DNA of 55,423 nt, taken from assembly GCA_964448935.1 (NCBI GenBank), contig CAYVBE010000003.1, forward strand, positions 1 through 55,423, written 5' to 3'. The translations under genes were made by a program, and so were the position numbers. This document shows, in pieces, positions 1-55,423 of the stretch. The notes beneath the pieces are model-generated. The model ran no database searches, had not been told where the DNA came from, and saw only the letters and a list, made by a program, of their open reading frames with translations. Source of the DNA: an uncultured candidatus Brocadiaceae bacterium (GTDB taxonomy: Bacteria > Planctomycetota > Brocadiia > SM23-32). Each line of letters opens with the position of its first letter. Positions within the stretch are counted from its first letter, which is position 1.

Positions 1-956
1 AGTCTGGTGGAGCGACTGAAGATAGCTGCGGACCATGCCCTTCTTCGCCACGGGTGCCTGCCTCCTGCCTGCGATGCCGGAACGGACGGGTAGATTCTAC
101 AACATGCGCGGCATCGGGACAAATGTTCTGTGGTGACCTGGCCGCCGTTCCGACGACCGGAAAACTGCCCCCCGGCGATTCTCTCGGTCTGTGCGGTCTA
201 CGCGGACACAGGGCTTTGGGGGAACGATTATAATGGCTGGCCGGCCGGGGGTCGGCTGGGAGAATGCGGGGCATTCTCCATCGTTGGGTTGCCGGTCGGG
301 AAAGGGGCTGGAGGGCGAAGTGGCCAAAGGACGAAGGAACGGCGAACGGCGACGACCAACGGCGAAACGACCGCAGGCGAGGGCGCCTGCGCCACACCGG
401 CTACGGCGACGGCAGACGCAGCGCGGCGTATGTTTGTCGTTGAACCTGCACGACGTTGTCGTTCTCTGTGGTAAGGCATCGAAGTGGTGTGACCGTGGCG
501 GATACACTTTTGCGAGGCGGCGATGCGTGTTCGACGGGCCTCAGAGGACATACGGGGGGGTCGGAATGGACAGAAAAGCGGGAAAACGGACAGGCTTGGG
601 TCTGCGGGCGGGATTTGTGTCCGGTTTCCGGGACGCATTGTCCGGGTCTGCGAGCGGTTTGTCGGGTTTCGGAGTGGCGGGCAGCAAGACGGCGGAGAAC
701 CCCCGACTGCGAAACGAACCAAAATCGTCATAACGTATTGTGTAAGCATATTCTACAATGCATTCTCTCTGCCGACGACGCGACGCGGCTTTCGAAGTCG
801 GGAGATGCGCAGATTCAGCCACCGTCGCGGCGTAGACCGCCGCCGGTGCGGGTGCGATCTCCGCGCCTCTACGGTGAAGATGGACCTTTACATGCGCGCG
901 CGCTGCTGGTAGCATCGGGCGCCGACGCCTTTTTGCCACCGTAAGGAGAGCTTCAC

Positions 957-2288
957 ATGCCGAGGATAGCGATTATCGGGGCGGGCGGCTACGTGTTCCC
1001 GCTCACCATGATCCGCGACGTCTGCGCGTTTACGGAACTGCGCGACAGCACATTTGCCCTCATGGACATTGACGCCACGCGCCTGGACCGAACCGCCGAG
1101 ACGGCTCGCAAACTGGTGGACGAGTTCAACCTGCCGGCGGCGATCGAGTCCACCACGAATCGCCGCGAGGCACTGCGCGGGGCGGATTTCGTCATACTCA
1201 CCTTCCAGGTCGGCGGCCTGGACGCGTATCGGCTGGACGTCGAGATACCGCGCGGCTACGGCGTGGATCAACCGGTGGGCGACACGCTGGGTCCGGGCGG
1301 CATCTTCCGGGGGCTGCGCACCATCGAGGTGCTGAAGGGCCTGTGCGCGGACGTGCGGGAGTTCTGCCCCCACGCGCTCGTGCTGAACTACGCCAATCCG
1401 ATGGCCATCAACACGTGGGCCGCCTACGAACTGGAGGTGGACGTGGTGGGTCTGTGCCACAGCGTGCAGGGAACCAGCCGGCTGCTGGCACGCGAGCTGG
1501 ACGTGCCGATCGAGGAGTGTACCTATCGCGCGGCCGGCCTGAATCACCAGGCCTGGTTCATCCAGTTCCAGCACAACGGACACGACCTCATTCCGGTCAT
1601 CCGCCGGCAGATGGTGGCGCGCCACGTGAAGGGCGGCGCCGAAGGGGAGGAGAGCGACGAGTTGAGCGGCGGCGGGCCGGAGCGGGTGCGCAGCGAACTG
1701 GCCCGGCTGACGGGCTACTTCCAGACCGAGTCCAGCCACCACGCCTCCGAATACGTTCCGTGGTTCCGCAAGGACGCCGACACGGTGCTGGAGTATCTGC
1801 CGGAGCGGTGGGATTACTTCGAGATATGCGTCAACCACGACGAGGACGGGCACGGGGAGTGGTTCCTGGAGCGCGCCCGGGAGCAGGGGCTGGAAGCGGG
1901 GCACGAGTACGGCGCCTACATCATCCACGCCGCCACGACCGGGCGGCCGCGCGTGATCCACGGCTCGGTGCGCAACGACGGGCTGATCACCAATCTGCCG
2001 GAGGGCTGCGCGGTGGAGGTGCCCTGCCTGGTGGACGGGAACGGGCTGCAACCGACCGTCATCGGCAACCTGCCGCCGGCCTGCGCCGCCGTCAACCGGG
2101 CCTGCGTAAATGTGCAGGACCTGGCCGTCCGCGGAGGGCTGGCCGGCGACCGGGAACTGGTACACGCAGCGGTTGCCATGGACCCGCTGACGGGGGCCCT
2201 TTGCACGCTGCCGGAGATACGGCAGATGGTGGACGAGATGTTCGAGGCCCAGCCGCAGTGGCTCCCGTCGTTCGGCGCAGGCGCATAG
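957..2288 (+). CDS. Glycoside hydrolase family 4 (NAD+/metal-dependent alpha-glucosidase/alpha-galactosidase type)
   Basis: 443-aa ORF. N-terminal Rossmann motif IAIIGAGGYVFP. GH4-typical NYANPM and GLCHSVQG (Cys-His) motifs. AAGGAG Shine-Dalgarno 8 nt upstream of ATG 957. Confidence 0.85.
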   Translation: MPRIAIIGAGGYVFPLTMIRDVCAFTELRDSTFALMDIDATRLDRTAETARKLVDEFNLPAAIESTTNRREALRGADFVILTFQVGGLDAYRLDVEIPRGYGVDQPVGDTLGPGGIFRGLRTIEVLKGLCADVREFCPHALVLNYANPMAINTWAAYELEVDVVGLCHSVQGTSRLLARELDVPIEECTYRAAGLNHQAWFIQFQHNGHDLIPVIRRQMVARHVKGGAEGEESDELSGGGPERVRSELARLTGYFQTESSHHASEYVPWFRKDADTVLEYLPERWDYFEICVNHDEDGHGEWFLERAREQGLEAGHEYGAYIIHAATTGRPRVIHGSVRNDGLITNLPEGCAVEVPCLVDGNGLQPTVIGNLPPACAAVNRACVNVQDLAVRGGLAGDRELVHAAVAMDPLTGALCTLPEIRQMVDEMFEAQPQWLPSFGAGA

Positions 2289-2366
2289 CCCGGCGACCGG
2301 GCCTCGCCAGCATTGCAGGACCGCAGCCGCTGTGTTACCATCAGCTCAGGCATCCGAAGGGGGGTT

Positions 2367-3230
2367 ATGCTGATGCGGAGATACACGGCGACGGGGTGCA
2401 TTGTGGGGATTGTGCTTTTTGCGCTCATTCTGGGGGCGGTATTTCTGCTTTTCACGTCCGTGATACCGGCGGAGGAGGCCCGGCCGCCGGCGGAGACCGC
2501 TCCCCGGGAACACGAACCGGAAACATCCGCCCCGCCCGAGGAGCAAGAGCCTGAGGTGGAGGGTGCCTGGCCACCGCCCCGGTTTGAGGAACGCGCCGAG
2601 GAACGCACCCGCATGGTGCGTCGCCAGATTGAGGACCGGGGCGTCCGCGACGAAGACGTCCTGGAGGCCATGCACAACGCCCCGCGTCACCTTTTCGTGC
2701 CCGAAGGCCGCCGCGCGAACGCCTATGCCGACCATCCCCTGCCCATCGGCTACGGACAGACCATCTCCCAGCCCTATATCGTGGCCTACATGACCGAGAA
2801 GCTGGAGTTGGAGGAGGGGGACAGGGTCCTGGAGGTGGGCACCGGCAGCGGCTACCAGGCGGCGGTGCTGGCGGAGATCACCCCGCACGTTTACACCATC
2901 GAGATCATCGGCGAGCTGGCCCGGCAGGCCCGCCGGCAACTGCACCGGCTGGGCTACGAGACGGTGCGGGTAAAGCACGCGGACGGCTACTTCGGGTGGG
3001 AGGAACACGGGCCGTTCGACGGCATCATCGTGACCGCGGCCGCGGGACATCCGCCCCCGCCGCTCGTTAACCAGCTCAAGCCCGGCGGCAGGATGATCAT
3101 CCCGGTCGGCGGTCCGTACACGACGCAGCAACTGGTGCTGCTGACCAAAGACGCGCAGGGCGAGGCCAGTACCAGGTCGCTCATGCCGGTGCGCTTCGTG
3201 CCGTTCACCCGTGACGTGCGGGCCGAATAA
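2367..3230 (+). CDS. pcm: Protein-L-isoaspartate O-methyltransferase with N-terminal membrane anchor and E/P-rich linker
   Basis: Core matches Pcm (GYGQTISQPYIVAYM, LEVGTGSGYQAAVLA, DGIIVTAAA, MIIPVG). The ORF-track start at 2313 is a TTG; ATG 2367 is preceded by GAAGGGGGG and is the likelier start. The first ~85 aa contain one hydrophobic helix (CIVGIVLFALILGAVFLLF) followed by an acidic/proline-rich stretch. Confidence 0.85.
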   Translation: MLMRRYTATGCIVGIVLFALILGAVFLLFTSVIPAEEARPPAETAPREHEPETSAPPEEQEPEVEGAWPPPRFEERAEERTRMVRRQIEDRGVRDEDVLEAMHNAPRHLFVPEGRRANAYADHPLPIGYGQTISQPYIVAYMTEKLELEEGDRVLEVGTGSGYQAAVLAEITPHVYTIEIIGELARQARRQLHRLGYETVRVKHADGYFGWEEHGPFDGIIVTAAAGHPPPPLVNQLKPGGRMIIPVGGPYTTQQLVLLTKDAQGEASTRSLMPVRFVPFTRDVRAE

Positions 3231-3292
3231 TGCCGGTCCGACATTATTCGGCCCGGGCGAAGATTCCCGCCCGTGTCGGGTGGGAATCTTCG
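3220..3292 (+). terminator. Tandem stem-loops immediately after the pcm stop codon
   Basis: Hairpin 1 is a perfect 13-bp stem, GGGCCGAATAATG (3220-3232) paired with CATTATTCGGCCC (3242-3254), with a 9-nt loop. Hairpin 2 is CGAAGATTCCCGCCCG (3258-3273) paired with CGGGTGGGAATCTTCG (3277-3292), a 16-bp stem with one G-U and a 3-nt loop. There is no strong U-tract, so intrinsic termination is not certain. Confidence 0.5.
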
Positions 3293-3330
3293 TCGGTTAC
3301 TGGCCCTCTTAACCCTTAAGGAACGCTCAA

Positions 3331-5793
3331 TTGCCTGAAGAGGGAACAGTCCGTGGTAGCGTGGCGCCGGCCTGTGCGGCGGTGTTCCTGGTCTCGGCCG
3401 GCATCATTGCGCTGGAGCTGGCGCTAATGCGCTGCCTGTCGGTGGCGCGGTGGCACCACTTCTCCTACCTGGTGGTCAGCACGGCGCTTCTGGGCTTCGG
3501 CGCCAGCGGCACGCTGCTGACCTTCGTCGGCGACCGGTTGCGGCGGCATTTCTGGGAGTGGGCGTGCGGCCTTACGGTGCTTTTTGCGGTCTCCGTCACG
3601 CTTGCGTTGCGGGCAGCGGAGGCGTTGCCGCTGGATGTCCAGTACGTGCTCTACAGCGCGCGGCAGGCGGGGCTGATGCTGGCCCACGACCTGCTGCTCT
3701 TTGTTCCCTTCTTCATCGGCGCCACGGTGGTCGGGCTGACCCTGATGGAGTTCGGAAAGCGGGTGCATCTGGTCTACGGGGCCAACCTGGCCGGCAGCGG
3801 GGCCGGGGGAGCCGCCGTGACGGGTCTGATGTTCCTGATGGCGCCGCAGAACCTGCTCTATCCGGTGGCGGCGCTCGGCTTCGCCGCAGCAGCATGCTGG
3901 GCGCTCGGCGCAAGACGCCGGCGCGGGCTGCTGATCGGTGGAATCGCGGCGGGCGCGGTCCTGCTGGGCCTGCTGGGGGCTATCAGCCCGCTGCGCCTGC
4001 ACATGGACCAGTACAAGTTCCTGGCGACGATGCGCCGGTGGCAGGCCGAGGGACGAGCGGAGCACCTGCTGACCCGCTACGGTCCCCGCGCGCGGCTGGA
4101 TGTGTTCGACTCCCCGGCCCTGCACCGGATCATGTTCGCCGGGCTGACCGCCACGGAGGCCCCGCCTCCGCAGCTTGCCGTGCTGGCGGACGGCCACCAC
4201 GCGGCGACCGTGCTGAAGATAGACTCGCCCGGGCCGGCCGAGATACTCGATCACACCCCGATGTCCCTGCCCTACCGGCTGCTGGACCGGCCGCGGGTGC
4301 TGCTGCTGGGCGAGGCCGGAGGCATCAACATATGGCTCGCCAGGCGGATGGGCGCGCGGGAGATCACGGTGGTGCAGTCCAACCCCCGGCTGGTGGAGCT
4401 GATGAAGGGTCCGCTGGAGAACCGGGGCGGCGGAGTCTTCACCGGACCCGACGTCACCGTCCATGTTACCGGGCCGCGCGCCTTTGTGGAAAAAGCGGAC
4501 CGGCGCTTCGACATCATCCAGATCGTCACCACAGAGGGCCAGGCGGCGGGGGCGAGTTCCCTGCGCTCGCTGCACGAGGACTTTCTGCTGACCGTGCAGG
4601 GCTTCCGGCGGTGCCTCGGCTTGCTGAGCGATCGGGGGATACTGTCGGTCACTCGCGGCGTGCAGGCGCCGCCGCGGGACAGCGTCAAGCTGTTCGCCAC
4701 GCTCCGCGCCGCCCTGCCCGACGAGGCCGAGGCCGGGCAACGGCTGGTCCAGGCGCGCAACCTGCTGGCTGCCACGAACCTGGCGTTCGCCTCCCCGCTG
4801 GACGAGCCGCGCTGCACGACCCTGAAGTCAGCCGCGGAAGACCTCCGCCTGGACATCGAATGGGCGCCTTGCGGGAGCATTGACTACGCCGACCAGACCA
4901 ACCGGGTGGAAGGCCCGGAGGGGAAACCCTACTCCTACTTCCACCATGCCGCGCGCCGGGTGCTGTCGGAGGACCGGGAGCGGTTCTTCGAGAACTGGGT
5001 CTACAACGTGCGCCCCGCGACGGACGACCGCCCGTATTTCTTCAACTTCTTCAAGTGGGAGTCCCTGCCGCGATTCTGGCGGACCTACGGGCGGCTGTGG
5101 CTCACGCGGCTGGAGCTGGGCTACGTGGTGCTGGTCATCGCACTGGTCCAGGTGGTCGCAGCCGGGGCGGCGCTTATCCTGCTGCCGCTGCTCAAGCTGC
5201 GCAAAGCGCGTCGGGCGGGCGGCAAGCTGCCCGTGCTGGCCTACTTCGCCTGCCTGGGGCTGGGCTTCATGATGATCGAGATGACCTGCCTGCTGAAGTT
5301 CACACACTTCCTGGGGGACCCCATCTACTCGGCGGCGGGCATGCTCACTTCCTTCCTGGTTTTCAGCGGACTGGGGAGCGTGTTGAGCGGGTACCTGTTC
5401 AGGTCGCGTCGGCGGGCCATCGCGGTGGCCGCCGGGGGGATCGCTGCACTGGCGGTTGCCTATGCCGCGGGCCTGGACACCCTGTTCGAGACGTGCGCCG
5501 GACTGCCGCTGGGTGCACGGATTGGCGTTTCGGTCCTGGTGATCGCCCCGGCAGCGTTCTTGATGGGCTTCCCTTTCCCCGGCGGGCTCAGCCTGCTGGA
5601 GCGGGACCGGCCGCCCCTGGTACCGTGGGCGTGGGGCGCGAACGGCTTCGCCTCGGTGGCCGCCTCGTCGCTGGCGGTGATGATCGCCATCGCGGCGGGC
5701 TTCCGCACGGTGCTGTGCCTGGCGGCAGGCCTGTACCTGGCCGCCGGCGCGGTCTCTCGGACACTGCCGGGGGAGACGGAAGAGCCCGAATGA
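3331..5793 (+). CDS. Polytopic membrane protein with a central spermidine-synthase-like (SpeE-fold) domain
   Basis: 820-aa ORF with a TTG start in the ORF track and AAGGA upstream. Multiple hydrophobic helices at both ends. The central soluble part contains VLLLGEAGGINIWLARRMGAREITVVQSNPRLVE and FDIIQIV, resembling SpeE-type AdoMet-fold motifs. The function is not established. Confidence 0.55.
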   Translation: MPEEGTVRGSVAPACAAVFLVSAGIIALELALMRCLSVARWHHFSYLVVSTALLGFGASGTLLTFVGDRLRRHFWEWACGLTVLFAVSVTLALRAAEALPLDVQYVLYSARQAGLMLAHDLLLFVPFFIGATVVGLTLMEFGKRVHLVYGANLAGSGAGGAAVTGLMFLMAPQNLLYPVAALGFAAAACWALGARRRRGLLIGGIAAGAVLLGLLGAISPLRLHMDQYKFLATMRRWQAEGRAEHLLTRYGPRARLDVFDSPALHRIMFAGLTATEAPPPQLAVLADGHHAATVLKIDSPGPAEILDHTPMSLPYRLLDRPRVLLLGEAGGINIWLARRMGAREITVVQSNPRLVELMKGPLENRGGGVFTGPDVTVHVTGPRAFVEKADRRFDIIQIVTTEGQAAGASSLRSLHEDFLLTVQGFRRCLGLLSDRGILSVTRGVQAPPRDSVKLFATLRAALPDEAEAGQRLVQARNLLAATNLAFASPLDEPRCTTLKSAAEDLRLDIEWAPCGSIDYADQTNRVEGPEGKPYSYFHHAARRVLSEDRERFFENWVYNVRPATDDRPYFFNFFKWESLPRFWRTYGRLWLTRLELGYVVLVIALVQVVAAGAALILLPLLKLRKARRAGGKLPVLAYFACLGLGFMMIEMTCLLKFTHFLGDPIYSAAGMLTSFLVFSGLGSVLSGYLFRSRRRAIAVAAGGIAALAVAYAAGLDTLFETCAGLPLGARIGVSVLVIAPAAFLMGFPFPGGLSLLERDRPPLVPWAWGANGFASVAASSLAVMIAIAAGFRTVLCLAAGLYLAAGAVSRTLPGETEEPE

Positions 5794-5838
5794 ATCGCTT
5801 TTTCACCCCTTCAGAGAGGCGGGCGAAACGTCTGAATT

Positions 5839-5867
5839 TTGCACTTGTTTTCGCTCTCAGATATGGT
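5839..5867 (+). promoter_or_regulatory. Possible sigma70-type promoter for the csp transcript
   Basis: TTGCAC (5839-5844), 17-nt spacer, TATGGT (5862-5867), in a locally AT-richer patch. It would give a ~335-nt leader. Found by pattern match only. Confidence 0.25.
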
Positions 5868-6206
5868 AATATTAGCATGAAAGATGCGCTCCGAGACGCT
5901 CGGTTAGCAGCGCGGTTCAGGCCGCGTGGAGTGATCTGGGGGTCGTTTCGCAACTAGTACCCATCCGCCGGAGGTCCCACGAGAGATTGTCCGCGCAGGT
6001 GGTACAGCATCTGTGGGCAATGCTGCCGTTCCCGAGGTACCCTCACCCGGGACAGGCGCGTGCCTCTCGGTGCTTTCATAGTTCCGGACGACGTTCCTTC
6101 CAGGTCGCCGGCCAGAAGCGTATATGGTTGCGCGACTTTCAAGCGATTGAGGCGGGCAAAGGTGCGCCGCCTCGCAAGAAAGCACTGTTAGTAAAGAGGT
6201 TTCGCA

Positions 6207-6410
6207 ATGCCTAAGGGTACCGTAAAGTGGTTCAGTGATCAGAAGGGCTACGGCTTCATCGAACCGGATGAAGGCGCCGAGGACATTTTCGTGCACCACA
6301 GCGCGATTCAGGGAATGGGTTTCAAGACCCTCGCTGAAAACGAGCGGGTTGAATACGACGTGGAAGACAGCCCCAAAGGGCCCAGAGCGACCAACGTGGT
6401 GAAGCTCTGA
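6207..6410 (+). CDS. csp: Cold-shock protein, CspA family
   Basis: 67 aa. RNP1-like KGYGFI and RNP2-like VFVHH motifs (MPKGTVKWFSDQKGYGFIEPDEGAEDIFVHHSAI). AAAGAGG Shine-Dalgarno upstream. Confidence 0.95.
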   Translation: MPKGTVKWFSDQKGYGFIEPDEGAEDIFVHHSAIQGMGFKTLAENERVEYDVEDSPKGPRATNVVKL

Positions 6411-6438
6411 CGAGCTGAACCCCAGACGTACACACGAG

Positions 6439-6477
6439 GCGCCGCCGTGCGGAGGGACACGGCGGTGCTTCTTCATT
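6439..6477. terminator. Stem-loop between the convergent csp (+) and tagF (-) genes
   Basis: GCGCCGCCGTG (6439-6449) pairs with CACGGCGGTGC (6458-6468), 11 bp including one G-U, with an 8-nt loop. It is followed by the T-rich TTCTTCATT on the + strand. It sits between the csp stop (6410) and the tagF stop (6494). Confidence 0.5.
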
Positions 6478-6493
6478 GCCTGCCACAGCCGAT

Positions 6494-9400
6494 TCAGCCG
6501 CCGGACCCGGTCAGCCAGGGCAGCCGGCGGCTCGCCTGCTGGACGTTCCACAGCAGTGTTCCGCCGGACGGCGTGATCGCCAGGCGGACCCCCACATCGG
6601 CGAACATAGACTTCTCCGATTCCAGCGGCTCCGGACCGCCCCCGATCTCCGGCGAGGACAGCGCGCTGGGGCCGCCGGCGTAGAACCGGCCGGTCTCGTC
6701 GCAGAGGAATTCCGCCACGTTGCCGATCACGTGCAGGAATGGCCCGGGACTGCCCTCGCGCACGCTTTGGAACCACAGCAGACCGTCGTCCGCGTCCTGG
6801 GTCTCCGGCGCTCCGGCGTCGTCGTAACCACCCACGTCAAAAGAACCGTCCAGCGGCAGGCGCCGCGAGAGCATGTGCTCCCCTACCATCCGGTTGACGT
6901 ATTCCCACTGCCGCAGCCACGTCCGGTCGCGCAGGTTCCATGCGGGCTCAGCGCCGGGAGCGGCTTCACACGCCGCCCGCGCCGCCTTCCACTCGTCCGG
7001 ACGGGGCAGGCGACAGCGGAGAATCTGTTCCGCAAACAGACGGGCACCGACCCCGGAAAGGTAGCTCATGGGTGAATCCGCGTTGGGCAGCGGTCCACCG
7101 CCCTCCCCGGGCCGCACGCCCTCGGCATACCGCGAAATATCGCTCCAGACGGGGTCCTCGCAGACCCATCGGTCGGCGATCACGATGCGCTCGCGGTCCG
7201 AGACCCAGCACCGCGGTCCCTGGCGCATCAGCCCCCTGCGCGCGTCCAGGTGGGGGCGCATCTCGTCCCACAGGCCGGCGGCCTCCACCGCATCCATGAA
7301 CAGGCCGACGGGGACCTCCGTGACGCACAGATACGCGGGCGATGCACCGGAGCCCGTCGGCTCGACGCGCTCAAAGACCAGCTCGTGTCCCTTCCCCGCC
7401 CACCGGTAGGCGAACCGGCGCGGAAATCCGTCCGCCTCCACGTGCCATTTCGCCCATTCAACCGCGGCGGGGCCCGGCGGCACCTGCTCCGGCTGCTGCT
7501 CGGAATCCAGCAGTTCTTCCAGCCCGGCCAGCGCTTCGGACACGGCCGGGACGTCGCTCACGCCGTCCGGCAATGCGCGGACCGCCGCCGCGAAGTCCTC
7601 CACCCGCCGTCGCACCTGCCCCTCCGAGGGCGCGCCGCTCAGCGAGTCCTCCAGCTCCATCCGCAGCACGTTGTAACGCACACGGGGCGGCAGCGCCTCA
7701 TCCCCCTCCTCCGTGAACTCATCGCACATCCGCACCGCTTCGGCCACGCTGTTCTGCTCGGCAAGACCCTGCACGCAGTCCAGCCATCGCCGCTTCTGCT
7801 CTGCCCGGTATTCCTCATGCAGAACCCCACGCCGCTGCTCCGACGGGATGCCCTCAATGGCCGCGCGCACCGCCGCCCTGAGGTCCAGCTCGGCGCGCAA
7901 CGGCGCCGTGCCCGCCGGCTGCTCGATGCGCCCCAGCCTGCGCCAGGCCGTCAGCACCAGTTCCGGGCGGTCCGACGTCTCGACCAGGCTGAGCAGCTCG
8001 GCCCGGGATGCCCGGCTGTCCGCGGCGACCAGGGCGTCCAAGCGCTCCATCGCCGGCGCCATGGCCCCGGCCACCCGGGAGCGGGCCATGACGTCGTGCC
8101 GCTTCCAGCGATCGAGTATCCGCGCGATCGTCTCCTGCTCATCGGCCGGCGCCTCGTCGGGCCGGTACGCCAGATCCACCATCTGCTCCAGGCGCTCGAA
8201 GTCCGCCACAAGCCGCGCCAGGTCCTGCTGTAGCTTCTCAAAAGCAGCCGCCTCGCGGCGGGCGGCATCGGTCCCGGCAGGCGTGCCCCCTTCCCATTCG
8301 GTCTGCTCCAGCGCGCGTCGGATCGCCTCCTCCCGCTCGTCGGGCAGCGCCTCGCGCAACGCGTCCTTCCAACCCCGTCCGGCCGGCAGTTCGACGACCG
8401 CGGGGAAGAGCTTTTCGATGTCTTTCAGCGACTTCTCGAGGTCCTCGATCCGAGTGCGCCGGTCAACGTAGAGGGACCTGTCGGCCTGCAGCCCCGCCGC
8501 CGTCACGTCTCCCAGAAACCGGTCCCGCCGACGCTCCCATTCGGCGTTGATCGCACCCGAGTCGGAGATGCGCCACCGGCCGCGCATGGCGTCCAGCCAC
8601 TCGCGCGGCGGCATGCAGGAGGGAACATCTTCCCGCAGGCCAAGGACCGCGGCGGCGGCCTCCTCTTTTTCCGCCCGGACCTGCGCCCGATTCATGGCCA
8701 CGGGGGCCACGGAAGGGTAGGCAGCGACCTTCTCTTTCAGAGCGTCGAGCCTGCCCCTCAGCGCCGGACGCCGGGCCTCCGGCTGACAGCCGATATCCTT
8801 CTCCACCATGGTCAGGGTCTGGCGCCACTCCTCGGCGTCCCGCTCGAAATCTCCGGTCAGACGGAAGTAGTCCGGGGCATCGGCCAGCCATGCTTCCAGG
8901 TCCTCGGCCCCTACCGGCTCCCCGAACAGTTCCTCCTCGCGGGGCTGAAAAGAAGGCCAGGCCACCCTTTGACCGTTGTTTCCCAGGAAGTCCTTCAGCT
9001 TCCGGCCGACCTCCTCCACACTCGCCAGCCGGTCCGCGAGGGCCCGCAGGCCCTGCCCCTTGAATTCCATCCGGCCGGTCGCATACCCGGAGAACGCGTC
9101 CACCACCATCGAGTCCGACCCGGCCGCCGCAATGCCCCGCTGCAGTTCCTCGACACGCCTCCAGCGCCCGGCCACCTGCAGCACGAACTCGACGTCCGCC
9201 GCCAGCTTCCGGAGCCTGCTCGCCAGCGCCTCGACGTCCCCGGCCCCGCCGGGCTGCAGAGAATCCCTCAGATACGCGTAGAACGAACCGGAGTCACCCT
9301 TACCGTCCATCCCGGCCAGGCCGGTCTCCAGCGTCTGCGCGGCGGAATCCACGGCCGAAAGGTGCCCGCGCGCGTTCTCCAGCCGCGTGACCAGGGCCTC

Positions 9401-11116
9401 CCCGCCGGCGGCGTCGGCCTCCGCCGCCCAGGCGGCAACAGTGGCCACCATCGGCGGCAAAAAAGCATGTTCCCTCGCGTCAATCCCGCCCGCGACTTCC
9501 TCCGTGGCCCGCCACTGCTGCAGTATCTTCGCGTGAGCCAGGACCTCCTCGACGCCGTCGGCCAGGCGGGGGGCGGGCCTGACCCTGTCCGCCGAAGCGC
9601 GCAGCCGAGCCGCCGTCTGCGGCCAGCCCAACTGCTCGGCCCGCTGCGCGAACCGGCGCACCTGCTCAAGCAACGGCCAGTCCGCCAACTCAAAAGCGGC
9701 CTCGATCGCACGCGCGGTCGAGACCGCTCTTTCCTCCGGCTGCCCGTCCGGGCTCTTGCCGGGGTCGAACTCGGTGCCCGTGGCACGCGCATCGGCCAGG
9801 GCCTGCACCACGTTGCGGTTCAGCCAGGGGTCCGCAACCCACTGATCGTGGTGCTCGCGCGCCCGCGCGTAGACGTCCCCGAACCACTCTTCGTAGGTCG
9901 CCGAATACGCGGACCCGGCGGCATCGTCGGCAGTGGGAGCCTGGCCGGGCGCTTCGGCCTCCGGCTCGGGCGGCCCGCCGCCGCCCCCGAAAAGGAGGGC
10001 GGCCAGCACGATAAGCAGTATGACGACGACCGTGATGATGATCCAGAGCGGTTTGGGCAGGCCCCGGCCGGGGGGCGAAGGGATCGGCTGCCGCTCGCCT
10101 CCCCCGTCCGCTCCGTCAGCCCTGGCAGGCGTGAAGGATTCCCCGCCGGATCGCGCGTCCTCCACCGCACGATCCACATCTTCCACAAACTCGTCGTCCA
10201 GCGTGAAGGGGATGTCGGTGGCCAGCGGCAGTTCGTCCTGCCCGACCGCCAGGCAGAAAAGCTCGTCGGCCGTGGGCGCGCCGGCGATCACGTCCAGCCA
10301 GTCATAGTCCAGCGGCCGCAGCAGCAGCAGGGGCGCATCCGGGTGAAGCTGTGTGCGCATGAAGTCCGTCCATAGCTGCAGGGCTTCCTCCGGCGATTCG
10401 GTGCAGCGCGGGACGCGCATCCTGGCGGGTGGCCTGCCCTCGGCGGCTGCGCCGGGCCGGAAGCTGTCCGGCAGATAGCCGCCCATCTGGCGCTGGATCT
10501 CGTAGAACACCCGGTGGATGTGCTGCTCGCCCTCCGGCAGGTGTTCGGCCAGCCTGGCCAGCGCCGGGCCGCCGGCCTCGGTCACGGGGGCGGAGTCCGG
10601 CACGTCCGCGGCCTGCAGCCGCAACTCCCGGCGCGTGACGTCCAGTATGGAGACGACGTCGTCGGCCGACCCGGCCGCGCTGCACCGCTGCTCGACGTCT
10701 TCCAGGCGGGGCAACACCTCTCTGAGCAGCCAGTCCACCGGCAGGCGCCGGCACTGGGCGCAGACGAGCATGGGGTAGCGACGCCCCTTGGCATCCTGAG
10801 AGGGCCACATGCGGCCGACCACCACGTCCTGGGGCAGGTGCCACAGCAGGACCTGCCGGAACCGGTTCTGGAGGTCCGGGTCCTGAGGATCCCCCCATGC
10901 GCCGGACTGCAAATTGCCTCCGATGCCCTGCACCAGCAGTCTGTCGCGCACACCGATCAGGCGGTGTGTATCGAGTCCCTCGCTCAGAAAATCGCCCCAC
11001 CCCGGGTGCTTGCCGAACGCACCCAGGTGGATACGCTCGTCGCCCCCTTCTTCGGTGCGACGCAACAGCTTGCCCACCACGGTGGAGATGGTGGAGTCAC
11101 CCGGGTGCGCCGTCAT
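6494..11116 (-). CDS. tagF: TagF-domain single-pass membrane protein with a ~1150-aa extracytoplasmic module ending in an FGE-sulfatase-like domain
   Basis: The N-terminus carries the TagF signature (HLGAFGKHPGWGDFLSEGL; WPSQDAKGRRYPMLV). There is one TM helix and a long helical-looking region. The C-terminal ~300 aa have FGE-sulfatase motifs. The ORF-track start is GTG 11137. ATG 11116 has GAAGGAG 7 nt upstream and overlaps the tssM stop as TGATG, so it is the likelier start. Confidence 0.8.
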   Translation of the reverse strand: MTAHPGDSTISTVVGKLLRRTEEGGDERIHLGAFGKHPGWGDFLSEGLDTHRLIGVRDRLLVQGIGGNLQSGAWGDPQDPDLQNRFRQVLLWHLPQDVVVGRMWPSQDAKGRRYPMLVCAQCRRLPVDWLLREVLPRLEDVEQRCSAAGSADDVVSILDVTRRELRLQAADVPDSAPVTEAGGPALARLAEHLPEGEQHIHRVFYEIQRQMGGYLPDSFRPGAAAEGRPPARMRVPRCTESPEEALQLWTDFMRTQLHPDAPLLLLRPLDYDWLDVIAGAPTADELFCLAVGQDELPLATDIPFTLDDEFVEDVDRAVEDARSGGESFTPARADGADGGGERQPIPSPPGRGLPKPLWIIITVVVILLIVLAALLFGGGGGPPEPEAEAPGQAPTADDAAGSAYSATYEEWFGDVYARAREHHDQWVADPWLNRNVVQALADARATGTEFDPGKSPDGQPEERAVSTARAIEAAFELADWPLLEQVRRFAQRAEQLGWPQTAARLRASADRVRPAPRLADGVEEVLAHAKILQQWRATEEVAGGIDAREHAFLPPMVATVAAWAAEADAAGGEALVTRLENARGHLSAVDSAAQTLETGLAGMDGKGDSGSFYAYLRDSLQPGGAGDVEALASRLRKLAADVEFVLQVAGRWRRVEELQRGIAAAGSDSMVVDAFSGYATGRMEFKGQGLRALADRLASVEEVGRKLKDFLGNNGQRVAWPSFQPREEELFGEPVGAEDLEAWLADAPDYFRLTGDFERDAEEWRQTLTMVEKDIGCQPEARRPALRGRLDALKEKVAAYPSVAPVAMNRAQVRAEKEEAAAAVLGLREDVPSCMPPREWLDAMRGRWRISDSGAINAEWERRRDRFLGDVTAAGLQADRSLYVDRRTRIEDLEKSLKDIEKLFPAVVELPAGRGWKDALREALPDEREEAIRRALEQTEWEGGTPAGTDAARREAAAFEKLQQDLARLVADFERLEQMVDLAYRPDEAPADEQETIARILDRWKRHDVMARSRVAGAMAPAMERLDALVAADSRASRAELLSLVETSDRPELVLTAWRRLGRIEQPAGTAPLRAELDLRAAVRAAIEGIPSEQRRGVLHEEYRAEQKRRWLDCVQGLAEQNSVAEAVRMCDEFTEEGDEALPPRVRYNVLRMELEDSLSGAPSEGQVRRRVEDFAAAVRALPDGVSDVPAVSEALAGLEELLDSEQQPEQVPPGPAAVEWAKWHVEADGFPRRFAYRWAGKGHELVFERVEPTGSGASPAYLCVTEVPVGLFMDAVEAAGLWDEMRPHLDARRGLMRQGPRCWVSDRERIVIADRWVCEDPVWSDISRYAEGVRPGEGGGPLPNADSPMSYLSGVGARLFAEQILRCRLPRPDEWKAARAACEAAPGAEPAWNLRDRTWLRQWEYVNRMVGEHMLSRRLPLDGSFDVGGYDDAGAPETQDADDGLLWFQSVREGSPGPFLHVIGNVAEFLCDETGRFYAGGPSALSSPEIGGGPEPLESEKSMFADVGVRLAITPSGGTLLWNVQQASRRLPWLTGSGG
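6497..7414 (-). other. FGE-sulfatase (SUMF1/TagR-type) domain, apparently non-catalytic
   Basis: AYLCVTEVPVGLFMDAV, SPMSYLSGVGARLFAEQILRCRLPRPDEWKAA, HVIGNVAEFLCDE, YAGGPSALSSP, FADVGVRLA. There is no Cys-x4-Cys pair after the GG(S) motif. Confidence 0.7.
9989..10048 (-). other. Transmembrane helix of the TagF fusion
   Basis: LWIIITVVVILLIVLAALLF. R/K residues (GRGLPKP) lie on the N-terminal side and GGGGGPPEPEAEA on the C-terminal side, which fits an N-in topology. Confidence 0.75.
10208..11050 (-). other. TagF (DUF2094-type) domain, predicted cytoplasmic
   Basis: Residues ~30-310, numbered from GTG 11137. The GxFGKxPxxGDF and PSxDxxGRxxPL motifs are as in P. aeruginosa TagF1, recalled from memory. 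Confidence 0.75.
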
Positions 11117-14100
11117 CAAGGACTCCTTCGCGGCCACTTGTCCGGATCGGGAAACGGCCTCTCAAACTCCAGTTTCAGCTTCAGCGGAAGGGTCTCCTGC
11201 TGGAAGGCCATACGCTGAACTTCGAGTTCAACCGTCCACACCTTGCCCCCCTGGTGCGGGCTGGCTGACCAGACGTGCCGCTGCCCGCCCCGGCCGGGCT
11301 CATCTGCCGCCCCTTCGTGCAACAGGCGCACGGCCCCCCACTGTGAGCCGGGCATGATTCGCTTGTCCGGCTGGTCCGGAGCGTCGGCCGGGTACCGGAA
11401 CAGCTCCAACTGGAAAGTGCCCGGCACCTCGACTGTGCCGAGTTCCTGCGCCTCGGGCATCGAGGTGGCGTATGGCTTCTCATTGTTCAGGGCAATGACG
11501 CGCCAGAACCCGACCGTGGTCGTCTCCTGCTCGCTCGGCAGGATGACCACGCACTTCAGCGGTTCGTCCTCGGGCAGTGCGCTCAGCACTGCCGAGACCC
11601 TGTCGAGCAACTCCCGGTCCTCCCGGTCGAACACCTCCGGCCAGCGCAGGTTGTCCAGGCGCCGGTCAATCTCGTCGGAGCCCACCCGCAAGCCGGCGCC
11701 GATGGTCTCCGGCACGGGGGCCGGCAGAATGCGCTCCACGGCCTGGCGCACGAGTGCGATCTCGGCCGTGGTCAGGTCATCGTCGGGATCGCCGGGCGGC
11801 ACGGCCAGCGGGAACCGCAGGTTGGCCTTGATCCTCAGCAGGTCAGGTCGGACCGCCTGCCCCGCCTCCCGCGCCAGCGAGCTGACGCCCTCCAGGGCGA
11901 GGCCCTCCCAATAGTGGAAGGCCAGATCCTCTCCCCTCCCTGACGCCGCCTTCACGGCGTATTCCTCCATAAAACCCGTCGGCCGCAGATTCAAAACGCG
12001 TACGCGGGCGCGCGCGGCATCCTGTCCGGTCAGACCCTGCCAGCCCTGCAGCAGGTCCCCGCAGGCGGAGGCGAACTCCGACTCCGCCCGCAGCGGCTCC
12101 AGCGCATCCACCGCCATCCGGTGAATGCCGTCGTACTGCCGCCGGAGCGCATCGTCTTTCTCCAGCAGATCGTGGGCGAAACGGCAGCTCTCCGCGTCGC
12201 AGTCCAGTGCGCGGATCACCGTCTTGCAGACGCTCATCAGCACGTCGTTCATCACCTTGTGATCCGCCGCCTCCAGCGCGTCGCCGAACTGGCTCCACGA
12301 GGCCGCGCGCGGCAGCATGGCGGTGTTGGGCACGGTATCCGTCCAGTACTCCAGGTAGCGTCGGGCGTATTCCTGAGCCGTCGTCGCCACGGAGGCGTAC
12401 TGCTGCTCCAGCTCGTCCTTGTCCAGAAGCTCCTCCTCGGGATCGCGGATCCGCTGCCCCAGCGCCGACCAGGCCTGCAGAAGCGCCCGCCCGGCGTCCG
12501 GATGCAATTCCGGGGCAAACCCGTCTTCCTTCAGTTGGGTCAGCGGCAGTTCGGGCACGTCCAGGGGGGCGATCCCCCCCTCCGCCACAAGGTCCGCGAC
12601 AGCCTGCTGGAATTCCTCGACCGTGGCCGGGGCGTCTTCCAGCATCCGGCGGGCAAGCTCCGAGCGGCGCATGCGATGGGAGGCCCGCAGCACGAAACGC
12701 CCGCAGTCGGTCGCCTCGCCCACCCGGTAGGCATCGGCGGCGACGGACTCCAGCGCTCCCATCGCGGCGACGGCCTCCTTGAAGTCATCCTCCATGGACT
12801 TCAGCAGCGCGGGCAGCCTGAGCGGGCTGATGTCCGCCTCCCCGGCGTCTCCCAGACCCCGGTCGGCGCGTGAGTAGATGAACAGCCGCGCGCGGTAGAG
12901 CCACGGGGCATCTCCCAGGTCGCCAGCCCCCTCGCCCGACAGGCCGCTGTCCGCCAGGGAAACCGGCGCCAGGAATTCCTGCTGCACCGTCCCCAGGCGT
13001 TCCTCGAAGGGGGTGGCAGCAATCGTGCTCACGGCTTCCTCGGGTTCTTCGGCTGCTTCGGATTCTCCGCCTTCCTCGGCGGCCTCGCCCGCCTCGGGCG
13101 CGGATACCTGCAGCGCGGCCGTCCGTATCCGCTCGGGCAGCCCCGCCACGTCGCCCTCGGCCCATGCTGTCTCCAGCAGTTCGATGATGGCCGCCTCCAT
13201 GGCCTGGAGTTCTCCGGCAAACCCCTTGTGGGCCTCCAGGGTCTCCTCCGCCAGGTCTTCGCGCCACGGCTCGCCCGCCCCGCCGGAGCCCGGCAGGCGC
13301 CCGAAGAACGCCTGCACCCGGCCCTTCAGGTCGTTGCGCGCACGATGGTAGGCAAGCGTGATGTCCCCGGTCTCGGCCAGGCAGGGGGCGGCGGCGATGA
13401 GCTCGTCCAGCGCCTGGCCTTTCTCGCGAAGGGCGCCGTACTTCTCCTCCCATTGGGTCCGCAGGGCCTGGAACGCCGCGGAGTCCTCCGGCAGCCCCCT
13501 GTCCTGCGCCGCGGTCAGAGACGTGAGCAGCTCGGCCTCCGAGTCCCCCAGGCCGGAGAACTGAGCGGCGATCTGGATGAGCTGTTCGGCACACTCATAG
13601 ATGGAGTCCGCGCCGTCCGCACTCTTCAGGGACCGAATAAACGCCGCCAATCCGTTGCGCAGCAGGGAGTTGTCGGAAAACGGTTCCTGCTCGACGACCC
13701 GGTCGGGCGTGACGCACGTGGTGTGCTCTGCACCGGTGTACACCCAGTTCAGGTCCTCCTGGAGCGCCGTAACGTCCTCGGCCGCCAGCTCGCGCTGGTT
13801 TTCGTTGAACACGTAGAAGAAAAGGGGCTTCAGTTGCGGCACGTCGGGCTCACCCTCGGCGGGCTGCTCGGGGGCGGTTGCCGGCTGGAGCTTCCGGGAG
13901 TAGCCCCGCAGGCGCACCAGCTCGACCAGTGCGTCGGTGGCCGCCGGCGACCACGGCCGGTCGGCGGCCCCGGACATCTTCTCGGCCGCCCCCAGCGCCA
14001 GTGGTCCCACCACGCTGCGTTCCAGCAGCTCCGCGTAGGTCCGGGCGCGGTTCTTCTGGGAAAGGCTCTCGCTCCGCAGGGCCGCAGCCAGAGCAAAGAT

Positions 14101-15732
14101 GGCCGGCACCTTAATCTCCTGGCCGCAGAGTTCACGCAGGCGGCCCAGCAACTCCACACGGGTCAGGGTATCACGGGGAGCGGGCGCCTCCTTCTGCCCG
14201 TAGTAGGGGTAAATGTCGCCGGCTTCCGCCTTTGCGGCGATGATGGGCTGCTTCTCCAGCATCTTTCGGGCGCTCATCCACGCGTCGCGGTGCTCGCCCA
14301 CGTGCTGCCTGAAGCCGCCGGCGCCGAGGATGGTCAGCCCGATGAGAACGAGGACCGTGACGATGCCGGCCCCCATCACCAGGCCCTTGCGGCGGCGGTG
14401 CTGTTTTCGAGCGCTGGAGGCCCAGGTGACCAGCCCCTGCTCCTTGAACACCTTGCGGGTGAAGACATCGTGCAGGAAGAAGGACTTCTCCCGTTCCCAC
14501 ACCCGCCCCTCGGGCAGGGACTCCACCGGCACGTCCAGGGCCTCGGCCAGCTCGGCGTCGAGGGCGGCGCCCTCCCGCATGGACGAGGTGAAATAGATGC
14601 CCCGCAGGAACAGCGGTTTGCCGGCCCAGACGCCGGAGGCCGCCACGAAGGTCTTCTCCAGATAGGTCCGCAGCCGGGGCACCAGCCGGTCCAGACTCTC
14701 CGGGAAGGCAAAGGAGCTGTCCACCTCGTCGGCGCGCCGCTTCGAGGGGTCCTCCGGCACGGGGTCCAGCAGCATGCCCAGCGTGCGGGAGCGGATGCGG
14801 TCCATCAACTGCTCCAGGTGCTCGTCCAGCATGTTCGGGTCGAACCGCTCGTCCAGCGGCTGAGGGTTGGACCAGCCCAGCATCTGGTACTCGATGTTCG
14901 GCCCCTGGACCTTTTCGGTGAATTCACGGAACCCGTTGATCAGGTCGCTCTTGGTGATAACGACGAACACAGGGAAACGCAGGTCGCCCAGCGCGCTCTG
15001 GATGACGCCGAGCTGGCGGGAAAGCTTGTTGGCCTTCTCGTTGATCTGGTCAATGGAGTCGGTAATCAGGCTATCGGCCGGGATGGCCAGGATCAGGCCG
15101 TTGATAGGGCAGTTGCGCCGGTGGCGGCGGATGAGCCGCAAGAACTCCTTCCACTCCCCGGAGCCGCCCGCCTCCACTTCCTCGAAGACCAGACGACCCG
15201 CCGTGTCCAGGATGATGGCATGGTTGGTGAACCACCAGTTCATGTTGATGGTGCCGCCCACACCCTGGAATTCGTCGTTCAGGTCCGGCGGAAAGTCCAG
15301 GTTGCTGTGTCGTATGGCCTCGGTCTTGCCGGCGCCGGGCTCGCCGATGATCACATACCACGGCAGGAAGTACGGGTCCTTGCCGTGAGACCTGAGGGTC
15401 TGGACGCCCTCCTGGAACTTCCTGCGCAGTTCCTCCAGCGAGGCGATGCGCTCGGCTTTCTTCACGCCCTGAGGGGTGCTTTTGGCCTGTTCGCCCAGGT
15501 CCTCGTCGAACTGCTTTGCCCGGCGTTTCTGGCGCCATTTGGCCAGGCCCTTGACCAGCCCGACGATGAGGACGACTACCAGACCGGCAATCAGCAGGAA
15601 CCACAACAGCCGGCCGCTGAGCATATTGCGGGCCATGTAGAGGCCCCCCGCCAGTCCGCCGCCGGCCAGGACGAAGATCCCCATTTTCAGCGGCATGGGC
15701 AGATTTGTCAGTGTGGTAAGGCGACGCAGCAT
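11116..15732 (-). CDS. tssM: Type VI secretion membrane-complex subunit TssM (IcmF)
   Basis: 1538 aa. Three N-terminal TM helices, Walker A IIGEPGAGKTEAI, IcmF-family body. Located after tssL as in canonical clusters. Confidence 0.93.
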   Translation of the reverse strand: MLRRLTTLTNLPMPLKMGIFVLAGGGLAGGLYMARNMLSGRLLWFLLIAGLVVVLIVGLVKGLAKWRQKRRAKQFDEDLGEQAKSTPQGVKKAERIASLEELRRKFQEGVQTLRSHGKDPYFLPWYVIIGEPGAGKTEAIRHSNLDFPPDLNDEFQGVGGTINMNWWFTNHAIILDTAGRLVFEEVEAGGSGEWKEFLRLIRRHRRNCPINGLILAIPADSLITDSIDQINEKANKLSRQLGVIQSALGDLRFPVFVVITKSDLINGFREFTEKVQGPNIEYQMLGWSNPQPLDERFDPNMLDEHLEQLMDRIRSRTLGMLLDPVPEDPSKRRADEVDSSFAFPESLDRLVPRLRTYLEKTFVAASGVWAGKPLFLRGIYFTSSMREGAALDAELAEALDVPVESLPEGRVWEREKSFFLHDVFTRKVFKEQGLVTWASSARKQHRRRKGLVMGAGIVTVLVLIGLTILGAGGFRQHVGEHRDAWMSARKMLEKQPIIAAKAEAGDIYPYYGQKEAPAPRDTLTRVELLGRLRELCGQEIKVPAIFALAAALRSESLSQKNRARTYAELLERSVVGPLALGAAEKMSGAADRPWSPAATDALVELVRLRGYSRKLQPATAPEQPAEGEPDVPQLKPLFFYVFNENQRELAAEDVTALQEDLNWVYTGAEHTTCVTPDRVVEQEPFSDNSLLRNGLAAFIRSLKSADGADSIYECAEQLIQIAAQFSGLGDSEAELLTSLTAAQDRGLPEDSAAFQALRTQWEEKYGALREKGQALDELIAAAPCLAETGDITLAYHRARNDLKGRVQAFFGRLPGSGGAGEPWREDLAEETLEAHKGFAGELQAMEAAIIELLETAWAEGDVAGLPERIRTAALQVSAPEAGEAAEEGGESEAAEEPEEAVSTIAATPFEERLGTVQQEFLAPVSLADSGLSGEGAGDLGDAPWLYRARLFIYSRADRGLGDAGEADISPLRLPALLKSMEDDFKEAVAAMGALESVAADAYRVGEATDCGRFVLRASHRMRRSELARRMLEDAPATVEEFQQAVADLVAEGGIAPLDVPELPLTQLKEDGFAPELHPDAGRALLQAWSALGQRIRDPEEELLDKDELEQQYASVATTAQEYARRYLEYWTDTVPNTAMLPRAASWSQFGDALEAADHKVMNDVLMSVCKTVIRALDCDAESCRFAHDLLEKDDALRRQYDGIHRMAVDALEPLRAESEFASACGDLLQGWQGLTGQDAARARVRVLNLRPTGFMEEYAVKAASGRGEDLAFHYWEGLALEGVSSLAREAGQAVRPDLLRIKANLRFPLAVPPGDPDDDLTTAEIALVRQAVERILPAPVPETIGAGLRVGSDEIDRRLDNLRWPEVFDREDRELLDRVSAVLSALPEDEPLKCVVILPSEQETTTVGFWRVIALNNEKPYATSMPEAQELGTVEVPGTFQLELFRYPADAPDQPDKRIMPGSQWGAVRLLHEGAADEPGRGGQRHVWSASPHQGGKVWTVELEVQRMAFQQETLPLKLKLEFERPFPDPDKWPRRSP

Positions 15733-15734
15733 TT

Positions 15735-16463
15735 TCAGTTACCCTCCTCTTCGGGCGACTCTGTCGTGGTCGCGATAGTCGTCTGCCCCTCCGATACGGC
15801 CTTGAGGGATTCTTCCAGTTCTTTGCCCGCGCTTTCGTACAGGGCGACGTTGGCCACGAAGAAGACAATGATCAGGGCAACGAAGATCAGAGCGATGGTC
15901 AGCAGCTTGCGGCCCGGCGGCTCGGTCAGGTCGCGGGTGTCCACGTGCTCGTATGCCTGCGGACAGATCGGCTTGGTCTCGTCCACGTCTATATCGCGGC
16001 GTATGCGGGCGGCAATCTGCTTCATCTTCGCCTGCAGCTTCTCCTCCCGGCGGGCGTACATCCCGGTGAACCCCAGACCGATGCAGGTGTAGAAGACCAT
16101 CAGCCGCTCGTTGGCCTCCTTGCTGTCATCGGCCAGGGTCTCGTCCAGGAGATGGAAGAACTTCTCGTCTCCCGCGAGTTCCTTCAGCTCGTAGGCGATC
16201 CGGTTTTCGTCCCACTGCCGGGCGAATTCCAGATCGCTCTCGGCGATCATGGAGTCCGCGAAGAACACGAGGGGCAGTTTGACGTTTTCGTACTGTTCGG
16301 ACAGCAGGTGGTCGCCGGCGGCGCGGCCCTTCAACTCATCGAACAGAAGGGACTTCATCCGCGCCCGCACCTCTTCCATCTGCGGCTCCGCCCCTTTGCG
16401 CGGAGACCGGTTCAGTGCGCACACGTACTGAAACAGCGGCTCAACCAGCTTCAGCAGTTTCAC
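15735..16463 (-). CDS. tssL: Type VI secretion membrane-complex subunit TssL (DotU family)
   Basis: 242 aa with a GTG start. DotU-like N-terminal domain (LVEPLFQYVCAL...PLVFFADSMI). Single C-terminal TM helix LLTIALIFVALIIVFFVANVALY. Confidence 0.88.
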   Translation of the reverse strand: MKLLKLVEPLFQYVCALNRSPRKGAEPQMEEVRARMKSLLFDELKGRAAGDHLLSEQYENVKLPLVFFADSMIAESDLEFARQWDENRIAYELKELAGDEKFFHLLDETLADDSKEANERLMVFYTCIGLGFTGMYARREEKLQAKMKQIAARIRRDIDVDETKPICPQAYEHVDTRDLTEPPGRKLLTIALIFVALIIVFFVANVALYESAGKELEESLKAVSEGQTTIATTTESPEEEGN

Positions 16464-16464
16464 T

Positions 16465-17841
16465 TCACCCTCCGGTCTCGGTCAGGGTCATGTACAGGGT
16501 AACGTCGAAGTCCGAGGAGGCCATGCCCGGCCAGCGAACGGCCAGGGCCATGTCCTCCTCCACGATCTCCCACAGCTCCCGCTCCCGGGGCTGGTCCACG
16601 CGGAAGTACGTGAGCCCCGGCGGCGAGGGCAGCTCCAGCGGCGTGTAGTGCTCCTCCACCAGCTTGAACCCGAAGACGGCCCGGTCCCCCAGGCTCTTCG
16701 GCATCAGCTTGAATTTGCTGGCGTCCTGCACGAGCTGAATAACGGTGGCGGGGTCCTCCTTGGAGCGCACGCCCAGGTAGTAGGCATTGGGCTCGGTAAG
16801 GTGGCGCTGCTCCAGGTCGGCAACCCAGAACTCCTCCTCCCGTCGGAAGGGCACGCTGAGGAACTTCTCGCCCACGGCACCCTTCAAGAGCGCCCGTATC
16901 TTGTTCGAGAGGTCCTGCAGGGACACCAGGGGGTTGTCGTGGTCGTAGGGCTCCGCCACCTGGTCGCCGGCGCCGGGCGTCAGGGAGGCCAGCTCGCCCA
17001 GAAGGGCCTTCAACTCCACGTAAAGCTCGAAGGGGGTGACCGCCGGCGCCTCCACCAGGCTGGTCAGCCGGGCGGCGTAGCGGTGCAGCGTGCGCAGCCT
17101 CAGCAGCAGCCGCAACTGTGTGCCGCGCACCTCTTCCCGGGTCAGCGTCTCCGGGCTCATCTTGTTGACCAGTTCCTTGCGGCTGGCGTCCACCTGGTCC
17201 GCCAGGTCCCGGGCGACGCCGTGTAGCCTGCGCGACCCGCGCAGCACCAGGCAGGGCGGCGCGAAACCGGGATCCTCGCGCGGCAGGCCCACGTCCTCGC
17301 CCGTGCCGTGGCGCACCCTCAGCAGGGGTATGACCTCCATGTCCGACTGGTCGTCCGTCTCCAGCAGCAGCCGCGCGTTGACGCGGCGGATCACCACGGG
17401 CTGGGCATTCTGGCCGGTGTTCTCATCGAGGCGCTGCGTCTCCTCCAGGCGGTACAGACGCTTGACGCGCCACTGCTCCTCGCCCTCTTCCTCGATGACG
17501 TTGGCCCGACCCTCGTACCATAGCGGCACGCCCAGGTAGATGGTGAGTTCGCCCCCGGAGCCCGCGAACGCCTCCTCGATGTTCAGGGCGGGCAGGTCGG
17601 CGTTTTCGGGCACGTTCACTTCCAGCCCGCCGGGCATCACCACCTGCAGCTGGTCGAACCGCACCAGCATGTTCTCCAGCGCGTCGGGGGACAGTCTTGC
17701 CCGCACCACCCCGTAAGGATAGCTCCAGGCCAGGCGTCTCTCCTGCCGGACCTTCTCCAGCATCCCCCGCTGCATGGACTGAAGGTGGTGAGGTCTGAGG
17801 AAAAGCCCCTCGTGCCAGTGGACGTCGCCGCCGCTCGCCAT
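16465..17841 (-). CDS. tssK: Type VI secretion baseplate subunit TssK
   Basis: 458 aa with the N-terminal signature VHWHEGLFLRPHHLQSMQR. Located directly upstream of tssL. Confidence 0.92.
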   Translation of the reverse strand: MASGGDVHWHEGLFLRPHHLQSMQRGMLEKVRQERRLAWSYPYGVVRARLSPDALENMLVRFDQLQVVMPGGLEVNVPENADLPALNIEEAFAGSGGELTIYLGVPLWYEGRANVIEEEGEEQWRVKRLYRLEETQRLDENTGQNAQPVVIRRVNARLLLETDDQSDMEVIPLLRVRHGTGEDVGLPREDPGFAPPCLVLRGSRRLHGVARDLADQVDASRKELVNKMSPETLTREEVRGTQLRLLLRLRTLHRYAARLTSLVEAPAVTPFELYVELKALLGELASLTPGAGDQVAEPYDHDNPLVSLQDLSNKIRALLKGAVGEKFLSVPFRREEEFWVADLEQRHLTEPNAYYLGVRSKEDPATVIQLVQDASKFKLMPKSLGDRAVFGFKLVEEHYTPLELPSPPGLTYFRVDQPRERELWEIVEEDMALAVRWPGMASSDFDVTLYMTLTETGG

Positions 17842-17856
17842 GCTATCTCCTCTCGT

Positions 17857-18747
17857 TTACCGCTTTTTCCTTCCCGTCTTCAACAGGTCCGCCACAAACT
17901 GCCGATAGGCTTCCATGAACTCCTGCTCGATAGTGCCCTGGTTCATGTCGGCGCCCACTTCTGCGTATTTCTCCCAGTACTTCAACTCCCAGCCCTCGTA
18001 GATGCGCTTGCCGTCAATGCGGGCCAGCGCCTGAATCTCCGAGGGGGCGAACCGCGCGTGCCTGCTTGCAAACTTCTGCAGCGTGGGCTTCAGGGCGGCC
18101 AGCAGGGCCAGCAAAGTGCGCCGCAGGTGCGAGAGCAACGTCTCCAACTGTGTCGCGTCGTCGTCCGTGCCGCGCGCGAGGAAACGCTTCAGGACGGCCA
18201 TCATGTCGCCCTCGTAGGGCGCACCGCCCGACACCCCCAGGTTACCCCAGACCTTCTTCAGGTGCTGGTCCAGCTTGCTGCTGAACCACGCCAGCAGGAC
18301 CAGGGACCGCGCCATGCGCTCCGCCGGAACGGCCTCCACCTCCAGCACTTCCGTCATTGCCGAAGAGCCGGAGGAAGCCCGCCTGACCGGCAGGCCGGCC
18401 TCCGCCAGACGCCTCGCCAGGTCCTCCCGCGCCTCCGGAGGCAGGGAACCCACCAGCGCGATCAATTCGTGAAGCTGCTCCTCTTCGCTGACGGGGGGGC
18501 CAGGGGCCGGGGCAGCGTCCTTGCGGGCCCGGCTGCCGGGGAGCGCGCGCGGAAAGTGCTCGCCCAGCCTGTTCAGGAAACGGCGCCGCTCCTCGTCCGA
18601 TGCGCCGGCCAGCGCCCGGCGCACCTCCCGTGCCAGGTGCTTCCGCCGTTCCTCCGCCGGAGCGTCGGCAAAATCCACCTGCAGCAGGCGCAGCCTGTTG
18701 GCCGCCTGCTGAACCCGCCTGTCCAGTTCGCTCATCGCCTGAGGCAT
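17857..18747 (-). CDS. Fha/TagH-position protein resembling only the C-terminal part of TagH; no FHA domain
   Basis: 296 aa. Occupies the fha1 position of the H1-type order (fha-...-tssK-tssL-tssM-tagF). The C-terminus (SHLRRTLLALLAALKPTLQKF...FAPSEIQAL...KYWEKYAEVGADM...EQEFMEAYRQ) resembles the recalled TagH C-terminal domain pattern. No GR...SRxH FHA motif anywhere. GGGAGAAAGG Shine-Dalgarno upstream. Confidence 0.45.
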   Translation of the reverse strand: MPQAMSELDRRVQQAANRLRLLQVDFADAPAEERRKHLAREVRRALAGASDEERRRFLNRLGEHFPRALPGSRARKDAAPAPGPPVSEEEQLHELIALVGSLPPEAREDLARRLAEAGLPVRRASSGSSAMTEVLEVEAVPAERMARSLVLLAWFSSKLDQHLKKVWGNLGVSGGAPYEGDMMAVLKRFLARGTDDDATQLETLLSHLRRTLLALLAALKPTLQKFASRHARFAPSEIQALARIDGKRIYEGWELKYWEKYAEVGADMNQGTIEQEFMEAYRQFVADLLKTGRKKR

Positions 18748-18801
18748 TGCCTTTCTCCCGGCGGACCGACCGGCTCCACAAAGTCGCTAAGTTCGACCCC
18801 A

Positions 18802-18866
18802 TATATACTGCCGACGCCGACTTTTTGCAAGCCTATATCCCTCGGCGTTTACTTATTATATCCCTC
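18802..18866 (-). promoter_or_regulatory. Candidate internal promoter with an upstream direct repeat, ahead of fha-like-tssKLM-tagF
   Basis: On the - strand: TTGCAA (18830-18825), 17-nt spacer, TATATA (18807-18802). Two perfect copies of GAGGGATATA lie just upstream (+ strand TATATCCCTC at 18834-18843 and 18857-18866, 23 bp apart). This is the AT-richest patch of a 156-nt spacer. Confidence 0.4.
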
Positions 18867-18903
18867 CCACGTACAACTGTGACTTCCCCGCCGGGGCAAC
18901 CCG

Positions 18904-21900
18904 TCACCGCCCGGCGCTCTCGACAGCACTCAGGTCACTGCGCAAGTAGCCGGCATGTTCTCGCAGCGCCTCCCGCAGGCCCCATGCCAGCGACTCTCCC
19001 GTCGGGGAAAGCGCCAGCCGAAGCCCGATGTCCGAGTAATGCGTCGAGACGTCCTGCTGCGACAGGGGCTGGGCCTGGAGAGGGGGCACATCCGGGGAGC
19101 TGAGCGCCGACCCTCCCACCACGTAGTAGCGGCCGGCATCATCGCTCAGAAACTCCGCCACGTTCCCGATCAGATGGCGGAAGGGATCGCCTCGCGGAGC
19201 CTCTACGCTCTCGAACCACAAAACCCCGTCGCTGCCGTCGTAAGCTCCGGCGACGGCGGCGCCCAACTGCTGCCGGAACACGCCTTCGTTCGGCCACCGG
19301 GGCCGGACCATCTCCTCCTGCACGCGGCTTTCCACGTAGCGCCACTGGCGCGCGTAGGTCTCGTCGCGCAGGTTCCAGACCGCCGGGCTGATCTCGGCGT
19401 TCACCAGTTCGGCGGCCTTTCGCCATTCCGCCGGCGTCGGCAGACGGCAGTTCATGACCTCCCCGGCGAACTGCCGCGCACCCTCGGCGTTGATCCAGTG
19501 CATGGGGCAATCGCCCTGCGGGGGCGGCACGTTCAGCCCCTCCGGGTAGTCCGTCGTCCACTCGGGGTCGGGCGTGAGCCATCGGGTCCCCGTCGCGATG
19601 CGCTCCCCGTCCCATTCCCAGCCGCGCGGTCCCCTCGGGCTGCCACGGGGGTCGAGGCGGGGCTTGAGGGCGGGCCATTGGCCGGCAGCCTCGACCGCCG
19701 CTGCGAAAAGGGATACGGAGACCTCCCGCGTGGACAGATAGCCCGGCGGCGCCCCGTCCGGCTCGACGCGCACAAAGGTCAGCTGGTGGTCCGTGCCCGG
19801 CCACGAGTAGGCCACGCGCTCCGGAAAGCCGCTCTCGTCCACCCGCCACGCGCCCCACGCCACCTGCCGCGGACCCGCGGGAGGCGCAACACCGGGCTTC
19901 TCGTCATTCAACAGCGCGTTGACCTCACCCACGAGGCCCGCCACCGGTCCGGCCGCCTTCAGCCCGTCCGGCAGGCCTTCCACCGCCGCCAGGAAGCCCT
20001 CGGCCAGCGGGCGCGCCTTCTCCTCCGCCGGCAGCTCCGTGCCGGTCACGGCCTCCGACAACTCGTAGAGCAGGGCATCGTAGCGCGCCCAGGCCGGCAT
20101 CTGCTCCGCCGTCACGCCGAACTGCTCTCTCAGGTCCAGCGCGGCCTCGATCTCGTCGCGGTCCGACAACTGCTCGAAACCGCGCACCCAGCGGCCCGGC
20201 CGCGCCGCTTCACGCCCGGCCTGCAGCTTCTCGCTGCGGTCGGCGTCGGTCAGCCCGTTGATGAACCTCTGCGCCCTGCCCCGCAGCTCCAGCGCTTGCC
20301 GCAGGTCAGCCAGTCCGCCCGGCCAGGACACCTCGTCCAGCCGGCGCCAGGCCGTCACCACCAGTTCCACCCGGTCGGCGCTCTCGACCAGCCGCACAAG
20401 CTCGGCGGGGGACTCCGAAGCATCCGCCTCCATCAGGGCGTGAACGCGCCCGAGAACAGGCTCCAGCGCCTCGGCAACCCAGTCCCTGGTCAGCACGCCG
20501 TGGGCCCTCCAGCGCGCGGCTGTCTCGGCGATCGTGCTCTGCCCCTCGCCGGGCGACTCGTCGGGCCGGTAGGCGAGGTTCAGCAGGCGTTCCAGGCGGT
20601 CGAAATCGTCAACAAGCTGCCGCAGGTCCTCCTGGAACTGCGCGAACGCATCGGCCTCCTGCCGCAGCGCATCCGTGTTCGTCGGCCTGCCGTCCTGCCA
20701 TTCCAGACCTGCCAGGGCGTCGCGGAACACCGCCCGTCGCCCCTCGGGCAGGGCCTTCCGCAGGCTGTCTTTCCAGCCCGGCCCCGCCGGCAGTTCTGCG
20801 GCCGGGGGAAACATACCCTCGATCTCTTTCAGCGCCTTCTCGATCTCCTCCACCACCGCCCGGAGTTCCACGTAGCGGGTCCTGTCGGCCTCCAGCGTCT
20901 CCGCCGTCACGTCGGCGATGAGCCGGGCTCTGCGGCGGCGCCACTCCGCGTTGACCGCCTCCGAGCCGCCGATCTGCTCCTTGGAGCGGACCGTCTGCAG
21001 CCAGTCGGCCGGCGGCAGAACGGGCGGCACCTCGGCCAGGAAATCGTCCACGCTCTTCGACAGCTCGTCCCGCCTGTTGCGGATCGTGTCCTCGTTCTTC
21101 GCAACGGGCGCCAGCTTTGCGAAGGCGCCGATGTCTTCCCGGAGCCCGGGCAGCTTCTCCTTCAGGTCCCGGGACTCGGCCAGTCCGAGCTGAATCCCGT
21201 CCTCTATCTCCTTCTCGGCCGCATCCAGCTTCTCGTTCCACAGCCGCACGGTCTGCCCCGGGTCCACGCTCAGCCGGAAGTAGTTCGGCGCCTGCGCCAG
21301 CCAGTTCTCCAGGTCTTCCGCCGCCACCGACTCCGCCGGCAACTGCTCCTCGACCGGCCGGAACAGCTCCTTGTCCACCCTCTTCCAGTCCCCTTCCAGG
21401 AATTCCTTCAGGCGCCGTCCGACGGACTCGGCCGCCTCCAGCCTGGCCTTGAGGGCAAGGAGGCCCTCCTGCCGGAACTCAACCTGCGCCGCGGCGTATC
21501 GAGAAAACGCGCCGGCCACCTCGGAATCCGGGCCGGCGGCGATTTCCATCTCCAGCTTTGCCACGTTCTTCCGGCGCAGCACGACCTGCTGGACCAGCGT
21601 CACGTCCTCCTCGAGCGTCTTCAGTTCCTGCGCCACCCCTGCCAGGCTGTCCGCCGCGCCGGCCGCCATGAGCTTGCTCAGATATCTGGCAACCGCCCCG
21701 TCGTCGCCTTCCAGGGCCTTCGCAAGCGTGCTGCCCGCTTCCTGGATCGTGGTCACGTGAGCGTCCGCCTCCTGCAGCCACTCCAGGAAGGGCTGCGCGC
21801 CGGCCGCCTGGGCCTTCCGGGCCTCTTTGCGCAGAAGCGTCAGAAGATGCGGCAGGGAGCCCTGGCCCTCCTGCACGCTCCGGACCCGGCTCTCCAGCGC

Positions 21901-23163
21901 ATCCCATTGCCTGCGGACCTCGCACAGCACCAGCAGCTCGTCCACGGCGGGCCCCAGTTCCGCACAGAGATGCAGCTTCTGCAGGTGTCCTCGCACGGTG
22001 TTGGCCGTCTCCTGCCAGCCCAGCTCTGCGCAGGCGGCGGCAAAGGTCTCCATCTGGGCCGCCGCCGGCCAGGAGGATTTCGCCTGCTGCAGGGCTCCCT
22101 TCACCTCGTCCACGGTCTTCACGGCGGTGGTGTCGGCTTGCGGGCCGGACACGGTGGCCTCCGTGAAATCCACCCCCATCGCGCGCCCCCCCAGGATGGG
22201 CGTGACGACCTTTTCGTCCAGCCAGGGGTCCGCGCCCCAGCGTTCGCCCTGGTAGCGCTCGTAGACCGGCCCGAACCAGGTCCACGTCTCCACCCCATCG
22301 GTGTCCGCCCCGCCGTTCTGCCGTCCATCGCGCAGGACGAACCACGCCCCTGCCCCCGCAAGCGCCAGGACCGCCAGTCCGACAAGCACGTAGCGGAGCG
22401 GGGCTCTCTTCCCCTCCCGCAGGCCGTCGAGGGCCGCCGCCAGGTCATCCAGCGTCTGCAGGTCGGCGGGCAGCGAGGGCTGCAGCAGTTTGTTGCACAG
22501 TTCCAGCCACTCCTCGTGCCGGTCCCCCAGGCGGCGCCATTCGGGGGTTGACTCGACCGGCCACGGGGTGGTGTCCCGCAGTTCACGGTGGAGGACGAGC
22601 TGGTATATCAGCCGTCCGAAGGCGCGCAGGTCGCTCTCCCCGTGCTCGGCGCGTCTGAGTTCGGTATCCGGCAGCGGATCGGTGAGGAAGACGCAGGGGG
22701 CGGCGCCCTTTCCCACCAGCAGGTTGGAGGGTTTCAGGTTGCCGTGCGGACGGTCACCGGCCGCCTTGAGTTCCCGCAGGCCCTCCACCACGGAGTCCAG
22801 CAGGGAGTGGAGGTCCGGCCCGCCCAACCGGATGCGGCCGGTGATCAGGTTCTCGACGGACTGAGGGTAGCGGTCGGTGACGTAGTATGCGCCCTGCCCG
22901 TCCGCAGTGGAACCGTAATCATGGACGGGGGCCCAGCGCCGCGCGCCGGAAGCCACCACCTGCTGCTGCAGCCGTGCGGCCTGCAGCAGCGCCTGAGCCC
23001 TGGAGCGCTGGCCCTCCTCGTCCCAGAAAGCGGCCCCCGGCTCCTGGGCTTTGACCGCAAGTCCGTCCCCAGCCGACCCGTCCTTCGCGCGTGCAGCATA
23101 GACCACGCGGCCACCAACACGGTATAGTTCCCGGGTGGTCTCGTAGTCCCCAAAAACAGGCAT
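18904..23163 (-). CDS. PpkA-like Hanks-fold (probable pseudokinase) single-pass membrane protein with an FGE-sulfatase-terminated ectodomain
   Basis: 1419 aa. N-terminal kinase fold (LAVKA, YYVTDRYP, HGNLKPSNLL, FLTDPLP, SDLRAFGRLIYQLV). One TM helix. Then a ~1130-aa module colinear with the TagF-fusion ectodomain. GAGGAGG Shine-Dalgarno before ATG 23163. Confidence 0.8.
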   Translation of the reverse strand: MPVFGDYETTRELYRVGGRVVYAARAKDGSAGDGLAVKAQEPGAAFWDEEGQRSRAQALLQAARLQQQVVASGARRWAPVHDYGSTADGQGAYYVTDRYPQSVENLITGRIRLGGPDLHSLLDSVVEGLRELKAAGDRPHGNLKPSNLLVGKGAAPCVFLTDPLPDTELRRAEHGESDLRAFGRLIYQLVLHRELRDTTPWPVESTPEWRRLGDRHEEWLELCNKLLQPSLPADLQTLDDLAAALDGLREGKRAPLRYVLVGLAVLALAGAGAWFVLRDGRQNGGADTDGVETWTWFGPVYERYQGERWGADPWLDEKVVTPILGGRAMGVDFTEATVSGPQADTTAVKTVDEVKGALQQAKSSWPAAAQMETFAAACAELGWQETANTVRGHLQKLHLCAELGPAVDELLVLCEVRRQWDALESRVRSVQEGQGSLPHLLTLLRKEARKAQAAGAQPFLEWLQEADAHVTTIQEAGSTLAKALEGDDGAVARYLSKLMAAGAADSLAGVAQELKTLEEDVTLVQQVVLRRKNVAKLEMEIAAGPDSEVAGAFSRYAAAQVEFRQEGLLALKARLEAAESVGRRLKEFLEGDWKRVDKELFRPVEEQLPAESVAAEDLENWLAQAPNYFRLSVDPGQTVRLWNEKLDAAEKEIEDGIQLGLAESRDLKEKLPGLREDIGAFAKLAPVAKNEDTIRNRRDELSKSVDDFLAEVPPVLPPADWLQTVRSKEQIGGSEAVNAEWRRRRARLIADVTAETLEADRTRYVELRAVVEEIEKALKEIEGMFPPAAELPAGPGWKDSLRKALPEGRRAVFRDALAGLEWQDGRPTNTDALRQEADAFAQFQEDLRQLVDDFDRLERLLNLAYRPDESPGEGQSTIAETAARWRAHGVLTRDWVAEALEPVLGRVHALMEADASESPAELVRLVESADRVELVVTAWRRLDEVSWPGGLADLRQALELRGRAQRFINGLTDADRSEKLQAGREAARPGRWVRGFEQLSDRDEIEAALDLREQFGVTAEQMPAWARYDALLYELSEAVTGTELPAEEKARPLAEGFLAAVEGLPDGLKAAGPVAGLVGEVNALLNDEKPGVAPPAGPRQVAWGAWRVDESGFPERVAYSWPGTDHQLTFVRVEPDGAPPGYLSTREVSVSLFAAAVEAAGQWPALKPRLDPRGSPRGPRGWEWDGERIATGTRWLTPDPEWTTDYPEGLNVPPPQGDCPMHWINAEGARQFAGEVMNCRLPTPAEWRKAAELVNAEISPAVWNLRDETYARQWRYVESRVQEEMVRPRWPNEGVFRQQLGAAVAGAYDGSDGVLWFESVEAPRGDPFRHLIGNVAEFLSDDAGRYYVVGGSALSSPDVPPLQAQPLSQQDVSTHYSDIGLRLALSPTGESLAWGLREALREHAGYLRSDLSAVESAGR
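18907..19815 (-). other. FGE-sulfatase (SUMF1/TagR-type) domain, apparently non-catalytic
   Basis: YLSTREVSVSLFAAAV, CPMHWINAEGARQFAGEVMNCRLPTPAEWRKAA, HLIGNVAEFLSDD, VVGGSALSSP, YSDIGLRLA. No catalytic Cys pair. Confidence 0.7.
22333..22392 (-). other. Transmembrane helix of the PpkA-like protein
   Basis: YVLVGLAVLALAGAGAWFVL, preceded by REGKRAPLR, which fits an N-in topology. Confidence 0.7.
22459..23163 (-). other. Kinase-like domain with substituted catalytic motifs
   Basis: HGN replaces HRD (Asn codon AAC at 22738-22740). The Gly-rich loop is degenerate (YRVGGRVVY). DPL replaces DFG. No clear APE motif. Confidence 0.65.
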
Positions 23164-23193
23164 TTATCCTCCTCGACTCGCCCGGCAACCGTC

Positions 23194-23748
23194 TCAGTCT
23201 GCGGACGGAGCCATCGTCTTCATCAGTCCGCCCTTGGTAACCAAAACGTGCAGGGCCTTCGGCCAGAAAAGCGACCACCAGGGCCAGGGGCCCTTCAGGA
23301 TCAGGCGCCTGGGGTCCTGCTTGCCGGGACGGTCGGGAAAGCCGGGCAGGTTCGCCACCACGAAGACGTATCGGGCCTGCCGCTGCCTCCAGCGCCGTCT
23401 CACGCGCCTCCACAACTCCCGGCTTTCCCGCCACGGCCGCTGTAGATCGGCGTGGCCCCGGCCGAATGCCATCACGTAGGCATAGCCGAGGTCCGTGGCG
23501 CTCTCATACAGAGGATCGCCCGGAGAGAAGTAGCGGCTCATCGAGTAGTGCGCCCATTTCTGGTATTCCTCCTCGCTCACGCCGACCAGGTGGACCTCCG
23601 TGGAGACCTCGCGGAGGCCGGCGTGCATGCGCGCGTCAATCTGCGGCCCGACGCCGTGGGCCCGCACAAAAGAGCCGCACCCGGTGGCAGCCAGAGCAAA
23701 AAACGCGACCAGCGCCAGGCCACTCTTGCCGATGGAACGGCCGTGCAT
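23194..23748 (-). CDS. Lipoprotein, paralogue 2 (TssJ- or TagQ-candidate)
   Basis: Lipobox LAATGC after a hydrophobic signal. ATG 23748 has GAGAGG upstream; the ORF track extends to 23811. By eye more than half of positions are identical to the upstream neighbour (STEVHLVGV, GDPLYESATDLGYAYVM, YVFVxANLPGF, DPRR). Confidence 0.6.
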   Translation of the reverse strand: MHGRSIGKSGLALVAFFALAATGCGSFVRAHGVGPQIDARMHAGLREVSTEVHLVGVSEEEYQKWAHYSMSRYFSPGDPLYESATDLGYAYVMAFGRGHADLQRPWRESRELWRRVRRRWRQRQARYVFVVANLPGFPDRPGKQDPRRLILKGPWPWWSLFWPKALHVLVTKGGLMKTMAPSAD

Positions 23749-23850
23749 AACGTTACCTCTCATTCTCTCGCCACAGAACCGTCGGAGCGCACGCTCCGAC
23801 TCCTCCGCCATTCAGCCCGGTCTGCCGCCCGGCAGACGGACGACCCGGCG

Positions 23851-24357
23851 CTACCCGCCCGACGGCGGCGTCGCCCGGATGAGGCCGCCCTTTGTGATCA
23901 GAACGTAGACGGGTTTTCCGGGAATGTCCACGATCATGCGCCTGGGGTCCTGCTCCGCCGGCCGGTCGGCAAACCCGGGCAGGTTTGCCAGCACGAAGAC
24001 GTAATCCGCGCCGCGCTGAGCCCACTTCTCACTCACACGGTCCCACTTCTCCGGGTTATGCACCCACGGATGCTGCACGTCGGGCTGGCCGCGCCCGAAC
24101 TTCATCACGTAGGCATAGCCCAGGTCCGTGGCGCTCTCATACAGGGGGTCCCCCGGAGCGAAGTACTCGCTCACCGAATAGTACGCCCACCTCTGGTGCT
24201 CCTGTTCGGTCACACCCACCAGGTGGACCTCCGTGGAGATGTCGCTGACGGCCTCGTGCAGGCGCACGCCCACCCTGTTGGTGCCGCACCCGGATACCGC
24301 CAGCACGACCAGCGCAAAGAACAACAGCCCCTTCCTCCCGGCCAACCCCCACCTCAT
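23851..24357 (-). CDS. Lipoprotein, paralogue 1 (TssJ- or TagQ-candidate)
   Basis: 168 aa with signal peptide and lipobox (LLFFALVVLAVSGC). The size and the pattern EVHLVGVTEQEHQRW...YVFVLANLPGF...DPRRMIV loosely resemble the TssJ/SciN family. TssJ is otherwise missing from a cluster that has TssL and TssM. Confidence 0.6.
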   Translation of the reverse strand: MRWGLAGRKGLLFFALVVLAVSGCGTNRVGVRLHEAVSDISTEVHLVGVTEQEHQRWAYYSVSEYFAPGDPLYESATDLGYAYVMKFGRGQPDVQHPWVHNPEKWDRVSEKWAQRGADYVFVLANLPGFADRPAEQDPRRMIVDIPGKPVYVLITKGGLIRATPPSGG

Positions 24358-24381
24358 GCTGCGACCTCCCTTTGCTTCCTC

Positions 24382-26328
24382 TCACATATTCTCTTGTTGC
24401 AGGAAACCAGCGATCACGCTGTGTATCTCCCGATTCAACCGCCAGTCCGTCACGATCAGGCTTCGGCTCAGTATGACGGTCTTCCGGAGGGCCTCCAACG
24501 GCCCGTCGAACACCCGATGCACGGCGGCGGGGGGCGCATCGGCAAAGTCGGCACACTCGCTGTCCGGCCCCACGCCGGGAAACATCCGCACGACGGCCGC
24601 CAGCATCTGCCACCACAGTTCCTCCGGAACCATGGCCCACGCGTCCGCCGGCTCCAGCTCCTCCGTGCGCAGGCGGTGAGGCCCCAGCGACCTGCTCCAC
24701 CGCTCGTCCTCGTCGAATATCTGCGCTATACGCTCCGGCAGGGGTGTATCGTCGTATCTCTCGGCCGCCTCGTGGGCCAGGCTCAACGTCTCGTCCAGCG
24801 CCACCGGCAGCGAGGTGCCGCCGTCCACCAGCAGCGTCTGCACGGCCAGCACACCCAGCGAGTAGAGGTCGAAGGGGGTGCTGAAGACGCAGAGCACCTC
24901 GAACGGCACGCCGTCCAGGGGCACGCCCTCGGCCGCGTCCAGGGCCGCCGCCAACGTCTCGTCGAAACGCCGACCCACCGTGCGGAATCGGACCTCTCCC
25001 TGAGCCAGCGCCGCCTCGGCGTGCAACTGGCCGTACAGGTCCACGCGCCGGTCCGCCAGGTTCAGGCGTATCCACAGTAGTTCATTGCCCGCCGGCTCCA
25101 GGCGCTCGTTCGTTACCAGCGTTCCTTCCAACGCGGTCTCGCCGTCGCCGGTCTTCAGGATGCGCCTTATCCGCACGGACCCTCGGCCGGCGGCGCTCCT
25201 TTGCGTGACCGACGGGTGGTAAACCGATCCCGTTCTGCGCCCCACCGTGGTGAAATAGCGGGCGTCGCTTTCCGGCATCTCCACCGTCACCGCCTGCCCC
25301 GGCTCCACCAGAGCCACGCGCGCCGTCCAGAACAAGGGCAATCCGGCAGAGGGCGGCGACATCTCCACGCGGAAGCTGCGGTCGGTAAGGTTCAGCAGGG
25401 GACGCCGCAACCGGCTGACCACGTGCCGAACCGCCTCCAGCGCGTCCACAAGGACCCGCACCTTCAGGTGGAATGTCTCGGCCATCTTGCCGGCCAGGCC
25501 CTGCCGCTCCTGGAACAGGTGCCCCCCGGCCGGCAGCTCATCCCCGGCGAATCCGGCGGCCGCCGGAGGGTTCTGCGCGCCCGGGTCGGCGCCCGCCGCC
25601 GGACGCTCTCCGCCCAGAAGGGCCACGAAATCCCCCAGCGCCAGCGGCGCGTACCGCCGAACCATCACCAGGCCGCCGCCGGGGTTCAGGGGCAGCAGAT
25701 CATCCTGCAGCCCGGTCACCTCGCTAAGCTGCGCCGTGCGTTCGTTCCGGGGCGAGTCCGAGGTCACGGGCACAAACGGGCTCTGCCCGCCCTTTTCGGG
25801 CGCGTAAAGGTATCGGGCCATGCTGCCGCCGTAGCCGGGCAGGCCGGCCTGCTGCAGGGCGCTTTCGTCCCGGCACAGGTTCAGCGCGGCGCCCGATTGG
25901 GACTCGACGGGGCTGAGCGCCTCGCCCGCGGCAAGGTCTATGAACAGCGGAGGCGGGTGCTGCCGCTCCCAGCCCGTCTGGATCACGCTGGAGGGGTCGT
26001 ACTCCCGCAGGGCGTCGAACAACTCGCCCATGCGCTCATCCAGTGCCGCGTTGCACAGCGCCGCCCCGCTCAGACCGGTGCTTTCGGGCAGCCGGTCCAC
26101 GTCCTGAAGCCAGAGTTCGACCCACCGGTGCATGCAGCCGCCCACGTCCAGCACGCACCCCAGCAGCACCCTGGCGTCCAGTGTGTCGCGCAGCAGCACG
26201 AAATGCCCCTGCGAGGGATGGGCCTCCTTCCTGGCCACCACGCATATGGTCAGGGGGCCGGCCGCCTGGTCCCCATGAAGGGGAACGGCCACCCAGTCCT
26301 CCGGAACGTGGGACAGCGCTTCGCTCAT
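24382..26328 (-). CDS. Hypothetical 648-aa cytoplasmic protein (T6SS-embedded)
   Basis: Long ORF with - strand coding bias and tight spacing to its neighbours. No TM or signal sequence. Only weak resemblance to kinase subdomains (RRPLLNLTDRSF; FSTPFDLYSLGVLAVQTLL) and no catalytic residues. Confidence 0.6.
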   Translation of the reverse strand: MSEALSHVPEDWVAVPLHGDQAAGPLTICVVARKEAHPSQGHFVLLRDTLDARVLLGCVLDVGGCMHRWVELWLQDVDRLPESTGLSGAALCNAALDERMGELFDALREYDPSSVIQTGWERQHPPPLFIDLAAGEALSPVESQSGAALNLCRDESALQQAGLPGYGGSMARYLYAPEKGGQSPFVPVTSDSPRNERTAQLSEVTGLQDDLLPLNPGGGLVMVRRYAPLALGDFVALLGGERPAAGADPGAQNPPAAAGFAGDELPAGGHLFQERQGLAGKMAETFHLKVRVLVDALEAVRHVVSRLRRPLLNLTDRSFRVEMSPPSAGLPLFWTARVALVEPGQAVTVEMPESDARYFTTVGRRTGSVYHPSVTQRSAAGRGSVRIRRILKTGDGETALEGTLVTNERLEPAGNELLWIRLNLADRRVDLYGQLHAEAALAQGEVRFRTVGRRFDETLAAALDAAEGVPLDGVPFEVLCVFSTPFDLYSLGVLAVQTLLVDGGTSLPVALDETLSLAHEAAERYDDTPLPERIAQIFDEDERWSRSLGPHRLRTEELEPADAWAMVPEELWWQMLAAVVRMFPGVGPDSECADFADAPPAAVHRVFDGPLEALRKTVILSRSLIVTDWRLNREIHSVIAGFLQQENM

Positions 26329-26378
26329 TTCCTGTCATCCGGCAACGGTTTGTGATCCGGTCGCTCGTTTGTCGGGCG

Positions 26379-26978
26379 TCAATTCTCGTTCAGAAGCTCG
26401 CAAGCATCGCCCCGCACGAACACCTTCTTGTCCTCCCGCGCGGAGTAATAGCCCACGCCCCAGTTCAGCGCATCGCCGTCCTCCGGCACAGTCCTCAGTT
26501 GCACCCGCAGGTCAAAGGGCTCGGCCCGCCGTCCCACGTATTCCAGGACGGTGGCGCCGACGGATTCCGGCTTAAGCTCCCCGCCGGTGGTCCGGAAATC
26601 GGGCACGCGCACAATCAGCTCGAACACGCCCCGCTCGCCCTCTTCCGGCAGGAAGTGGAAGGTGGTCACGCCGATGCTCCGCTGGGCCATCCACCCCTGC
26701 AGATATTCAAGACCCCGCCGCAGATGCCCGGCAACCGCCTTGGTGGTGCGGCCCTCGGGGAAGTTCTTCTCCACCGAGCAGATGCGCGTGTCCAGCGATC
26801 GTAACTGCTCGGAAAGCCCCTGTTGGTTGGCCCGCACCTTCTCGATTTGCTTCTCCAGCCCGGAGACCTCTGCGGACAGTTTATCGAACTCCCGGCTGGT
26901 CACCGCGCTGCCCACCGCCAGTCCGCCCAGAAGCGCCACGGACAGGCCTGCCACTAAAGTAGCTCGCACATCCTTCAT
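26379..26978 (-). CDS. Hypothetical N-terminally anchored coiled-coil protein (possible immunity or accessory protein)
   Basis: 199 aa. N-terminal hydrophobic segment LVAGLSVALLGGLAVGSAV, then heptad-like SAEVSGLEKQIEKVRANQQGLSEQLRSL, then a ~120-aa beta-looking domain. No family recognised. Confidence 0.55.
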   Translation of the reverse strand: MKDVRATLVAGLSVALLGGLAVGSAVTSREFDKLSAEVSGLEKQIEKVRANQQGLSEQLRSLDTRICSVEKNFPEGRTTKAVAGHLRRGLEYLQGWMAQRSIGVTTFHFLPEEGERGVFELIVRVPDFRTTGGELKPESVGATVLEYVGRRAEPFDLRVQLRTVPEDGDALNWGVGYYSAREDKKVFVRGDACELLNEN

Positions 26979-27290
26979 AGAACTCCGTTCTCCCGCTCAA
27001 AACACAACGAATGACCTCTTCGGGTCACGGGTTAGCCTGCTTTTCGCACACGAGCCTAACTGTATGTTATGCGGCCGACTTTGTCAACGTTTAAGAGGGT
27101 CCCGACCCAACCGCTGCCGGGTGCTATCTAAAACCAGCCGCTCTACAGGTCGATAAGGGGGCCGACAGCCGATTCGTAATCCGGAAGAGCATACACAGAT
27201 ACCACGCACAACCCTGAGTCGGATCCGGACCCTCGCGCGGGGTCGCTCGATTGGGTCGGGTAACTCGAGCAATCCCGGCAGGCGCGCTCC

Positions 27291-27737
27291 CTATCCCCGC
27301 TGCTCCTCGATAAACTCGAACTGCTGCACCGCTTCCATGAAGGCCGCTTTGCGGTCGTCGAAACGCCCGGATCTGTCGGTGCAGGTGACCACGACAGCAG
27401 CATCTTCCTTGACCAGATAAACCTGCATCTGCGTGATCTGGATTTCCGCATCGGGCAACATCCAGGTATGGGTTCTCTGGAAGGAGGCGAGACCGCCCAC
27501 CTGGAGCGGCGCCTCTTCCAGCACTTCGTACCCCTGCGGACCAAACTGCTCCTGCAGCTCGGACCGTTTCTCGGTGGCATAAGCCCGTGCCGAAATCGGC
27601 CACTCCAGCGGTTCTCGCGTCACCGTGATGGTCGGGCTGTATTCCTCCTCCCGCGGTCCTACCAGGATCACGTGAGAAGCGTCAACCCAACCATCCGGCA
27701 TGCCTATTTTGAAATCGTGATGCTTCAGCGTCTCCAT
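27291..27737 (-). CDS. DUF1795/DcrB-fold protein, Eag-type T6SS effector chaperone candidate
   Basis: 148 aa with no signal peptide. The pattern FKIGMPDGWVDASHVILVGP...SPTITVTREPL...Y....L.......GY.VLEE.PLQVGG...Q.QVYL....AVVVTCT...RF matches the recalled EagT6/EagR layout. Confidence 0.5.
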   Translation of the reverse strand: METLKHHDFKIGMPDGWVDASHVILVGPREEEYSPTITVTREPLEWPISARAYATEKRSELQEQFGPQGYEVLEEAPLQVGGLASFQRTHTWMLPDAEIQITQMQVYLVKEDAAVVVTCTDRSGRFDDRKAAFMEAVQQFEFIEEQRG

Positions 27738-27772
27738 CTTGCGTTCCTTCCCGTGATGTCAATCGAAACACG

Positions 27773-28981
27773 CTATCCGCCAAACAGACGGCCGATTCCT
27801 TTGGCGATGGCTCCACCTGCTTTCTTCATGCCGTTCCATGCTTTGCCCGCAGCTCCAGCCACAGCTTTGCCGGCATTCGTAAGGGCTTTCCCGCCGGCCT
27901 TCACGCCCACATGCTTGTCGAGCCAGCCTCCAGCGGACTCTCCGGCCTTTTCGCCGGCCCAGTGGCCCGCCATGCGGCCTATTATGCCACCGACGGCGGC
28001 GCCTACCAAAGCCCCTACCGGTCCTCCGACGCAGGCCCCCGCAATGGCACCCACCTTGGCGCCGGCAACCGCGCCGCCGTATCCACCCGCCATTCCGGCG
28101 CCAACTTTCAGGGCGGACTTGCCGGTATCATAGACCGTCCGCCCCACGGCATCCTCTCCTCCCCGGTGTGTTTCCCATGCCTGGTGGGCGCTCAGACCCA
28201 CCTCGGCCAGACCCGCGGCCACCTGGGCGGCGGCGCCCAGCTTCCCGAGTACCGAGCCGGTCTTACCCAGCATACCGCTCGAGGCGTGCCAGTCACCCGT
28301 GCCCGCCTTTGCAACAGCCTCCAGCACGGATGAGCCGTGGCTGCGAGCTGCTGAAGCTGCTCTGAGCATCCACGCACCGCGGAGGACGTTTTCCGCCTTG
28401 CCAACTTTGTCTCCGAATTCATCGAGCGCAGATTTCGTTCCCCGAAGCACCTCCCCCATAAACTCGGGACGCCCCGCCTCTGCGCCCATGCCGGCGCCCG
28501 ATGCTGCAGGGCCCACTTCCTGGAGGCCGGCCACACCGCCGGTGGCCGCACTCTTCCCAGCGGCGCCGGCCGGGGGTACCGCCCCGGTCGGCGGGCCCTC
28601 GGGGACTGGCTCGGTAAAAGCGGCACCTGACGCTTTGGCCGCTGAGAGTGAAGGTCCCACTCCACCGCCGCCGCCACCACCGCCACCCGCGTCGCCGATC
28701 ATGACTGTCGGATAGCCGACCACGATCACTCCCCCGTGCGCCGTCGAGTCCCCGATGCGGGCGGCCGGAAGACCACCTATCAACACCGTGGGCGAGCCCT
28801 TTACGATCACGTCCGGCGGCCCGGTGCATACGCACATGTCCGTGACCCGGGCCGCCAGCATGCCCCCGATAAGAACCGTGGGCGCACAGGGCCCGCTGAT
28901 CGGCCCGCCCACGTGAGGGACCGGCCCCGGATTGACCATGGGGCACGTGTGCATATCCGTCAGTCTCGCGGCAGGCGGCAT
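27773..28981 (-). CDS. PAAR-domain protein with poly-Gly linker and C-terminal glycine-zipper domain (membrane-targeting effector candidate)
   Basis: Residues 1-96 carry three PAAR/LAAR motifs (PAARLTDMHTCP, LAARVTDMCVC, PAARIGDSTAHGG). Nine consecutive Gly are encoded at nt 28661-28687. C-terminal GxxxG/A arrays (GAGMAGGYGGAVAGAKVGAIAGACVGGPVGALVGAAVGGIIGRMAG) are encoded at nt 27962-28105. Confidence 0.8.
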   Translation of the reverse strand: MPPAARLTDMHTCPMVNPGPVPHVGGPISGPCAPTVLIGGMLAARVTDMCVCTGPPDVIVKGSPTVLIGGLPAARIGDSTAHGGVIVVGYPTVMIGDAGGGGGGGGGVGPSLSAAKASGAAFTEPVPEGPPTGAVPPAGAAGKSAATGGVAGLQEVGPAASGAGMGAEAGRPEFMGEVLRGTKSALDEFGDKVGKAENVLRGAWMLRAASAARSHGSSVLEAVAKAGTGDWHASSGMLGKTGSVLGKLGAAAQVAAGLAEVGLSAHQAWETHRGGEDAVGRTVYDTGKSALKVGAGMAGGYGGAVAGAKVGAIAGACVGGPVGALVGAAVGGIIGRMAGHWAGEKAGESAGGWLDKHVGVKAGGKALTNAGKAVAGAAGKAWNGMKKAGGAIAKGIGRLFGG

Positions 28982-29055
28982 AGTGCCGGCTCCTCTTCTC
29001 TGGCCTATTCTAAGAGGTCTTCAGAAACCTGTTTCCGGTGCGCGAAAATCCGTAA

Positions 29056-29366
29056 GCGGTTGAATCGCCCCTCCGGGGCTCTGTTCTGGTTTTGGTCCCA
29101 TAACCCAGGACTACGACGCCTTTCGGCGCCTGCGCCCTGGGCTAACGTTGATACGGGCCTTCGGCCCTGACGGACCAACGGCCTCGCGATGCAATTATGC
29201 ACCACATCAGGTTTACAATGGTGACGGGACATCGCCGGTCCTCTCTGCCGTTAGCCCGCCGTGGGGCGGGCCTTTCAATGTTAGCCCAGGGCGACCGCAG
29301 GGAGCCCTGGGGACCAGGCGGCCAACCAACCCGGAGCCCGCCGTATGGCGGGCAATTCAACCGTTG
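29056..29366. repeat. Cluster of four REP-like units (TTGAWW box, 1 nt, GC hairpin), two per strand
   Basis: U1(+) is TTGAAT c GCCCC tcc GGGGC at 29060-29079. U2(+) is GGGCTAACGTTGATA c GGGCC ttc GGCCC at 29139-29167. U3(-) is GGGCTAACATTGAAA g GCCCGCC ccac GGCGGGC at 29287-29254. U4(-) is CAACGGTTGAAT t GCCCGCC atac GGCGGGC at 29366-29336. U2 and U3 are headed by a perfect 14-bp inverted repeat, CGCCCTGGGCTAAC (29133-29146) and its complement (29280-29293). Confidence 0.6.
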
Positions 29367-29464
29367 CGCGCGCTGTGCAACCCTGCGGCGGTCTTCGGAA
29401 CGCTCTTTCCGGTCCATGAAGCTCCGAAAGTGCTGCAAAGCGGAACGCATTAACGCAAAAGCGC

Positions 29465-29962
29465 TTACCCGGTCGGCGGGGTCATGGGCTCCACCGGCGA
29501 GTCAACAGGTCGCTCGCTGAACGTCAGGTCGCCGTTGGCGAACGCCGCCTCCAGCATCTGCCGCAGCCGGTCGGCCGGGACCGACGGGCCGCCCGCTCCG
29601 ACGATCTCCGGCACATCGTCCTCGCCGTCTGCGGCCAGTTCTTCCAGGTATTCCATCGCAGCGGCACACATCCCGTCAACGTCAGGTCCATCCTGCGACC
29701 AGGTCAAATCCGGATCGTCCCGAAAATCCGGCCCGAACGCAAAGGTCAGGTCCACGTACCGGCATACGCTTCGTTCTCCGACAACTCCGCAGCCGCGGGC
29801 GCGCTCGACCTGCTGCTCCACAAACGGGCGGACTCCCTCCCGTCCCAGGGCATCGCAGTGGGCCATAAATACCAGGCGCGCGTGCTCGACCAGCCGGTCC
29901 ACGAAACGCCGGAATGCCGCCGCGCCGAAGGCCTCCATCTGCTCCGGGGTAATGCGCAACAC
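29465..29962 (-). CDS. Hypothetical 165-aa acidic protein downstream of the DUF4123 adaptor
   Basis: GTG start 12 nt after the DUF4123 stop. N-terminal ITPEQMEAFGAAAFRRFVDRLVEH and a D/E-rich C-terminal half. No family recognised. Confidence 0.55.
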   Translation of the reverse strand: MLRITPEQMEAFGAAAFRRFVDRLVEHARLVFMAHCDALGREGVRPFVEQQVERARGCGVVGERSVCRYVDLTFAFGPDFRDDPDLTWSQDGPDVDGMCAAAMEYLEELAADGEDDVPEIVGAGGPSVPADRLRQMLEAAFANGDLTFSERPVDSPVEPMTPPTG

Positions 29963-29974
29963 CGGTCGTCACTC

Positions 29975-30526
29975 CTATGGGGCAAAAGTCCACGACGTGA
30001 CGTGTTCTTCCTCCAGCGACGCGCCGGCGGTAACATAAGCCTCCACGGGGCCGAAGAGCTCCTCGAGCTGGTCGTCATTGCCGCACGGCAAAAACGTCTC
30101 CATCACCCTCGGGTCGTAGTAGCGGAAATACTTCTGCTGGCCGTCGGGGTCTTCAACGATGAGAAGGCTCCGCAGATGGTCCCGCATCTCCGCCAGCCCC
30201 GCAGAGGAAACGGCGAACACTCCCCAGGGCCGGGTCCAGAGCATCTCGCGAATCCAATCTACCAGTTGCTCGTCCGCCCTGGCCAGAAACGGCGCGGACT
30301 CTGCGTGGAGCTCCGCCGCTTTGCCTTTGAAAAGGCAGCACACATTGCCGGGGCCCAGTTCCTGGGCCTTCTGCACGACAATCGGCGTGTCGCAGGCGTC
30401 CAGGATGGCCCACAGGTTCCCCTCCTCGGCTAAACTTTCGATCTGCTCCATAGTGCATTCCTCGGCGCACAGCAGTGCGGAGAGATGATCGCCTGTAGCC
30501 TGTCCATCCACTGTCAGCACCTGCAC
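29975..30526 (-). CDS. DUF4123-family T6SS effector adaptor (Tap/Tec type)
   Basis: 183 aa with a GTG start. LWAILDACDTP, SAPFLARAD, RPWGVFAVSS, LRSLLIVEDPDGQQKYFRYYDPRVMETFL, LFGPVEAY. Immediately downstream of vgrG. Confidence 0.8.
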   Translation of the reverse strand: MQVLTVDGQATGDHLSALLCAEECTMEQIESLAEEGNLWAILDACDTPIVVQKAQELGPGNVCCLFKGKAAELHAESAPFLARADEQLVDWIREMLWTRPWGVFAVSSAGLAEMRDHLRSLLIVEDPDGQQKYFRYYDPRVMETFLPCGNDDQLEELFGPVEAYVTAGASLEEEHVTSWTFAP

Positions 30527-30544
30527 ATATAGAGACGGAAGACG

Positions 30545-32674
30545 TCAGTACGCCGACTTGTAGCCCGTTTTCGAATCGTCCGCTTCCTTCGGCTCGGCGG
30601 GTTGTGCGGATGCAGCGTCGCTGGGCGCTTCCTGCGTGACTGGTGTACCTGTGCTTGGCGCACCACCGCTGTTTATGTTCACCAGATTTCCCTGTATAGT
30701 GACGCCCATGGGGTCGATACTTATGAACCCACCGGCGCCCTTCAGCATCAATGACATGGCGCTGTCCAGCACCATAATCATCCCGCTCTTCAGATGGACC
30801 TCCTGGCCGGCTTCCAGGAGGTAGAACAGGCCGGTCTTCACGTCCTGCTCGACGGCGACCTCGCGGTAAACACGCCCGTCCATCTGCTCTTTAAGGTCCC
30901 CGACAATGTGAACGTGCTTTGCCTGCTGAACCAGTTCCTTCTTCTCGCCGCCGACGACCTCATCCACGTTCCCGTCTGTGGTTATCTGAGTGTCTCCGCT
31001 CACCTTCTCCACATGGTCGCCGCCGACCGACAGGGCCTTGGAACCGCTCACCGCCTCCCGCTGGTTGCCCTGGACGATCAGGTGGCGGTCGTTCTCCACC
31101 GCCTCCATCAGATCGTTGGTGACCCGCATGTCCAGGTCCTTCTGGCCGTGGATGAATATCTGCTCCTCGCCCGCCGTGTCGTCGAATCGGATCTCGTTGA
31201 ACCCGCTGCCGCCCTTGGTGGAGTTGGTCTTGACGCCGCTCAGGTGGGGGTCGTGCCCGTGCTCGCCGTCGGGGCCCTCGCCCAGGTAGGCGGGCATCTG
31301 GTCGCCGTTATAGACGCAGCCGGTGATGAGGGGCCGGTCTGGATCGCCCTCCAGGAACTCCACCACCACCTCCTGCCCGATGCGCGGTATGTACATGCTG
31401 CCCCACCTCTTGCCGGCCACACTCTGGGCGCAGCGTATCCAGCAGGAGCTGTTCTCGTCGTTCTCGCCGTAGCGGTCCCAGTGGAACTGCACCTTGACGC
31501 GGCCGTACCTGTCGGTCCATATCTCCTCGCCCGACTTGCCCACCACGATGGCGGTCTGCGGCCCCTCCACCACTGGTTTGCGCGTTGTGCGGGCGGGACG
31601 GAAGGGCTCCTTCGACCCGATACACCGGAACTCGCAGGAATAGACCGGGCCCCGGCCCAGGGCCTGTCCGTCGGCGTCGAAATCGTCCGTCTCGAACTCG
31701 TAGTCGGCGCCCACCACCAGGTATTCCCCGCACTGGTCCTTGCGCGGATGATCGGTGAGTTCGAAGGTGTAACCGGTGCAGACGCCCCGGGCGTCGGTCT
31801 TGCCCCTCGCGACCCAGAAGACCGACTGCAATTCTTCCGTGCGGATGCGCGCGTAGCTCTCCCCGTCCCGGTATTCGGTGTAGCCGCCGGGGTAGTCGAA
31901 GACCTCGAAGCCGCTCATGGCGTGCTCTCTGTCCATCGAGCCCGATGCCAGCAGTTGCTTGCGCGGATTGGTGAAGTCGTAGTCCTCCAGCGCGTAGTCG
32001 GTGGTCTGCACCTTCTCTTCGATCTGCCAGAGGCGGACATGCTCGGCGTCGCTGCCGCCCATCTCCTCCGGCAGGTAGGAGACCTCGGCGTAGCCGGGAT
32101 AGGGCGCATGCGAGCCCGCAGAGTCCACCATCACCAGTGTGTGCCTGCCGTTCTCATGCTCGAAGTAGTAGTAGATGCCCTCGTCTTCCATCAGGCGGCT
32201 GACGAAGTTGAAGTCCGATTCGCGGTATTGCACGCAGTAGGTGCGCGGATCGTAGCTTCCGGTCAGGGAATCGTCGTATTCCCCGAAACCGTGCTCGTCG
32301 AAGACCTCCCGGATGATGTCCGGAACGCTCTTCTCCTGGAATATCCTGCAGTCGGCCGTCCGCGTGAGGAACCATGCCCACGGCACGACGGTCGCCACGT
32401 AGCAGCTTAGACGACCGAGCCGGCCGGTCTGCGCGAAGCGGTTGACGTAGCCGTTGAAATACCGCATCCCACCATCGCTCAGCTCCACTCGCACCGTCAC
32501 CAACCGGCCCACCAGGTCATCGAACTTGATCTCGTGGTTCTCGCTGAGCAGGTCCAGCCGGTATTCAAACAACCTGCCCAGCCGCTCCGTTCCCGTGAAC
32601 CGCCTGAGCAGCAGCACGTCCTCGCCCAGGGGCGTCTGGACGGCAATGTCCCGATGGGCCTGAATGCGTGGCAT
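30545..32674 (-). CDS. vgrG: Type VI secretion spike protein VgrG
   Basis: 709 aa. N-terminus LGEDVLLLRRFTGTERLGRLFEYRLDLLS, then gp27/gp5-like regions (RIGQEVVVEFLEGDPDRPLITGCVYNG). No extra C-terminal effector domain. Confidence 0.95.
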   Translation of the reverse strand: MPRIQAHRDIAVQTPLGEDVLLLRRFTGTERLGRLFEYRLDLLSENHEIKFDDLVGRLVTVRVELSDGGMRYFNGYVNRFAQTGRLGRLSCYVATVVPWAWFLTRTADCRIFQEKSVPDIIREVFDEHGFGEYDDSLTGSYDPRTYCVQYRESDFNFVSRLMEDEGIYYYFEHENGRHTLVMVDSAGSHAPYPGYAEVSYLPEEMGGSDAEHVRLWQIEEKVQTTDYALEDYDFTNPRKQLLASGSMDREHAMSGFEVFDYPGGYTEYRDGESYARIRTEELQSVFWVARGKTDARGVCTGYTFELTDHPRKDQCGEYLVVGADYEFETDDFDADGQALGRGPVYSCEFRCIGSKEPFRPARTTRKPVVEGPQTAIVVGKSGEEIWTDRYGRVKVQFHWDRYGENDENSSCWIRCAQSVAGKRWGSMYIPRIGQEVVVEFLEGDPDRPLITGCVYNGDQMPAYLGEGPDGEHGHDPHLSGVKTNSTKGGSGFNEIRFDDTAGEEQIFIHGQKDLDMRVTNDLMEAVENDRHLIVQGNQREAVSGSKALSVGGDHVEKVSGDTQITTDGNVDEVVGGEKKELVQQAKHVHIVGDLKEQMDGRVYREVAVEQDVKTGLFYLLEAGQEVHLKSGMIMVLDSAMSLMLKGAGGFISIDPMGVTIQGNLVNINSGGAPSTGTPVTQEAPSDAASAQPAEPKEADDSKTGYKSAY

Positions 32675-32702
32675 GGGGTTTATCTCCTGTCTGGTTCCGC
32701 TC

Positions 32703-35525
32703 TCAACGGAAGGAGTAGGCGAACTCCTCCTCCACCACCGTGACTTCGACGGCCGAGATATCCTCCTCCTCCATCAGGCGGGTGAGTATCTGCCGGCTTA
32801 TCTCGGGCAGCAGCGTATTGGTCAGTATGGCGTCCACCATCCGCGCCCCGCTCTCCACCTCCGTGCAGCGCCGGGCTATCAGGTCGGACACCTCGTCGTC
32901 GCAGACAAGCTCGATGTCGCGGTTCTGCCGCAGCCGGCGCTGAATCCTGCTGAGCTGCAGCCGGATGATCTCCCGCAGGACCTCGTCCCCGATGGGGTAG
33001 TACGGCACCACCACCAGCCTGCCCAGCAGCGCCGGCGGGAAGACGCTCAGCAGCGGCTCCCGCAGGCTTTTGCGCAGGCCGTCGGGGTCGGGCAGCAGCT
33101 CAGGGTCCTCGCACATATCCATCACGAGGTCCCCGCCCGCGTTGGTGGTCAGCAGGATGACGGTGTTCTTGAAGTCAATCAACCGCCCCTCGCCGTCCTC
33201 CATCATGCCCTTGTCGAAGACCTGGTAGAAGATCTCGTGGACGTCGGGATGGGCCTTCTCCACCTCGTCCAGCAGCACCACACTGTAGGGGCGCCTGCGG
33301 ACGGCCTCGGTCAGCACGCCGCCCTCGCCGTAGCCTACGTAGCCCGGAGGCGCACCCTTGAGGGTGGAGACGGTGTGGGACTCCTGGAACTCGCTCATGT
33401 TGATGGTGATCAGGTTCTGCTCGCCGCCGTAGAGGGCCTCCGCCAGGGCCAGCGCTGTCTCCGTCTTGCCCACGCCGCTGGGGCCGGCCAGCATAAACAC
33501 GCCCACCGGCCTCCTGGGGTCCACCATTCCGGCGCGCGAGGTGACCATGCGCCTGGCGATTGCCTCCAGAGCGTGGCGCTGGCCCAGAACGCGCTCCTCC
33601 AGCCGGTCCGCCAGGCCGAGCACGTTGCTGATCTGGCTGCGCACCATGCGGCCGACGGGGATGCCGGTCCAGTCGGCCACCACGGAGGCCACCACGTGCG
33701 GCTCCACGGTGTGGATGACAAGCGGGCGCTCGCCCTGTATCTCGCGCAACTCGTCCTGGATCTGCCGCAACTGCTCGGTCAGGTCCTCCGTCTCCTCTTC
33801 CCCGGGCGCGGGCGCTTCGGCGACTTCGGGTTCTGCCTCCTCCGCGCCGGCCTCCTCCTCGGCTTCGGCGGCCTCTGTGGCTTCCTCTTCGGTCTCAGCG
33901 GCTTCGGCCCCGGGTTCCGCCTCGGCCGGCGCCTCCTCCTCTTCTTCCTCGACGGCCTCGCCGTCTCCGCCGGTAAGTTTCGCGCGAAGCTCCAGGATAC
34001 TCTCCACGCGGTCCTGCTCCTCCTGCCAGCGCGCTTCCAGTTGCTCCAGCCTCTCGGAGGCTTCCCCCAGCGCATCCTCGATCTCCGCGCGCCGCTCCTG
34101 GTCGCCGCCGCCGACGGCGGTCTCGCGCTCGATTATCTGCAGTTCGGTCTCGAGGGCTTCGATGCGGCGGCGCACGTTCTCCACCTCGGCGGGAACGGCG
34201 TGCTGGCTGATGGCCACCCTGGCGCAGACGGTGTCCAGCAGGCTGATGGCCTTGTCCGGCAGTTGCCGGTCGGGGATGTAGCGGTGGGAAAGTTCCACGG
34301 CGGCGGACAGGGCGCCGTCCAGAATCTGCACCTTGTGGTGCTTCTCCAGCGTTCCGGCCACCGCGCGGGCCATCTGCATGGCCTTATCCTCGCCGGGTTC
34401 TTCCACCTTGACCACCTGGAACCGCCGGGTAAGGGCGGGGTCCTTCTCGAAGTACTTCTTGTATTCCGCCCACGTGGTGGCGGCGATGGTGCGCAGCGTG
34501 CCGCGGGCCAGCGCGGGCTTGAGGAGGTTGGCCGCATCGCCCTGCCCGGCGCTGCCTCCGGCGCCCACCAGGTTGTGGGCCTCGTCAATGAACAGGATGA
34601 TCGGGCTCTCCGACTGCTGTACCTCCTCGATAACCTGCTTGAGCCGCTTTTCGAACTCGCCTTTCATGCTGGCGCCGGCCTGCAGCAGGCCCAGGTCCAG
34701 CGACCGGACCGAGACGTTCTGCAGCGGCGGCGGCACGTCGCCGCGGACTATCCTCTGGGCGAACCCTTCCACCACGGCCGTCTTGCCCACGCCGGCCTCG
34801 CCGGTGAGGATGGGGTTGTTCTGGCGGCGGCGCATCAGGATGTCAACGATCTGGCGTATCTCGTCGTCACGTCCCACGATGGGGTCTATATCGCCTTCCC
34901 GCGCGCGCTCGGTCAGGTCAATGGCAAAGCGCGAGAGCGCCTCCTGCCTGCCCATGGCGCTCGGCGCCATCCCGGCGGCCCTCTCCTCGCCCTCGGCCGC
35001 CCCGGCGTCGGCGGCCAGTTGCGAGCCGTCCTTCGTGCCCAGGCCTTCCTCGGGGGAATCGCCCACGATCTTGCCGAAGTTGTCGGTCAGGTCGTCGGCC
35101 TTCAGCTTCTCGAACTGGCCCGAGATGTTCAGCAATATGTCCTGCAGGTTGGACGTTTTGGCAATGCCCACCACGAGATGGCCGGTGCGGATGCTGGACT
35201 CGCCGAACAGCAGCGTGCAGTAGAACCAGCCGCGCTCCACGACGTCGTCCAGGTGGGAGGAGAAGGTGGACACGGATGTTCCGCCCCTGGGGAACTGGTC
35301 CAGGGCCGTGGTCAGGTCGCCGGCCAGCCGGGACGGGTTGACCTCGAAGTGCCGGATGATCCGGTGCAGGTCGGAGTCCTGCAACTGCAGTATCTGGTGC
35401 ACCCAGTGAGCCAGTTCCACGTAGGGATTGCCGCGCATTTTGGCAAAGATGGTAGCGCTTTCCAGGGCCTTGTAGGCCACGCTGTTCAGCTTACCGTAGA
35501 GTACAGCCCGTCTTATCTCGGCCAT
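32703..35525 (-). CDS. clpV: Type VI secretion AAA+ ATPase ClpV (TssH)
   Basis: 940 aa. ClpV-type N-domain and two Walker A motifs (GEAGVGKT, GPSGVGKT). Located between tssG and vgrG. Carries an E/A-rich insertion in the middle domain. Confidence 0.95.
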   Translation of the reverse strand: MAEIRRAVLYGKLNSVAYKALESATIFAKMRGNPYVELAHWVHQILQLQDSDLHRIIRHFEVNPSRLAGDLTTALDQFPRGGTSVSTFSSHLDDVVERGWFYCTLLFGESSIRTGHLVVGIAKTSNLQDILLNISGQFEKLKADDLTDNFGKIVGDSPEEGLGTKDGSQLAADAGAAEGEERAAGMAPSAMGRQEALSRFAIDLTERAREGDIDPIVGRDDEIRQIVDILMRRRQNNPILTGEAGVGKTAVVEGFAQRIVRGDVPPPLQNVSVRSLDLGLLQAGASMKGEFEKRLKQVIEEVQQSESPIILFIDEAHNLVGAGGSAGQGDAANLLKPALARGTLRTIAATTWAEYKKYFEKDPALTRRFQVVKVEEPGEDKAMQMARAVAGTLEKHHKVQILDGALSAAVELSHRYIPDRQLPDKAISLLDTVCARVAISQHAVPAEVENVRRRIEALETELQIIERETAVGGGDQERRAEIEDALGEASERLEQLEARWQEEQDRVESILELRAKLTGGDGEAVEEEEEEAPAEAEPGAEAAETEEEATEAAEAEEEAGAEEAEPEVAEAPAPGEEETEDLTEQLRQIQDELREIQGERPLVIHTVEPHVVASVVADWTGIPVGRMVRSQISNVLGLADRLEERVLGQRHALEAIARRMVTSRAGMVDPRRPVGVFMLAGPSGVGKTETALALAEALYGGEQNLITINMSEFQESHTVSTLKGAPPGYVGYGEGGVLTEAVRRRPYSVVLLDEVEKAHPDVHEIFYQVFDKGMMEDGEGRLIDFKNTVILLTTNAGGDLVMDMCEDPELLPDPDGLRKSLREPLLSVFPPALLGRLVVVPYYPIGDEVLREIIRLQLSRIQRRLRQNRDIELVCDDEVSDLIARRCTEVESGARMVDAILTNTLLPEISRQILTRLMEEEDISAVEVTVVEEEFAYSFR

Positions 35526-35574
35526 CTGTCTCTCCTGACTCTCCTCGAGGGGGCAGTTGTCCGCCTTCCGACCC

Positions 35575-36612
35575 TTATCTGTGGGCGCCGTCCTCTATCT
35601 GCCGGCTCTCGATCACCACCTGATCGGCGTCCTCCGGAAGCGGACTGGTTTTCAGCCAGGTGGACCAGCCGAGCCCGTTCGGCCCCCCCAGCTTCAGTTC
35701 GGGTATCTCCTCGGCCTTCAGGACCAGTTGCACCTCCCAGGCCAGCACGCTTCCCACGTAGTTCCGCACCCAGGCGGCCAGTTCCGGCAGGCCGTCGCCG
35801 GAGGGCAACATGCGCAGGAACTGCCGCAGGTCCAGCGGGCCCATCCTGATTCGGAACTTGTGCTGGCACTCCCACACCCGGTCGCCGATCACCAGGTCCT
35901 CCCCCAGAGAACCGGGGGCGGACGGCACGCCCAGTCGACAGCGCGAGCCGGGGGGCATCTGCAGCCATTCGCCCACGAACTGCTCGATGTCGACGGGTAC
36001 CTGGAAGTAATCGCCCAGAAGTGCCCGCAGCCCGGCGGCGGAACTGGTGCGCCCGGCCAGCAGGCCGGAGTAGTGCAGCTTGGCCACGTCGGGCGTCGAG
36101 TCCCTGCCCTGCAGCGCGGGCATGCCCACGCCGAAAAGGCTGCCGATGAAGTTCGAGAACCGATCCGCCTCACCGCGCTCGTAGTTCACCGTCTTCCGCG
36201 CCCCGGCCCAGGCCAGGTAGAAGAACGAGATCATGCGGTGATGGAACACGTCCAGAAAGCGCGCCAGCGTCTCGTCGTGATGGCTGTGAATGCGGCCGCA
36301 CACGTACTCGGTCAGGTGCAGCGGCATGGGCCCGTTGGGGCCCAGCAGGCCGAAGAAGTGGACGAACATGCGGGCGGGCGTGCCGCCCCCCGCCGGCTGG
36401 AAGGAAGCTATGGTGGAAGGCGCAAAGTGAAGGCGGGGCTTCTGGCAGAACCGGACCGGGTCGTGCGAGGGACGGATGGAATCCCCGACGCGCGACTTCC
36501 GCGCCGCCGCGCACTCCAGCCGTCGCACCGCCTGGAAGAAGTCGAAGCGGTACGGCTCACGGCTGAGCCGCTCCATCAGAGTGTCTGCTGGCGACCGGTC
36601 CTCGTCGGCCAT
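35575..36612 (-). CDS. tssG: Type VI secretion baseplate subunit TssG
   Basis: EPYRFDFFQAVRRLE signature near the N-terminus. Start taken at ATG 36612 (MADEDRS...). The ORF-track extension to 37122 is Arg/Gly-rich and lies inside tssF. An alternative ATG at 36576 overlaps the tssF stop as TGATG. Confidence 0.88.
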   Translation of the reverse strand: MADEDRSPADTLMERLSREPYRFDFFQAVRRLECAAARKSRVGDSIRPSHDPVRFCQKPRLHFAPSTIASFQPAGGGTPARMFVHFFGLLGPNGPMPLHLTEYVCGRIHSHHDETLARFLDVFHHRMISFFYLAWAGARKTVNYERGEADRFSNFIGSLFGVGMPALQGRDSTPDVAKLHYSGLLAGRTSSAAGLRALLGDYFQVPVDIEQFVGEWLQMPPGSRCRLGVPSAPGSLGEDLVIGDRVWECQHKFRIRMGPLDLRQFLRMLPSGDGLPELAAWVRNYVGSVLAWEVQLVLKAEEIPELKLGGPNGLGWSTWLKTSPLPEDADQVVIESRQIEDGAHR

Positions 36613-38453
36613 CGCATCATCTCGCCTCTGAAAACCGATTGGATCACCGTCTCGGTAAAGGAATTGATGGAAGCGTATTCGGCGAAGAACCGCTCCAGAA
36701 CCGCCCCGATCAGAAAAGCGCCCGTCCCCTCGAATGCGGCCTCGTCCAGGGTCAACTCCACCTCCAGGCCCCGCGCAAAGGCGATGGGCCCGCTGACGCG
36801 GCGAACGATCTCGCGGCTCTTCACGGAGTTGATGCCCTGGATCTGGCGCATCTTGTCCGTCTCGCCGGCGGCGCAGTAGAGGCTCAGTAGCTCGTGCAGC
36901 GCCGCAGCGCCGGAACCGCCCTCGGTGTCGGTGAGCGAAAGATAGTTCAGCGTAAGGTGGCTGATGGCGCGCCAGGCGGCCCTGCCGCCCAGGTGCGCCG
37001 GCTGCGGGCGCGTGGGGCCACTGACGCAACGCACGGACGTGATGGGCAGCTTCTGCTCCAGCGTGAAATCCGTGGTCCCCAGGCCCAGAGGCATCTGCAG
37101 CGGCAGGTCGCGATTGGTGCACAGTATCTCGGCGTGCAGTTGCCGCAGGTCCGGGTGGTACGGCGCCGCCTCGCCGTCCACCAGCGACACGTAGACCTCG
37201 CTGCCCACGTAGCTGGAGCGCGTGCCGAACTGCTTTTCCCGGCCGGAAAGCACCCGGCGCCGGCGCTCCACGGTGTAGTATGCCCCGTCGTCACCGCTCC
37301 GGGCGCTGCCGTGGCGCAGGGCGTAGAACGGCAGGAACTCCCGGCGGACGTCGCGCGTGCGCCCGGAACCGGTCAACTTCGAGACGCGGTAGACCTCGTA
37401 GTCCAGGGGGGCCGTCCGGTCGGGCACGACGTGGAATTCGTGGAAACGCTCCTCCACGAAGATGGGCGCCGCCCTCCGCGGGAACAGGTTGATGGCCGGG
37501 GCGCAGAAGAGCCTGCAGTGGGACTCGTCCACCCGGCCCTCCAGTTCCGCCTGCACCCTGTCGAACAGCAGGATCACCTCCATCTCGGGGCCTTCGCAGC
37601 GGGCGGCGGCCGGCCGCAGGCCCTCCACACGGACGAACATGAACCGCTGCGGGAAGGCGAAATACTCGTGCAGAAGGCGATAGCCCTGGAAGGAGCGGGC
37701 CTCGTAGGGGATCAGGCTCTCCTGGTCGTCAAAGCCGACCTGCGCCACGTTCTGCGGGTCCAGAAGCTGGTTGGGGCGCCCCTTCTCGCCCGCCTCACGG
37801 GCCACCACGCCACAGCAGTGCGCGAATATCTGCTCGTAAAGGCGCATGGGCTGCGCGCCGACCCCGCCCAGGTAAAACGTCAGGGAATCCAGGGCAATCT
37901 CCTGGAAGGGATCGCCGGTCATGCTGCGCAGGCCGATGCGCAGGGCGGCCCGGCCCGTGCAGTTCTCGGGCAGCGACAGCGTGTCCAGCCCGCGGCTCAG
38001 GTACTGGACCTCCGTCACCTCGACGGGATAGAGCGTGGCCTCGTGGGCCGTACGGTATTCGCACGGCGTCGCGTCTTCGGGGCCGGTCAGGCTCCTGAGC
38101 ACCGTGCCCCGCGGTATCCGGTATCCCTCGCTCAGTTCCCCCTCGCCCAGGTCCGGCGTCATCTGGACCAGGGCCATGGACGGCGTGGGGGCCAGATAAT
38201 GGGGATAGACGGTCTCCAGCAGCGACTGGGTAAAGGTGGGGAACTCGGCGTCGAGCTTCAGATGGACGCGGGCGGCCAGGAAGGCGAAACCTTCCAGCAG
38301 CCGCTCCACGTAGGGATCGCGGCATATATCGTCAGTCCCGGTGTCCAGCCCCAGGCGGCCGGCGATTTTGGGGAACTCCCGCGCGAACTCGGCTCCCATT
38401 TCGCGCAGGAACTGCAATTCCCTGTTGTAATACTGAAGAAACTGTTCATTCAT
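36576..38453 (-). CDS. tssF: Type VI secretion baseplate subunit TssF
   Basis: 625 aa with the N-terminus MNEQFLQYYNRELQFLREMGAEFAREFPKIAGRL, typical of TssF. Confidence 0.95.
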   Translation of the reverse strand: MNEQFLQYYNRELQFLREMGAEFAREFPKIAGRLGLDTGTDDICRDPYVERLLEGFAFLAARVHLKLDAEFPTFTQSLLETVYPHYLAPTPSMALVQMTPDLGEGELSEGYRIPRGTVLRSLTGPEDATPCEYRTAHEATLYPVEVTEVQYLSRGLDTLSLPENCTGRAALRIGLRSMTGDPFQEIALDSLTFYLGGVGAQPMRLYEQIFAHCCGVVAREAGEKGRPNQLLDPQNVAQVGFDDQESLIPYEARSFQGYRLLHEYFAFPQRFMFVRVEGLRPAAARCEGPEMEVILLFDRVQAELEGRVDESHCRLFCAPAINLFPRRAAPIFVEERFHEFHVVPDRTAPLDYEVYRVSKLTGSGRTRDVRREFLPFYALRHGSARSGDDGAYYTVERRRRVLSGREKQFGTRSSYVGSEVYVSLVDGEAAPYHPDLRQLHAEILCTNRDLPLQMPLGLGTTDFTLEQKLPITSVRCVSGPTRPQPAHLGGRAAWRAISHLTLNYLSLTDTEGGSGAAALHELLSLYCAAGETDKMRQIQGINSVKSREIVRRVSGPIAFARGLEVELTLDEAAFEGTGAFLIGAVLERFFAEYASINSFTETVIQSVFRGEMMRWPTRTGRQQTL

Positions 38454-38457
38454 TTTC

Positions 38458-38949
38458 TCACGCGTGCACCTCGAACCTCCCGGTGCCCAGGTCCACTTCC
38501 GTCTCGATGTAGAGTTCCTCGGGAACGGGTTGAGCCCAAAGCTCGCCCGATATCTCGAAGCGCAGCTGCGCCCCCTCCTCCTCGCCCTCGGTCGCTATGC
38601 GCACCCGGAGGGAGTTCGGGTCTATACGCGGCTCGAAGCGCCGCAGCGCCCGCACCAGCTCCCTCTCGATACCCGTCACGTCCACTCCCTGGGCCACCAT
38701 GCCGGTCAGGTCGCGGACGCCGTAGTTCAGCACGGAGTCGGCAACTTCTGGGTATTCCTCCAGCGCCTCGCCCAGACCACTGCGCCCGGTGTTGAGCAGC
38801 CACATCAGATCGCGCTGAACCCCGGCCATGTAGCGCCGCAGCGGGATGATGCGCTGCTGGCGGCTCTCCTTTTCCTCTTGGGGGTGGTCGTCCGTGAGCC
38901 GGTCTATCAGGCAGGGCTGCAGCCGTTCGGACGGTGTCAGTTCAGCCAT
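38458..38949 (-). CDS. tssE: Type VI secretion baseplate subunit TssE (gp25-like)
   Basis: 163 aa with LQPCLIDRLTDD and VLNYGVRDLTG. Its start overlaps the tagJ stop (ATGGCTGA). Confidence 0.9.
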   Translation of the reverse strand: MAELTPSERLQPCLIDRLTDDHPQEEKESRQQRIIPLRRYMAGVQRDLMWLLNTGRSGLGEALEEYPEVADSVLNYGVRDLTGMVAQGVDVTGIERELVRALRRFEPRIDPNSLRVRIATEGEEEGAQLRFEISGELWAQPVPEELYIETEVDLGTGRFEVHA

Positions 38950-39769
38950 CGGATTCCTCGGGCTCTTCTTCCTCAGCTTCCGGCTGGTTCACCGTGATCG
39001 TGCGCACCTGCAGCAGGGGATGTTCCCCTGCGTCCGTGTAGAGCATCTTCTGGCCGAGGCCCCTGTAGATGCCACCCGGGGCTTCCAGCCAGTCCGTCTT
39101 GGCGGACTTGCGGATGGCGATGTCGGAACAGTCCTCCGACCCCGGGTAACGCACGGGTATGAGGCCGACGGACTCGCCCTCGGCCGCCCAGATGAACTGC
39201 GCCGGCGCCCAGACCAGATCCCGCAGGTCGGCCGGTTCCTCGATGGTAACCCGCCGGATGGCCGAGAACGGCACCCAGAAGTATTTGCCGTCCACCACGG
39301 CCTCCAGGAAAGGCCCCACCCGTGAGTCGCCGTCCATGATCCACTCGAACGGCTCGTCGTTGATCGTCCCCTCCACGGAAGGGGCAGCCTCAAAGGCCTT
39401 GTCCCGAAGCTCCTCCGATGCCTGGGGCTGGCCCTGGCCGGCAAGCTGATTGGCCTGCACCCAGTAGCCCACCCACTCGCCCGGCTCGCCGAAGAACAGC
39501 GGGGTTCGCCGTCCCTCGAACACATCCTGCCGGAACGTTTCGCACTGCAGCGCGGCCCGGCAGACGTGCACCATCAGCAGGTGTTTGGCGTCCAGCTTGC
39601 CCACCACGTTGAGCTGGGTGAGCGCCCTGTCCCAGTCGCCCATGATGCACAGAAGCTGGAAGAGGAATACCCGCAGTTCCGGATCGCTGGGATCGGCGCG
39701 GATCTGCTCTTTCAGTCTTGCGAGCGTTTCTTCAACGCGACCGGCCCGGAACAGTTCGTCGGCATCCAT
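38942..39769 (-). CDS. tagJ: T6SS accessory protein TagJ (ImpE family)
   Basis: 275 aa. TPR-like N-terminus (RADPSDPELRVFLFQLLCIMGDWDRALTQL) and an ImpE-like C-terminal half. Located between hcp and tssE as in H1-T6SS. Confidence 0.75.
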   Translation of the reverse strand: MDADELFRAGRVEETLARLKEQIRADPSDPELRVFLFQLLCIMGDWDRALTQLNVVGKLDAKHLLMVHVCRAALQCETFRQDVFEGRRTPLFFGEPGEWVGYWVQANQLAGQGQPQASEELRDKAFEAAPSVEGTINDEPFEWIMDGDSRVGPFLEAVVDGKYFWVPFSAIRRVTIEEPADLRDLVWAPAQFIWAAEGESVGLIPVRYPGSEDCSDIAIRKSAKTDWLEAPGGIYRGLGQKMLYTDAGEHPLLQVRTITVNQPEAEEEEPEESDG

Positions 39770-39869
39770 GCGGGACCCCCGGCGGTTCGATGCTCAGACC
39801 GCCACTGACGGATAAAGGGAAGCGGACGGGGTGGACGTGTAGCAGCGCCCTCCCCGCCCGCCGGTTCGC

Positions 39870-40370
39870 CTACATCGCCCGGTTTTGCAGGACGCTCCAG
39901 CCGGCCCGAATGGGGGCGCTGGTCTTGCCGCCGCCGGTCGGGTCCGTCGGGGTGTATTCCCAGTGAATCTCGCCGTAGCGGAAGTAGATCCTCTCCATGG
40001 GAATGGGGTCCTCGCTCTCGGTGCTGCCCTTCGTCTCTATCTGGGCCACAATCGAGTCCTTGAACGTATAGACCATGAACACGGTCTTGTCGCCCATGGC
40101 CCGGCAGCACTCCAATGTGATCTCGGTAATGGGCTTGGCGTTGCAGCAGTACATGGACAAGGTGGGGGAGGCGCTGTCCAGCCGCTTGGTAATTCTAAAT
40201 TCATCGTGATCGGCGCGCCCGCCGGTGTGCACGCCCTGCGCGCTGGCGACGCCACCGGCCGGCTGGGATATGCCGTGCCGGAATTCGCTCACCTCCATCC
40301 ACTGCTTGTGCGCCTCGTCCTGGCTGTCGCCCTGGATCCCTTGGATCTTCAAAAACGCATCAAACGCCAT
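39870..40370 (-). CDS. hcp: Type VI secretion tube protein Hcp (TssD)
   Basis: 166 aa. MAFDAFLKIQGIQGDSQDEAHKQWMEVSEF and IYFRYGEIHWEY match the Hcp1 family pattern. AGGAGGGGAAGG Shine-Dalgarno upstream. Confidence 0.93.
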   Translation of the reverse strand: MAFDAFLKIQGIQGDSQDEAHKQWMEVSEFRHGISQPAGGVASAQGVHTGGRADHDEFRITKRLDSASPTLSMYCCNAKPITEITLECCRAMGDKTVFMVYTFKDSIVAQIETKGSTESEDPIPMERIYFRYGEIHWEYTPTDPTGGGKTSAPIRAGWSVLQNRAM

Positions 40371-40529
40371 TGCCTTCCCCTCCTAGTCTAACGCCACAAT
40401 TAGCCACCACACCCATCGGCCCGGGACTGCCCGTCTCGACGGACTTTCCGGTGAAGAATCCGTCGGCCGATCGGTCCTGCATCAACGGGCTCGCGGGTCT
40501 CCATAGTGCGTATGCCCCGCGATCTTTCG

Positions 40530-42026
40530 CTATTCCCCTTTCACGGAGGGGAGTTTCGAGACCAGCCGCAGGGACACGTCGACACCCTCGAGCTGGTAAT
40601 GGGGCCGCAGGTAAAACCGCGCCCGGTAGTAACCCGGGTCGCCTTCCACCTCTTCGACATGGACCTCTGCCTCCGCAAGGGGGTACTTCGCCTTGCGCTC
40701 TTCGGGGGCGTTGGCCGGGTCCGCTTCGACGTAGTTCTGAATCCAGCGGTTCAGCCAGCGCTCCATGTCCTCGCGTTCCTTGAAGGACCCTATCTTGTCC
40801 CGAACGATGGCCTTCAGGTAGTGCGCGAACCGACAGACCGCCATCATGTACGGCAGGCGGGACCCCAGGCGCTCGTTGGCCGTCGCGTCCGGGTCGTCGT
40901 ATTCCTGCGGTTTGTGCAGGCTCTGCCCGCCGATGAAGACGGAGTAGTCGGTGTTTTTGTAGTGGCACAGCGGCAGGAACCCGTTGTCGGACAGTTCCTT
41001 CTCCCGCCGATCGGTGACGGCTATCTCCGTGGGGCACTTCATGTCCTGGCCGCCGTCGTCGGTGGGGAACACGTGCGTGGGCAGGTTCTCGACCGCTCCG
41101 CCGCTCTCCAGACCTCGGATGCGCGCGCACCAGCCGTACTGCTCGAAGGCACGGTTGATGTTGGTAGCCATGGCATAGGCCGCATTGGACCACGTGTATT
41201 TATCGTGCGCCCCGGCCTCGGTCTCCTCCTCGAAGTCGAACTCCTCCACGGGGTCCGTCTGCGACCCGTAGGGCAGTCGCGAGAGAAACCGTGGCATCGT
41301 CAGGGCCACGTATTTGGCATCCTCGGACTCCCGCAGGGAACGCCACGCGGCGTATTCGGGAATCTGGAAGATTTTGCCGATGTCTCTGGGGTTGTCCAGT
41401 TCCTGCCAGCTTTCCATCTGCAGCAGGTCGGGCGATGCGCCGGAGATGAAGGGCGCGTGCGCCGCCGCCGCTACGCGGGCGATGCCGCGCAGCACCTCGA
41501 CGTCGGGCGGGCTCTGGTCGAAGTAGTAGTCCCCCACCAGGCAGCCGTAAGGCTCGCCGCCCGGGGTGCCGTACTCGTGCTCGTATATCTTCTCGAACAG
41601 CGGGCTCTGGTCCCACGCGGCGCCTTTGTAGCGCTTGAACGTCTTCCCCAATTCGTCCTTGGAGATGTTCATGACGCGTATCTTAAGGGTCTCGTCCGTG
41701 TTGGTGTTGAACACCAGATGGTGAAGACCCCGCCAGGCGCCTTCGAGTTTTTGGAAATCCTGATGGTGGAGGACCAGGTTGACCTGCTCGGTGAGTTTCT
41801 GGTCCAGCTCACCGATGATGTTCTGGATGGTCTCTATGGCTTCTTCGCTGACCAGCGCGGTGTCGGAGAGTGCGTATTCGGCCAGGGTGCGCACGGCTTT
41901 GGATGCCTCTTCCCTGGACTGACTGGTCTTCAGGCGGAGTTCCTGTTCGAGCTGCTGCTCGAACACGTCGAACTCCTCAAGTTCAGTTGCCTCCTGTGGG
42001 GCTCTTGCTTCTTCTTCACTCGCCAT
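40530..42026 (-). CDS. tssC: Type VI secretion contractile sheath large subunit TssC
   Basis: 498 aa with VLHHQDFQKLEGAWRGLHHLV and other VipB-family blocks. Its start overlaps the tssB end by 11 nt. Confidence 0.95.
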   Translation of the reverse strand: MASEEEARAPQEATELEEFDVFEQQLEQELRLKTSQSREEASKAVRTLAEYALSDTALVSEEAIETIQNIIGELDQKLTEQVNLVLHHQDFQKLEGAWRGLHHLVFNTNTDETLKIRVMNISKDELGKTFKRYKGAAWDQSPLFEKIYEHEYGTPGGEPYGCLVGDYYFDQSPPDVEVLRGIARVAAAAHAPFISGASPDLLQMESWQELDNPRDIGKIFQIPEYAAWRSLRESEDAKYVALTMPRFLSRLPYGSQTDPVEEFDFEEETEAGAHDKYTWSNAAYAMATNINRAFEQYGWCARIRGLESGGAVENLPTHVFPTDDGGQDMKCPTEIAVTDRREKELSDNGFLPLCHYKNTDYSVFIGGQSLHKPQEYDDPDATANERLGSRLPYMMAVCRFAHYLKAIVRDKIGSFKEREDMERWLNRWIQNYVEADPANAPEERKAKYPLAEAEVHVEEVEGDPGYYRARFYLRPHYQLEGVDVSLRLVSKLPSVKGE

Positions 42027-42549
42027 CGCTCTCGCCCTCCTCGGAAGATTCAGCCTCGGAGTCCTCCGCCGGCGCCGAGGACAAGGCCTGCAACATCTGG
42101 GAGTCCTTCAACAGGTCCTTGATCAGGCCTTCCGCCCCGGTCTTGCCGTCTATACGGCTCAGCAGGTTGGAGAGCTGCTCCCTGGCGGTCAGCAGCTTGT
42201 TGAGGGCGTCCACTTTACGAGCAACGGCGGCGGGGGAGAAATCGTCCATGCTCTCGAACGTCAGATCAACGCTCAGGTTGCCCTCCCCCGTGATGGTGTT
42301 CGGCACCGTGAACGCCACGCGGGGCTTGGCAGCCTTCAGCCGATCGTCGAAGTTGTCCATGTCAATTTCCTGGAACTCCCGGTCGTCCGGGGAAGGCAAC
42401 GGCTCCTCCCGGTTGCCCGAAAGGTCGGACATCACACCCATCACAAACGGCAGGTTCATCTTCTTCTCCGCCCCGTACAGCTCCACGTCGTACTCGATCT
42501 GTACGCGTGGTTTCCGCGGAATGTCTTTCTGACTGCTTCCTCCCCGCAT
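42016..42549 (-). CDS. tssB: Type VI secretion contractile sheath small subunit TssB
   Basis: RVQIEYDVELYGAEKKMNLPFVMGVMSDLSG signature. ATG 42549 has GGGAGGAGG upstream; the ORF-track start at 42555 is a GTG. Confidence 0.93.
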   Translation of the reverse strand: MRGGSSQKDIPRKPRVQIEYDVELYGAEKKMNLPFVMGVMSDLSGNREEPLPSPDDREFQEIDMDNFDDRLKAAKPRVAFTVPNTITGEGNLSVDLTFESMDDFSPAAVARKVDALNKLLTAREQLSNLLSRIDGKTGAEGLIKDLLKDSQMLQALSSAPAEDSEAESSEEGESDGE

Positions 42550-42600
42550 CTGCACCTCCTCCCAAAGCTATTGACAGCGTGAGGAACGCCGAGCGCAATC

Positions 42601-43644
42601 CTACTGCATACTTTCCGTATTGTCAACCCCTATGATCTGGTTAATCTCCGTCATGGCACCCGGCGCCAGGTCCTGGATGATCTGCGCGAACTTCATGTCC
42701 ACCAGGCGTCTCGCGCGCTTCAGCAGAAGCGGCACCGGGCTGGAGGGATCGTTCTCTTCGTAGTAACGGCAGATCGCGTCCAGCGCCCTGCGCACATCCG
42801 CCCGCGAGCTAACCATGCCGACCGCCGCGCCGCCGCCCCCGGCGGCAGCCTGAGAGGCCCCGCCCCCGACGTCGCCGTCATCGGCGCCGGCGGCATCGGG
42901 CATGTCCTCCCCGACGGCTTCGCCCAGCAGGCCGCCGTAGCGGGTCAGCACGGACTCCAGCCCGTCCAGCTCCGGTATGGAGCCCGGCCCGGCGTTTTCG
43001 GCGAATGCGTTCCGGATGCCCTCCAACTGCTCCAGGCACTCAAGGGCGGCGGCGTAGTAGTCCTGCAGCAACTCTATGTCCGTGCCGGAGATGGTCGCCT
43101 CCAGCACATCCCACTCCTCGGGCGGCCCCTCGTAGCCGGGGGGCGGCTCATCTTCGCCCCGCGCCACCAGGCAGTCCCTGACCGTATAGGGCGAGGCCGG
43201 CCCGGACGGGCAGACCGGCATGCCCATGGCGCGGCGCAGGAACATCAAGGGCGCCGTCAGCCCCTCCACTATCCGCACTCTCTCCCCGGGGTCGTTGGCA
43301 AAATCCGGGTCCAGCCGCGGGTAGACGTCCTCCCAATAATCCTCCACAAACCCGCGCATCAACACCAGCCCGTCCCGCAACCCCGGAATGCCTTCCCGGC
43401 ACATGGCAGCCAGAGCAAGCCACATGGCCACGCGCAGGTGTTTGGAGCGCTCCAGCAGCTCCAGGCACGTGTTCATCACGGGCCGCCACTCCGGCTCCTG
43501 CTCCGGCGGCAGGGGCTCGTTCCACTGCGCCTCCTCGTTGGACAAGGCCATGTACTGCGGGTCGTAATTCCCCTCGACGTCCTCGCCGCACGGCTCCTCG
43601 GTGGAGAGGGGTGCGAGCAGTGATTCCGTGTCAATGACCGCCAT
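42601..43644 (-). CDS. tssA: Type VI secretion protein TssA (ImpA N-terminal domain)
   Basis: LLAPLSTEEPCGEDVEGNYDPQYMAL matches the ImpA_N pattern. ATG 43644 has GGGGAGAG upstream; the ORF-track start at 43647 is a TTG. Confidence 0.85.
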   Translation of the reverse strand: MAVIDTESLLAPLSTEEPCGEDVEGNYDPQYMALSNEEAQWNEPLPPEQEPEWRPVMNTCLELLERSKHLRVAMWLALAAMCREGIPGLRDGLVLMRGFVEDYWEDVYPRLDPDFANDPGERVRIVEGLTAPLMFLRRAMGMPVCPSGPASPYTVRDCLVARGEDEPPPGYEGPPEEWDVLEATISGTDIELLQDYYAAALECLEQLEGIRNAFAENAGPGSIPELDGLESVLTRYGGLLGEAVGEDMPDAAGADDGDVGGGASQAAAGGGGAAVGMVSSRADVRRALDAICRYYEENDPSSPVPLLLKRARRLVDMKFAQIIQDLAPGAMTEINQIIGVDNTESMQ

Positions 43645-43686
43645 CAATCTCTCCCCTGATACAGATCCAGCCTCCAGGCCCTGCGT

Positions 43687-46600
43687 TCAGCCCAGGATTG
43701 CGGCCTCCACCTGTGCCGGGCCGAGGCCCGCGCGGGTCAGGTCCACCTCCCGCAGCAGCACGCCCTTACAGGTTTCCAGCTCCACCTCGTTCAGCCCGAC
43801 CCCTGCCAGCAGTCGGAAGAGTTCCTCCAGGTCCTTCAATATCCGCAGGGCCTCCGGGTGCCGCCCGGTCTCCTCCAGCCACGTCCTGAACCACATTCCG
43901 TCCACCTCCTCCCGGCCCGTCTGCTCCTTCTGGACCCGGAAGGTGTCGGACTGTTTGTAGGTCTCAACCGCCCCCGACAGAGTGCGGCGGAGTTCCGGAC
44001 CACGGGGGACCCATCCGCCTTCCTCCCCCCTTTCCCAGAATATCTGCTCGTAGAGGGCCTCTGCCTTCTCGAAGCCCCCCAGGGACAGCCGCGGGGAGCT
44101 GACCATGTAGTCCTGCCCCTCGGGGTCGGGGATGGGCCGCGTGCCGGTGGCGGTCTGTTCGGCCGGCACGTTTTTGTACACCGCAAACCCGATCAGCGCC
44201 CCGATCAGTTCCTTCTCGGTCCGGGTGCGGGCGTAGATGCCGAGCTTCTGCAACCGCTTCAGCAACTGCTGCCCGGGGTTGGGGGGCACGGTGGCGACCG
44301 GCTGCGGGTCGGGGCTAATGCCCGCCAGCACCTGAGCCAGCTCTTCTTCAGCCCGCACAAGTGTCAGGTCACTATCGCCGCCAGGCTCGTAGAACTCGAA
44401 TATCTGGTTGTTGACGGTAATTTTGGCATCGTAGTCTCCACCGTATCCTCCGTCGCCATCCACCACGGGCAGTATGTCACCCGGAGTATCAACGCCGTCG
44501 CTCTGGGGGGACACAGTCAGGGCGCCGTTCCACGTAAGCGTGTGTCCGGCACCGATATCAACCTGGTCGTAGTCATCGCCACCCTTACCTTCATCGAGCA
44601 ATACGAAATATTCTGATCCCGGCCCGAAGGTCAGGTCGCCATCCACCGTCAGCCCTGCCGCTGCCCCATCCCCACCCGGCGAGAGCCTGCCGTTGAAGGT
44701 AACGGACGTTCCTCTCAGCATTATGTCATCCGCCGTCTCGACGGATTCGTTATATGTCTGAGCACCGTCCGTGGTCACCGAACTCTCCAGGAGGAGCATC
44801 CCTCCCGCACCGGTAGCATCCGTGGTCAGGTGGCCCAGGCCGTTGGGGTTGGCACCCACAACGTTGCCGCCGCCCACGTCAGCGTCGAAGGTCGTGTCGG
44901 CGTTCGGGGTGTTGACCGTCAGGCCGTGGGCGGTATTGGTGGCGTCCACAAAGCTGCCGAAGCGCACACCGGTGCCGCCCGTATCGGTGAGGATCACGTC
45001 CGCCGTCAGCAGCACGGGGTCCTCATAGGTCTGCGTGCCGCCGACGGTGGTTATGTCAGCCGAAAGTTGCGTCTGCCCGTCCGCGTTGGTGGTCACGGAC
45101 GCCAAGGGAGTCAGGCCGCCGACTTCGCCCTGGAAAGCCGTCGGCATGCCACCGGCGGTGTTTACGGTCAGGTCCCACGGACCGGCGCCGTTGCCGTTCA
45201 GCGTCTCCCTGAAAGTCACCGGCCCGGACTCGATCCGCGTATGCCCCGAGAGCGTGGCGGCCTCATGGGAGTGCGATCCGGCGAAGGTTATCACGCCCGA
45301 CAGGTCGGCAGTCGCCCCGTTGGTGGTAGACAGCGCACCTATATTGAGCGCTGCACCGCCGTTCAGCGTGTCGCCGGCAATGGTGGTGACGCTCGCCCGT
45401 TCGCCCATGTCCAGATCGTTGCCGCCGCCGTTTATCGAGGTGTTGAAGGCGATGTTATCCGCTTCCAGCACGGTATCCGCTCCCAGCTCCACGGCCTCGT
45501 TGTAGGTCTGGTCGTCGTCCGTCACCACCAGGCCGCCGTCCAGGTGCAGCGTGCCGCCCACGCCGGTGTCATCGGTCACCAGGTGCCCCAGTCCGTCCGG
45601 GTCGCTGCCGGCCACGTTGCCGCCGCCCACCTCGCCGGTGAAGGTCGTGTCGGCGTTCGGAGTGTTGACCGTCAGGCCGTAGGAAGACCCGGCGACACCA
45701 TCATCATCGGCGTCAACATGATTGTTGAAGCTCACGCCCGTCCCGCCGGTGTCGGTGAGGGTTACGTCCACCATCAGCAGCACGGGCCCGGTGTAGGTCT
45801 GCGTGGACGCGGTGCGGACATCGTTGTTCAGCGTTATGGCGCCGTCCACAGCTCCGGTGCTGGTGGAGTTCACGTCCAGGGCATTCACGTAGCTGCCGGC
45901 CGCCACGTTGTCGAACGTGCCAAGGGCAACGGCGCCGCCGTTATTGGCGTCCGCGGTGGAGGTGTCAATGTCCAGGTCTATCCCGCCGGCCGAGGCGGAG
46001 ACGGTTGCAGCGCTGAGGTCTACTGCGCCGGCCGCGTCGCCCCCGCCGGTCTCGGTGTCCATGGTGGTGTTCGAATGCAGGACCACGTCACCATCGAAGG
46101 TGGCATCCCCGCCATCGGTCTGGTAAGTGCCGTTGAGGTTGATGGTGGTGCCCGTCACGTTGATGGCCCCGGTTGTGACCACGTCCTCCAGGTCCACCTG
46201 GGCGGCACTGGAAACTGCGAAATCGGCGGGCGGAGTCGTGCCGCCCACGTCGCCCTGAAAGTCCACCGCACCGCCCGTGCCGCCGGCCACGGCAAGGCCC
46301 GAAGCAGCGCCCGTGTCCTCGACAGCGCCGGTAACGGTCACGTTCGCACCGCCGGGCTGCGCGCCGCCGTTGGTGGTGTCGAGCGTCACAAGGGCCGGAG
46401 TGCCCAGCAGCACGTTATCGCTGATGGTGATAGCGTTGCCGAAGGTCACTATGTCCGCATTCAGAGTGGTCGTGGCATCCGGGCCGTCCAGCGTGACCGA
46501 GGCGTCCCCGGCCCCGGTGATCTGCCCGTCCACCGCGATCGAACCGCCCGCCGGTGTGCGGATCGTCGCCGGATCGTTGAACGTGGCGGAGGCCACCGTC

Positions 46601-49600
46601 ACGACGTGCTGGCCGTTGGCGCGGCCGATGGCGACCGAATTGAATCCGTCCACCAGGCGTCCCAGCTCGGCGTCGTCCACGTTGAAATTCCCGGCCCCGC
46701 CCCCGATGCCGATGGAACGGGCAACGGTGACCGGCCGCAGAAGCAGATCGCCGCTTCCGCTGACGTTCCCGTTGATCACAACGTCCTGGGCCGTCACGGT
46801 AACGTCTGTTCCGGCATTCACCGCTCCCAGCCGGAGCGTATCTGCGTCCTGCAAGGTCACCGATCCGCCCTGCGTCACCGTAAGCGTATCACCGGTGTCA
46901 TCGCTGTCGAAATCGTTGGCGGCGTTGTTGAGCGTGATGTCATCGCCCGGCGTGGCCGTTCCGCCCGCATCGAGGGTGGTCGCGCCGGCCACGGTCATCG
47001 GTCCGGTCTGGGTGATCCGCCCGTTGGCGGCAACGTTGAGGCCGCCGTTCGCATTCTCTACGTCAGCAAACGTTATATCGTCCGTCTCCTCCAATATGAT
47101 ATGGCCCGGCCCGTTCGAGGCGGCGTCCACGCTATTCACCGTCGTGTCCAGGTCTATACCGCCCTGGGCGTCGGCCGTCAGCGCATCCGCGATCACGTCC
47201 ACGCCCGCGCCACCGTCGTCCATTATCGCACCGCCCTGCGAGTCGAGCGTCACGTCACCGGCAGTGCCCGCGTCCACCAGAATTGCGTGGATATCCAGCC
47301 CGGCACCGGTTGCTGTGAGAGAAATATCATTGGCGTCGGCATCTGTCAGCGATCTCACGTCTGTGGCCACAAGCCCCCCGCCCGCGATTACCGTTATCGA
47401 GCCGTCGGCAGTGTCCACATCAGCAAGCTGCACTCCGTCCAGCTCATCCAGCACGATATCGCCCGCCGCGTTGGCGGAGGCGTCCACGTTTTCCACAGTG
47501 ATGTCCAGGTCTATGCCGCCCTGGGCATCCGCGGTCAGGTCCTGCGCGATCACGTCATCCGCATCGTCCACACCGTCCTGCGTGATCGCTCCGCCCTGAG
47601 CGTCCAATGTCACGTCATTGGCCGCGCCCGCGTTCACCAGGTCCGCCTGGATGCCCGCGCCCGTGCTGGTCAGGCTGATGTCGTTCGTGTCGTCGTCGGT
47701 CGCCGAACTGTCCACGTCCGTCGCCGTCACCTGGCCGCCCGCGTCCACGTCTATCGCACCGTCGGCCGTGTCCACGTCGGCAAGCGTCACATCGTCCGCG
47801 TCCACATACGTGATATCCCCTACACCCGTGGAACTCGCATCCAGGTTGTCCGCGTCGTTCGCCGCCTGGCCGAGGTCTATCTTCCCGGGCGCGTCCGCGA
47901 ACAGCGTCCCCACAGCGGTGGTTCCCCCGATGTCGCCGCCCGTCTGGTCTATCTCGCCCACGCCGCTCACGTCGTAATCGGCGTTGATGTCCACGTTCCC
48001 CGTTGTGCCCACCGATCCGCCCGTCTGACGGTAATCGGCTCCGGCGTTGAAGGTGATCAGGCCCCCGCCCGTGCTTGACACGTCGGCCGCCACCGTGATG
48101 TGGTCGTCATCGCCCCCGTCCTCGGTGGCCTGCAGCGTCACCGCACCACCGGCGCTCACGGCGGCGTTTACGTTCAGCGGGGAGGACGCCACGATATGGA
48201 CGTTCCCGTTCGTGTTCGTCACAGACCCCGCCGCACCGGCCAGGTCCTCCAGCGCGAGCGTGCCCGTGTTTATGATGTTTATCGCGTTGTCGGTGGTCTC
48301 GGCGTCCAACTCCGAGACCTGCGTGTCCAACTCCTCGTTCGCTCCACCGCCGTCTCCTATGCCGTCCACCGCCATAAGCACCAGATCGTCCGCCGTCACG
48401 TCCACCGCCGCGTCTCCTGCAGCGTCGGTTATCGCACCGGCCGCCGTCAGCGTCACGCGGTGGTCGGCCGTGATGCTGTCCACGCCCATATCGTCTTCAT
48501 CCACCAACTCGACGGCACCGGCCTGTGTAACGGTGATCCCGTCACCGCTGTCGTCGTTGTCGAAATCGTTGGCGGCGTTGTCCAGCGTGATGTCTCCGCC
48601 CGCATCGAGGGTGCTCGCACCGGCGACGTCCAGCGCACCGCTCTGGGTGATCTGCCCGGCGGCGGTGATGTCCAGTATCCCGGCAATCGTGCTTGCGCCA
48701 AGGGTGATGTCGTTCGCATCCACCAGTGTCACGTCACTGGTGTTGCTCACCACGACATCCCCGGTGAAATCGTTCGCCGCATTGTCTAATGTGATAGCGT
48801 TACCGCCGGCGTCCAGAATTGTAGCACCGCTGTTCCAGGCGCCGCCGTCGGTGATGGCATCGTTCTCGGTAATCCCCACCGTACCGCCGGTCACCGTCAG
48901 GTCACCGAAAGCATTGCCCGCGTTATTGAGCGTGATATCATTGCCCACGGCATCCAGCGTGGTAGCTCCGGCCGTCACGGCGCCACTCTGCGTGATTGTG
49001 CCGGACGCGGTGACGTCAAGACTGCCGCTGATCGTAGAGGCCCCGAGTTCCAGCGCGTTCGTGTCCACCAGGGTCACATTGTCGGCACCGGGTATGGAGA
49101 CCGCCGCCTGGAAATCGTTCCCGGCTGCATCGAGGGTGATGTCGTCCGTCGCCTGTGCGGTCAGTCTGGTGGTGCCGGTGGCGGTCAGCGCGCCTGCCCC
49201 CGTGTCCGTGATGTCCCCGGCCCCGTCAGAGGCATCCAGGTTCACGACAGAAGCATTCGTGGCCCCTGTTATCGTGATCGTCTCGGCCGTCACGTTCAGC
49301 GGCTCGCCGCCGGTGGAACCCGCCAGTGTAGCCGTGTCCGCACCGCCCTCTCCGTCCAGGGTTATGCCCGCCGCGAAGCCGTTGTCCAGAACGGCAAGCC
49401 GCAGGGTGTCACCGCCATCGTTGGCATTGACCGCCAGGGAGTTGGTCGGGTTCACGAAGGTGGTCGTCTCGACGGTTCCGCCGTTGTCGGCAAGCTGTGA
49501 ACTGCCGTCTGCGGGAGCCCCGTTGTCCTGCAAGGTAACGTCGTCCGCGGCAGCGGTGAGATTGAAGATGATGTCCGCCGCAGTGCCGTCGTTGGTGATC

Positions 49601-52600
49601 GGTTCCAGCCCGTCGAAATTGATGGTGTCGCCGTCCAGGACGATGCTGCCGTCCTTGCCGTCGGCATCGGAGCCGTTCATGTTGTAGGTGTGGGTGGCGA
49701 ACCCGGCGCCGACGTTCTGGAGTTCCAGGTTATCCCCGCCCGCGCCCTGGGTGCCGCCGTCCACATTGAGTCCGCCGCCCGGGATGGGGTTGCCGTCGCC
49801 GAAGTCCACGGTGATCGTGTCATCACCGTCGCCCGCATCGTAGCTCACCGTGCCGGTTCCGCCGGCGCCGCTGATGATGAGCGTGTCGTCACCGGCCGTT
49901 CCGCCGGCCGTCACGTCGCCCACGAATACGACGCCCCCGTCGTTGCCCGACAGGGTTACGTCGGTCATGGCAGCAGCGGTGCTGCCGATGCGCAGGTCTT
50001 CGGTGTTGCCGCTGAAGGTGTTGTCCGTAACCGTCAGATCGGCGCTCCCGAAGTGCGCGGCGCCACCGTCCACGTCCTCCACCGCATGGATGCCCAGGGC
50101 CTGGTTGTTGAGGGTGTTGCCGTCAATCGTCAGCTTGTCCAGGTTCCCCGGCACGCCGGTCTGCGTGTAGTCCACGATCCAGATGCCGGTGCCCGCCGGA
50201 GAGCCGGCGCCGCCCACGTTGTCAATGGTGTTGCCGGTGATCTCCAGGTCGTCCGTGCCGGTACCGTTGCCGATGACGACCCCCAGGTGATAGCCGGTGA
50301 TATCGTTGTCGCTGATGACGGAGGGCGCGCCCGGGTCGGTGGCCGTTACTCCGAAGAACTCGATTCCGTAACCGCTGCTCTGCTGCGTCGGCCCCCCGGT
50401 GGTCAGGGTGTTGTTGGTCACCGCCAGGTCAACGATCGGGTTGTCGCCGAAAATGGCGCCGTCCCCGTCGCCCGCCACTATCTGGTTGCGGTCCACCGTC
50501 AGCCCTGTCGCACCGGCCGCGCCGACGGAGATGCCCATGGATGCGTTGCCTCCGCCGGTGGTCATGTCCAGCTTGTTGCCGCGGATAGTTACACCCGAGG
50601 GTCCATTGGCAAGCTGAACCAGGAACGTGGTGGCGGCGCCAGCCTCGATGGTGAAACCCTCGTCCGGCGAATCCGCGTCGTCCGGGTCGCCCAGAATCAC
50701 GTTGTCTGCACCGCCCTCCAGCCCGATGCCCACCCCGTCCACAAGCTGGATGGTCGTCGTACCCATGCCTCCGGTGGACCGCACAGTGAGATCACTCTTG
50801 TCAATGACGAGGTCCCCCGTGTAACCGTTTCCGGTGCCCGAGAGCACGACGATGTCGTCCCCGGCGGAGGAATCGTCAATGGACTGCTGGATGCCGGGAC
50901 GGATCACCAGTGACGCGGTGTCCTGCACCACGTTCGCGCCGTCCGCCACCACGGCGGCATTATCGTAAGTGTTGCTGCCGTCACTGAACAGATCGTAGAC
51001 TTCGCCTCCCGTAAACACTCCACCCGTGCTGCGGAGATGGTACTCCGTGCTGCTGCTGAAATCATTGCCGGTGATGGCGTAGGTTCCCGCCTCAAGGCGC
51101 GCGCCGGTCCCCATCAACAATGCGGTCTCATTGCCGTCGAGTGTGTTGTTGATCACGCTGACGGCATTGACGTCCCCGGCCACGCCGGGGCTGTACTCGG
51201 CGAACCGGATGCCGTTGGTGCTGGCCGAAATATCGTTGCCCGTAATGGTGAGCCCGTCAACCCCGGCACCGTTGGAGATCAGGATGCCGTTGGCATAGTC
51301 GCTGATGGTGTTGTCCTGGATGCTGGATGTGCCGGTGACGCCCGAGAACTGCAGTGCGTAACCGGAACCCGCCAGGGCTGCGGGCCCCGTCAGCGTATTG
51401 TCGGAGACCGTCAGGTCGGAGACGGACGGACCCCAGACGGAGCCATCTCCGAGGTCGCCCGCCGTGAAGGTGTTGTCCGTTATACTCAGTCCGTCAGCCC
51501 CGGCTGCCCCCACGGAAATGCCCATACTCGCGTTGCCGGTCGTGTTGATGGTGTTGTCCACGATGCTGACATTCGACGGTGCGTTGGCCAGCTGGATCAG
51601 AAAGGTAGAACCCGCCCCGCTGAGGATCGTGAACCCGGCACCGGCTCCGCCCAGGGTGAAGTTGTCCGCGCCGCCCTCAAGCCCGATCCCCACCCCGTCC
51701 ACAAGCTGGATGGTCGTGCTCCCGTCGCCGTTCTGGGACTGCAGGGTGAGCGATTTGTCGATCGCCAGGTCTTCCGTGTATGTCCCGTCCGCTGCTTCCA
51801 CGGTCGCCCCACCCGATGCGATGTCTATACCATTCTGCAGGCTGCCTCCGCCGCCGACATTCACCGTCGTCGCTTCCCCGGTCAGGCTCTGGCTGGGTTG
51901 CAGAGTAATCAGCTCGTTCAAGTCTATGGTCAGGTCGTCGTTCGGATCGTCTTCATCATTCAGCGACAGGGTCGTGCCGTTGTCCACGGTTGTGGTCACA
52001 TCGTCCGTAACCGTGATCTTATCCTCGGCCTCGACGACGAAATCTGCTCCGCCGTCCATAGCACCCTCGATCGTGGCGGGGTCCACATCGCCCCCGGCGG
52101 CCCCGTCAACGATCTCCACCTGCGCGGGGTCTATCACGATGAGCCCGTTGGCCGCGTCGGCCCCTCCCGGTGATGCGCTCAGCGTTCCCTGGATGCTTAC
52201 CGAATCGGACCGCACCACGATCAGACCACCGTCGCCCGCGCCCAACGCATCGGCGCGCACCACAGATGCCTGGTCAATCTCGACCAGAGAAGTCCGGTCC
52301 GAACCGACACCTCCGCCGATGGTCACCTCGCCGCCAGCCGCACCGGAAGCGTCAACGTCCGCGTCCTCCAGTCGCACCTCGTCGCCCAGGATTTCGACGT
52401 TCCCGCCGGGGGCCTCCACCTCGCCAGTCACCTCCACGGCGCCTTCGCCCTGCCCCTCGACGGTAACTTCTTCGCCGGAGATACGGCCGCTGTTGCGGAT
52501 GGCCAGCGCGTACATATCGCCGGCCGCCAGCAGGGCCTGCCCGCCGGATGCGTCCACGTCGCCCGAGTTCTCCACCGCCGCATCGCCCTGGGCCGCCGCG

Positions 52601-53241
52601 GCGGCGCCTTCCACCTTGGCAAACACATGGCCGTCCACGCGCCCGATCAGGATGTCCTCGCCGGCGGCAAGGGTCACGATGCCGTTGCTGGCGGCGATGT
52701 CCCCGTAGTTGGCCGCGCGGGCGCCGACCAGGTGAACCGCATCCCCCTGGATGGTGCCGTAGTTGACGACCTCGCCGGAGGCGTCGGTGAAGCGGTTGAC
52801 GTCGCCCAGGAAGTCCGCGTTGCTCATCTGTGCGGCGGCGGCGTAGATGCCGCCCACGTCCACCAGGCAGCCGTCGCGGAAGTAGATGCCCCCGGGGTTG
52901 ACCAGATACACGATCCCGTTGGCGGTCAGTGAGCCGTAGATCTCGGTGGGATTGGCGCCGCCGATGCGGTTCAGCACGCGCGAGAGTTCGTCGGGCTGGA
53001 CGAAACGCACACTCTCGTCGCCGGCGATGTCGAAAGACTGATACTCGATGATGGTGTCGTCGGCCGCACGGATGACGGTGTCCGAACCGTTGCGCTCGAA
53101 GGCGGCATCCCCGGTGACGACCTGCTCCCCCTGGGGAGCGGCGAGAGCAAGGCCGGCAACGGTCACCCAGAGCAGCACGCACAGCACCAACGCACCGGCC
53201 CGCAGATAAGTCCTTCGGTGCGACCTTCCATTAGCGGCCAT
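43687..53241 (-). CDS. Giant two-partner-secretion exoprotein (TpsA, filamentous-haemagglutinin-like), 3184 aa
   Basis: Signal peptide, then a TPS domain (YQSFDI, FVQP, VLNRIGGANPTEIYGSLTANGIVYLVNPGGIYF). More than 2600 aa of D/T/G/A/V-rich beta-helix repeats follow. The terminal 221 aa are non-repetitive. Encoded directly after a TpsB gene. Confidence 0.9.
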   Translation of the reverse strand: MAANGRSHRRTYLRAGALVLCVLLWVTVAGLALAAPQGEQVVTGDAAFERNGSDTVIRAADDTIIEYQSFDIAGDESVRFVQPDELSRVLNRIGGANPTEIYGSLTANGIVYLVNPGGIYFRDGCLVDVGGIYAAAAQMSNADFLGDVNRFTDASGEVVNYGTIQGDAVHLVGARAANYGDIAASNGIVTLAAGEDILIGRVDGHVFAKVEGAAAAAQGDAAVENSGDVDASGGQALLAAGDMYALAIRNSGRISGEEVTVEGQGEGAVEVTGEVEAPGGNVEILGDEVRLEDADVDASGAAGGEVTIGGGVGSDRTSLVEIDQASVVRADALGAGDGGLIVVRSDSVSIQGTLSASPGGADAANGLIVIDPAQVEIVDGAAGGDVDPATIEGAMDGGADFVVEAEDKITVTDDVTTTVDNGTTLSLNDEDDPNDDLTIDLNELITLQPSQSLTGEATTVNVGGGGSLQNGIDIASGGATVEAADGTYTEDLAIDKSLTLQSQNGDGSTTIQLVDGVGIGLEGGADNFTLGGAGAGFTILSGAGSTFLIQLANAPSNVSIVDNTINTTGNASMGISVGAAGADGLSITDNTFTAGDLGDGSVWGPSVSDLTVSDNTLTGPAALAGSGYALQFSGVTGTSSIQDNTISDYANGILISNGAGVDGLTITGNDISASTNGIRFAEYSPGVAGDVNAVSVINNTLDGNETALLMGTGARLEAGTYAITGNDFSSSTEYHLRSTGGVFTGGEVYDLFSDGSNTYDNAAVVADGANVVQDTASLVIRPGIQQSIDDSSAGDDIVVLSGTGNGYTGDLVIDKSDLTVRSTGGMGTTTIQLVDGVGIGLEGGADNVILGDPDDADSPDEGFTIEAGAATTFLVQLANGPSGVTIRGNKLDMTTGGGNASMGISVGAAGATGLTVDRNQIVAGDGDGAIFGDNPIVDLAVTNNTLTTGGPTQQSSGYGIEFFGVTATDPGAPSVISDNDITGYHLGVVIGNGTGTDDLEITGNTIDNVGGAGSPAGTGIWIVDYTQTGVPGNLDKLTIDGNTLNNQALGIHAVEDVDGGAAHFGSADLTVTDNTFSGNTEDLRIGSTAAAMTDVTLSGNDGGVVFVGDVTAGGTAGDDTLIISGAGGTGTVSYDAGDGDDTITVDFGDGNPIPGGGLNVDGGTQGAGGDNLELQNVGAGFATHTYNMNGSDADGKDGSIVLDGDTINFDGLEPITNDGTAADIIFNLTAAADDVTLQDNGAPADGSSQLADNGGTVETTTFVNPTNSLAVNANDGGDTLRLAVLDNGFAAGITLDGEGGADTATLAGSTGGEPLNVTAETITITGATNASVVNLDASDGAGDITDTGAGALTATGTTRLTAQATDDITLDAAGNDFQAAVSIPGADNVTLVDTNALELGASTISGSLDVTASGTITQSGAVTAGATTLDAVGNDITLNNAGNAFGDLTVTGGTVGITENDAITDGGAWNSGATILDAGGNAITLDNAANDFTGDVVVSNTSDVTLVDANDITLGASTIAGILDITAAGQITQSGALDVAGASTLDAGGDITLDNAANDFDNDDSGDGITVTQAGAVELVDEDDMGVDSITADHRVTLTAAGAITDAAGDAAVDVTADDLVLMAVDGIGDGGGANEELDTQVSELDAETTDNAINIINTGTLALEDLAGAAGSVTNTNGNVHIVASSPLNVNAAVSAGGAVTLQATEDGGDDDHITVAADVSSTGGGLITFNAGADYRQTGGSVGTTGNVDINADYDVSGVGEIDQTGGDIGGTTAVGTLFADAPGKIDLGQAANDADNLDASSTGVGDITYVDADDVTLADVDTADGAIDVDAGGQVTATDVDSSATDDDTNDISLTSTGAGIQADLVNAGAANDVTLDAQGGAITQDGVDDADDVIAQDLTADAQGGIDLDITVENVDASANAAGDIVLDELDGVQLADVDTADGSITVIAGGGLVATDVRSLTDADANDISLTATGAGLDIHAILVDAGTAGDVTLDSQGGAIMDDGGAGVDVIADALTADAQGGIDLDTTVNSVDAASNGPGHIILEETDDITFADVENANGGLNVAANGRITQTGPMTVAGATTLDAGGTATPGDDITLNNAANDFDSDDTGDTLTVTQGGSVTLQDADTLRLGAVNAGTDVTVTAQDVVINGNVSGSGDLLLRPVTVARSIGIGGGAGNFNVDDAELGRLVDGFNSVAIGRANGQHVVTVASATFNDPATIRTPAGGSIAVDGQITGAGDASVTLDGPDATTTLNADIVTFGNAITISDNVLLGTPALVTLDTTNGGAQPGGANVTVTGAVEDTGAASGLAVAGGTGGAVDFQGDVGGTTPPADFAVSSAAQVDLEDVVTTGAINVTGTTINLNGTYQTDGGDATFDGDVVLHSNTTMDTETGGGDAAGAVDLSAATVSASAGGIDLDIDTSTADANNGGAVALGTFDNVAAGSYVNALDVNSTSTGAVDGAITLNNDVRTASTQTYTGPVLLMVDVTLTDTGGTGVSFNNHVDADDDGVAGSSYGLTVNTPNADTTFTGEVGGGNVAGSDPDGLGHLVTDDTGVGGTLHLDGGLVVTDDDQTYNEAVELGADTVLEADNIAFNTSINGGGNDLDMGERASVTTIAGDTLNGGAALNIGALSTTNGATADLSGVITFAGSHSHEAATLSGHTRIESGPVTFRETLNGNGAGPWDLTVNTAGGMPTAFQGEVGGLTPLASVTTNADGQTQLSADITTVGGTQTYEDPVLLTADVILTDTGGTGVRFGSFVDATNTAHGLTVNTPNADTTFDADVGGGNVVGANPNGLGHLTTDATGAGGMLLLESSVTTDGAQTYNESVETADDIMLRGTSVTFNGRLSPGGDGAAAGLTVDGDLTFGPGSEYFVLLDEGKGGDDYDQVDIGAGHTLTWNGALTVSPQSDGVDTPGDILPVVDGDGGYGGDYDAKITVNNQIFEFYEPGGDSDLTLVRAEEELAQVLAGISPDPQPVATVPPNPGQQLLKRLQKLGIYARTRTEKELIGALIGFAVYKNVPAEQTATGTRPIPDPEGQDYMVSSPRLSLGGFEKAEALYEQIFWERGEEGGWVPRGPELRRTLSGAVETYKQSDTFRVQKEQTGREEVDGMWFRTWLEETGRHPEALRILKDLEELFRLLAGVGLNEVELETCKGVLLREVDLTRAGLGPAQVEAAILG
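44692..45804 (-). repeat. Two related ~115-aa modules (autotransporter-associated beta-strand-repeat-like) near the tpsA C-terminus
   Basis: Module 1 (45442-45804): QTYTGPVLLMVDVTLTDTGGTGVSFNNHVD...GLTVNTPNADTTFTGEVGGGNVAGSDPDGLGHL...DQTYNEAVE. Module 2 (44692-45033): QTYEDPVLLTADVILTDTGGTGVRFGSFVD...GLTVNTPNADTTFDADVGGGNVVGANPNGLGHL...AQTYNESVE. Confidence 0.7.
47074..47793 (-). repeat. Two tandem ~360-nt (~120-aa) repeats inside tpsA
   Basis: Copy 1: DVTLADVDTADGAIDVDAGGQVTATDV...NDISLTSTGAGIQADLVNAGAANDVTLDAQGGAI...LTADAQGGIDLDITVENVDAS. Copy 2: VQLADVDTADGSITVIAGGGLVATDV...NDISLTATGAGLDIHAILVDAGTAGDVTLDSQGGAI...LTADAQGGIDLDTTVNSVDAA. Confidence 0.75.
49942..51846 (-). repeat. Two tandem ~960-nt (~320-aa) right-handed beta-helix (NosD/CASH-like) modules inside tpsA
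   Basis: The module heads are LQNGIDIASGGATVEAADGTYTEDLAIDKSLTL and IQQSIDDSSAGDDIVVLSGTGNGYTGDLVIDKSDLTV. Both contain TTIQLVDGVGIGLEGGADN and NASMGISVGAAGA. DNA at 51661-51720 and 50701-50760 is near-identical at an offset of exactly 960 nt. Confidence 0.8.
52342..53139 (-). other. TPS (haemagglutination-activity type) secretion domain of TpsA
   Basis: Residues ~35-300, with NPGGI in place of the canonical NPNGI and other conserved blocks as quoted for the CDS. Confidence 0.8.
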
Positions 53242-53309
53242 CGGATGGGTTCTCCCGCAATCTGAAGCGATTTGTCAACACTCTCCTGTAACCCGGAGCG
53301 GCGCACGAC

Positions 53310-55244
53310 TTACCACACCAGCGTCAGACCGACATGGAGTCTGTCCTCGCCTGCATCCGCTTCGTCGTTGTCCAGGCTGGACAGCGTATGTCCCCAGTCG
53401 CAGCGCAAGTTCACGTTCCGCAGTACCTGCAACTCCACTCCCAGGCCGCAACTGACCAGGGTCTCGTCCTCCTCGCCGACCCCGGGCGGCGCGTCTTGCA
53501 CCTCGGTGTGTCCGGCATCGAAGAACGCCTTGACGATCAGGTCCCAATCGGGCTGCCCGAACGGTTGCTGGGGGGCGAAGCGGAACGGCCTGTCCACCAG
53601 CGGGAACTCGGCGGGCTCGGGCTGCGGCTTGAAGGCCCGGGGGATGTGGTAGCGATACTCGCCCCGGAAAACGACGACGTTATCTCCGGCTGCCGCAGAT
53701 TCCGGGTAACCCCGAACGGTGTAAGTGCCGCCGGCCGTCATCTCGGCCTGGGGAATGAGGCGGTTGCCCAGGGCGTGCTGGCCCTGGACGCTAAAGGCCA
53801 TCTCGTGGGCGAGCGTCGGGGCCTTTTCCCCGCTTAAATCATCCCATGTATCCTGATGGAGTACCGGCTCCAAGAAAAAAGCGTGGGAAGCGCCATAGCG
53901 TACCACAGTCCAATCCTCATCCGCCTCGACCCGTCCCAGCTCTTGCACGTCATTCCGGTCTGTATTGGCCAAACCGGAAAAGTTGTGCTCGATGCGTACG
54001 TGCGCATCCGTCTGCGCTTTTCGGTCTTTCCGTTCCAGTTGCAGGCCCACGTAGGGGAGGAACAAGTCCTCGTCACCCTCGATCCCCGTCAGCTCGTTGT
54101 CCACCTGGATATTCTGCCAACGGGCACCGCCGACCAGATCGAGGAAGAGCTTGTCCTGCTGGTAAACGGTGGCGATGATCTCCGCACCGGCATACCAGGT
54201 GTCGCCCGAAAAGTCCTGCCCCGGGAAACCGACGTCCGATGCGTCAAATGAACTCCACGAACCATAGAGCCGAAGGTCAAATTCCTGCCAGCGGACGGGC
54301 GTGCGGTAGGAGGCGATGAACGCGTCGGACTCGTCGAATCCCCCGGTCACATAGTCCAGGCGCAGGATGTCGTCCTTGCCGGTGAGCTGATTGTGCACGA
54401 ACCCGAACCGCTCGCGCCACTCTTCGGTCTCCTCCGTGCCCGTGTTGGCAAGCTGGAAATATGCCAGCCAGGGCCGGCTTTCCGCGATGAGGTAGTCCAA
54501 CACCGCTCCCCCCTCCGGGCCGGCGGAGGAGACCGCCACGTCCGCACGGCGGCCGGGGTGGCGACTGAGGCGGAACACATAGCCGTTCAGCGCGTCCTCG
54601 TTGAGCACATCGCCCGGCCCAATGGGGGATTCGTCGCGTATGCGCGCGTGCGCGGGATGGGCTACCCGTTCCTCGGCCGGGATGCGGTCGCCGGAGGCCA
54701 GCGTGCGGACTTTCTTGACCACCGTGGTATAGATCACCAGATCAAGCCGGGTGTCCCCTTCGGCCCGGAGGTCTTCGCCGGATTTCGGGTCAACGTCGTC
54801 CTCCGCAACCTGCACGTAGACGCCGATCAGACCCTCGCGCCCGAACGCCTCCACGACGGCCGCGGCAACGCGCCGGACGGCGCTGCCGTAAAAGGTAACG
54901 GTATCGCCCGCTGACTGCCCGATCCGCCACGTTTCCACCGGAAGGCCGGCGCGCGGGGCCACCAGCCCGTCTTCCACCCGAGCCAGGGGCACGCCGACGT
55001 GCTGGAAATCGCTCAGAGGAGGCTGATCGGGGTGGGGGCTCTCGTAGTGCAGCACGAAACGGGTGACCGGATATCCCCTGCCATCATCCGGGCGGCCTGT
55101 CTGCTCGGAGGCGGCGGCGCCGCCGGCCTCCGCTTCCCCCTCCGCGGCAGCGGCCGACTCCAGAAGAGTGTTGCATTGAAGCAGCGCCAGAATTCCAACA
55201 GCCACCATCCAGCCGACAGTAAACACCGACCGCTTTCGTGCCAC
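53310..55244 (-). CDS. TpsB outer-membrane transporter (ShlB/FhaC/HecB family, Omp85 superfamily)
   Basis: POTRA-like N-terminal region (PVTRFVLHYESPHPDQPPL, LIGVYVQV) and a C-terminal beta-barrel (TVRGYPESAAAGDNVVVFRGEYRY; ends ...HVGLTLVW). The ORF-track start at 55319 is a TTG. In-frame GTG 55244 has GAGGGGAG 8 nt upstream and gives a normal signal peptide (M-ARKRSVFTVGWMVAVGILALL). Confidence 0.85.
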   Translation of the reverse strand: MARKRSVFTVGWMVAVGILALLQCNTLLESAAAAEGEAEAGGAAASEQTGRPDDGRGYPVTRFVLHYESPHPDQPPLSDFQHVGVPLARVEDGLVAPRAGLPVETWRIGQSAGDTVTFYGSAVRRVAAAVVEAFGREGLIGVYVQVAEDDVDPKSGEDLRAEGDTRLDLVIYTTVVKKVRTLASGDRIPAEERVAHPAHARIRDESPIGPGDVLNEDALNGYVFRLSRHPGRRADVAVSSAGPEGGAVLDYLIAESRPWLAYFQLANTGTEETEEWRERFGFVHNQLTGKDDILRLDYVTGGFDESDAFIASYRTPVRWQEFDLRLYGSWSSFDASDVGFPGQDFSGDTWYAGAEIIATVYQQDKLFLDLVGGARWQNIQVDNELTGIEGDEDLFLPYVGLQLERKDRKAQTDAHVRIEHNFSGLANTDRNDVQELGRVEADEDWTVVRYGASHAFFLEPVLHQDTWDDLSGEKAPTLAHEMAFSVQGQHALGNRLIPQAEMTAGGTYTVRGYPESAAAGDNVVVFRGEYRYHIPRAFKPQPEPAEFPLVDRPFRFAPQQPFGQPDWDLIVKAFFDAGHTEVQDAPPGVGEEDETLVSCGLGVELQVLRNVNLRCDWGHTLSSLDNDEADAGEDRLHVGLTLVW

Positions 55245-55423
55245 CGGCCTGTCTCCCCTCAGAATCAAGGCGGTGGAATTATAAGCGTCCCTTGTGCTAT
55301 TGTCAAGCAGTATCTCCAACGCACGATATTCCGTCAGGAAGGGCTCTCCGCATTTTCAAGCCGCGCAATAGTGGTTCATAACACTTGATTTTACGGGTTC
55401 AGCCGGAGCGCCGGTGGACCAGA

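Follow-up and report, generated by a model that had tools for sequence, protein, structure and literature searches.

A gene on the minus strand of the window (the whole 55,423-nucleotide stretch of DNA analysed here), at 6494–11116, encodes a protein whose first ~330 residues are a complete TagF, a member of the family of the post-translational inhibitor of type VI secretion system (T6SS) assembly. As the first-pass annotation had proposed, the same single gene continues through one transmembrane (TM) helix into a large, predicted extracytoplasmic region with a non-catalytic FGE-fold end. This architecture is established below; that inhibition by the membrane-tethered TagF would be coupled to a cue in the envelope has, in our estimate, a probability of about 0.5. 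Repression by TagF in this cluster, and its gating by ligand or damage as put forward in the first-pass annotation, are inferred. Judged by their sequences, hundreds of unannotated proteins of Planctomycetota and Verrucomicrobiota (the PVC family) have this TagF-TM-FGE-headed design, and the shared design suggests that signals beyond the cytoplasm can act directly on T6SS firing in these bacteria. The parts of the gene are as follows.

6494–11116, minus strand: whole gene for TagF domain, TM helix, helical module and FGE-like head, 1540 amino acids (aa), stop codon 6494–6496 (open reading frame list, relatives)
11114–11128, minus strand: start region, with AAGGAG at 11128–11123 and the TGATG overlap with tssM (direct reading of the sequence)
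10127–11044, minus strand: predicted cytoplasmic TagF domain, aa ~25–330, two-subdomain fold (Pfam, residue spacing, AF2/Foldseek)
9989–10048, minus strand: single predicted TM helix, aa 357–376 (hydropathy, family conservation, AF2)
7517–9931, minus strand: all-alpha, predicted extracytoplasmic module of ~800 aa, aa ~396–1200 (AF2, conservation)
6497–7486, minus strand: C-terminal non-catalytic FGE-fold (TagR-like) head, aa 1211–1540 (family profile, relatives, AF2, Foldseek)

Gene limits and the TagF domain

Counted from an upstream GTG, the open reading frame covers 6494–11137 on the minus strand and 1547 aa, and the ATG at 11116 gives the product of 1540 aa. The coordinates 6494–11116 of the first-pass annotation are right because this ATG (11116–11114) overlaps the stop codon of tssM (TGA, 11118–11116) as TGATG and is preceded by AAGGAG. 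By this layout the gene is taken to be translationally coupled to tssM. A scan for promoters and terminators 3′ of the gene detected none.

The annotation had itself raised the possibility that a frameshift or an assembly error near 9990–10200, in the TM region, had fused two genes. The chance of such an artefact is negligible, and it was rejected: the separate metagenome protein P0001, from an independent assembly, is 93 % identical and has the same unbroken 1540-aa frame, and the continuous TagF-TM-ectodomain architecture is found in at least 24 MAGs from distinct species. In addition, among the best 150 representatives (at 50 % identity) there are 61 long proteins of 1460–1890 aa, and family conservation continues throughout across the TagF/TM junction.

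The TagF match expected at the N-terminus was obtained with Pfam TagF_N (PF09867) at aa 32–123 (nt 10748–11023; 30.7 bits against a gathering threshold of 27, E 3.5e-7), rising to 32.6 bits when the N-terminus was scanned alone. NCBIfam TIGR03373 scored 33.8 bits, below its cut-off of 41.2, and hence the family threshold is passed for Pfam only. The residues G8, K9, D15, F16, G74, S79, D81, R85 and P88 of PaTagF (PA0076, PDB 2QNU/6IZ8) correspond to G35, K36, D42, F43, G101, S106, D108, R112 and P115 here, with a constant offset of +27 for all nine, so that the loop residues GK, DF, G and S-D-R-P stand at the same spacing in both proteins. All nine are invariant or almost so across the PVC TagF family. 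The alpha/beta-loop residues GK, DF, DW and S-D-R-P are required for function in PaTagF/AtTagF; of these, the D30/W32 pair of PaTagF is represented by D57/L59, with the tryptophan replaced by leucine.

In the AF2 model of aa 1–1200 the TagF domain has a pLDDT of about 90, and the top seven Foldseek matches of this model in the PDB are all TagF proteins (including 9t0n, 6iz8 and 2qnu). The match to 9t0n, the TagF of A. baylyi (ACIAD2683), has E 1e-6, prob 1.0 and TMt 0.55 over 340 columns, which means the same fold over the entire 324-aa Acinetobacter protein. Searches of the PDB sequences with phmmer, using the whole fusion protein, gave no match. Nor did a profile built from the PVC clade of TagF retrieve TagF from these sequences, because the clade is so diverged; the fold comparison alone did.

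Membrane span, helical module and FGE-like head

The segment LWIIITVVVILLIVLAALLF (aa 357–376, nt 9989–10048) is the sole strongly hydrophobic stretch of the protein, with a Kyte-Doolittle mean over 19 residues of up to 3.37. A TM segment lies at the equivalent position in nine of nine full-length relatives, and AF2 builds a helix at 357–375 between disordered linkers of low confidence (aa 333–356 and 377–394); all three lines agree with the span placed there by the annotation. R351 and K355 directly precede the helix and an acidic stretch follows it, and the positive-inside bias is weak, with three K/R against five D/E in the 30 preceding residues. From one hydropathy scan and this weak bias a bitopic inner-membrane protein is predicted, with the TagF domain facing the cytoplasm.

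Known TagFs, which likewise are encoded directly after tssM, are soluble cytoplasmic proteins of about 210–330 aa, whereas the TagF of the window runs into a conserved TM helix and a C-terminal extension of 1164 residues. The statement of the first-pass annotation that no transmembrane TagF is known to have been described agrees with full-text literature searches and the TagF papers, in which no such description was found. In TagF-PppA of Agrobacterium tumefaciens (Atu4331), too, TagF forms the N-terminal part of a larger regulator; however, this protein is wholly cytoplasmic and combines TagF with a PP2C phosphatase, with neither membrane span nor ectodomain. The closest mechanistic precedent, by our comparison, is the TagF of Acinetobacter: a single-pass protein, TagZ, brings it to the membrane in trans. 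TagZ binds TagF via a short peptide in the cytosol; its periplasmic part, for which disorder is predicted, is not needed for inhibition by TagF (bioRxiv 10.64898/2025.12.08.692957). There, and by prediction in the window, a single-pass element that extends into the periplasm holds TagF at the inner membrane; the Acinetobacter system lacks Fha and the phosphorylation pathway. The Acinetobacter tether is a separate protein, whereas that of the window is covalent and its outer part large, folded and conserved. This precedent was missing from the earlier annotation.

The helical module has no sequence match in Pfam, NCBIfam or the PDB; a DUF2240 hit at aa 962–1032 (16.9 bits, under the cut-off) was rejected as noise. 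In the AF2 model it consists of helices throughout, with a pLDDT above 90 at aa 400–530 and 760–1200, and Foldseek returned nothing significant (best non-TagF match E 0.23, prob 0.14). The module is conserved along its length within the family and also in a paralogue encoded at 18904–23163.

At the C-terminus, the motifs RLPRPDEWKAA, GNVAEFLCD and DVGVRLA align to RLPTEAEW, GNAWEW and GFRCA of human FGE. Neither the whole protein nor its C-terminal fragments match Pfam FGE-sulfatase (PF03781) even at E<=10, and therefore the assignment was made via relatives, family profile and model. The family profile matches human FGE (2aft) with E 1.5e-6, seven of nine family members match PF03781, and the AF2 model of the head (pLDDT 86, pTM 0.86) is similar to the FGE structure 6muj in Foldseek (E 2.9e-7, prob 1.0, TM 0.40–0.48). 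Thus, of the two domain matches that the annotation had expected from a Pfam scan, the N-terminal one appeared and the direct C-terminal one did not; the FGE-type C-terminus is supported at the level of profile and fold, whereas a scan of the single sequence misses it. The observation that the catalytic cysteine pair is missing was upheld: the stretch from GGPSALS to DVGVRLA, in which FGE carries its copper-binding CxxxxC pair, is free of Cys, and the aligned segment GGPSALSSPEIGGGPEPLESEKSMFADVGVRLA contains none, nor is one conserved there in 22 family sequences.

Non-catalytic FGE-domain proteins are known to bind effectors as T6SS immunity proteins, and in Tsi3, as here, a non-catalytic FGE fold stands in a T6SS setting as a protein-binding scaffold. 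The head could accordingly be imagined as an immunity device or decoy which binds incoming or self effectors in the periplasm. Such a role is most improbable: Tsi3 is small and stand-alone, its homologues are found in vgrG-effector-immunity modules outside the core block and have no TagF fusion, whereas the gene of the window belongs to a conserved core block, in which it comes after tssM, its FGE head is fused to TagF, and the same head is present on a kinase-like receptor.

The T6SS cluster and a paralogous receptor

The surroundings of the gene comprise the following features.

11116–18747, minus strand: orf296-tssK-tssL-tssM block, upstream of the TagF gene (Pfam VasE, DotU, IcmF-related_N)
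18904–23163, minus strand: paralogous receptor of the same T6SS cluster, with kinase-like domain, TM helix and ectodomain
22414–23163, minus strand: kinase-like domain of the paralogue, aa 1–250 (HGNLKPSN; profile match to kinases)
22330–22404, minus strand: predicted TM helix of the paralogue, aa 254–278
Within 18904–23163, minus strand: ectodomain of the paralogue, aa 296–1401, homologue of the TagF-fusion ectodomain (BLASTP)

The TagF gene thus lies directly after tssK-tssL-tssM with a stop/start overlap, and the same block stands before the TagF gene in nearly all related loci: it is present in most of 79 loci, and in L080 and L081. The near invariance of this block, together with a TssM which matches its models only over aa 44–501 (NCBIfam score under the cut-off) and the absence of a Pfam TssJ match, would suit a different role, in which both large ectodomains form a trans-envelope scaffold of a divergent PVC membrane complex, compensating for the atypical TssM and the missing recognisable TssJ, and the TagF-like domain assists assembly instead of braking it. 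We regard this as improbable. Two lipoproteins, encoded at 23194–24357, are present as candidate TssJ. The same set of core genes also occurs in close relatives of the cluster whose TagF is soluble (319 aa in L081; about half of the loci), so that the ectodomain cannot be an essential structural part.

The classical target of TagF is the FHA protein (Fha); in the absence of Fha TagF binds Hcp, and PpkA/Fha overcomes the inhibition that TagF exerts on assembly of the membrane complex. In the window neither an FHA protein nor a PP2C phosphatase was detected, and the wiring of P. aeruginosa is for this reason not simply transferable. Moreover, the conserved neighbours orf296 and orf648 have no match in Pfam, NCBIfam or PDB profiles, and no substitute for Fha was identified. 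Hcp is encoded at 39870–40370.

The paralogous receptor was absent from the account of the first-pass annotation. Its ectodomain is 40 % identical to that of the TagF fusion over 1133 aa (BLASTP, 739 bits). A profile of its N-terminal domain matches 338 kinases in the PDB, the best being StkP (E 1e-6); Pfam gave no match on the N-terminal 260 aa, and the kinase relation is visible only by family profile. K38 and D162 are retained, while the Asp of the HRD motif is replaced by N142 (HGN) in every aligned sequence, so that one of the three hallmarks of a Hanks kinase (VAIK Lys, HRD Asp, DFG Asp) is missing. A pseudokinase, or else an atypical kinase, is thus predicted for this domain. At the other end of the protein, Pfam FGE-sulfatase reaches 23.0 bits against a gathering threshold of 23.3.

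In three genomes the TagF-type and kinase-type ectodomains are mutual best matches within the genome, with 739 bits against 215/189, 398 against 215/189 and 154 against 132/112 (pairwise BLASTP, these three genomes only). The same order of paralogue and TagF fusion is found in L080. However, the pairing is not obligatory, since L081 combines a kinase-like receptor with a soluble TagF and L040 has a TagF fusion seemingly without the upstream paralogue.

Members of the PF03781 family are reported to include Ser/Thr kinases, and bacterial Ser/Thr kinases with FGE-sulfatase ectodomains have the same layout of cytoplasmic output, TM helix and FGE domain, as has the paralogue. The fusion protein differs from them in that its output is TagF and its head is preceded by an insert, the helical module of ~800 aa. 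COG1262 is the FGE/SUMF1 family. A 2026 review assigns TagR, which works with PpkA, to COG1262, and this bears out the annotation's view of TagR as an FGE-family protein. The TagR/TagQST/PpkA pathway of the P. aeruginosa H1-T6SS likewise ties an extracytoplasmic FGE-family domain to post-translational T6SS control, and the cluster of the window also encodes a transmembrane PpkA-like protein. However, TagR is a free periplasmic protein which acts with TagQ/S/T on PpkA, whereas in the window the membrane receptors themselves, the brake included, carry the FGE head as a fused part; no homologue of TagQ/S/T and no PppA was detected in the cluster, nor was Fha, and the kinase-like domain has no catalytic Asp. 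Since a kinase-like domain is followed by this ectodomain as well, a PpkA-like arm and the TagF arm have the putative sensor in common.

Membrane anchoring across the PVC family and a possible switch

A database search for the TagF-TM-FGE architecture, as advocated in the first-pass annotation, recovered the large PVC family, the size classes of which had gone unnoticed there. It contains long forms (~1500 aa; 24 of the 70 untruncated loci), short forms (~730 aa), tail-anchored and soluble TagFs. The short forms, from Verrucomicrobiota-type MAGs, consist of TagF, TM helix, a low-complexity spacer and an FGE domain with 52–78 bits in Pfam. The tail-anchored TagFs have ~390 aa and almost no ectodomain (P0041–44; L007, L025, L030, L046, L051). 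The family thus grades from soluble via tail-anchored to short and long FGE-headed forms, and the FGE head is the constant outer element of the latter two.

The existence of tail-anchored TagFs indicates that membrane anchoring is selected on its own and, together with the dispensable periplasmic domain of TagZ (bioRxiv 10.64898/2025.12.08.692957), that the ectodomain is unnecessary for TagF function as such. Anchoring alone is thus useful, and helix and ectodomain might be a passive tether or spacer which only places TagF at the membrane, possibly bound to peptidoglycan or the outer membrane, and transmits no signal; a spacer of low-complexity sequence in the short forms would fit this as well. 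We hold this to be possible, if rather unlikely, as ~1160 conserved and confidently folded residues would be a costly anchor, the FGE head is retained in two size classes, and it is shared with the receptor-kinase-like paralogue, an arrangement typical of signalling proteins.

For a tethered TagF coupled to an envelope cue, the following course can be envisaged. The TM helix would hold TagF at the inner membrane beside the assembly site of TssL/TssM/TssK, as an in-cis equivalent of TagZ, and the helical module would keep the non-catalytic FGE head away from the membrane. The head might bind an envelope partner or cue, in the manner of TagR, which in P. aeruginosa works with PpkA from the periplasm, and binding could shift the oligomeric state or the position of the receptor, so that inhibition by TagF is locally relieved, or imposed. 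The pseudokinase paralogue may read the same cue, or pair with the TagF receptor via the related ectodomains. An activator arm and a brake arm would then depend on one input, probably without a step of Fha phosphorylation. A more far-reaching proposal, offered very tentatively, is that the TagF brake and a dead-kinase nucleator are matched single-pass receptors, with co-evolving FGE-headed ectodomains that bind each other or a common cue, and together form a phosphorylation-independent transmembrane switch which replaces TagQRST-PpkA-PppA-Fha in PVC bacteria.

Among the post-translational brakes of the T6SS, TagF is the most widespread, and its release is still debated, with Fha phosphorylation proposed for Pseudomonas and Serratia and spike loading plus TagZ for Acinetobacter. 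If TagF and a folded, TagR-like ectodomain are physically connected across the membrane, the input of the brake would be visible in the protein itself and its control from outside the cytoplasm would become a directly testable question. The cluster further reveals a paired pseudokinase receptor with the same sensor, and the FGE fold would have been recruited repeatedly as the envelope-facing module of T6SS control. For Planctomycetota and Verrucomicrobiota, in which these genes are all annotated as hypothetical, the fusion may provide a first functional handle on T6SS regulation.

Gene content of the T6SS cluster and start of the TagF fusion gene

A complete type VI secretion (T6SS) cluster lies on the minus strand of the window; its last gene encodes the TagF fusion, a protein composed of TagF, a transmembrane (TM) helix, a helical module and an FGE-like head.

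Features of the window
Cluster order, first part (-): tssA, tssB, tssC, hcp, tagJ, tssE, tssF, tssG, clpV, vgrG
Cluster order, middle (-): DUF4123 adaptor, PAAR, several genes without matches, 1419-aa gene
Cluster order, last part (-): orf296, tssK, tssL, tssM, then the TagF fusion gene
6494-11116 (-): TagF fusion, 1540 aa
11116-15732 (-): TssM, 1538 aa
17857-18747 (-): orf296, adjoining tssK
18904-23163 (-): kinase-type receptor, 1419 aa
23194-23811 and 23851-24357 (-): two small paralogous lipoproteins just upstream of the receptor
24382-26328 (-): orf648, adjoining the receptor gene
26379-30526 (-): probable effector region with DUF4123 adaptor, PAAR protein with C-terminal glycine-zipper extension and several ORFs without matches (orf165, orf199)
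43687-53241 (-): 3184-aa protein with DUF5649 repeats
53310-55319 (-): ShlB/FhaC-like transporter adjoining the 3184-aa protein

The open reading frame of the TagF fusion extends over 6494..11137 (-). Direct reading of the sequence places its ATG at 11116, in a TGATG overlap with the tssM stop codon and with AAGGAG six bases ahead, so that the start and the 1540-aa product proposed by the first-pass annotation are well founded. Translational coupling with tssM is probable. TssM itself is matched by IcmF/TssM models only at aa ~44-501 (NCBIfam TIGR03348: 290 bits, under the cut-off of 388), and its periplasmic part (~1000 aa) is divergent.

The searches detected no FHA protein and no PP2C phosphatase in the ORFs of the cluster. 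Possible stand-ins for the missing Fha are orf296 and orf648, which gave no match in Pfam, NCBIfam or PDB-profile searches and are conserved in related loci of other MAGs (309 and 658 aa in L080, 339 and 641 aa in L081); a stretch of orf648 (..DLYSLGVLA..) recalls a kinase C-lobe motif, a likeness supported by no search. The two small lipoproteins (lipoboxes ..LAATGC.. and ..LAVSGC..), of which L080 and L081 have one each (179 and 172 aa), are without Pfam or NCBIfam match and are candidate TssJ proteins or candidate TagQ-like partners of the FGE heads at the outer membrane. Directly upstream of tssA, the 3184-aa protein and its transporter look like a two-partner secretion pair; a ShlB-like gene is also found 3' of the TagF gene in L081.

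TagF domain, membrane helix and FGE-like head

The cytoplasmic domain is TagF, as Pfam, residue spacing and modelled fold agree, and the signature noticed at the N-terminus is thereby confirmed. Pfam TagF_N matches aa 32-123 with 30.7 bits (gathering score 27); NCBIfam TIGR03373 stays under its cut-off. The conserved P. aeruginosa residues G8, K9, D15, F16, G74, S79, D81, R85 and P88 (Lin et al.) recur at one constant offset as G35, K36, D42, F43, G101, S106, D108, R112 and P115, all invariant or almost so across the clade; in the DW pair the W alone is changed (L59 in the window protein). Nearly all relatives are named hypothetical and have no precomputed Pfam match. The clade is very diverged, a profile of the PVC TagF clade failing to find TagF among PDB sequences, and aa 1-1200 were therefore modelled with AF2 on a 62-sequence alignment (mean pLDDT 82.8, about 90 or more over aa 25-330). 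The best seven Foldseek matches in the whole PDB are all TagF: A. baylyi 9T0N, matched along its entire length of 324 residues (E 1e-6, probability 1.0, TM 0.55), is followed by P. aeruginosa 6IZ8 and 2QNU.

The sole strongly hydrophobic stretch, noticed in the first reading, comprises aa 357-376 (nt 9989-10048), preceded by R351 and K355 and followed by an acidic run; AF2 places a helix at aa 357-375 with a low-confidence linker on either side. Every full-length relative has a TM helix at the equivalent position, and an artefact is among the less likely explanations of the fusion. An N-in topology is predicted because an N-terminal signal sequence is absent, because TagF needs access to the baseplate in the cytoplasm and because the paralogous receptor bears its kinase-like domain on the same side.

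The helical module (aa ~396-1200) has no sequence match in Pfam, NCBIfam or the PDB; it is modelled as all alpha-helical, confidently at aa 400-530 and 760-1200, and Foldseek of the AF2 model against the PDB gave no significant structural neighbour. The FGE-sulfatase match expected at the C-terminus was not obtained directly, the last ~330 residues of the window protein having none in Pfam, but the assignment stands on relatives (7/9 match the Pfam family), on a 22-sequence family profile matching human FGE across the domain (E 1.5e-6) and on a model (pLDDT 86, pTM 0.86) that matches FGE, EgtB, OvsA, CalU17, CarF and PorK (best E 2.9e-7, probability 1.0, TM 0.40-0.48). At the position of the two catalytic cysteines of FGE the family has GGSALSPPE..., and the aligned segment contains no Cys, as the first reading had it; the head is therefore a non-catalytic scaffold which shares the fold of FGE but not its enzyme status.

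Distribution and the paralogous kinase-type receptor

With one genome scanned for each species, 403 relatives were found, nearly all in Planctomycetota (Phycisphaerae, Pirellulales, Planctomycetaceae) and Verrucomicrobiota. The closest relatives are L001/L002; the other relatives belong to Phycisphaerae and other Planctomycetota. For the nearest MAG the label is 'candidatus Brocadiaceae', which may be unreliable, since Brocadiaceae genomes have a G+C content much lower than the 62-71% of the window.

Of the TagF genes in the retrieved loci, 70 are untruncated, and about half of these encode soluble proteins of ~325 aa; a TM helix follows TagF in 33, and 24 carry a long FGE-headed ectodomain. 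When 1.84 billion representatives were searched with a profile, 1018 matched; among the best 150 there are 61 with lengths of 1460-1890 aa. A short form (~700-750 aa), encoded 3' of tssM in MAGs of Verrucomicrobiota and in a single MAG with the label Acidoferrum, consists of TagF, TM helix, low-complexity spacer and canonical FGE-sulfatase domain (Pfam 52-78 bits). As both forms are FGE-headed, the head is what stays constant on the outer side, and the spacer comes in two kinds, one of them the helical module. Because none of the relatives is annotated with both Pfam families, listings by domain architecture do not reveal this design.

The kinase-type receptor has one TM helix (aa 254-278) and an ectodomain that shares 40% identity with the TagF fusion's ectodomain across 1133 residues. 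For the N-terminal 250 residues of the receptor, Pfam gave no match; the family profile of this domain matched 338 protein kinases in the PDB, the top match being bacterial StkP (E 1e-6). The VAIK lysine K38 is invariant; the Asn of the catalytic loop and the Asp at the DFG position (D162) are almost so. The HRD aspartate is replaced by Asn (HGN) in every aligned sequence, the full H-G-N-L-K-P motif occurring in 24/30 relatives, and a pseudokinase or atypical kinase is therefore predicted. In annotations these relatives appear as hypothetical or as 'SUMF1/EgtB/PvdO family'.

The order 648-aa gene, lipoprotein, kinase-type receptor, orf296, tssK, tssL, tssM, TagF is conserved, ending in a long TagF fusion in L080 and in a soluble TagF in L081; the receptor thus does not depend on the presence of the fusion. 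Within each of the three genomes compared (window, L004/L080 and L066), the TagF-type and the kinase-type ectodomain are closer to each other than to the same type across genomes, as judged by pairwise scores only, a pattern that would fit concerted evolution or repeated duplication.

Pairwise ectodomain scores (within-genome pair; same type across genomes)
Window: 739 bits; 215 / 189 bits
L004: 398 bits; 215 / 189 bits
L066 (C-terminal halves): 154 bits; 132 / 112 bits

Comparison with known systems and proposed mechanism

In every sequence, fold and genomic-context test the window protein agrees with TagF, and among the features so compared only its lack of solubility sets it apart. It is alike in kind to TagR, but is not a free periplasmic protein with TagQST. 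A recent survey of 655 TagF homologues in four clades does not mention a membrane-spanning form, and no description was found in the full-text literature searched, including this survey and a 2026 accessory-factor review. Acinetobacter TagF acts without Fha, binds Hcp and is brought to the membrane by the single-pass protein TagZ (bioRxiv 10.64898/2025.12.08.692957).

The main alternative is a passive tether, in which helix and ectodomain only hold TagF at the membrane; it is favoured by the occurrence of tail-anchored TagF forms (~390 aa) and by the periplasmic part of TagZ being dispensable. Less likely are a structural role and an immunity role like that of Tsi3. The TagF-TM-FGE architecture is real, widespread and unannotated; beside the observed domain composition, conservation, coupling to membrane-complex genes and shared ectodomain, we infer the following regulatory logic. 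The TM helix would keep TagF at the assembly site, as a covalent counterpart of the TagZ-TagF recruitment in Acinetobacter. The FGE head, away from the membrane, may bind a partner or cue in the envelope, in the manner of TagR for PpkA, and binding would change clustering or conformation and so relieve inhibition locally, the pseudokinase receptor possibly sensing the same input.

Follow-up and report, generated by a model that had tools for sequence, protein, structure and literature searches.

The window, a stretch of 55,423 nucleotides from an uncultured Phycisphaerae (Planctomycetota) bacterium, carries a T6SS cluster in which tssK, tssL and tssM (11116..17841, minus strand), membrane-complex and baseplate genes, separate two large paralogous genes on the same strand (Table 1). 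Both ORFs lay where a sequence-only reading had placed them, and the five sequence blocks quoted there were all found in the translations (5/5). One gene encodes a membrane-anchored TagF fusion and lies directly downstream of tssM, its ATG sharing one base with the tssM stop codon. Translation would give 1547 aa if it starts at GTG 11137 and 1540 aa if it starts at ATG 11116; because P0001, a 93%-identical relative, begins at the equivalent of the latter, ATG 11116 is suggested as the true start rather than the GTG. The other gene encodes a kinase-like protein whose homologues (~1420 aa, 99% coverage) form about 30 clusters. Hydropathy analysis placed one strongly hydrophobic helix in each product, between the head and a common region; in the TagF fusion it is preceded by basic residues and followed by an acidic Gly/Pro/Glu stretch. 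Both products are predicted single-pass membrane proteins, with ectodomains that would be periplasmic.

Around the pair, TssM is unusually long, and Pfam did not recognise its periplasmic portion. The u296 gene always lies between the pseudokinase gene and tssK (>30 loci), and its product matched nothing in Pfam or PDB. The upstream part of the conserved module consists of u648, u168 and u205 (23194..26328, minus strand), none with a Pfam match; u168 and u205 are tandem paralogues (53% identity). No FHA or PP2C domain was matched in the ORFs scanned in the 55-kb window, so the H1-type threonine phosphorylation pathway cannot be assumed here; Fha or PppA may be encoded elsewhere in the genome.

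Table 1. Features of the paralogous genes and their neighbours
Feature	Positions	Strand	Basis
TagF fusion gene, membrane-anchored	6494..11137	-	ORF; TagF_N match
C-terminal FGE-sulfatase-like domain of TagF fusion	6497..7492	-	Family profile A2; no catalytic Cys pair
All-alpha region of TagF fusion, ~800 aa, predicted periplasmic	7493..9886	-	BLASTP, windowed identity, shuffle control
TM helix of TagF fusion, residues 364-382 (1547-aa numbering)	9992..10048	-	Hydropathy 3.37 over 19 residues
TagF head, ~335 aa, cytoplasmic	10112..11116	-	PF09867 spans residues 39-130
tssM	11116-15732	-	Pfam IcmF-related_N
tssL	15735-16463	-	Pfam DotU
tssK	16465-17841	-	Pfam T6SS_VasE
u296, conserved cytoplasmic helical protein, function unassigned	17857..18747	-	Synteny, >30 loci
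Membrane pseudokinase gene, 1419 aa	18904..23163	-	ORF
C-terminal FGE-sulfatase-like domain of pseudokinase, non-catalytic	18907..19893	-	PF03781, profile; no Cys pair
All-alpha region of pseudokinase, ~800 aa, predicted periplasmic	19894..22278	-	AF2 model; paralogous to 7493..9886
TM helix of pseudokinase, residues 259-277	22333..22389	-	Hydropathy
Hanks-fold pseudokinase head, residues 1-255, cytoplasmic	22399..23163	-	Profile, AF2, Foldseek, motif census
u205, lipoprotein, TssJ candidate	23194-23811	-	Lipobox, synteny
u168, lipoprotein, TssJ candidate	23851-24357	-	Lipobox, synteny
u648, cytoplasmic, function unassigned	24382-26328	-	Synteny

Cytoplasmic heads

The assignment of one head to TagF was borne out: it matched Pfam PF09867 at 30.7 bits (cut-off 27) and its loops still contain the G-K, D-F and S-x-D-x3-R-x2-P residues, whose importance has been demonstrated by mutagenesis in other TagFs (PMC5995506). 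The match of the fusion to TIGR03373 fell under the cut-off of that model. The head corresponds to the standalone TagFs of relatives (~330 aa), and it resembles PA0076, Agrobacterium TagF-PppA and Acinetobacter TagF in its PF09867 domain and loops and in the position of its gene directly 3' of tssM. The TagFs known so far are either soluble or joined to a PppA phosphatase, and those of the relatives are soluble or split from the ectodomain, whereas here TagF itself is fused to a membrane helix and a ~1130-aa periplasmic domain. Acinetobacter TagF acts without Fha and requires a partner, TagZ, that crosses the membrane once and has a periplasmic domain (bioRxiv 10.64898/2025.12.08.692957); the present cluster resembles that system in lacking Fha/TPP matches and in tying TagF to such a membrane element.

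The profile of the second head matched StkP and PknA (E ~1e-7), and its AF2 model (pLDDT 92) gave Hanks kinases as the top Foldseek matches with probability 1.0. Single-sequence searches returned no Pfam or PDB match, and the Pfam Pkinase model was unmatched even at E 0.1. In the motif census, 74 of 87 non-redundant relatives had HGN at the HRD position; in addition, TDP stands in place of DFG, and the Gly-rich loop was absent from the alignment. The beta3 Lys, the catalytic-loop Asn and the DFG-equivalent Asp are retained. The label of PpkA-like Hanks kinase thus stood for the fold and failed for catalysis. Judged by its motifs, the head is a conserved pseudokinase, most likely non-enzymatic and acting as a scaffold or as a nucleotide-dependent switch, and the retained residues may permit an unconventional activity.

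PpkA (TagE) of Pseudomonas aeruginosa H1, Agrobacterium and Serratia is likewise bitopic, with an N-terminal cytoplasmic Hanks-type fold, a large periplasmic domain and a T6SS-cluster gene near tagF and tssM. The pseudokinase differs from it in the missing HRD Asp and Gly-rich loop, in an ectodomain that consists of helices (~800 aa) and an FGE-like domain instead of a vWA domain, and in a cluster without matches to Fha, PppA or TagQRST partners. A membrane pseudokinase also has a central place in the type VIIb secretion system (10.1101/2020.05.09.085852), where YukC/EssB, a non-enzymatic hub encoded in the secretion cluster, joins an N-terminal cytoplasmic pseudokinase through one TM helix to an extracytoplasmic domain. 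This likeness is an analogy of architecture only; the secretion system and phylum are different, and the YukC/EssB ectodomain is far smaller and unrelated.

A shared ectodomain and its recurrence

BLASTP gave one colinear alignment between residues 418-1537 of the TagF protein and 296-1401 of the kinase-like protein (40% identity, 56% positives and 40 gaps over 1133 residues; 738 bits, E = 0), while the heads showed no mutual similarity. Identity per 50-residue window ranged from 20% to 58%, with the maximum at TagF-protein residues 879-1078. The Smith-Waterman score of the two ectodomains was 2055 against 61 +/- 7 for shuffled sequences, and that of the ~800 residues N-terminal to the FGE-like domain was 1392 against 68 +/- 14, indicating that the similarity is not confined to the FGE domain. 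These results uphold the proposal that paralogous copies of ~1130 aa follow the TM helix behind different cytoplasmic heads. At the nucleotide level the copies are 66-73% identical without near-identical tracts, so gene conversion is not ongoing. The AF2 model of the pseudokinase ectodomain (pLDDT 88.6) is helical up to residue ~800, and this helical part had no significant match among PDB folds; the family comprises only 147 clusters among 1.84 billion representatives.

The C-terminal ~330 aa fit profiles of the FGE/SUMF1 family (PF03781), with RLPT.EW and GNV.E motifs. Family profile A2 matched solved FGE structures (E 1.5e-8), and the pseudokinase domain scored 23.0 bits against PF03781 (cut-off 23.3). 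Cys was absent from 44 of 53 sequences and occurred once in the other 9. The copper-binding, catalytic Cys pair of FGE/SUMF1 is therefore missing, and the "FGE-sulfatase" part of the sequence-only reading is non-catalytic. In T6SS immunity, FGE-like domains bind proteins (effectors) without acting as enzymes (10.1101/2021.05.21.445229), and here too, as in the Tsi3 immunity proteins, the domain is apparently a binding scaffold. It differs from both FGE/SUMF1 and Tsi3 in sitting on the long helical stalk of a signalling-type membrane protein, and from Tsi3 in lying outside any effector-immunity pair.

The helical module is not restricted to this pair. Elsewhere in the same phylum it is also fused to an active Ser/Thr kinase, whose gene adjoins a sigma54 activator, and to class III (adenylate/guanylate) cyclase heads. 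In such receptors (e.g. P0068, P0183, P0160) it likewise follows one TM helix, and P0183 and P0160 share the FGE-like end; in contrast to the present pair, they carry signalling heads that are catalytically intact, and they are encoded outside T6SS clusters. These fusions support the sensory role proposed from the sequence and suggest that the module is a sensory input domain.

The arrangement is recurrent and not a one-off. The module of u648, lipoprotein, pseudokinase, u296, TssK, TssL, TssM and TagF recurs in dozens of Phycisphaerae MAGs, the organisms compared being uncultured MAGs throughout. Among the 33 informative loci, in which pseudokinase, TssM and TagF are all visible, a second copy of the ectodomain is fused to TagF or adjoins it in about 20, in line with the expected co-occurrence of the pair. 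TagF carries a TM helix in 17 loci (5 of them also with the FGE-like ectodomain, the others running off the locus), adjoins an exported helical+FGE protein in 3 and has a TM stub in 2. In the 3 loci with the exported protein, the ectodomain is detached from TagF, and a TagF membrane helix cannot relay its signal there. TagF is soluble without a second ectodomain in the remaining 11, indicating that this T6SS type can do without ectodomain pairing. In Tepidisphaeraceae, paralogues of the pseudokinase with its ectodomain also occur outside T6SS loci. No description of a paired membrane TagF/pseudokinase arrangement was found in the searched literature.

TagF-linked and pseudokinase-linked ectodomains from the same genome were homologous in 13/13 pairs, with 25-50% identity across 440-1133 aa. 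A neighbour-joining tree of the FGE-like domain (328 columns, supported at shallow nodes only) shows the two kinds of copy interleaving by lineage and not by head: those of the window and CAZNGS group in 58/60 bootstraps, and those of PMZT (66% identity) in 60/60. This grouping suggests that the two ectodomains have been kept matched by repeated duplication or replacement, and it makes their heterodimerisation, a suggestion of the sequence-only reading, more plausible. Whole-gene dN/dS was 0.31 for the TagF fusion (against a close relative) and 0.30 for the pseudokinase, values that indicate purifying selection on both. The helical ectodomain (0.38-0.44) evolves faster than the heads (0.10-0.22; TagF head, 0.10).

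A candidate regulatory pair

We consider that a matched transmembrane sensor pair controlling T6SS assembly without phosphorylation has about an even chance of being the correct explanation. It is possible, though rather unlikely, that both proteins are envelope-spanning struts of the T6SS membrane complex instead, their helices bridging the periplasm, the FGE-like domain anchoring to peptidoglycan or an outer-membrane component, and the heads docking TagF and a scaffold at the baseplate. FGE-fold proteins do build type IX secretion rings (PorK/GldK). A structural role would also suit the near-constant, tightly syntenic place of the pseudokinase gene in the tssJ-like/tssK/tssL/tssM block, the unusual TssM, the occasional export of the TagF-side ectodomain as a separate protein, and the precedent of YukC as a structural hub in T7SSb (10.1101/2020.05.09.085852). 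Against it, the helical module is carried by an active kinase and cyclases outside T6SS loci, the TagF ectodomain is dispensable in 11/33 loci, the helical ectodomain evolves more rapidly than TssK, a structural core gene, and there was no homology to TssM or other core parts.

An improbable alternative is a lineage-specific duplication with domain shuffling that left two functionally uncoupled proteins. The absence of ongoing gene conversion and the variable, often missing TagF ectodomain fit it, but independent lineage-specific matching in at least three lineages, purifying selection on both copies and constant adjacency to tssM do not. The sequence-only reading had proposed push-pull control, in which one envelope signal reaches an active PpkA-type kinase that activates by phosphorylation and a TagF that represses. 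The PpkA-like fold, the bitopic topology, the location with TagF in a T6SS cluster and the three retained kinase residues agree with this; however, its activator-kinase half is unsupported in view of the Asp-to-Asn change in the catalytic loop across the family, the missing Gly-rich loop, the unmatched Pkinase model and the lack of FHA substrate/adaptor, PP2C phosphatase and vWA ectodomain in the cluster, and we regard it as highly improbable. We give even less credence to periplasmic binding of T6SS effectors, incoming or self, for protection or for sensing counter-attack. The non-catalytic domain and its Tsi3 precedent speak for such binding, but the domain sits on ~1400-aa signalling-type proteins encoded inside the membrane-complex block, away from the VgrG/PAAR effector region, and no cognate effector was identified.

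As a matched sensor pair, the two proteins would be single-pass membrane regulators of the Phycisphaerae T6SS. The TagF head, its partner-binding loops intact, would repress assembly, and the pseudokinase head, unable to use the canonical catalytic base, would organise the TssK/L/M assembly site. Both periplasmic modules, in which helical bundles of ~800 residues lead to a C-terminal, non-catalytic binding domain of FGE-like (C-type-lectin-like) type, would bind a common envelope ligand or one another; where a receptor self-associates, its paralogues often bind each other. Pairing that depends on the ligand could then act across the membrane to bring the TagF head to its cytoplasmic target or take it away, so that T6SS firing would be gated without a kinase/phosphatase/Fha pathway. 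Such an arrangement probably wires the T6SS to an envelope signal without phosphorylation.

Ectodomain shared by the two proteins

The sequence-only reading had proposed that the TagF fusion (T) and the kinase-like protein (K) carry paralogous ectodomains. BLASTP aligned residues 418-1537 of the TagF protein with residues 296-1401 of the kinase-like protein over a single colinear stretch (40% identity, 56% positives, 738 bits), and all five sequence blocks quoted in that reading were found in the translations, confirming the paralogy. The Smith-Waterman score of the two ectodomains was 2055, compared with 61 ± 7 for shuffled sequences, and this control led us to reject a compositional artefact as the source of the similarity. 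The ~800 residues preceding the FGE-like domain alone scored 1392, compared with 68 ± 14 after shuffling, indicating that the similarity extends beyond the generic FGE domain. In each protein, a single strongly hydrophobic helix separates the head from the shared part. BLASTP showed no relationship between the two heads, and no relatedness was detected between the ectodomain and the long TssM or other proteins of the cluster.

AlphaFold2 modelled the ectodomain (1130 residues, pLDDT 88.6) as ~800 all-alpha residues followed by the FGE-like domain. Foldseek searches of the whole model against the PDB returned nothing significant (best E 0.14, vinculin-like helical bundles), indicating that the helical region has no solved counterpart. 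For the last ~330 residues, the family profile of the FGE-like domain (A2) matched solved FGE structures with an E value of 1.5e-8; PF03781 scored 23.0 bits on the pseudokinase protein (cut-off 23.3), and many homologues bear precomputed matches to this model. FGE catalysis involves two copper-binding cysteines, located between the GGS and GFR motifs. In the GGS-to-GFR segment of the FGE-like domain, 44 of 53 members had no Cys and 9 had one. We therefore rejected the domain as an enzyme, since the Cys pair is absent, and class the C-terminal domain as a member of the FGE fold that is not an FGE.

When the helical part was searched exhaustively with HMMER against 1.84 billion representative proteins, only 147 clusters were retrieved; 58 of them bore the pseudokinase head and 40 the TagF head, the bulk being these two or fragments. 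One homologue (P0068) carries the same module on a canonical kinase domain with intact G-loop, HRD and DFG, and its gene adjoins that of a sigma54 activator. Two others (P0183 and P0160) have an N-terminal class III cyclase domain, recognised by Pfam in P0183 and closely similar at the N-terminus of P0160. The genes of P0068 and P0183 both lie outside T6SS clusters. Because the module is found behind one TM helix on kinase, cyclase, pseudokinase and TagF heads, it would most simply be a sensory input domain.

TagF and pseudokinase heads

TagF classically represses T6SS assembly by binding Fha. The head of T had been read as a TagF domain, and this held: PF09867 (TagF_N) scored 30.7 bits, above its cut-off of 27, and TIGR03373 scored 33.8 bits, under its cut-off of 41.2. 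In the segments FGKHPGWGDF and SQDAKGRRYP, the G-K, D-F and S-x-D-x3-R-x2-P residues are kept at the same spacing as in the functional loops of Pseudomonas aeruginosa TagF (G8 K9, D15 F16, S79 D81 R85 P88), which are also found in Agrobacterium tumefaciens TagF and are needed for partner binding and repression (PMC5995506). The head of T is a genuine TagF domain, placed in a new architecture.

As a single sequence, the kinase-like head had no match in Pfam (E 0.1), the Pkinase model included, nor in the PDB by phmmer (E 1); the kinase fold surfaced only through a 21-sequence profile and structure prediction. The profile of 21 homologues (A1) matched the Hanks kinases StkP and PknA with E values of ~1e-7, aligning 'HGNLKPSNLL' opposite 'HRDLKPQNILL'. 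The AlphaFold2 model of the head (pLDDT 92, pTM 0.89) retrieved only protein kinases in Foldseek, and the top matches were Hanks kinases (probability 1.0, TM ~0.6), led by PknS of Xanthomonas citri. HGN occupies the HRD position in 74 of 87 non-redundant relatives, and the sole HRD among the 87 belongs to a different, active kinase. The head also has TDP at the DFG position and lacks the Gly-rich loop (GxGxxG). Thus, the Hanks fold of the proposed 'PpkA-like' kinase was borne out and its enzymatic nature was not; by its motifs, the head is a conserved pseudokinase. Nucleotide binding may still be possible, given that the beta3 Lys, catalytic-loop Asn and DFG-equivalent Asp are retained.

T6SS cluster and its relatives

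The window is GC-rich (~62-71% in 2-kb windows) and contains a complete, co-directional T6SS cluster on the (-) strand, running from ~43.7 kb down to 6.5 kb. Its first part encodes TssA, TssB, TssC, Hcp, TagJ/ImpE, TssE, TssF, TssG, ClpV, VgrG and a PAAR protein, followed by a block of unknown genes and then TssK, TssL and TssM; the T and K genes both lie in this last part. The TagF fusion probably starts at the ATG at 11116, which shares 1 base with the tssM stop codon. The main features are listed in the table.

Features of the cluster in the window and of module-bearing proteins in related loci (L-numbers; positions within each locus)
Feature	Position	Strand	Remarks
GH4 glycosidase, protein-L-isoaspartate O-methyltransferase, 820-aa polytopic membrane protein	957-5793	+	
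TagF fusion (T)	6494-11137	-	directly downstream of tssM
TssM	11116-15732	-	1538 aa, unusually long
u296	17857-18747	-	conserved cytoplasmic module protein
Pseudokinase protein (K)	18904-23163	-	upstream of u296-tssK-tssL-tssM
Tandem paralogous lipoproteins	23194-23811, 23851-24357	-	just upstream of K gene; 53% identical
u648	24382-26328	-	conserved cytoplasmic module protein
PAAR protein	27773-28981	-	C-terminal glycine-zipper domain; then small unknown ORFs, e.g. 29465-29962
Giant ORF	43687-53274	-	3195 aa; directly upstream of tssA; N-terminal hydrophobic segment, five DUF5649 repeats
Module on active Ser/Thr kinase	L084 6777-11510		adjoins sigma54-dependent activator; outside T6SS cluster
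Module on class III cyclase-headed protein	L085 10001-15412		outside T6SS cluster
Split-form ORFs	L047 14796-17102; L054 17669-19927; L066 17658-19916		helical+FGE behind signal-peptide/lipobox-like N-terminus

TssM C-terminal domains normally contact TssJ. In the TssM of the window, Pfam recognises only the N-terminal IcmF-related_N domain, with no match to the C-terminal domains, and the length of TssM varies from ~955 to ~1700 aa across relatives (stop-to-stop ORFs). The tandem lipoproteins, with lipoboxes SGCG and TGCG, match no Pfam model, are kept in related loci and are likely TssJ equivalents. For u648 and u296, neither Pfam nor NCBIfam gave a match, PDB profile searches gave nothing credible and no Fha substitute was identified; these two proteins are candidates for the partner that TagF or the pseudokinase lacks. 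The PAAR protein and the small ORFs after it are probably the cluster's effector/immunity region, and the 3195-aa ORF may encode a surface protein or T6SS-associated cargo. The T6SS cluster ends at the three (+) genes, which also flank the TagF fusion in a 93%-identical relative (L087).

Word-indexed searches found ~30 clusters of each architecture, every named one from a MAG of Phycisphaerae or Planctomycetota. Scanning the GTDB species representatives with a 12-sequence alignment gave 167 relatives, of which the best 80 loci were analysed. The order u648, lipoprotein, K, u296, TssK, TssL, TssM, TagF recurred widely, and T fusions lay directly downstream of tssM in all loci except L044. The form of TagF was counted in the 33 loci where K, TssM and TagF were seen together. 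TagF had a membrane helix in 17 of these, and in five of the 17 the locus also included an FGE-like ectodomain, four times as a short form (~830 aa); long fusions of 1230-2000 aa were found in T-centred loci. In 3/33, TagF was soluble and a following ORF encoded the helical+FGE module as an exported protein of its own, with an N-terminus resembling a signal sequence or lipobox. TagF carried a membrane stub only in 2/33 and was a soluble protein of ~330 aa in 11/33. Since a hydrophobic export or anchor segment still precedes the module in exported and short forms, the data are consistent with a periplasmic location in all forms.

Pseudokinase+ectodomain paralogues without T6SS genes within 10 kb were found at nine loci (L006, L007, L010, L016, L037, L039, L070, L075 and L082), mostly in Tepidisphaeraceae, and in genome DAIRGS a T6SS-linked copy (L053) coexists with an orphan one (L039). 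The module is otherwise one of Phycisphaerae, and several module-bearing MAGs (L004/L005, L018, L022 and L036) are labelled Brocadiaceae, Opitutaceae or Sumerlaeota, which may stem from mis-binning, mislabelling or horizontal transfer.

In each of the 13 genomes that allowed the comparison, the ectodomain of T was homologous to that of K, with 25-50% identity across 440-1133 residues. A neighbour-joining tree built on the FGE-like domain did not separate T and K into two clades; the two interleaved by lineage. Sequences from the window grouped with those of CAZNGS, the closest relative in GTDB, as (T,T)+(K,K) in 58/60 bootstraps, and T and K of genome PMZT were sisters in 60/60 bootstraps with 66% identity. 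JBIQJK/CALAFV, PUMS and CAYUGQ behaved similarly to these, and one larger lineage had parallel T and K subclades. At the nucleotide level, T and K in three genomes were 66-73% identical with no near-identical tracts of recent gene conversion, indicating old lineage-specific duplications or replacements and not ongoing conversion. Because K is near-constant and the T ectodomain variable, copying from K to T is more economical, and we infer this direction. Against a 93%-identical relative, dN/dS was ~0.3 for both genes, indicating purifying selection; the heads (0.10-0.22) were more constrained than the helical ectodomain (0.38-0.44), and TssK gave 0.12.

A candidate transmembrane switch and its meaning

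We give about an even chance to T and K being a matched transmembrane sensor pair for phosphorylation-free gating of T6SS assembly. A scaffold pseudokinase and a membrane-tethered TagF would share a periplasmic input, their ectodomains would bind a common ligand or associate with one another, and assembly would be gated at the TssK/L/M site with no phosphorylation. A more specific form, which we hold only tentatively, is a heteromeric T/K switch in which a periplasmic ligand or envelope damage would alter pairing and, at the pseudokinase-organised TssK/L/M site, free the TagF head from its target. Firing would then be coupled to an envelope cue by a phosphorylation-free, Phycisphaerae-confined route, and repeated replacement of the TagF ectodomain by the K copy would keep both compatible. 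The closest functional precedents are a TagF of Acinetobacter that works without Fha and requires the single-pass membrane protein TagZ (bioRxiv 10.64898/2025.12.08.692957), YukC as a membrane pseudokinase of T7SSb (10.1101/2020.05.09.085852) and Tsi3 as a non-enzymatic FGE-like binder (10.1101/2021.05.21.445229).

The sequence-only reading had instead proposed a push-pull by phosphorylation. K shares the Hanks kinase fold with PpkA and lacks its intact catalytic motifs, its vWA domain and the Fha/PppA of its cluster: no VWA match was found in the K protein, whose ectodomain is all-alpha plus FGE-like, and no scanned ORF of the 55-kb window matched FHA or PP2C domains (the unknown proteins were scanned up to E 5). 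K fails three of the four features that define PpkA and therefore should not be filed as one, and we consider the phosphorylation push-pull very unlikely. K also resembles YukC/EssB of T7SSb, likewise a cytoplasmic pseudokinase with one TM helix and an extracytoplasmic domain in a secretion cluster, which is an architectural analogy. The main rival to the sensor pair is a purely structural, envelope-spanning role of T and K; with the same module also behind catalytic kinase and cyclase heads, we regard this as rather unlikely.

A recent review of T6SS accessory factors treats TagF solely as a soluble regulator sequestering TagH, and the terms 'pseudokinase', 'sulfatase' and 'Planctomyc' are absent from it. 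Searches of the T6SS literature on Planctomycetes, Phycisphaerae, pseudokinase and formylglycine found no account of this arrangement and no Phycisphaerae T6SS study. From a base of uncultured genomes we infer the functional steps of the T/K model, which bears on how TagF represses T6SS without Fha and the kinase/phosphatase pathway, and on the route by which envelope signals reach TagF, for which a 2025 preprint implicates an Acinetobacter membrane partner with a periplasmic domain. Here TagF is fused straight to a TM helix and a large periplasmic domain, the same domain is on a pseudokinase of the same operon, and the relatives provide a natural series of soluble, split, short-fusion and long-fusion forms. 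Together these offer a concrete and testable model of how TagF may be controlled across the membrane, and add a pseudokinase to the T6SS accessory repertoire. They also define a previously uncharacterised periplasmic module common to Planctomycetota-type signalling proteins and document a T6SS type in Phycisphaerae.
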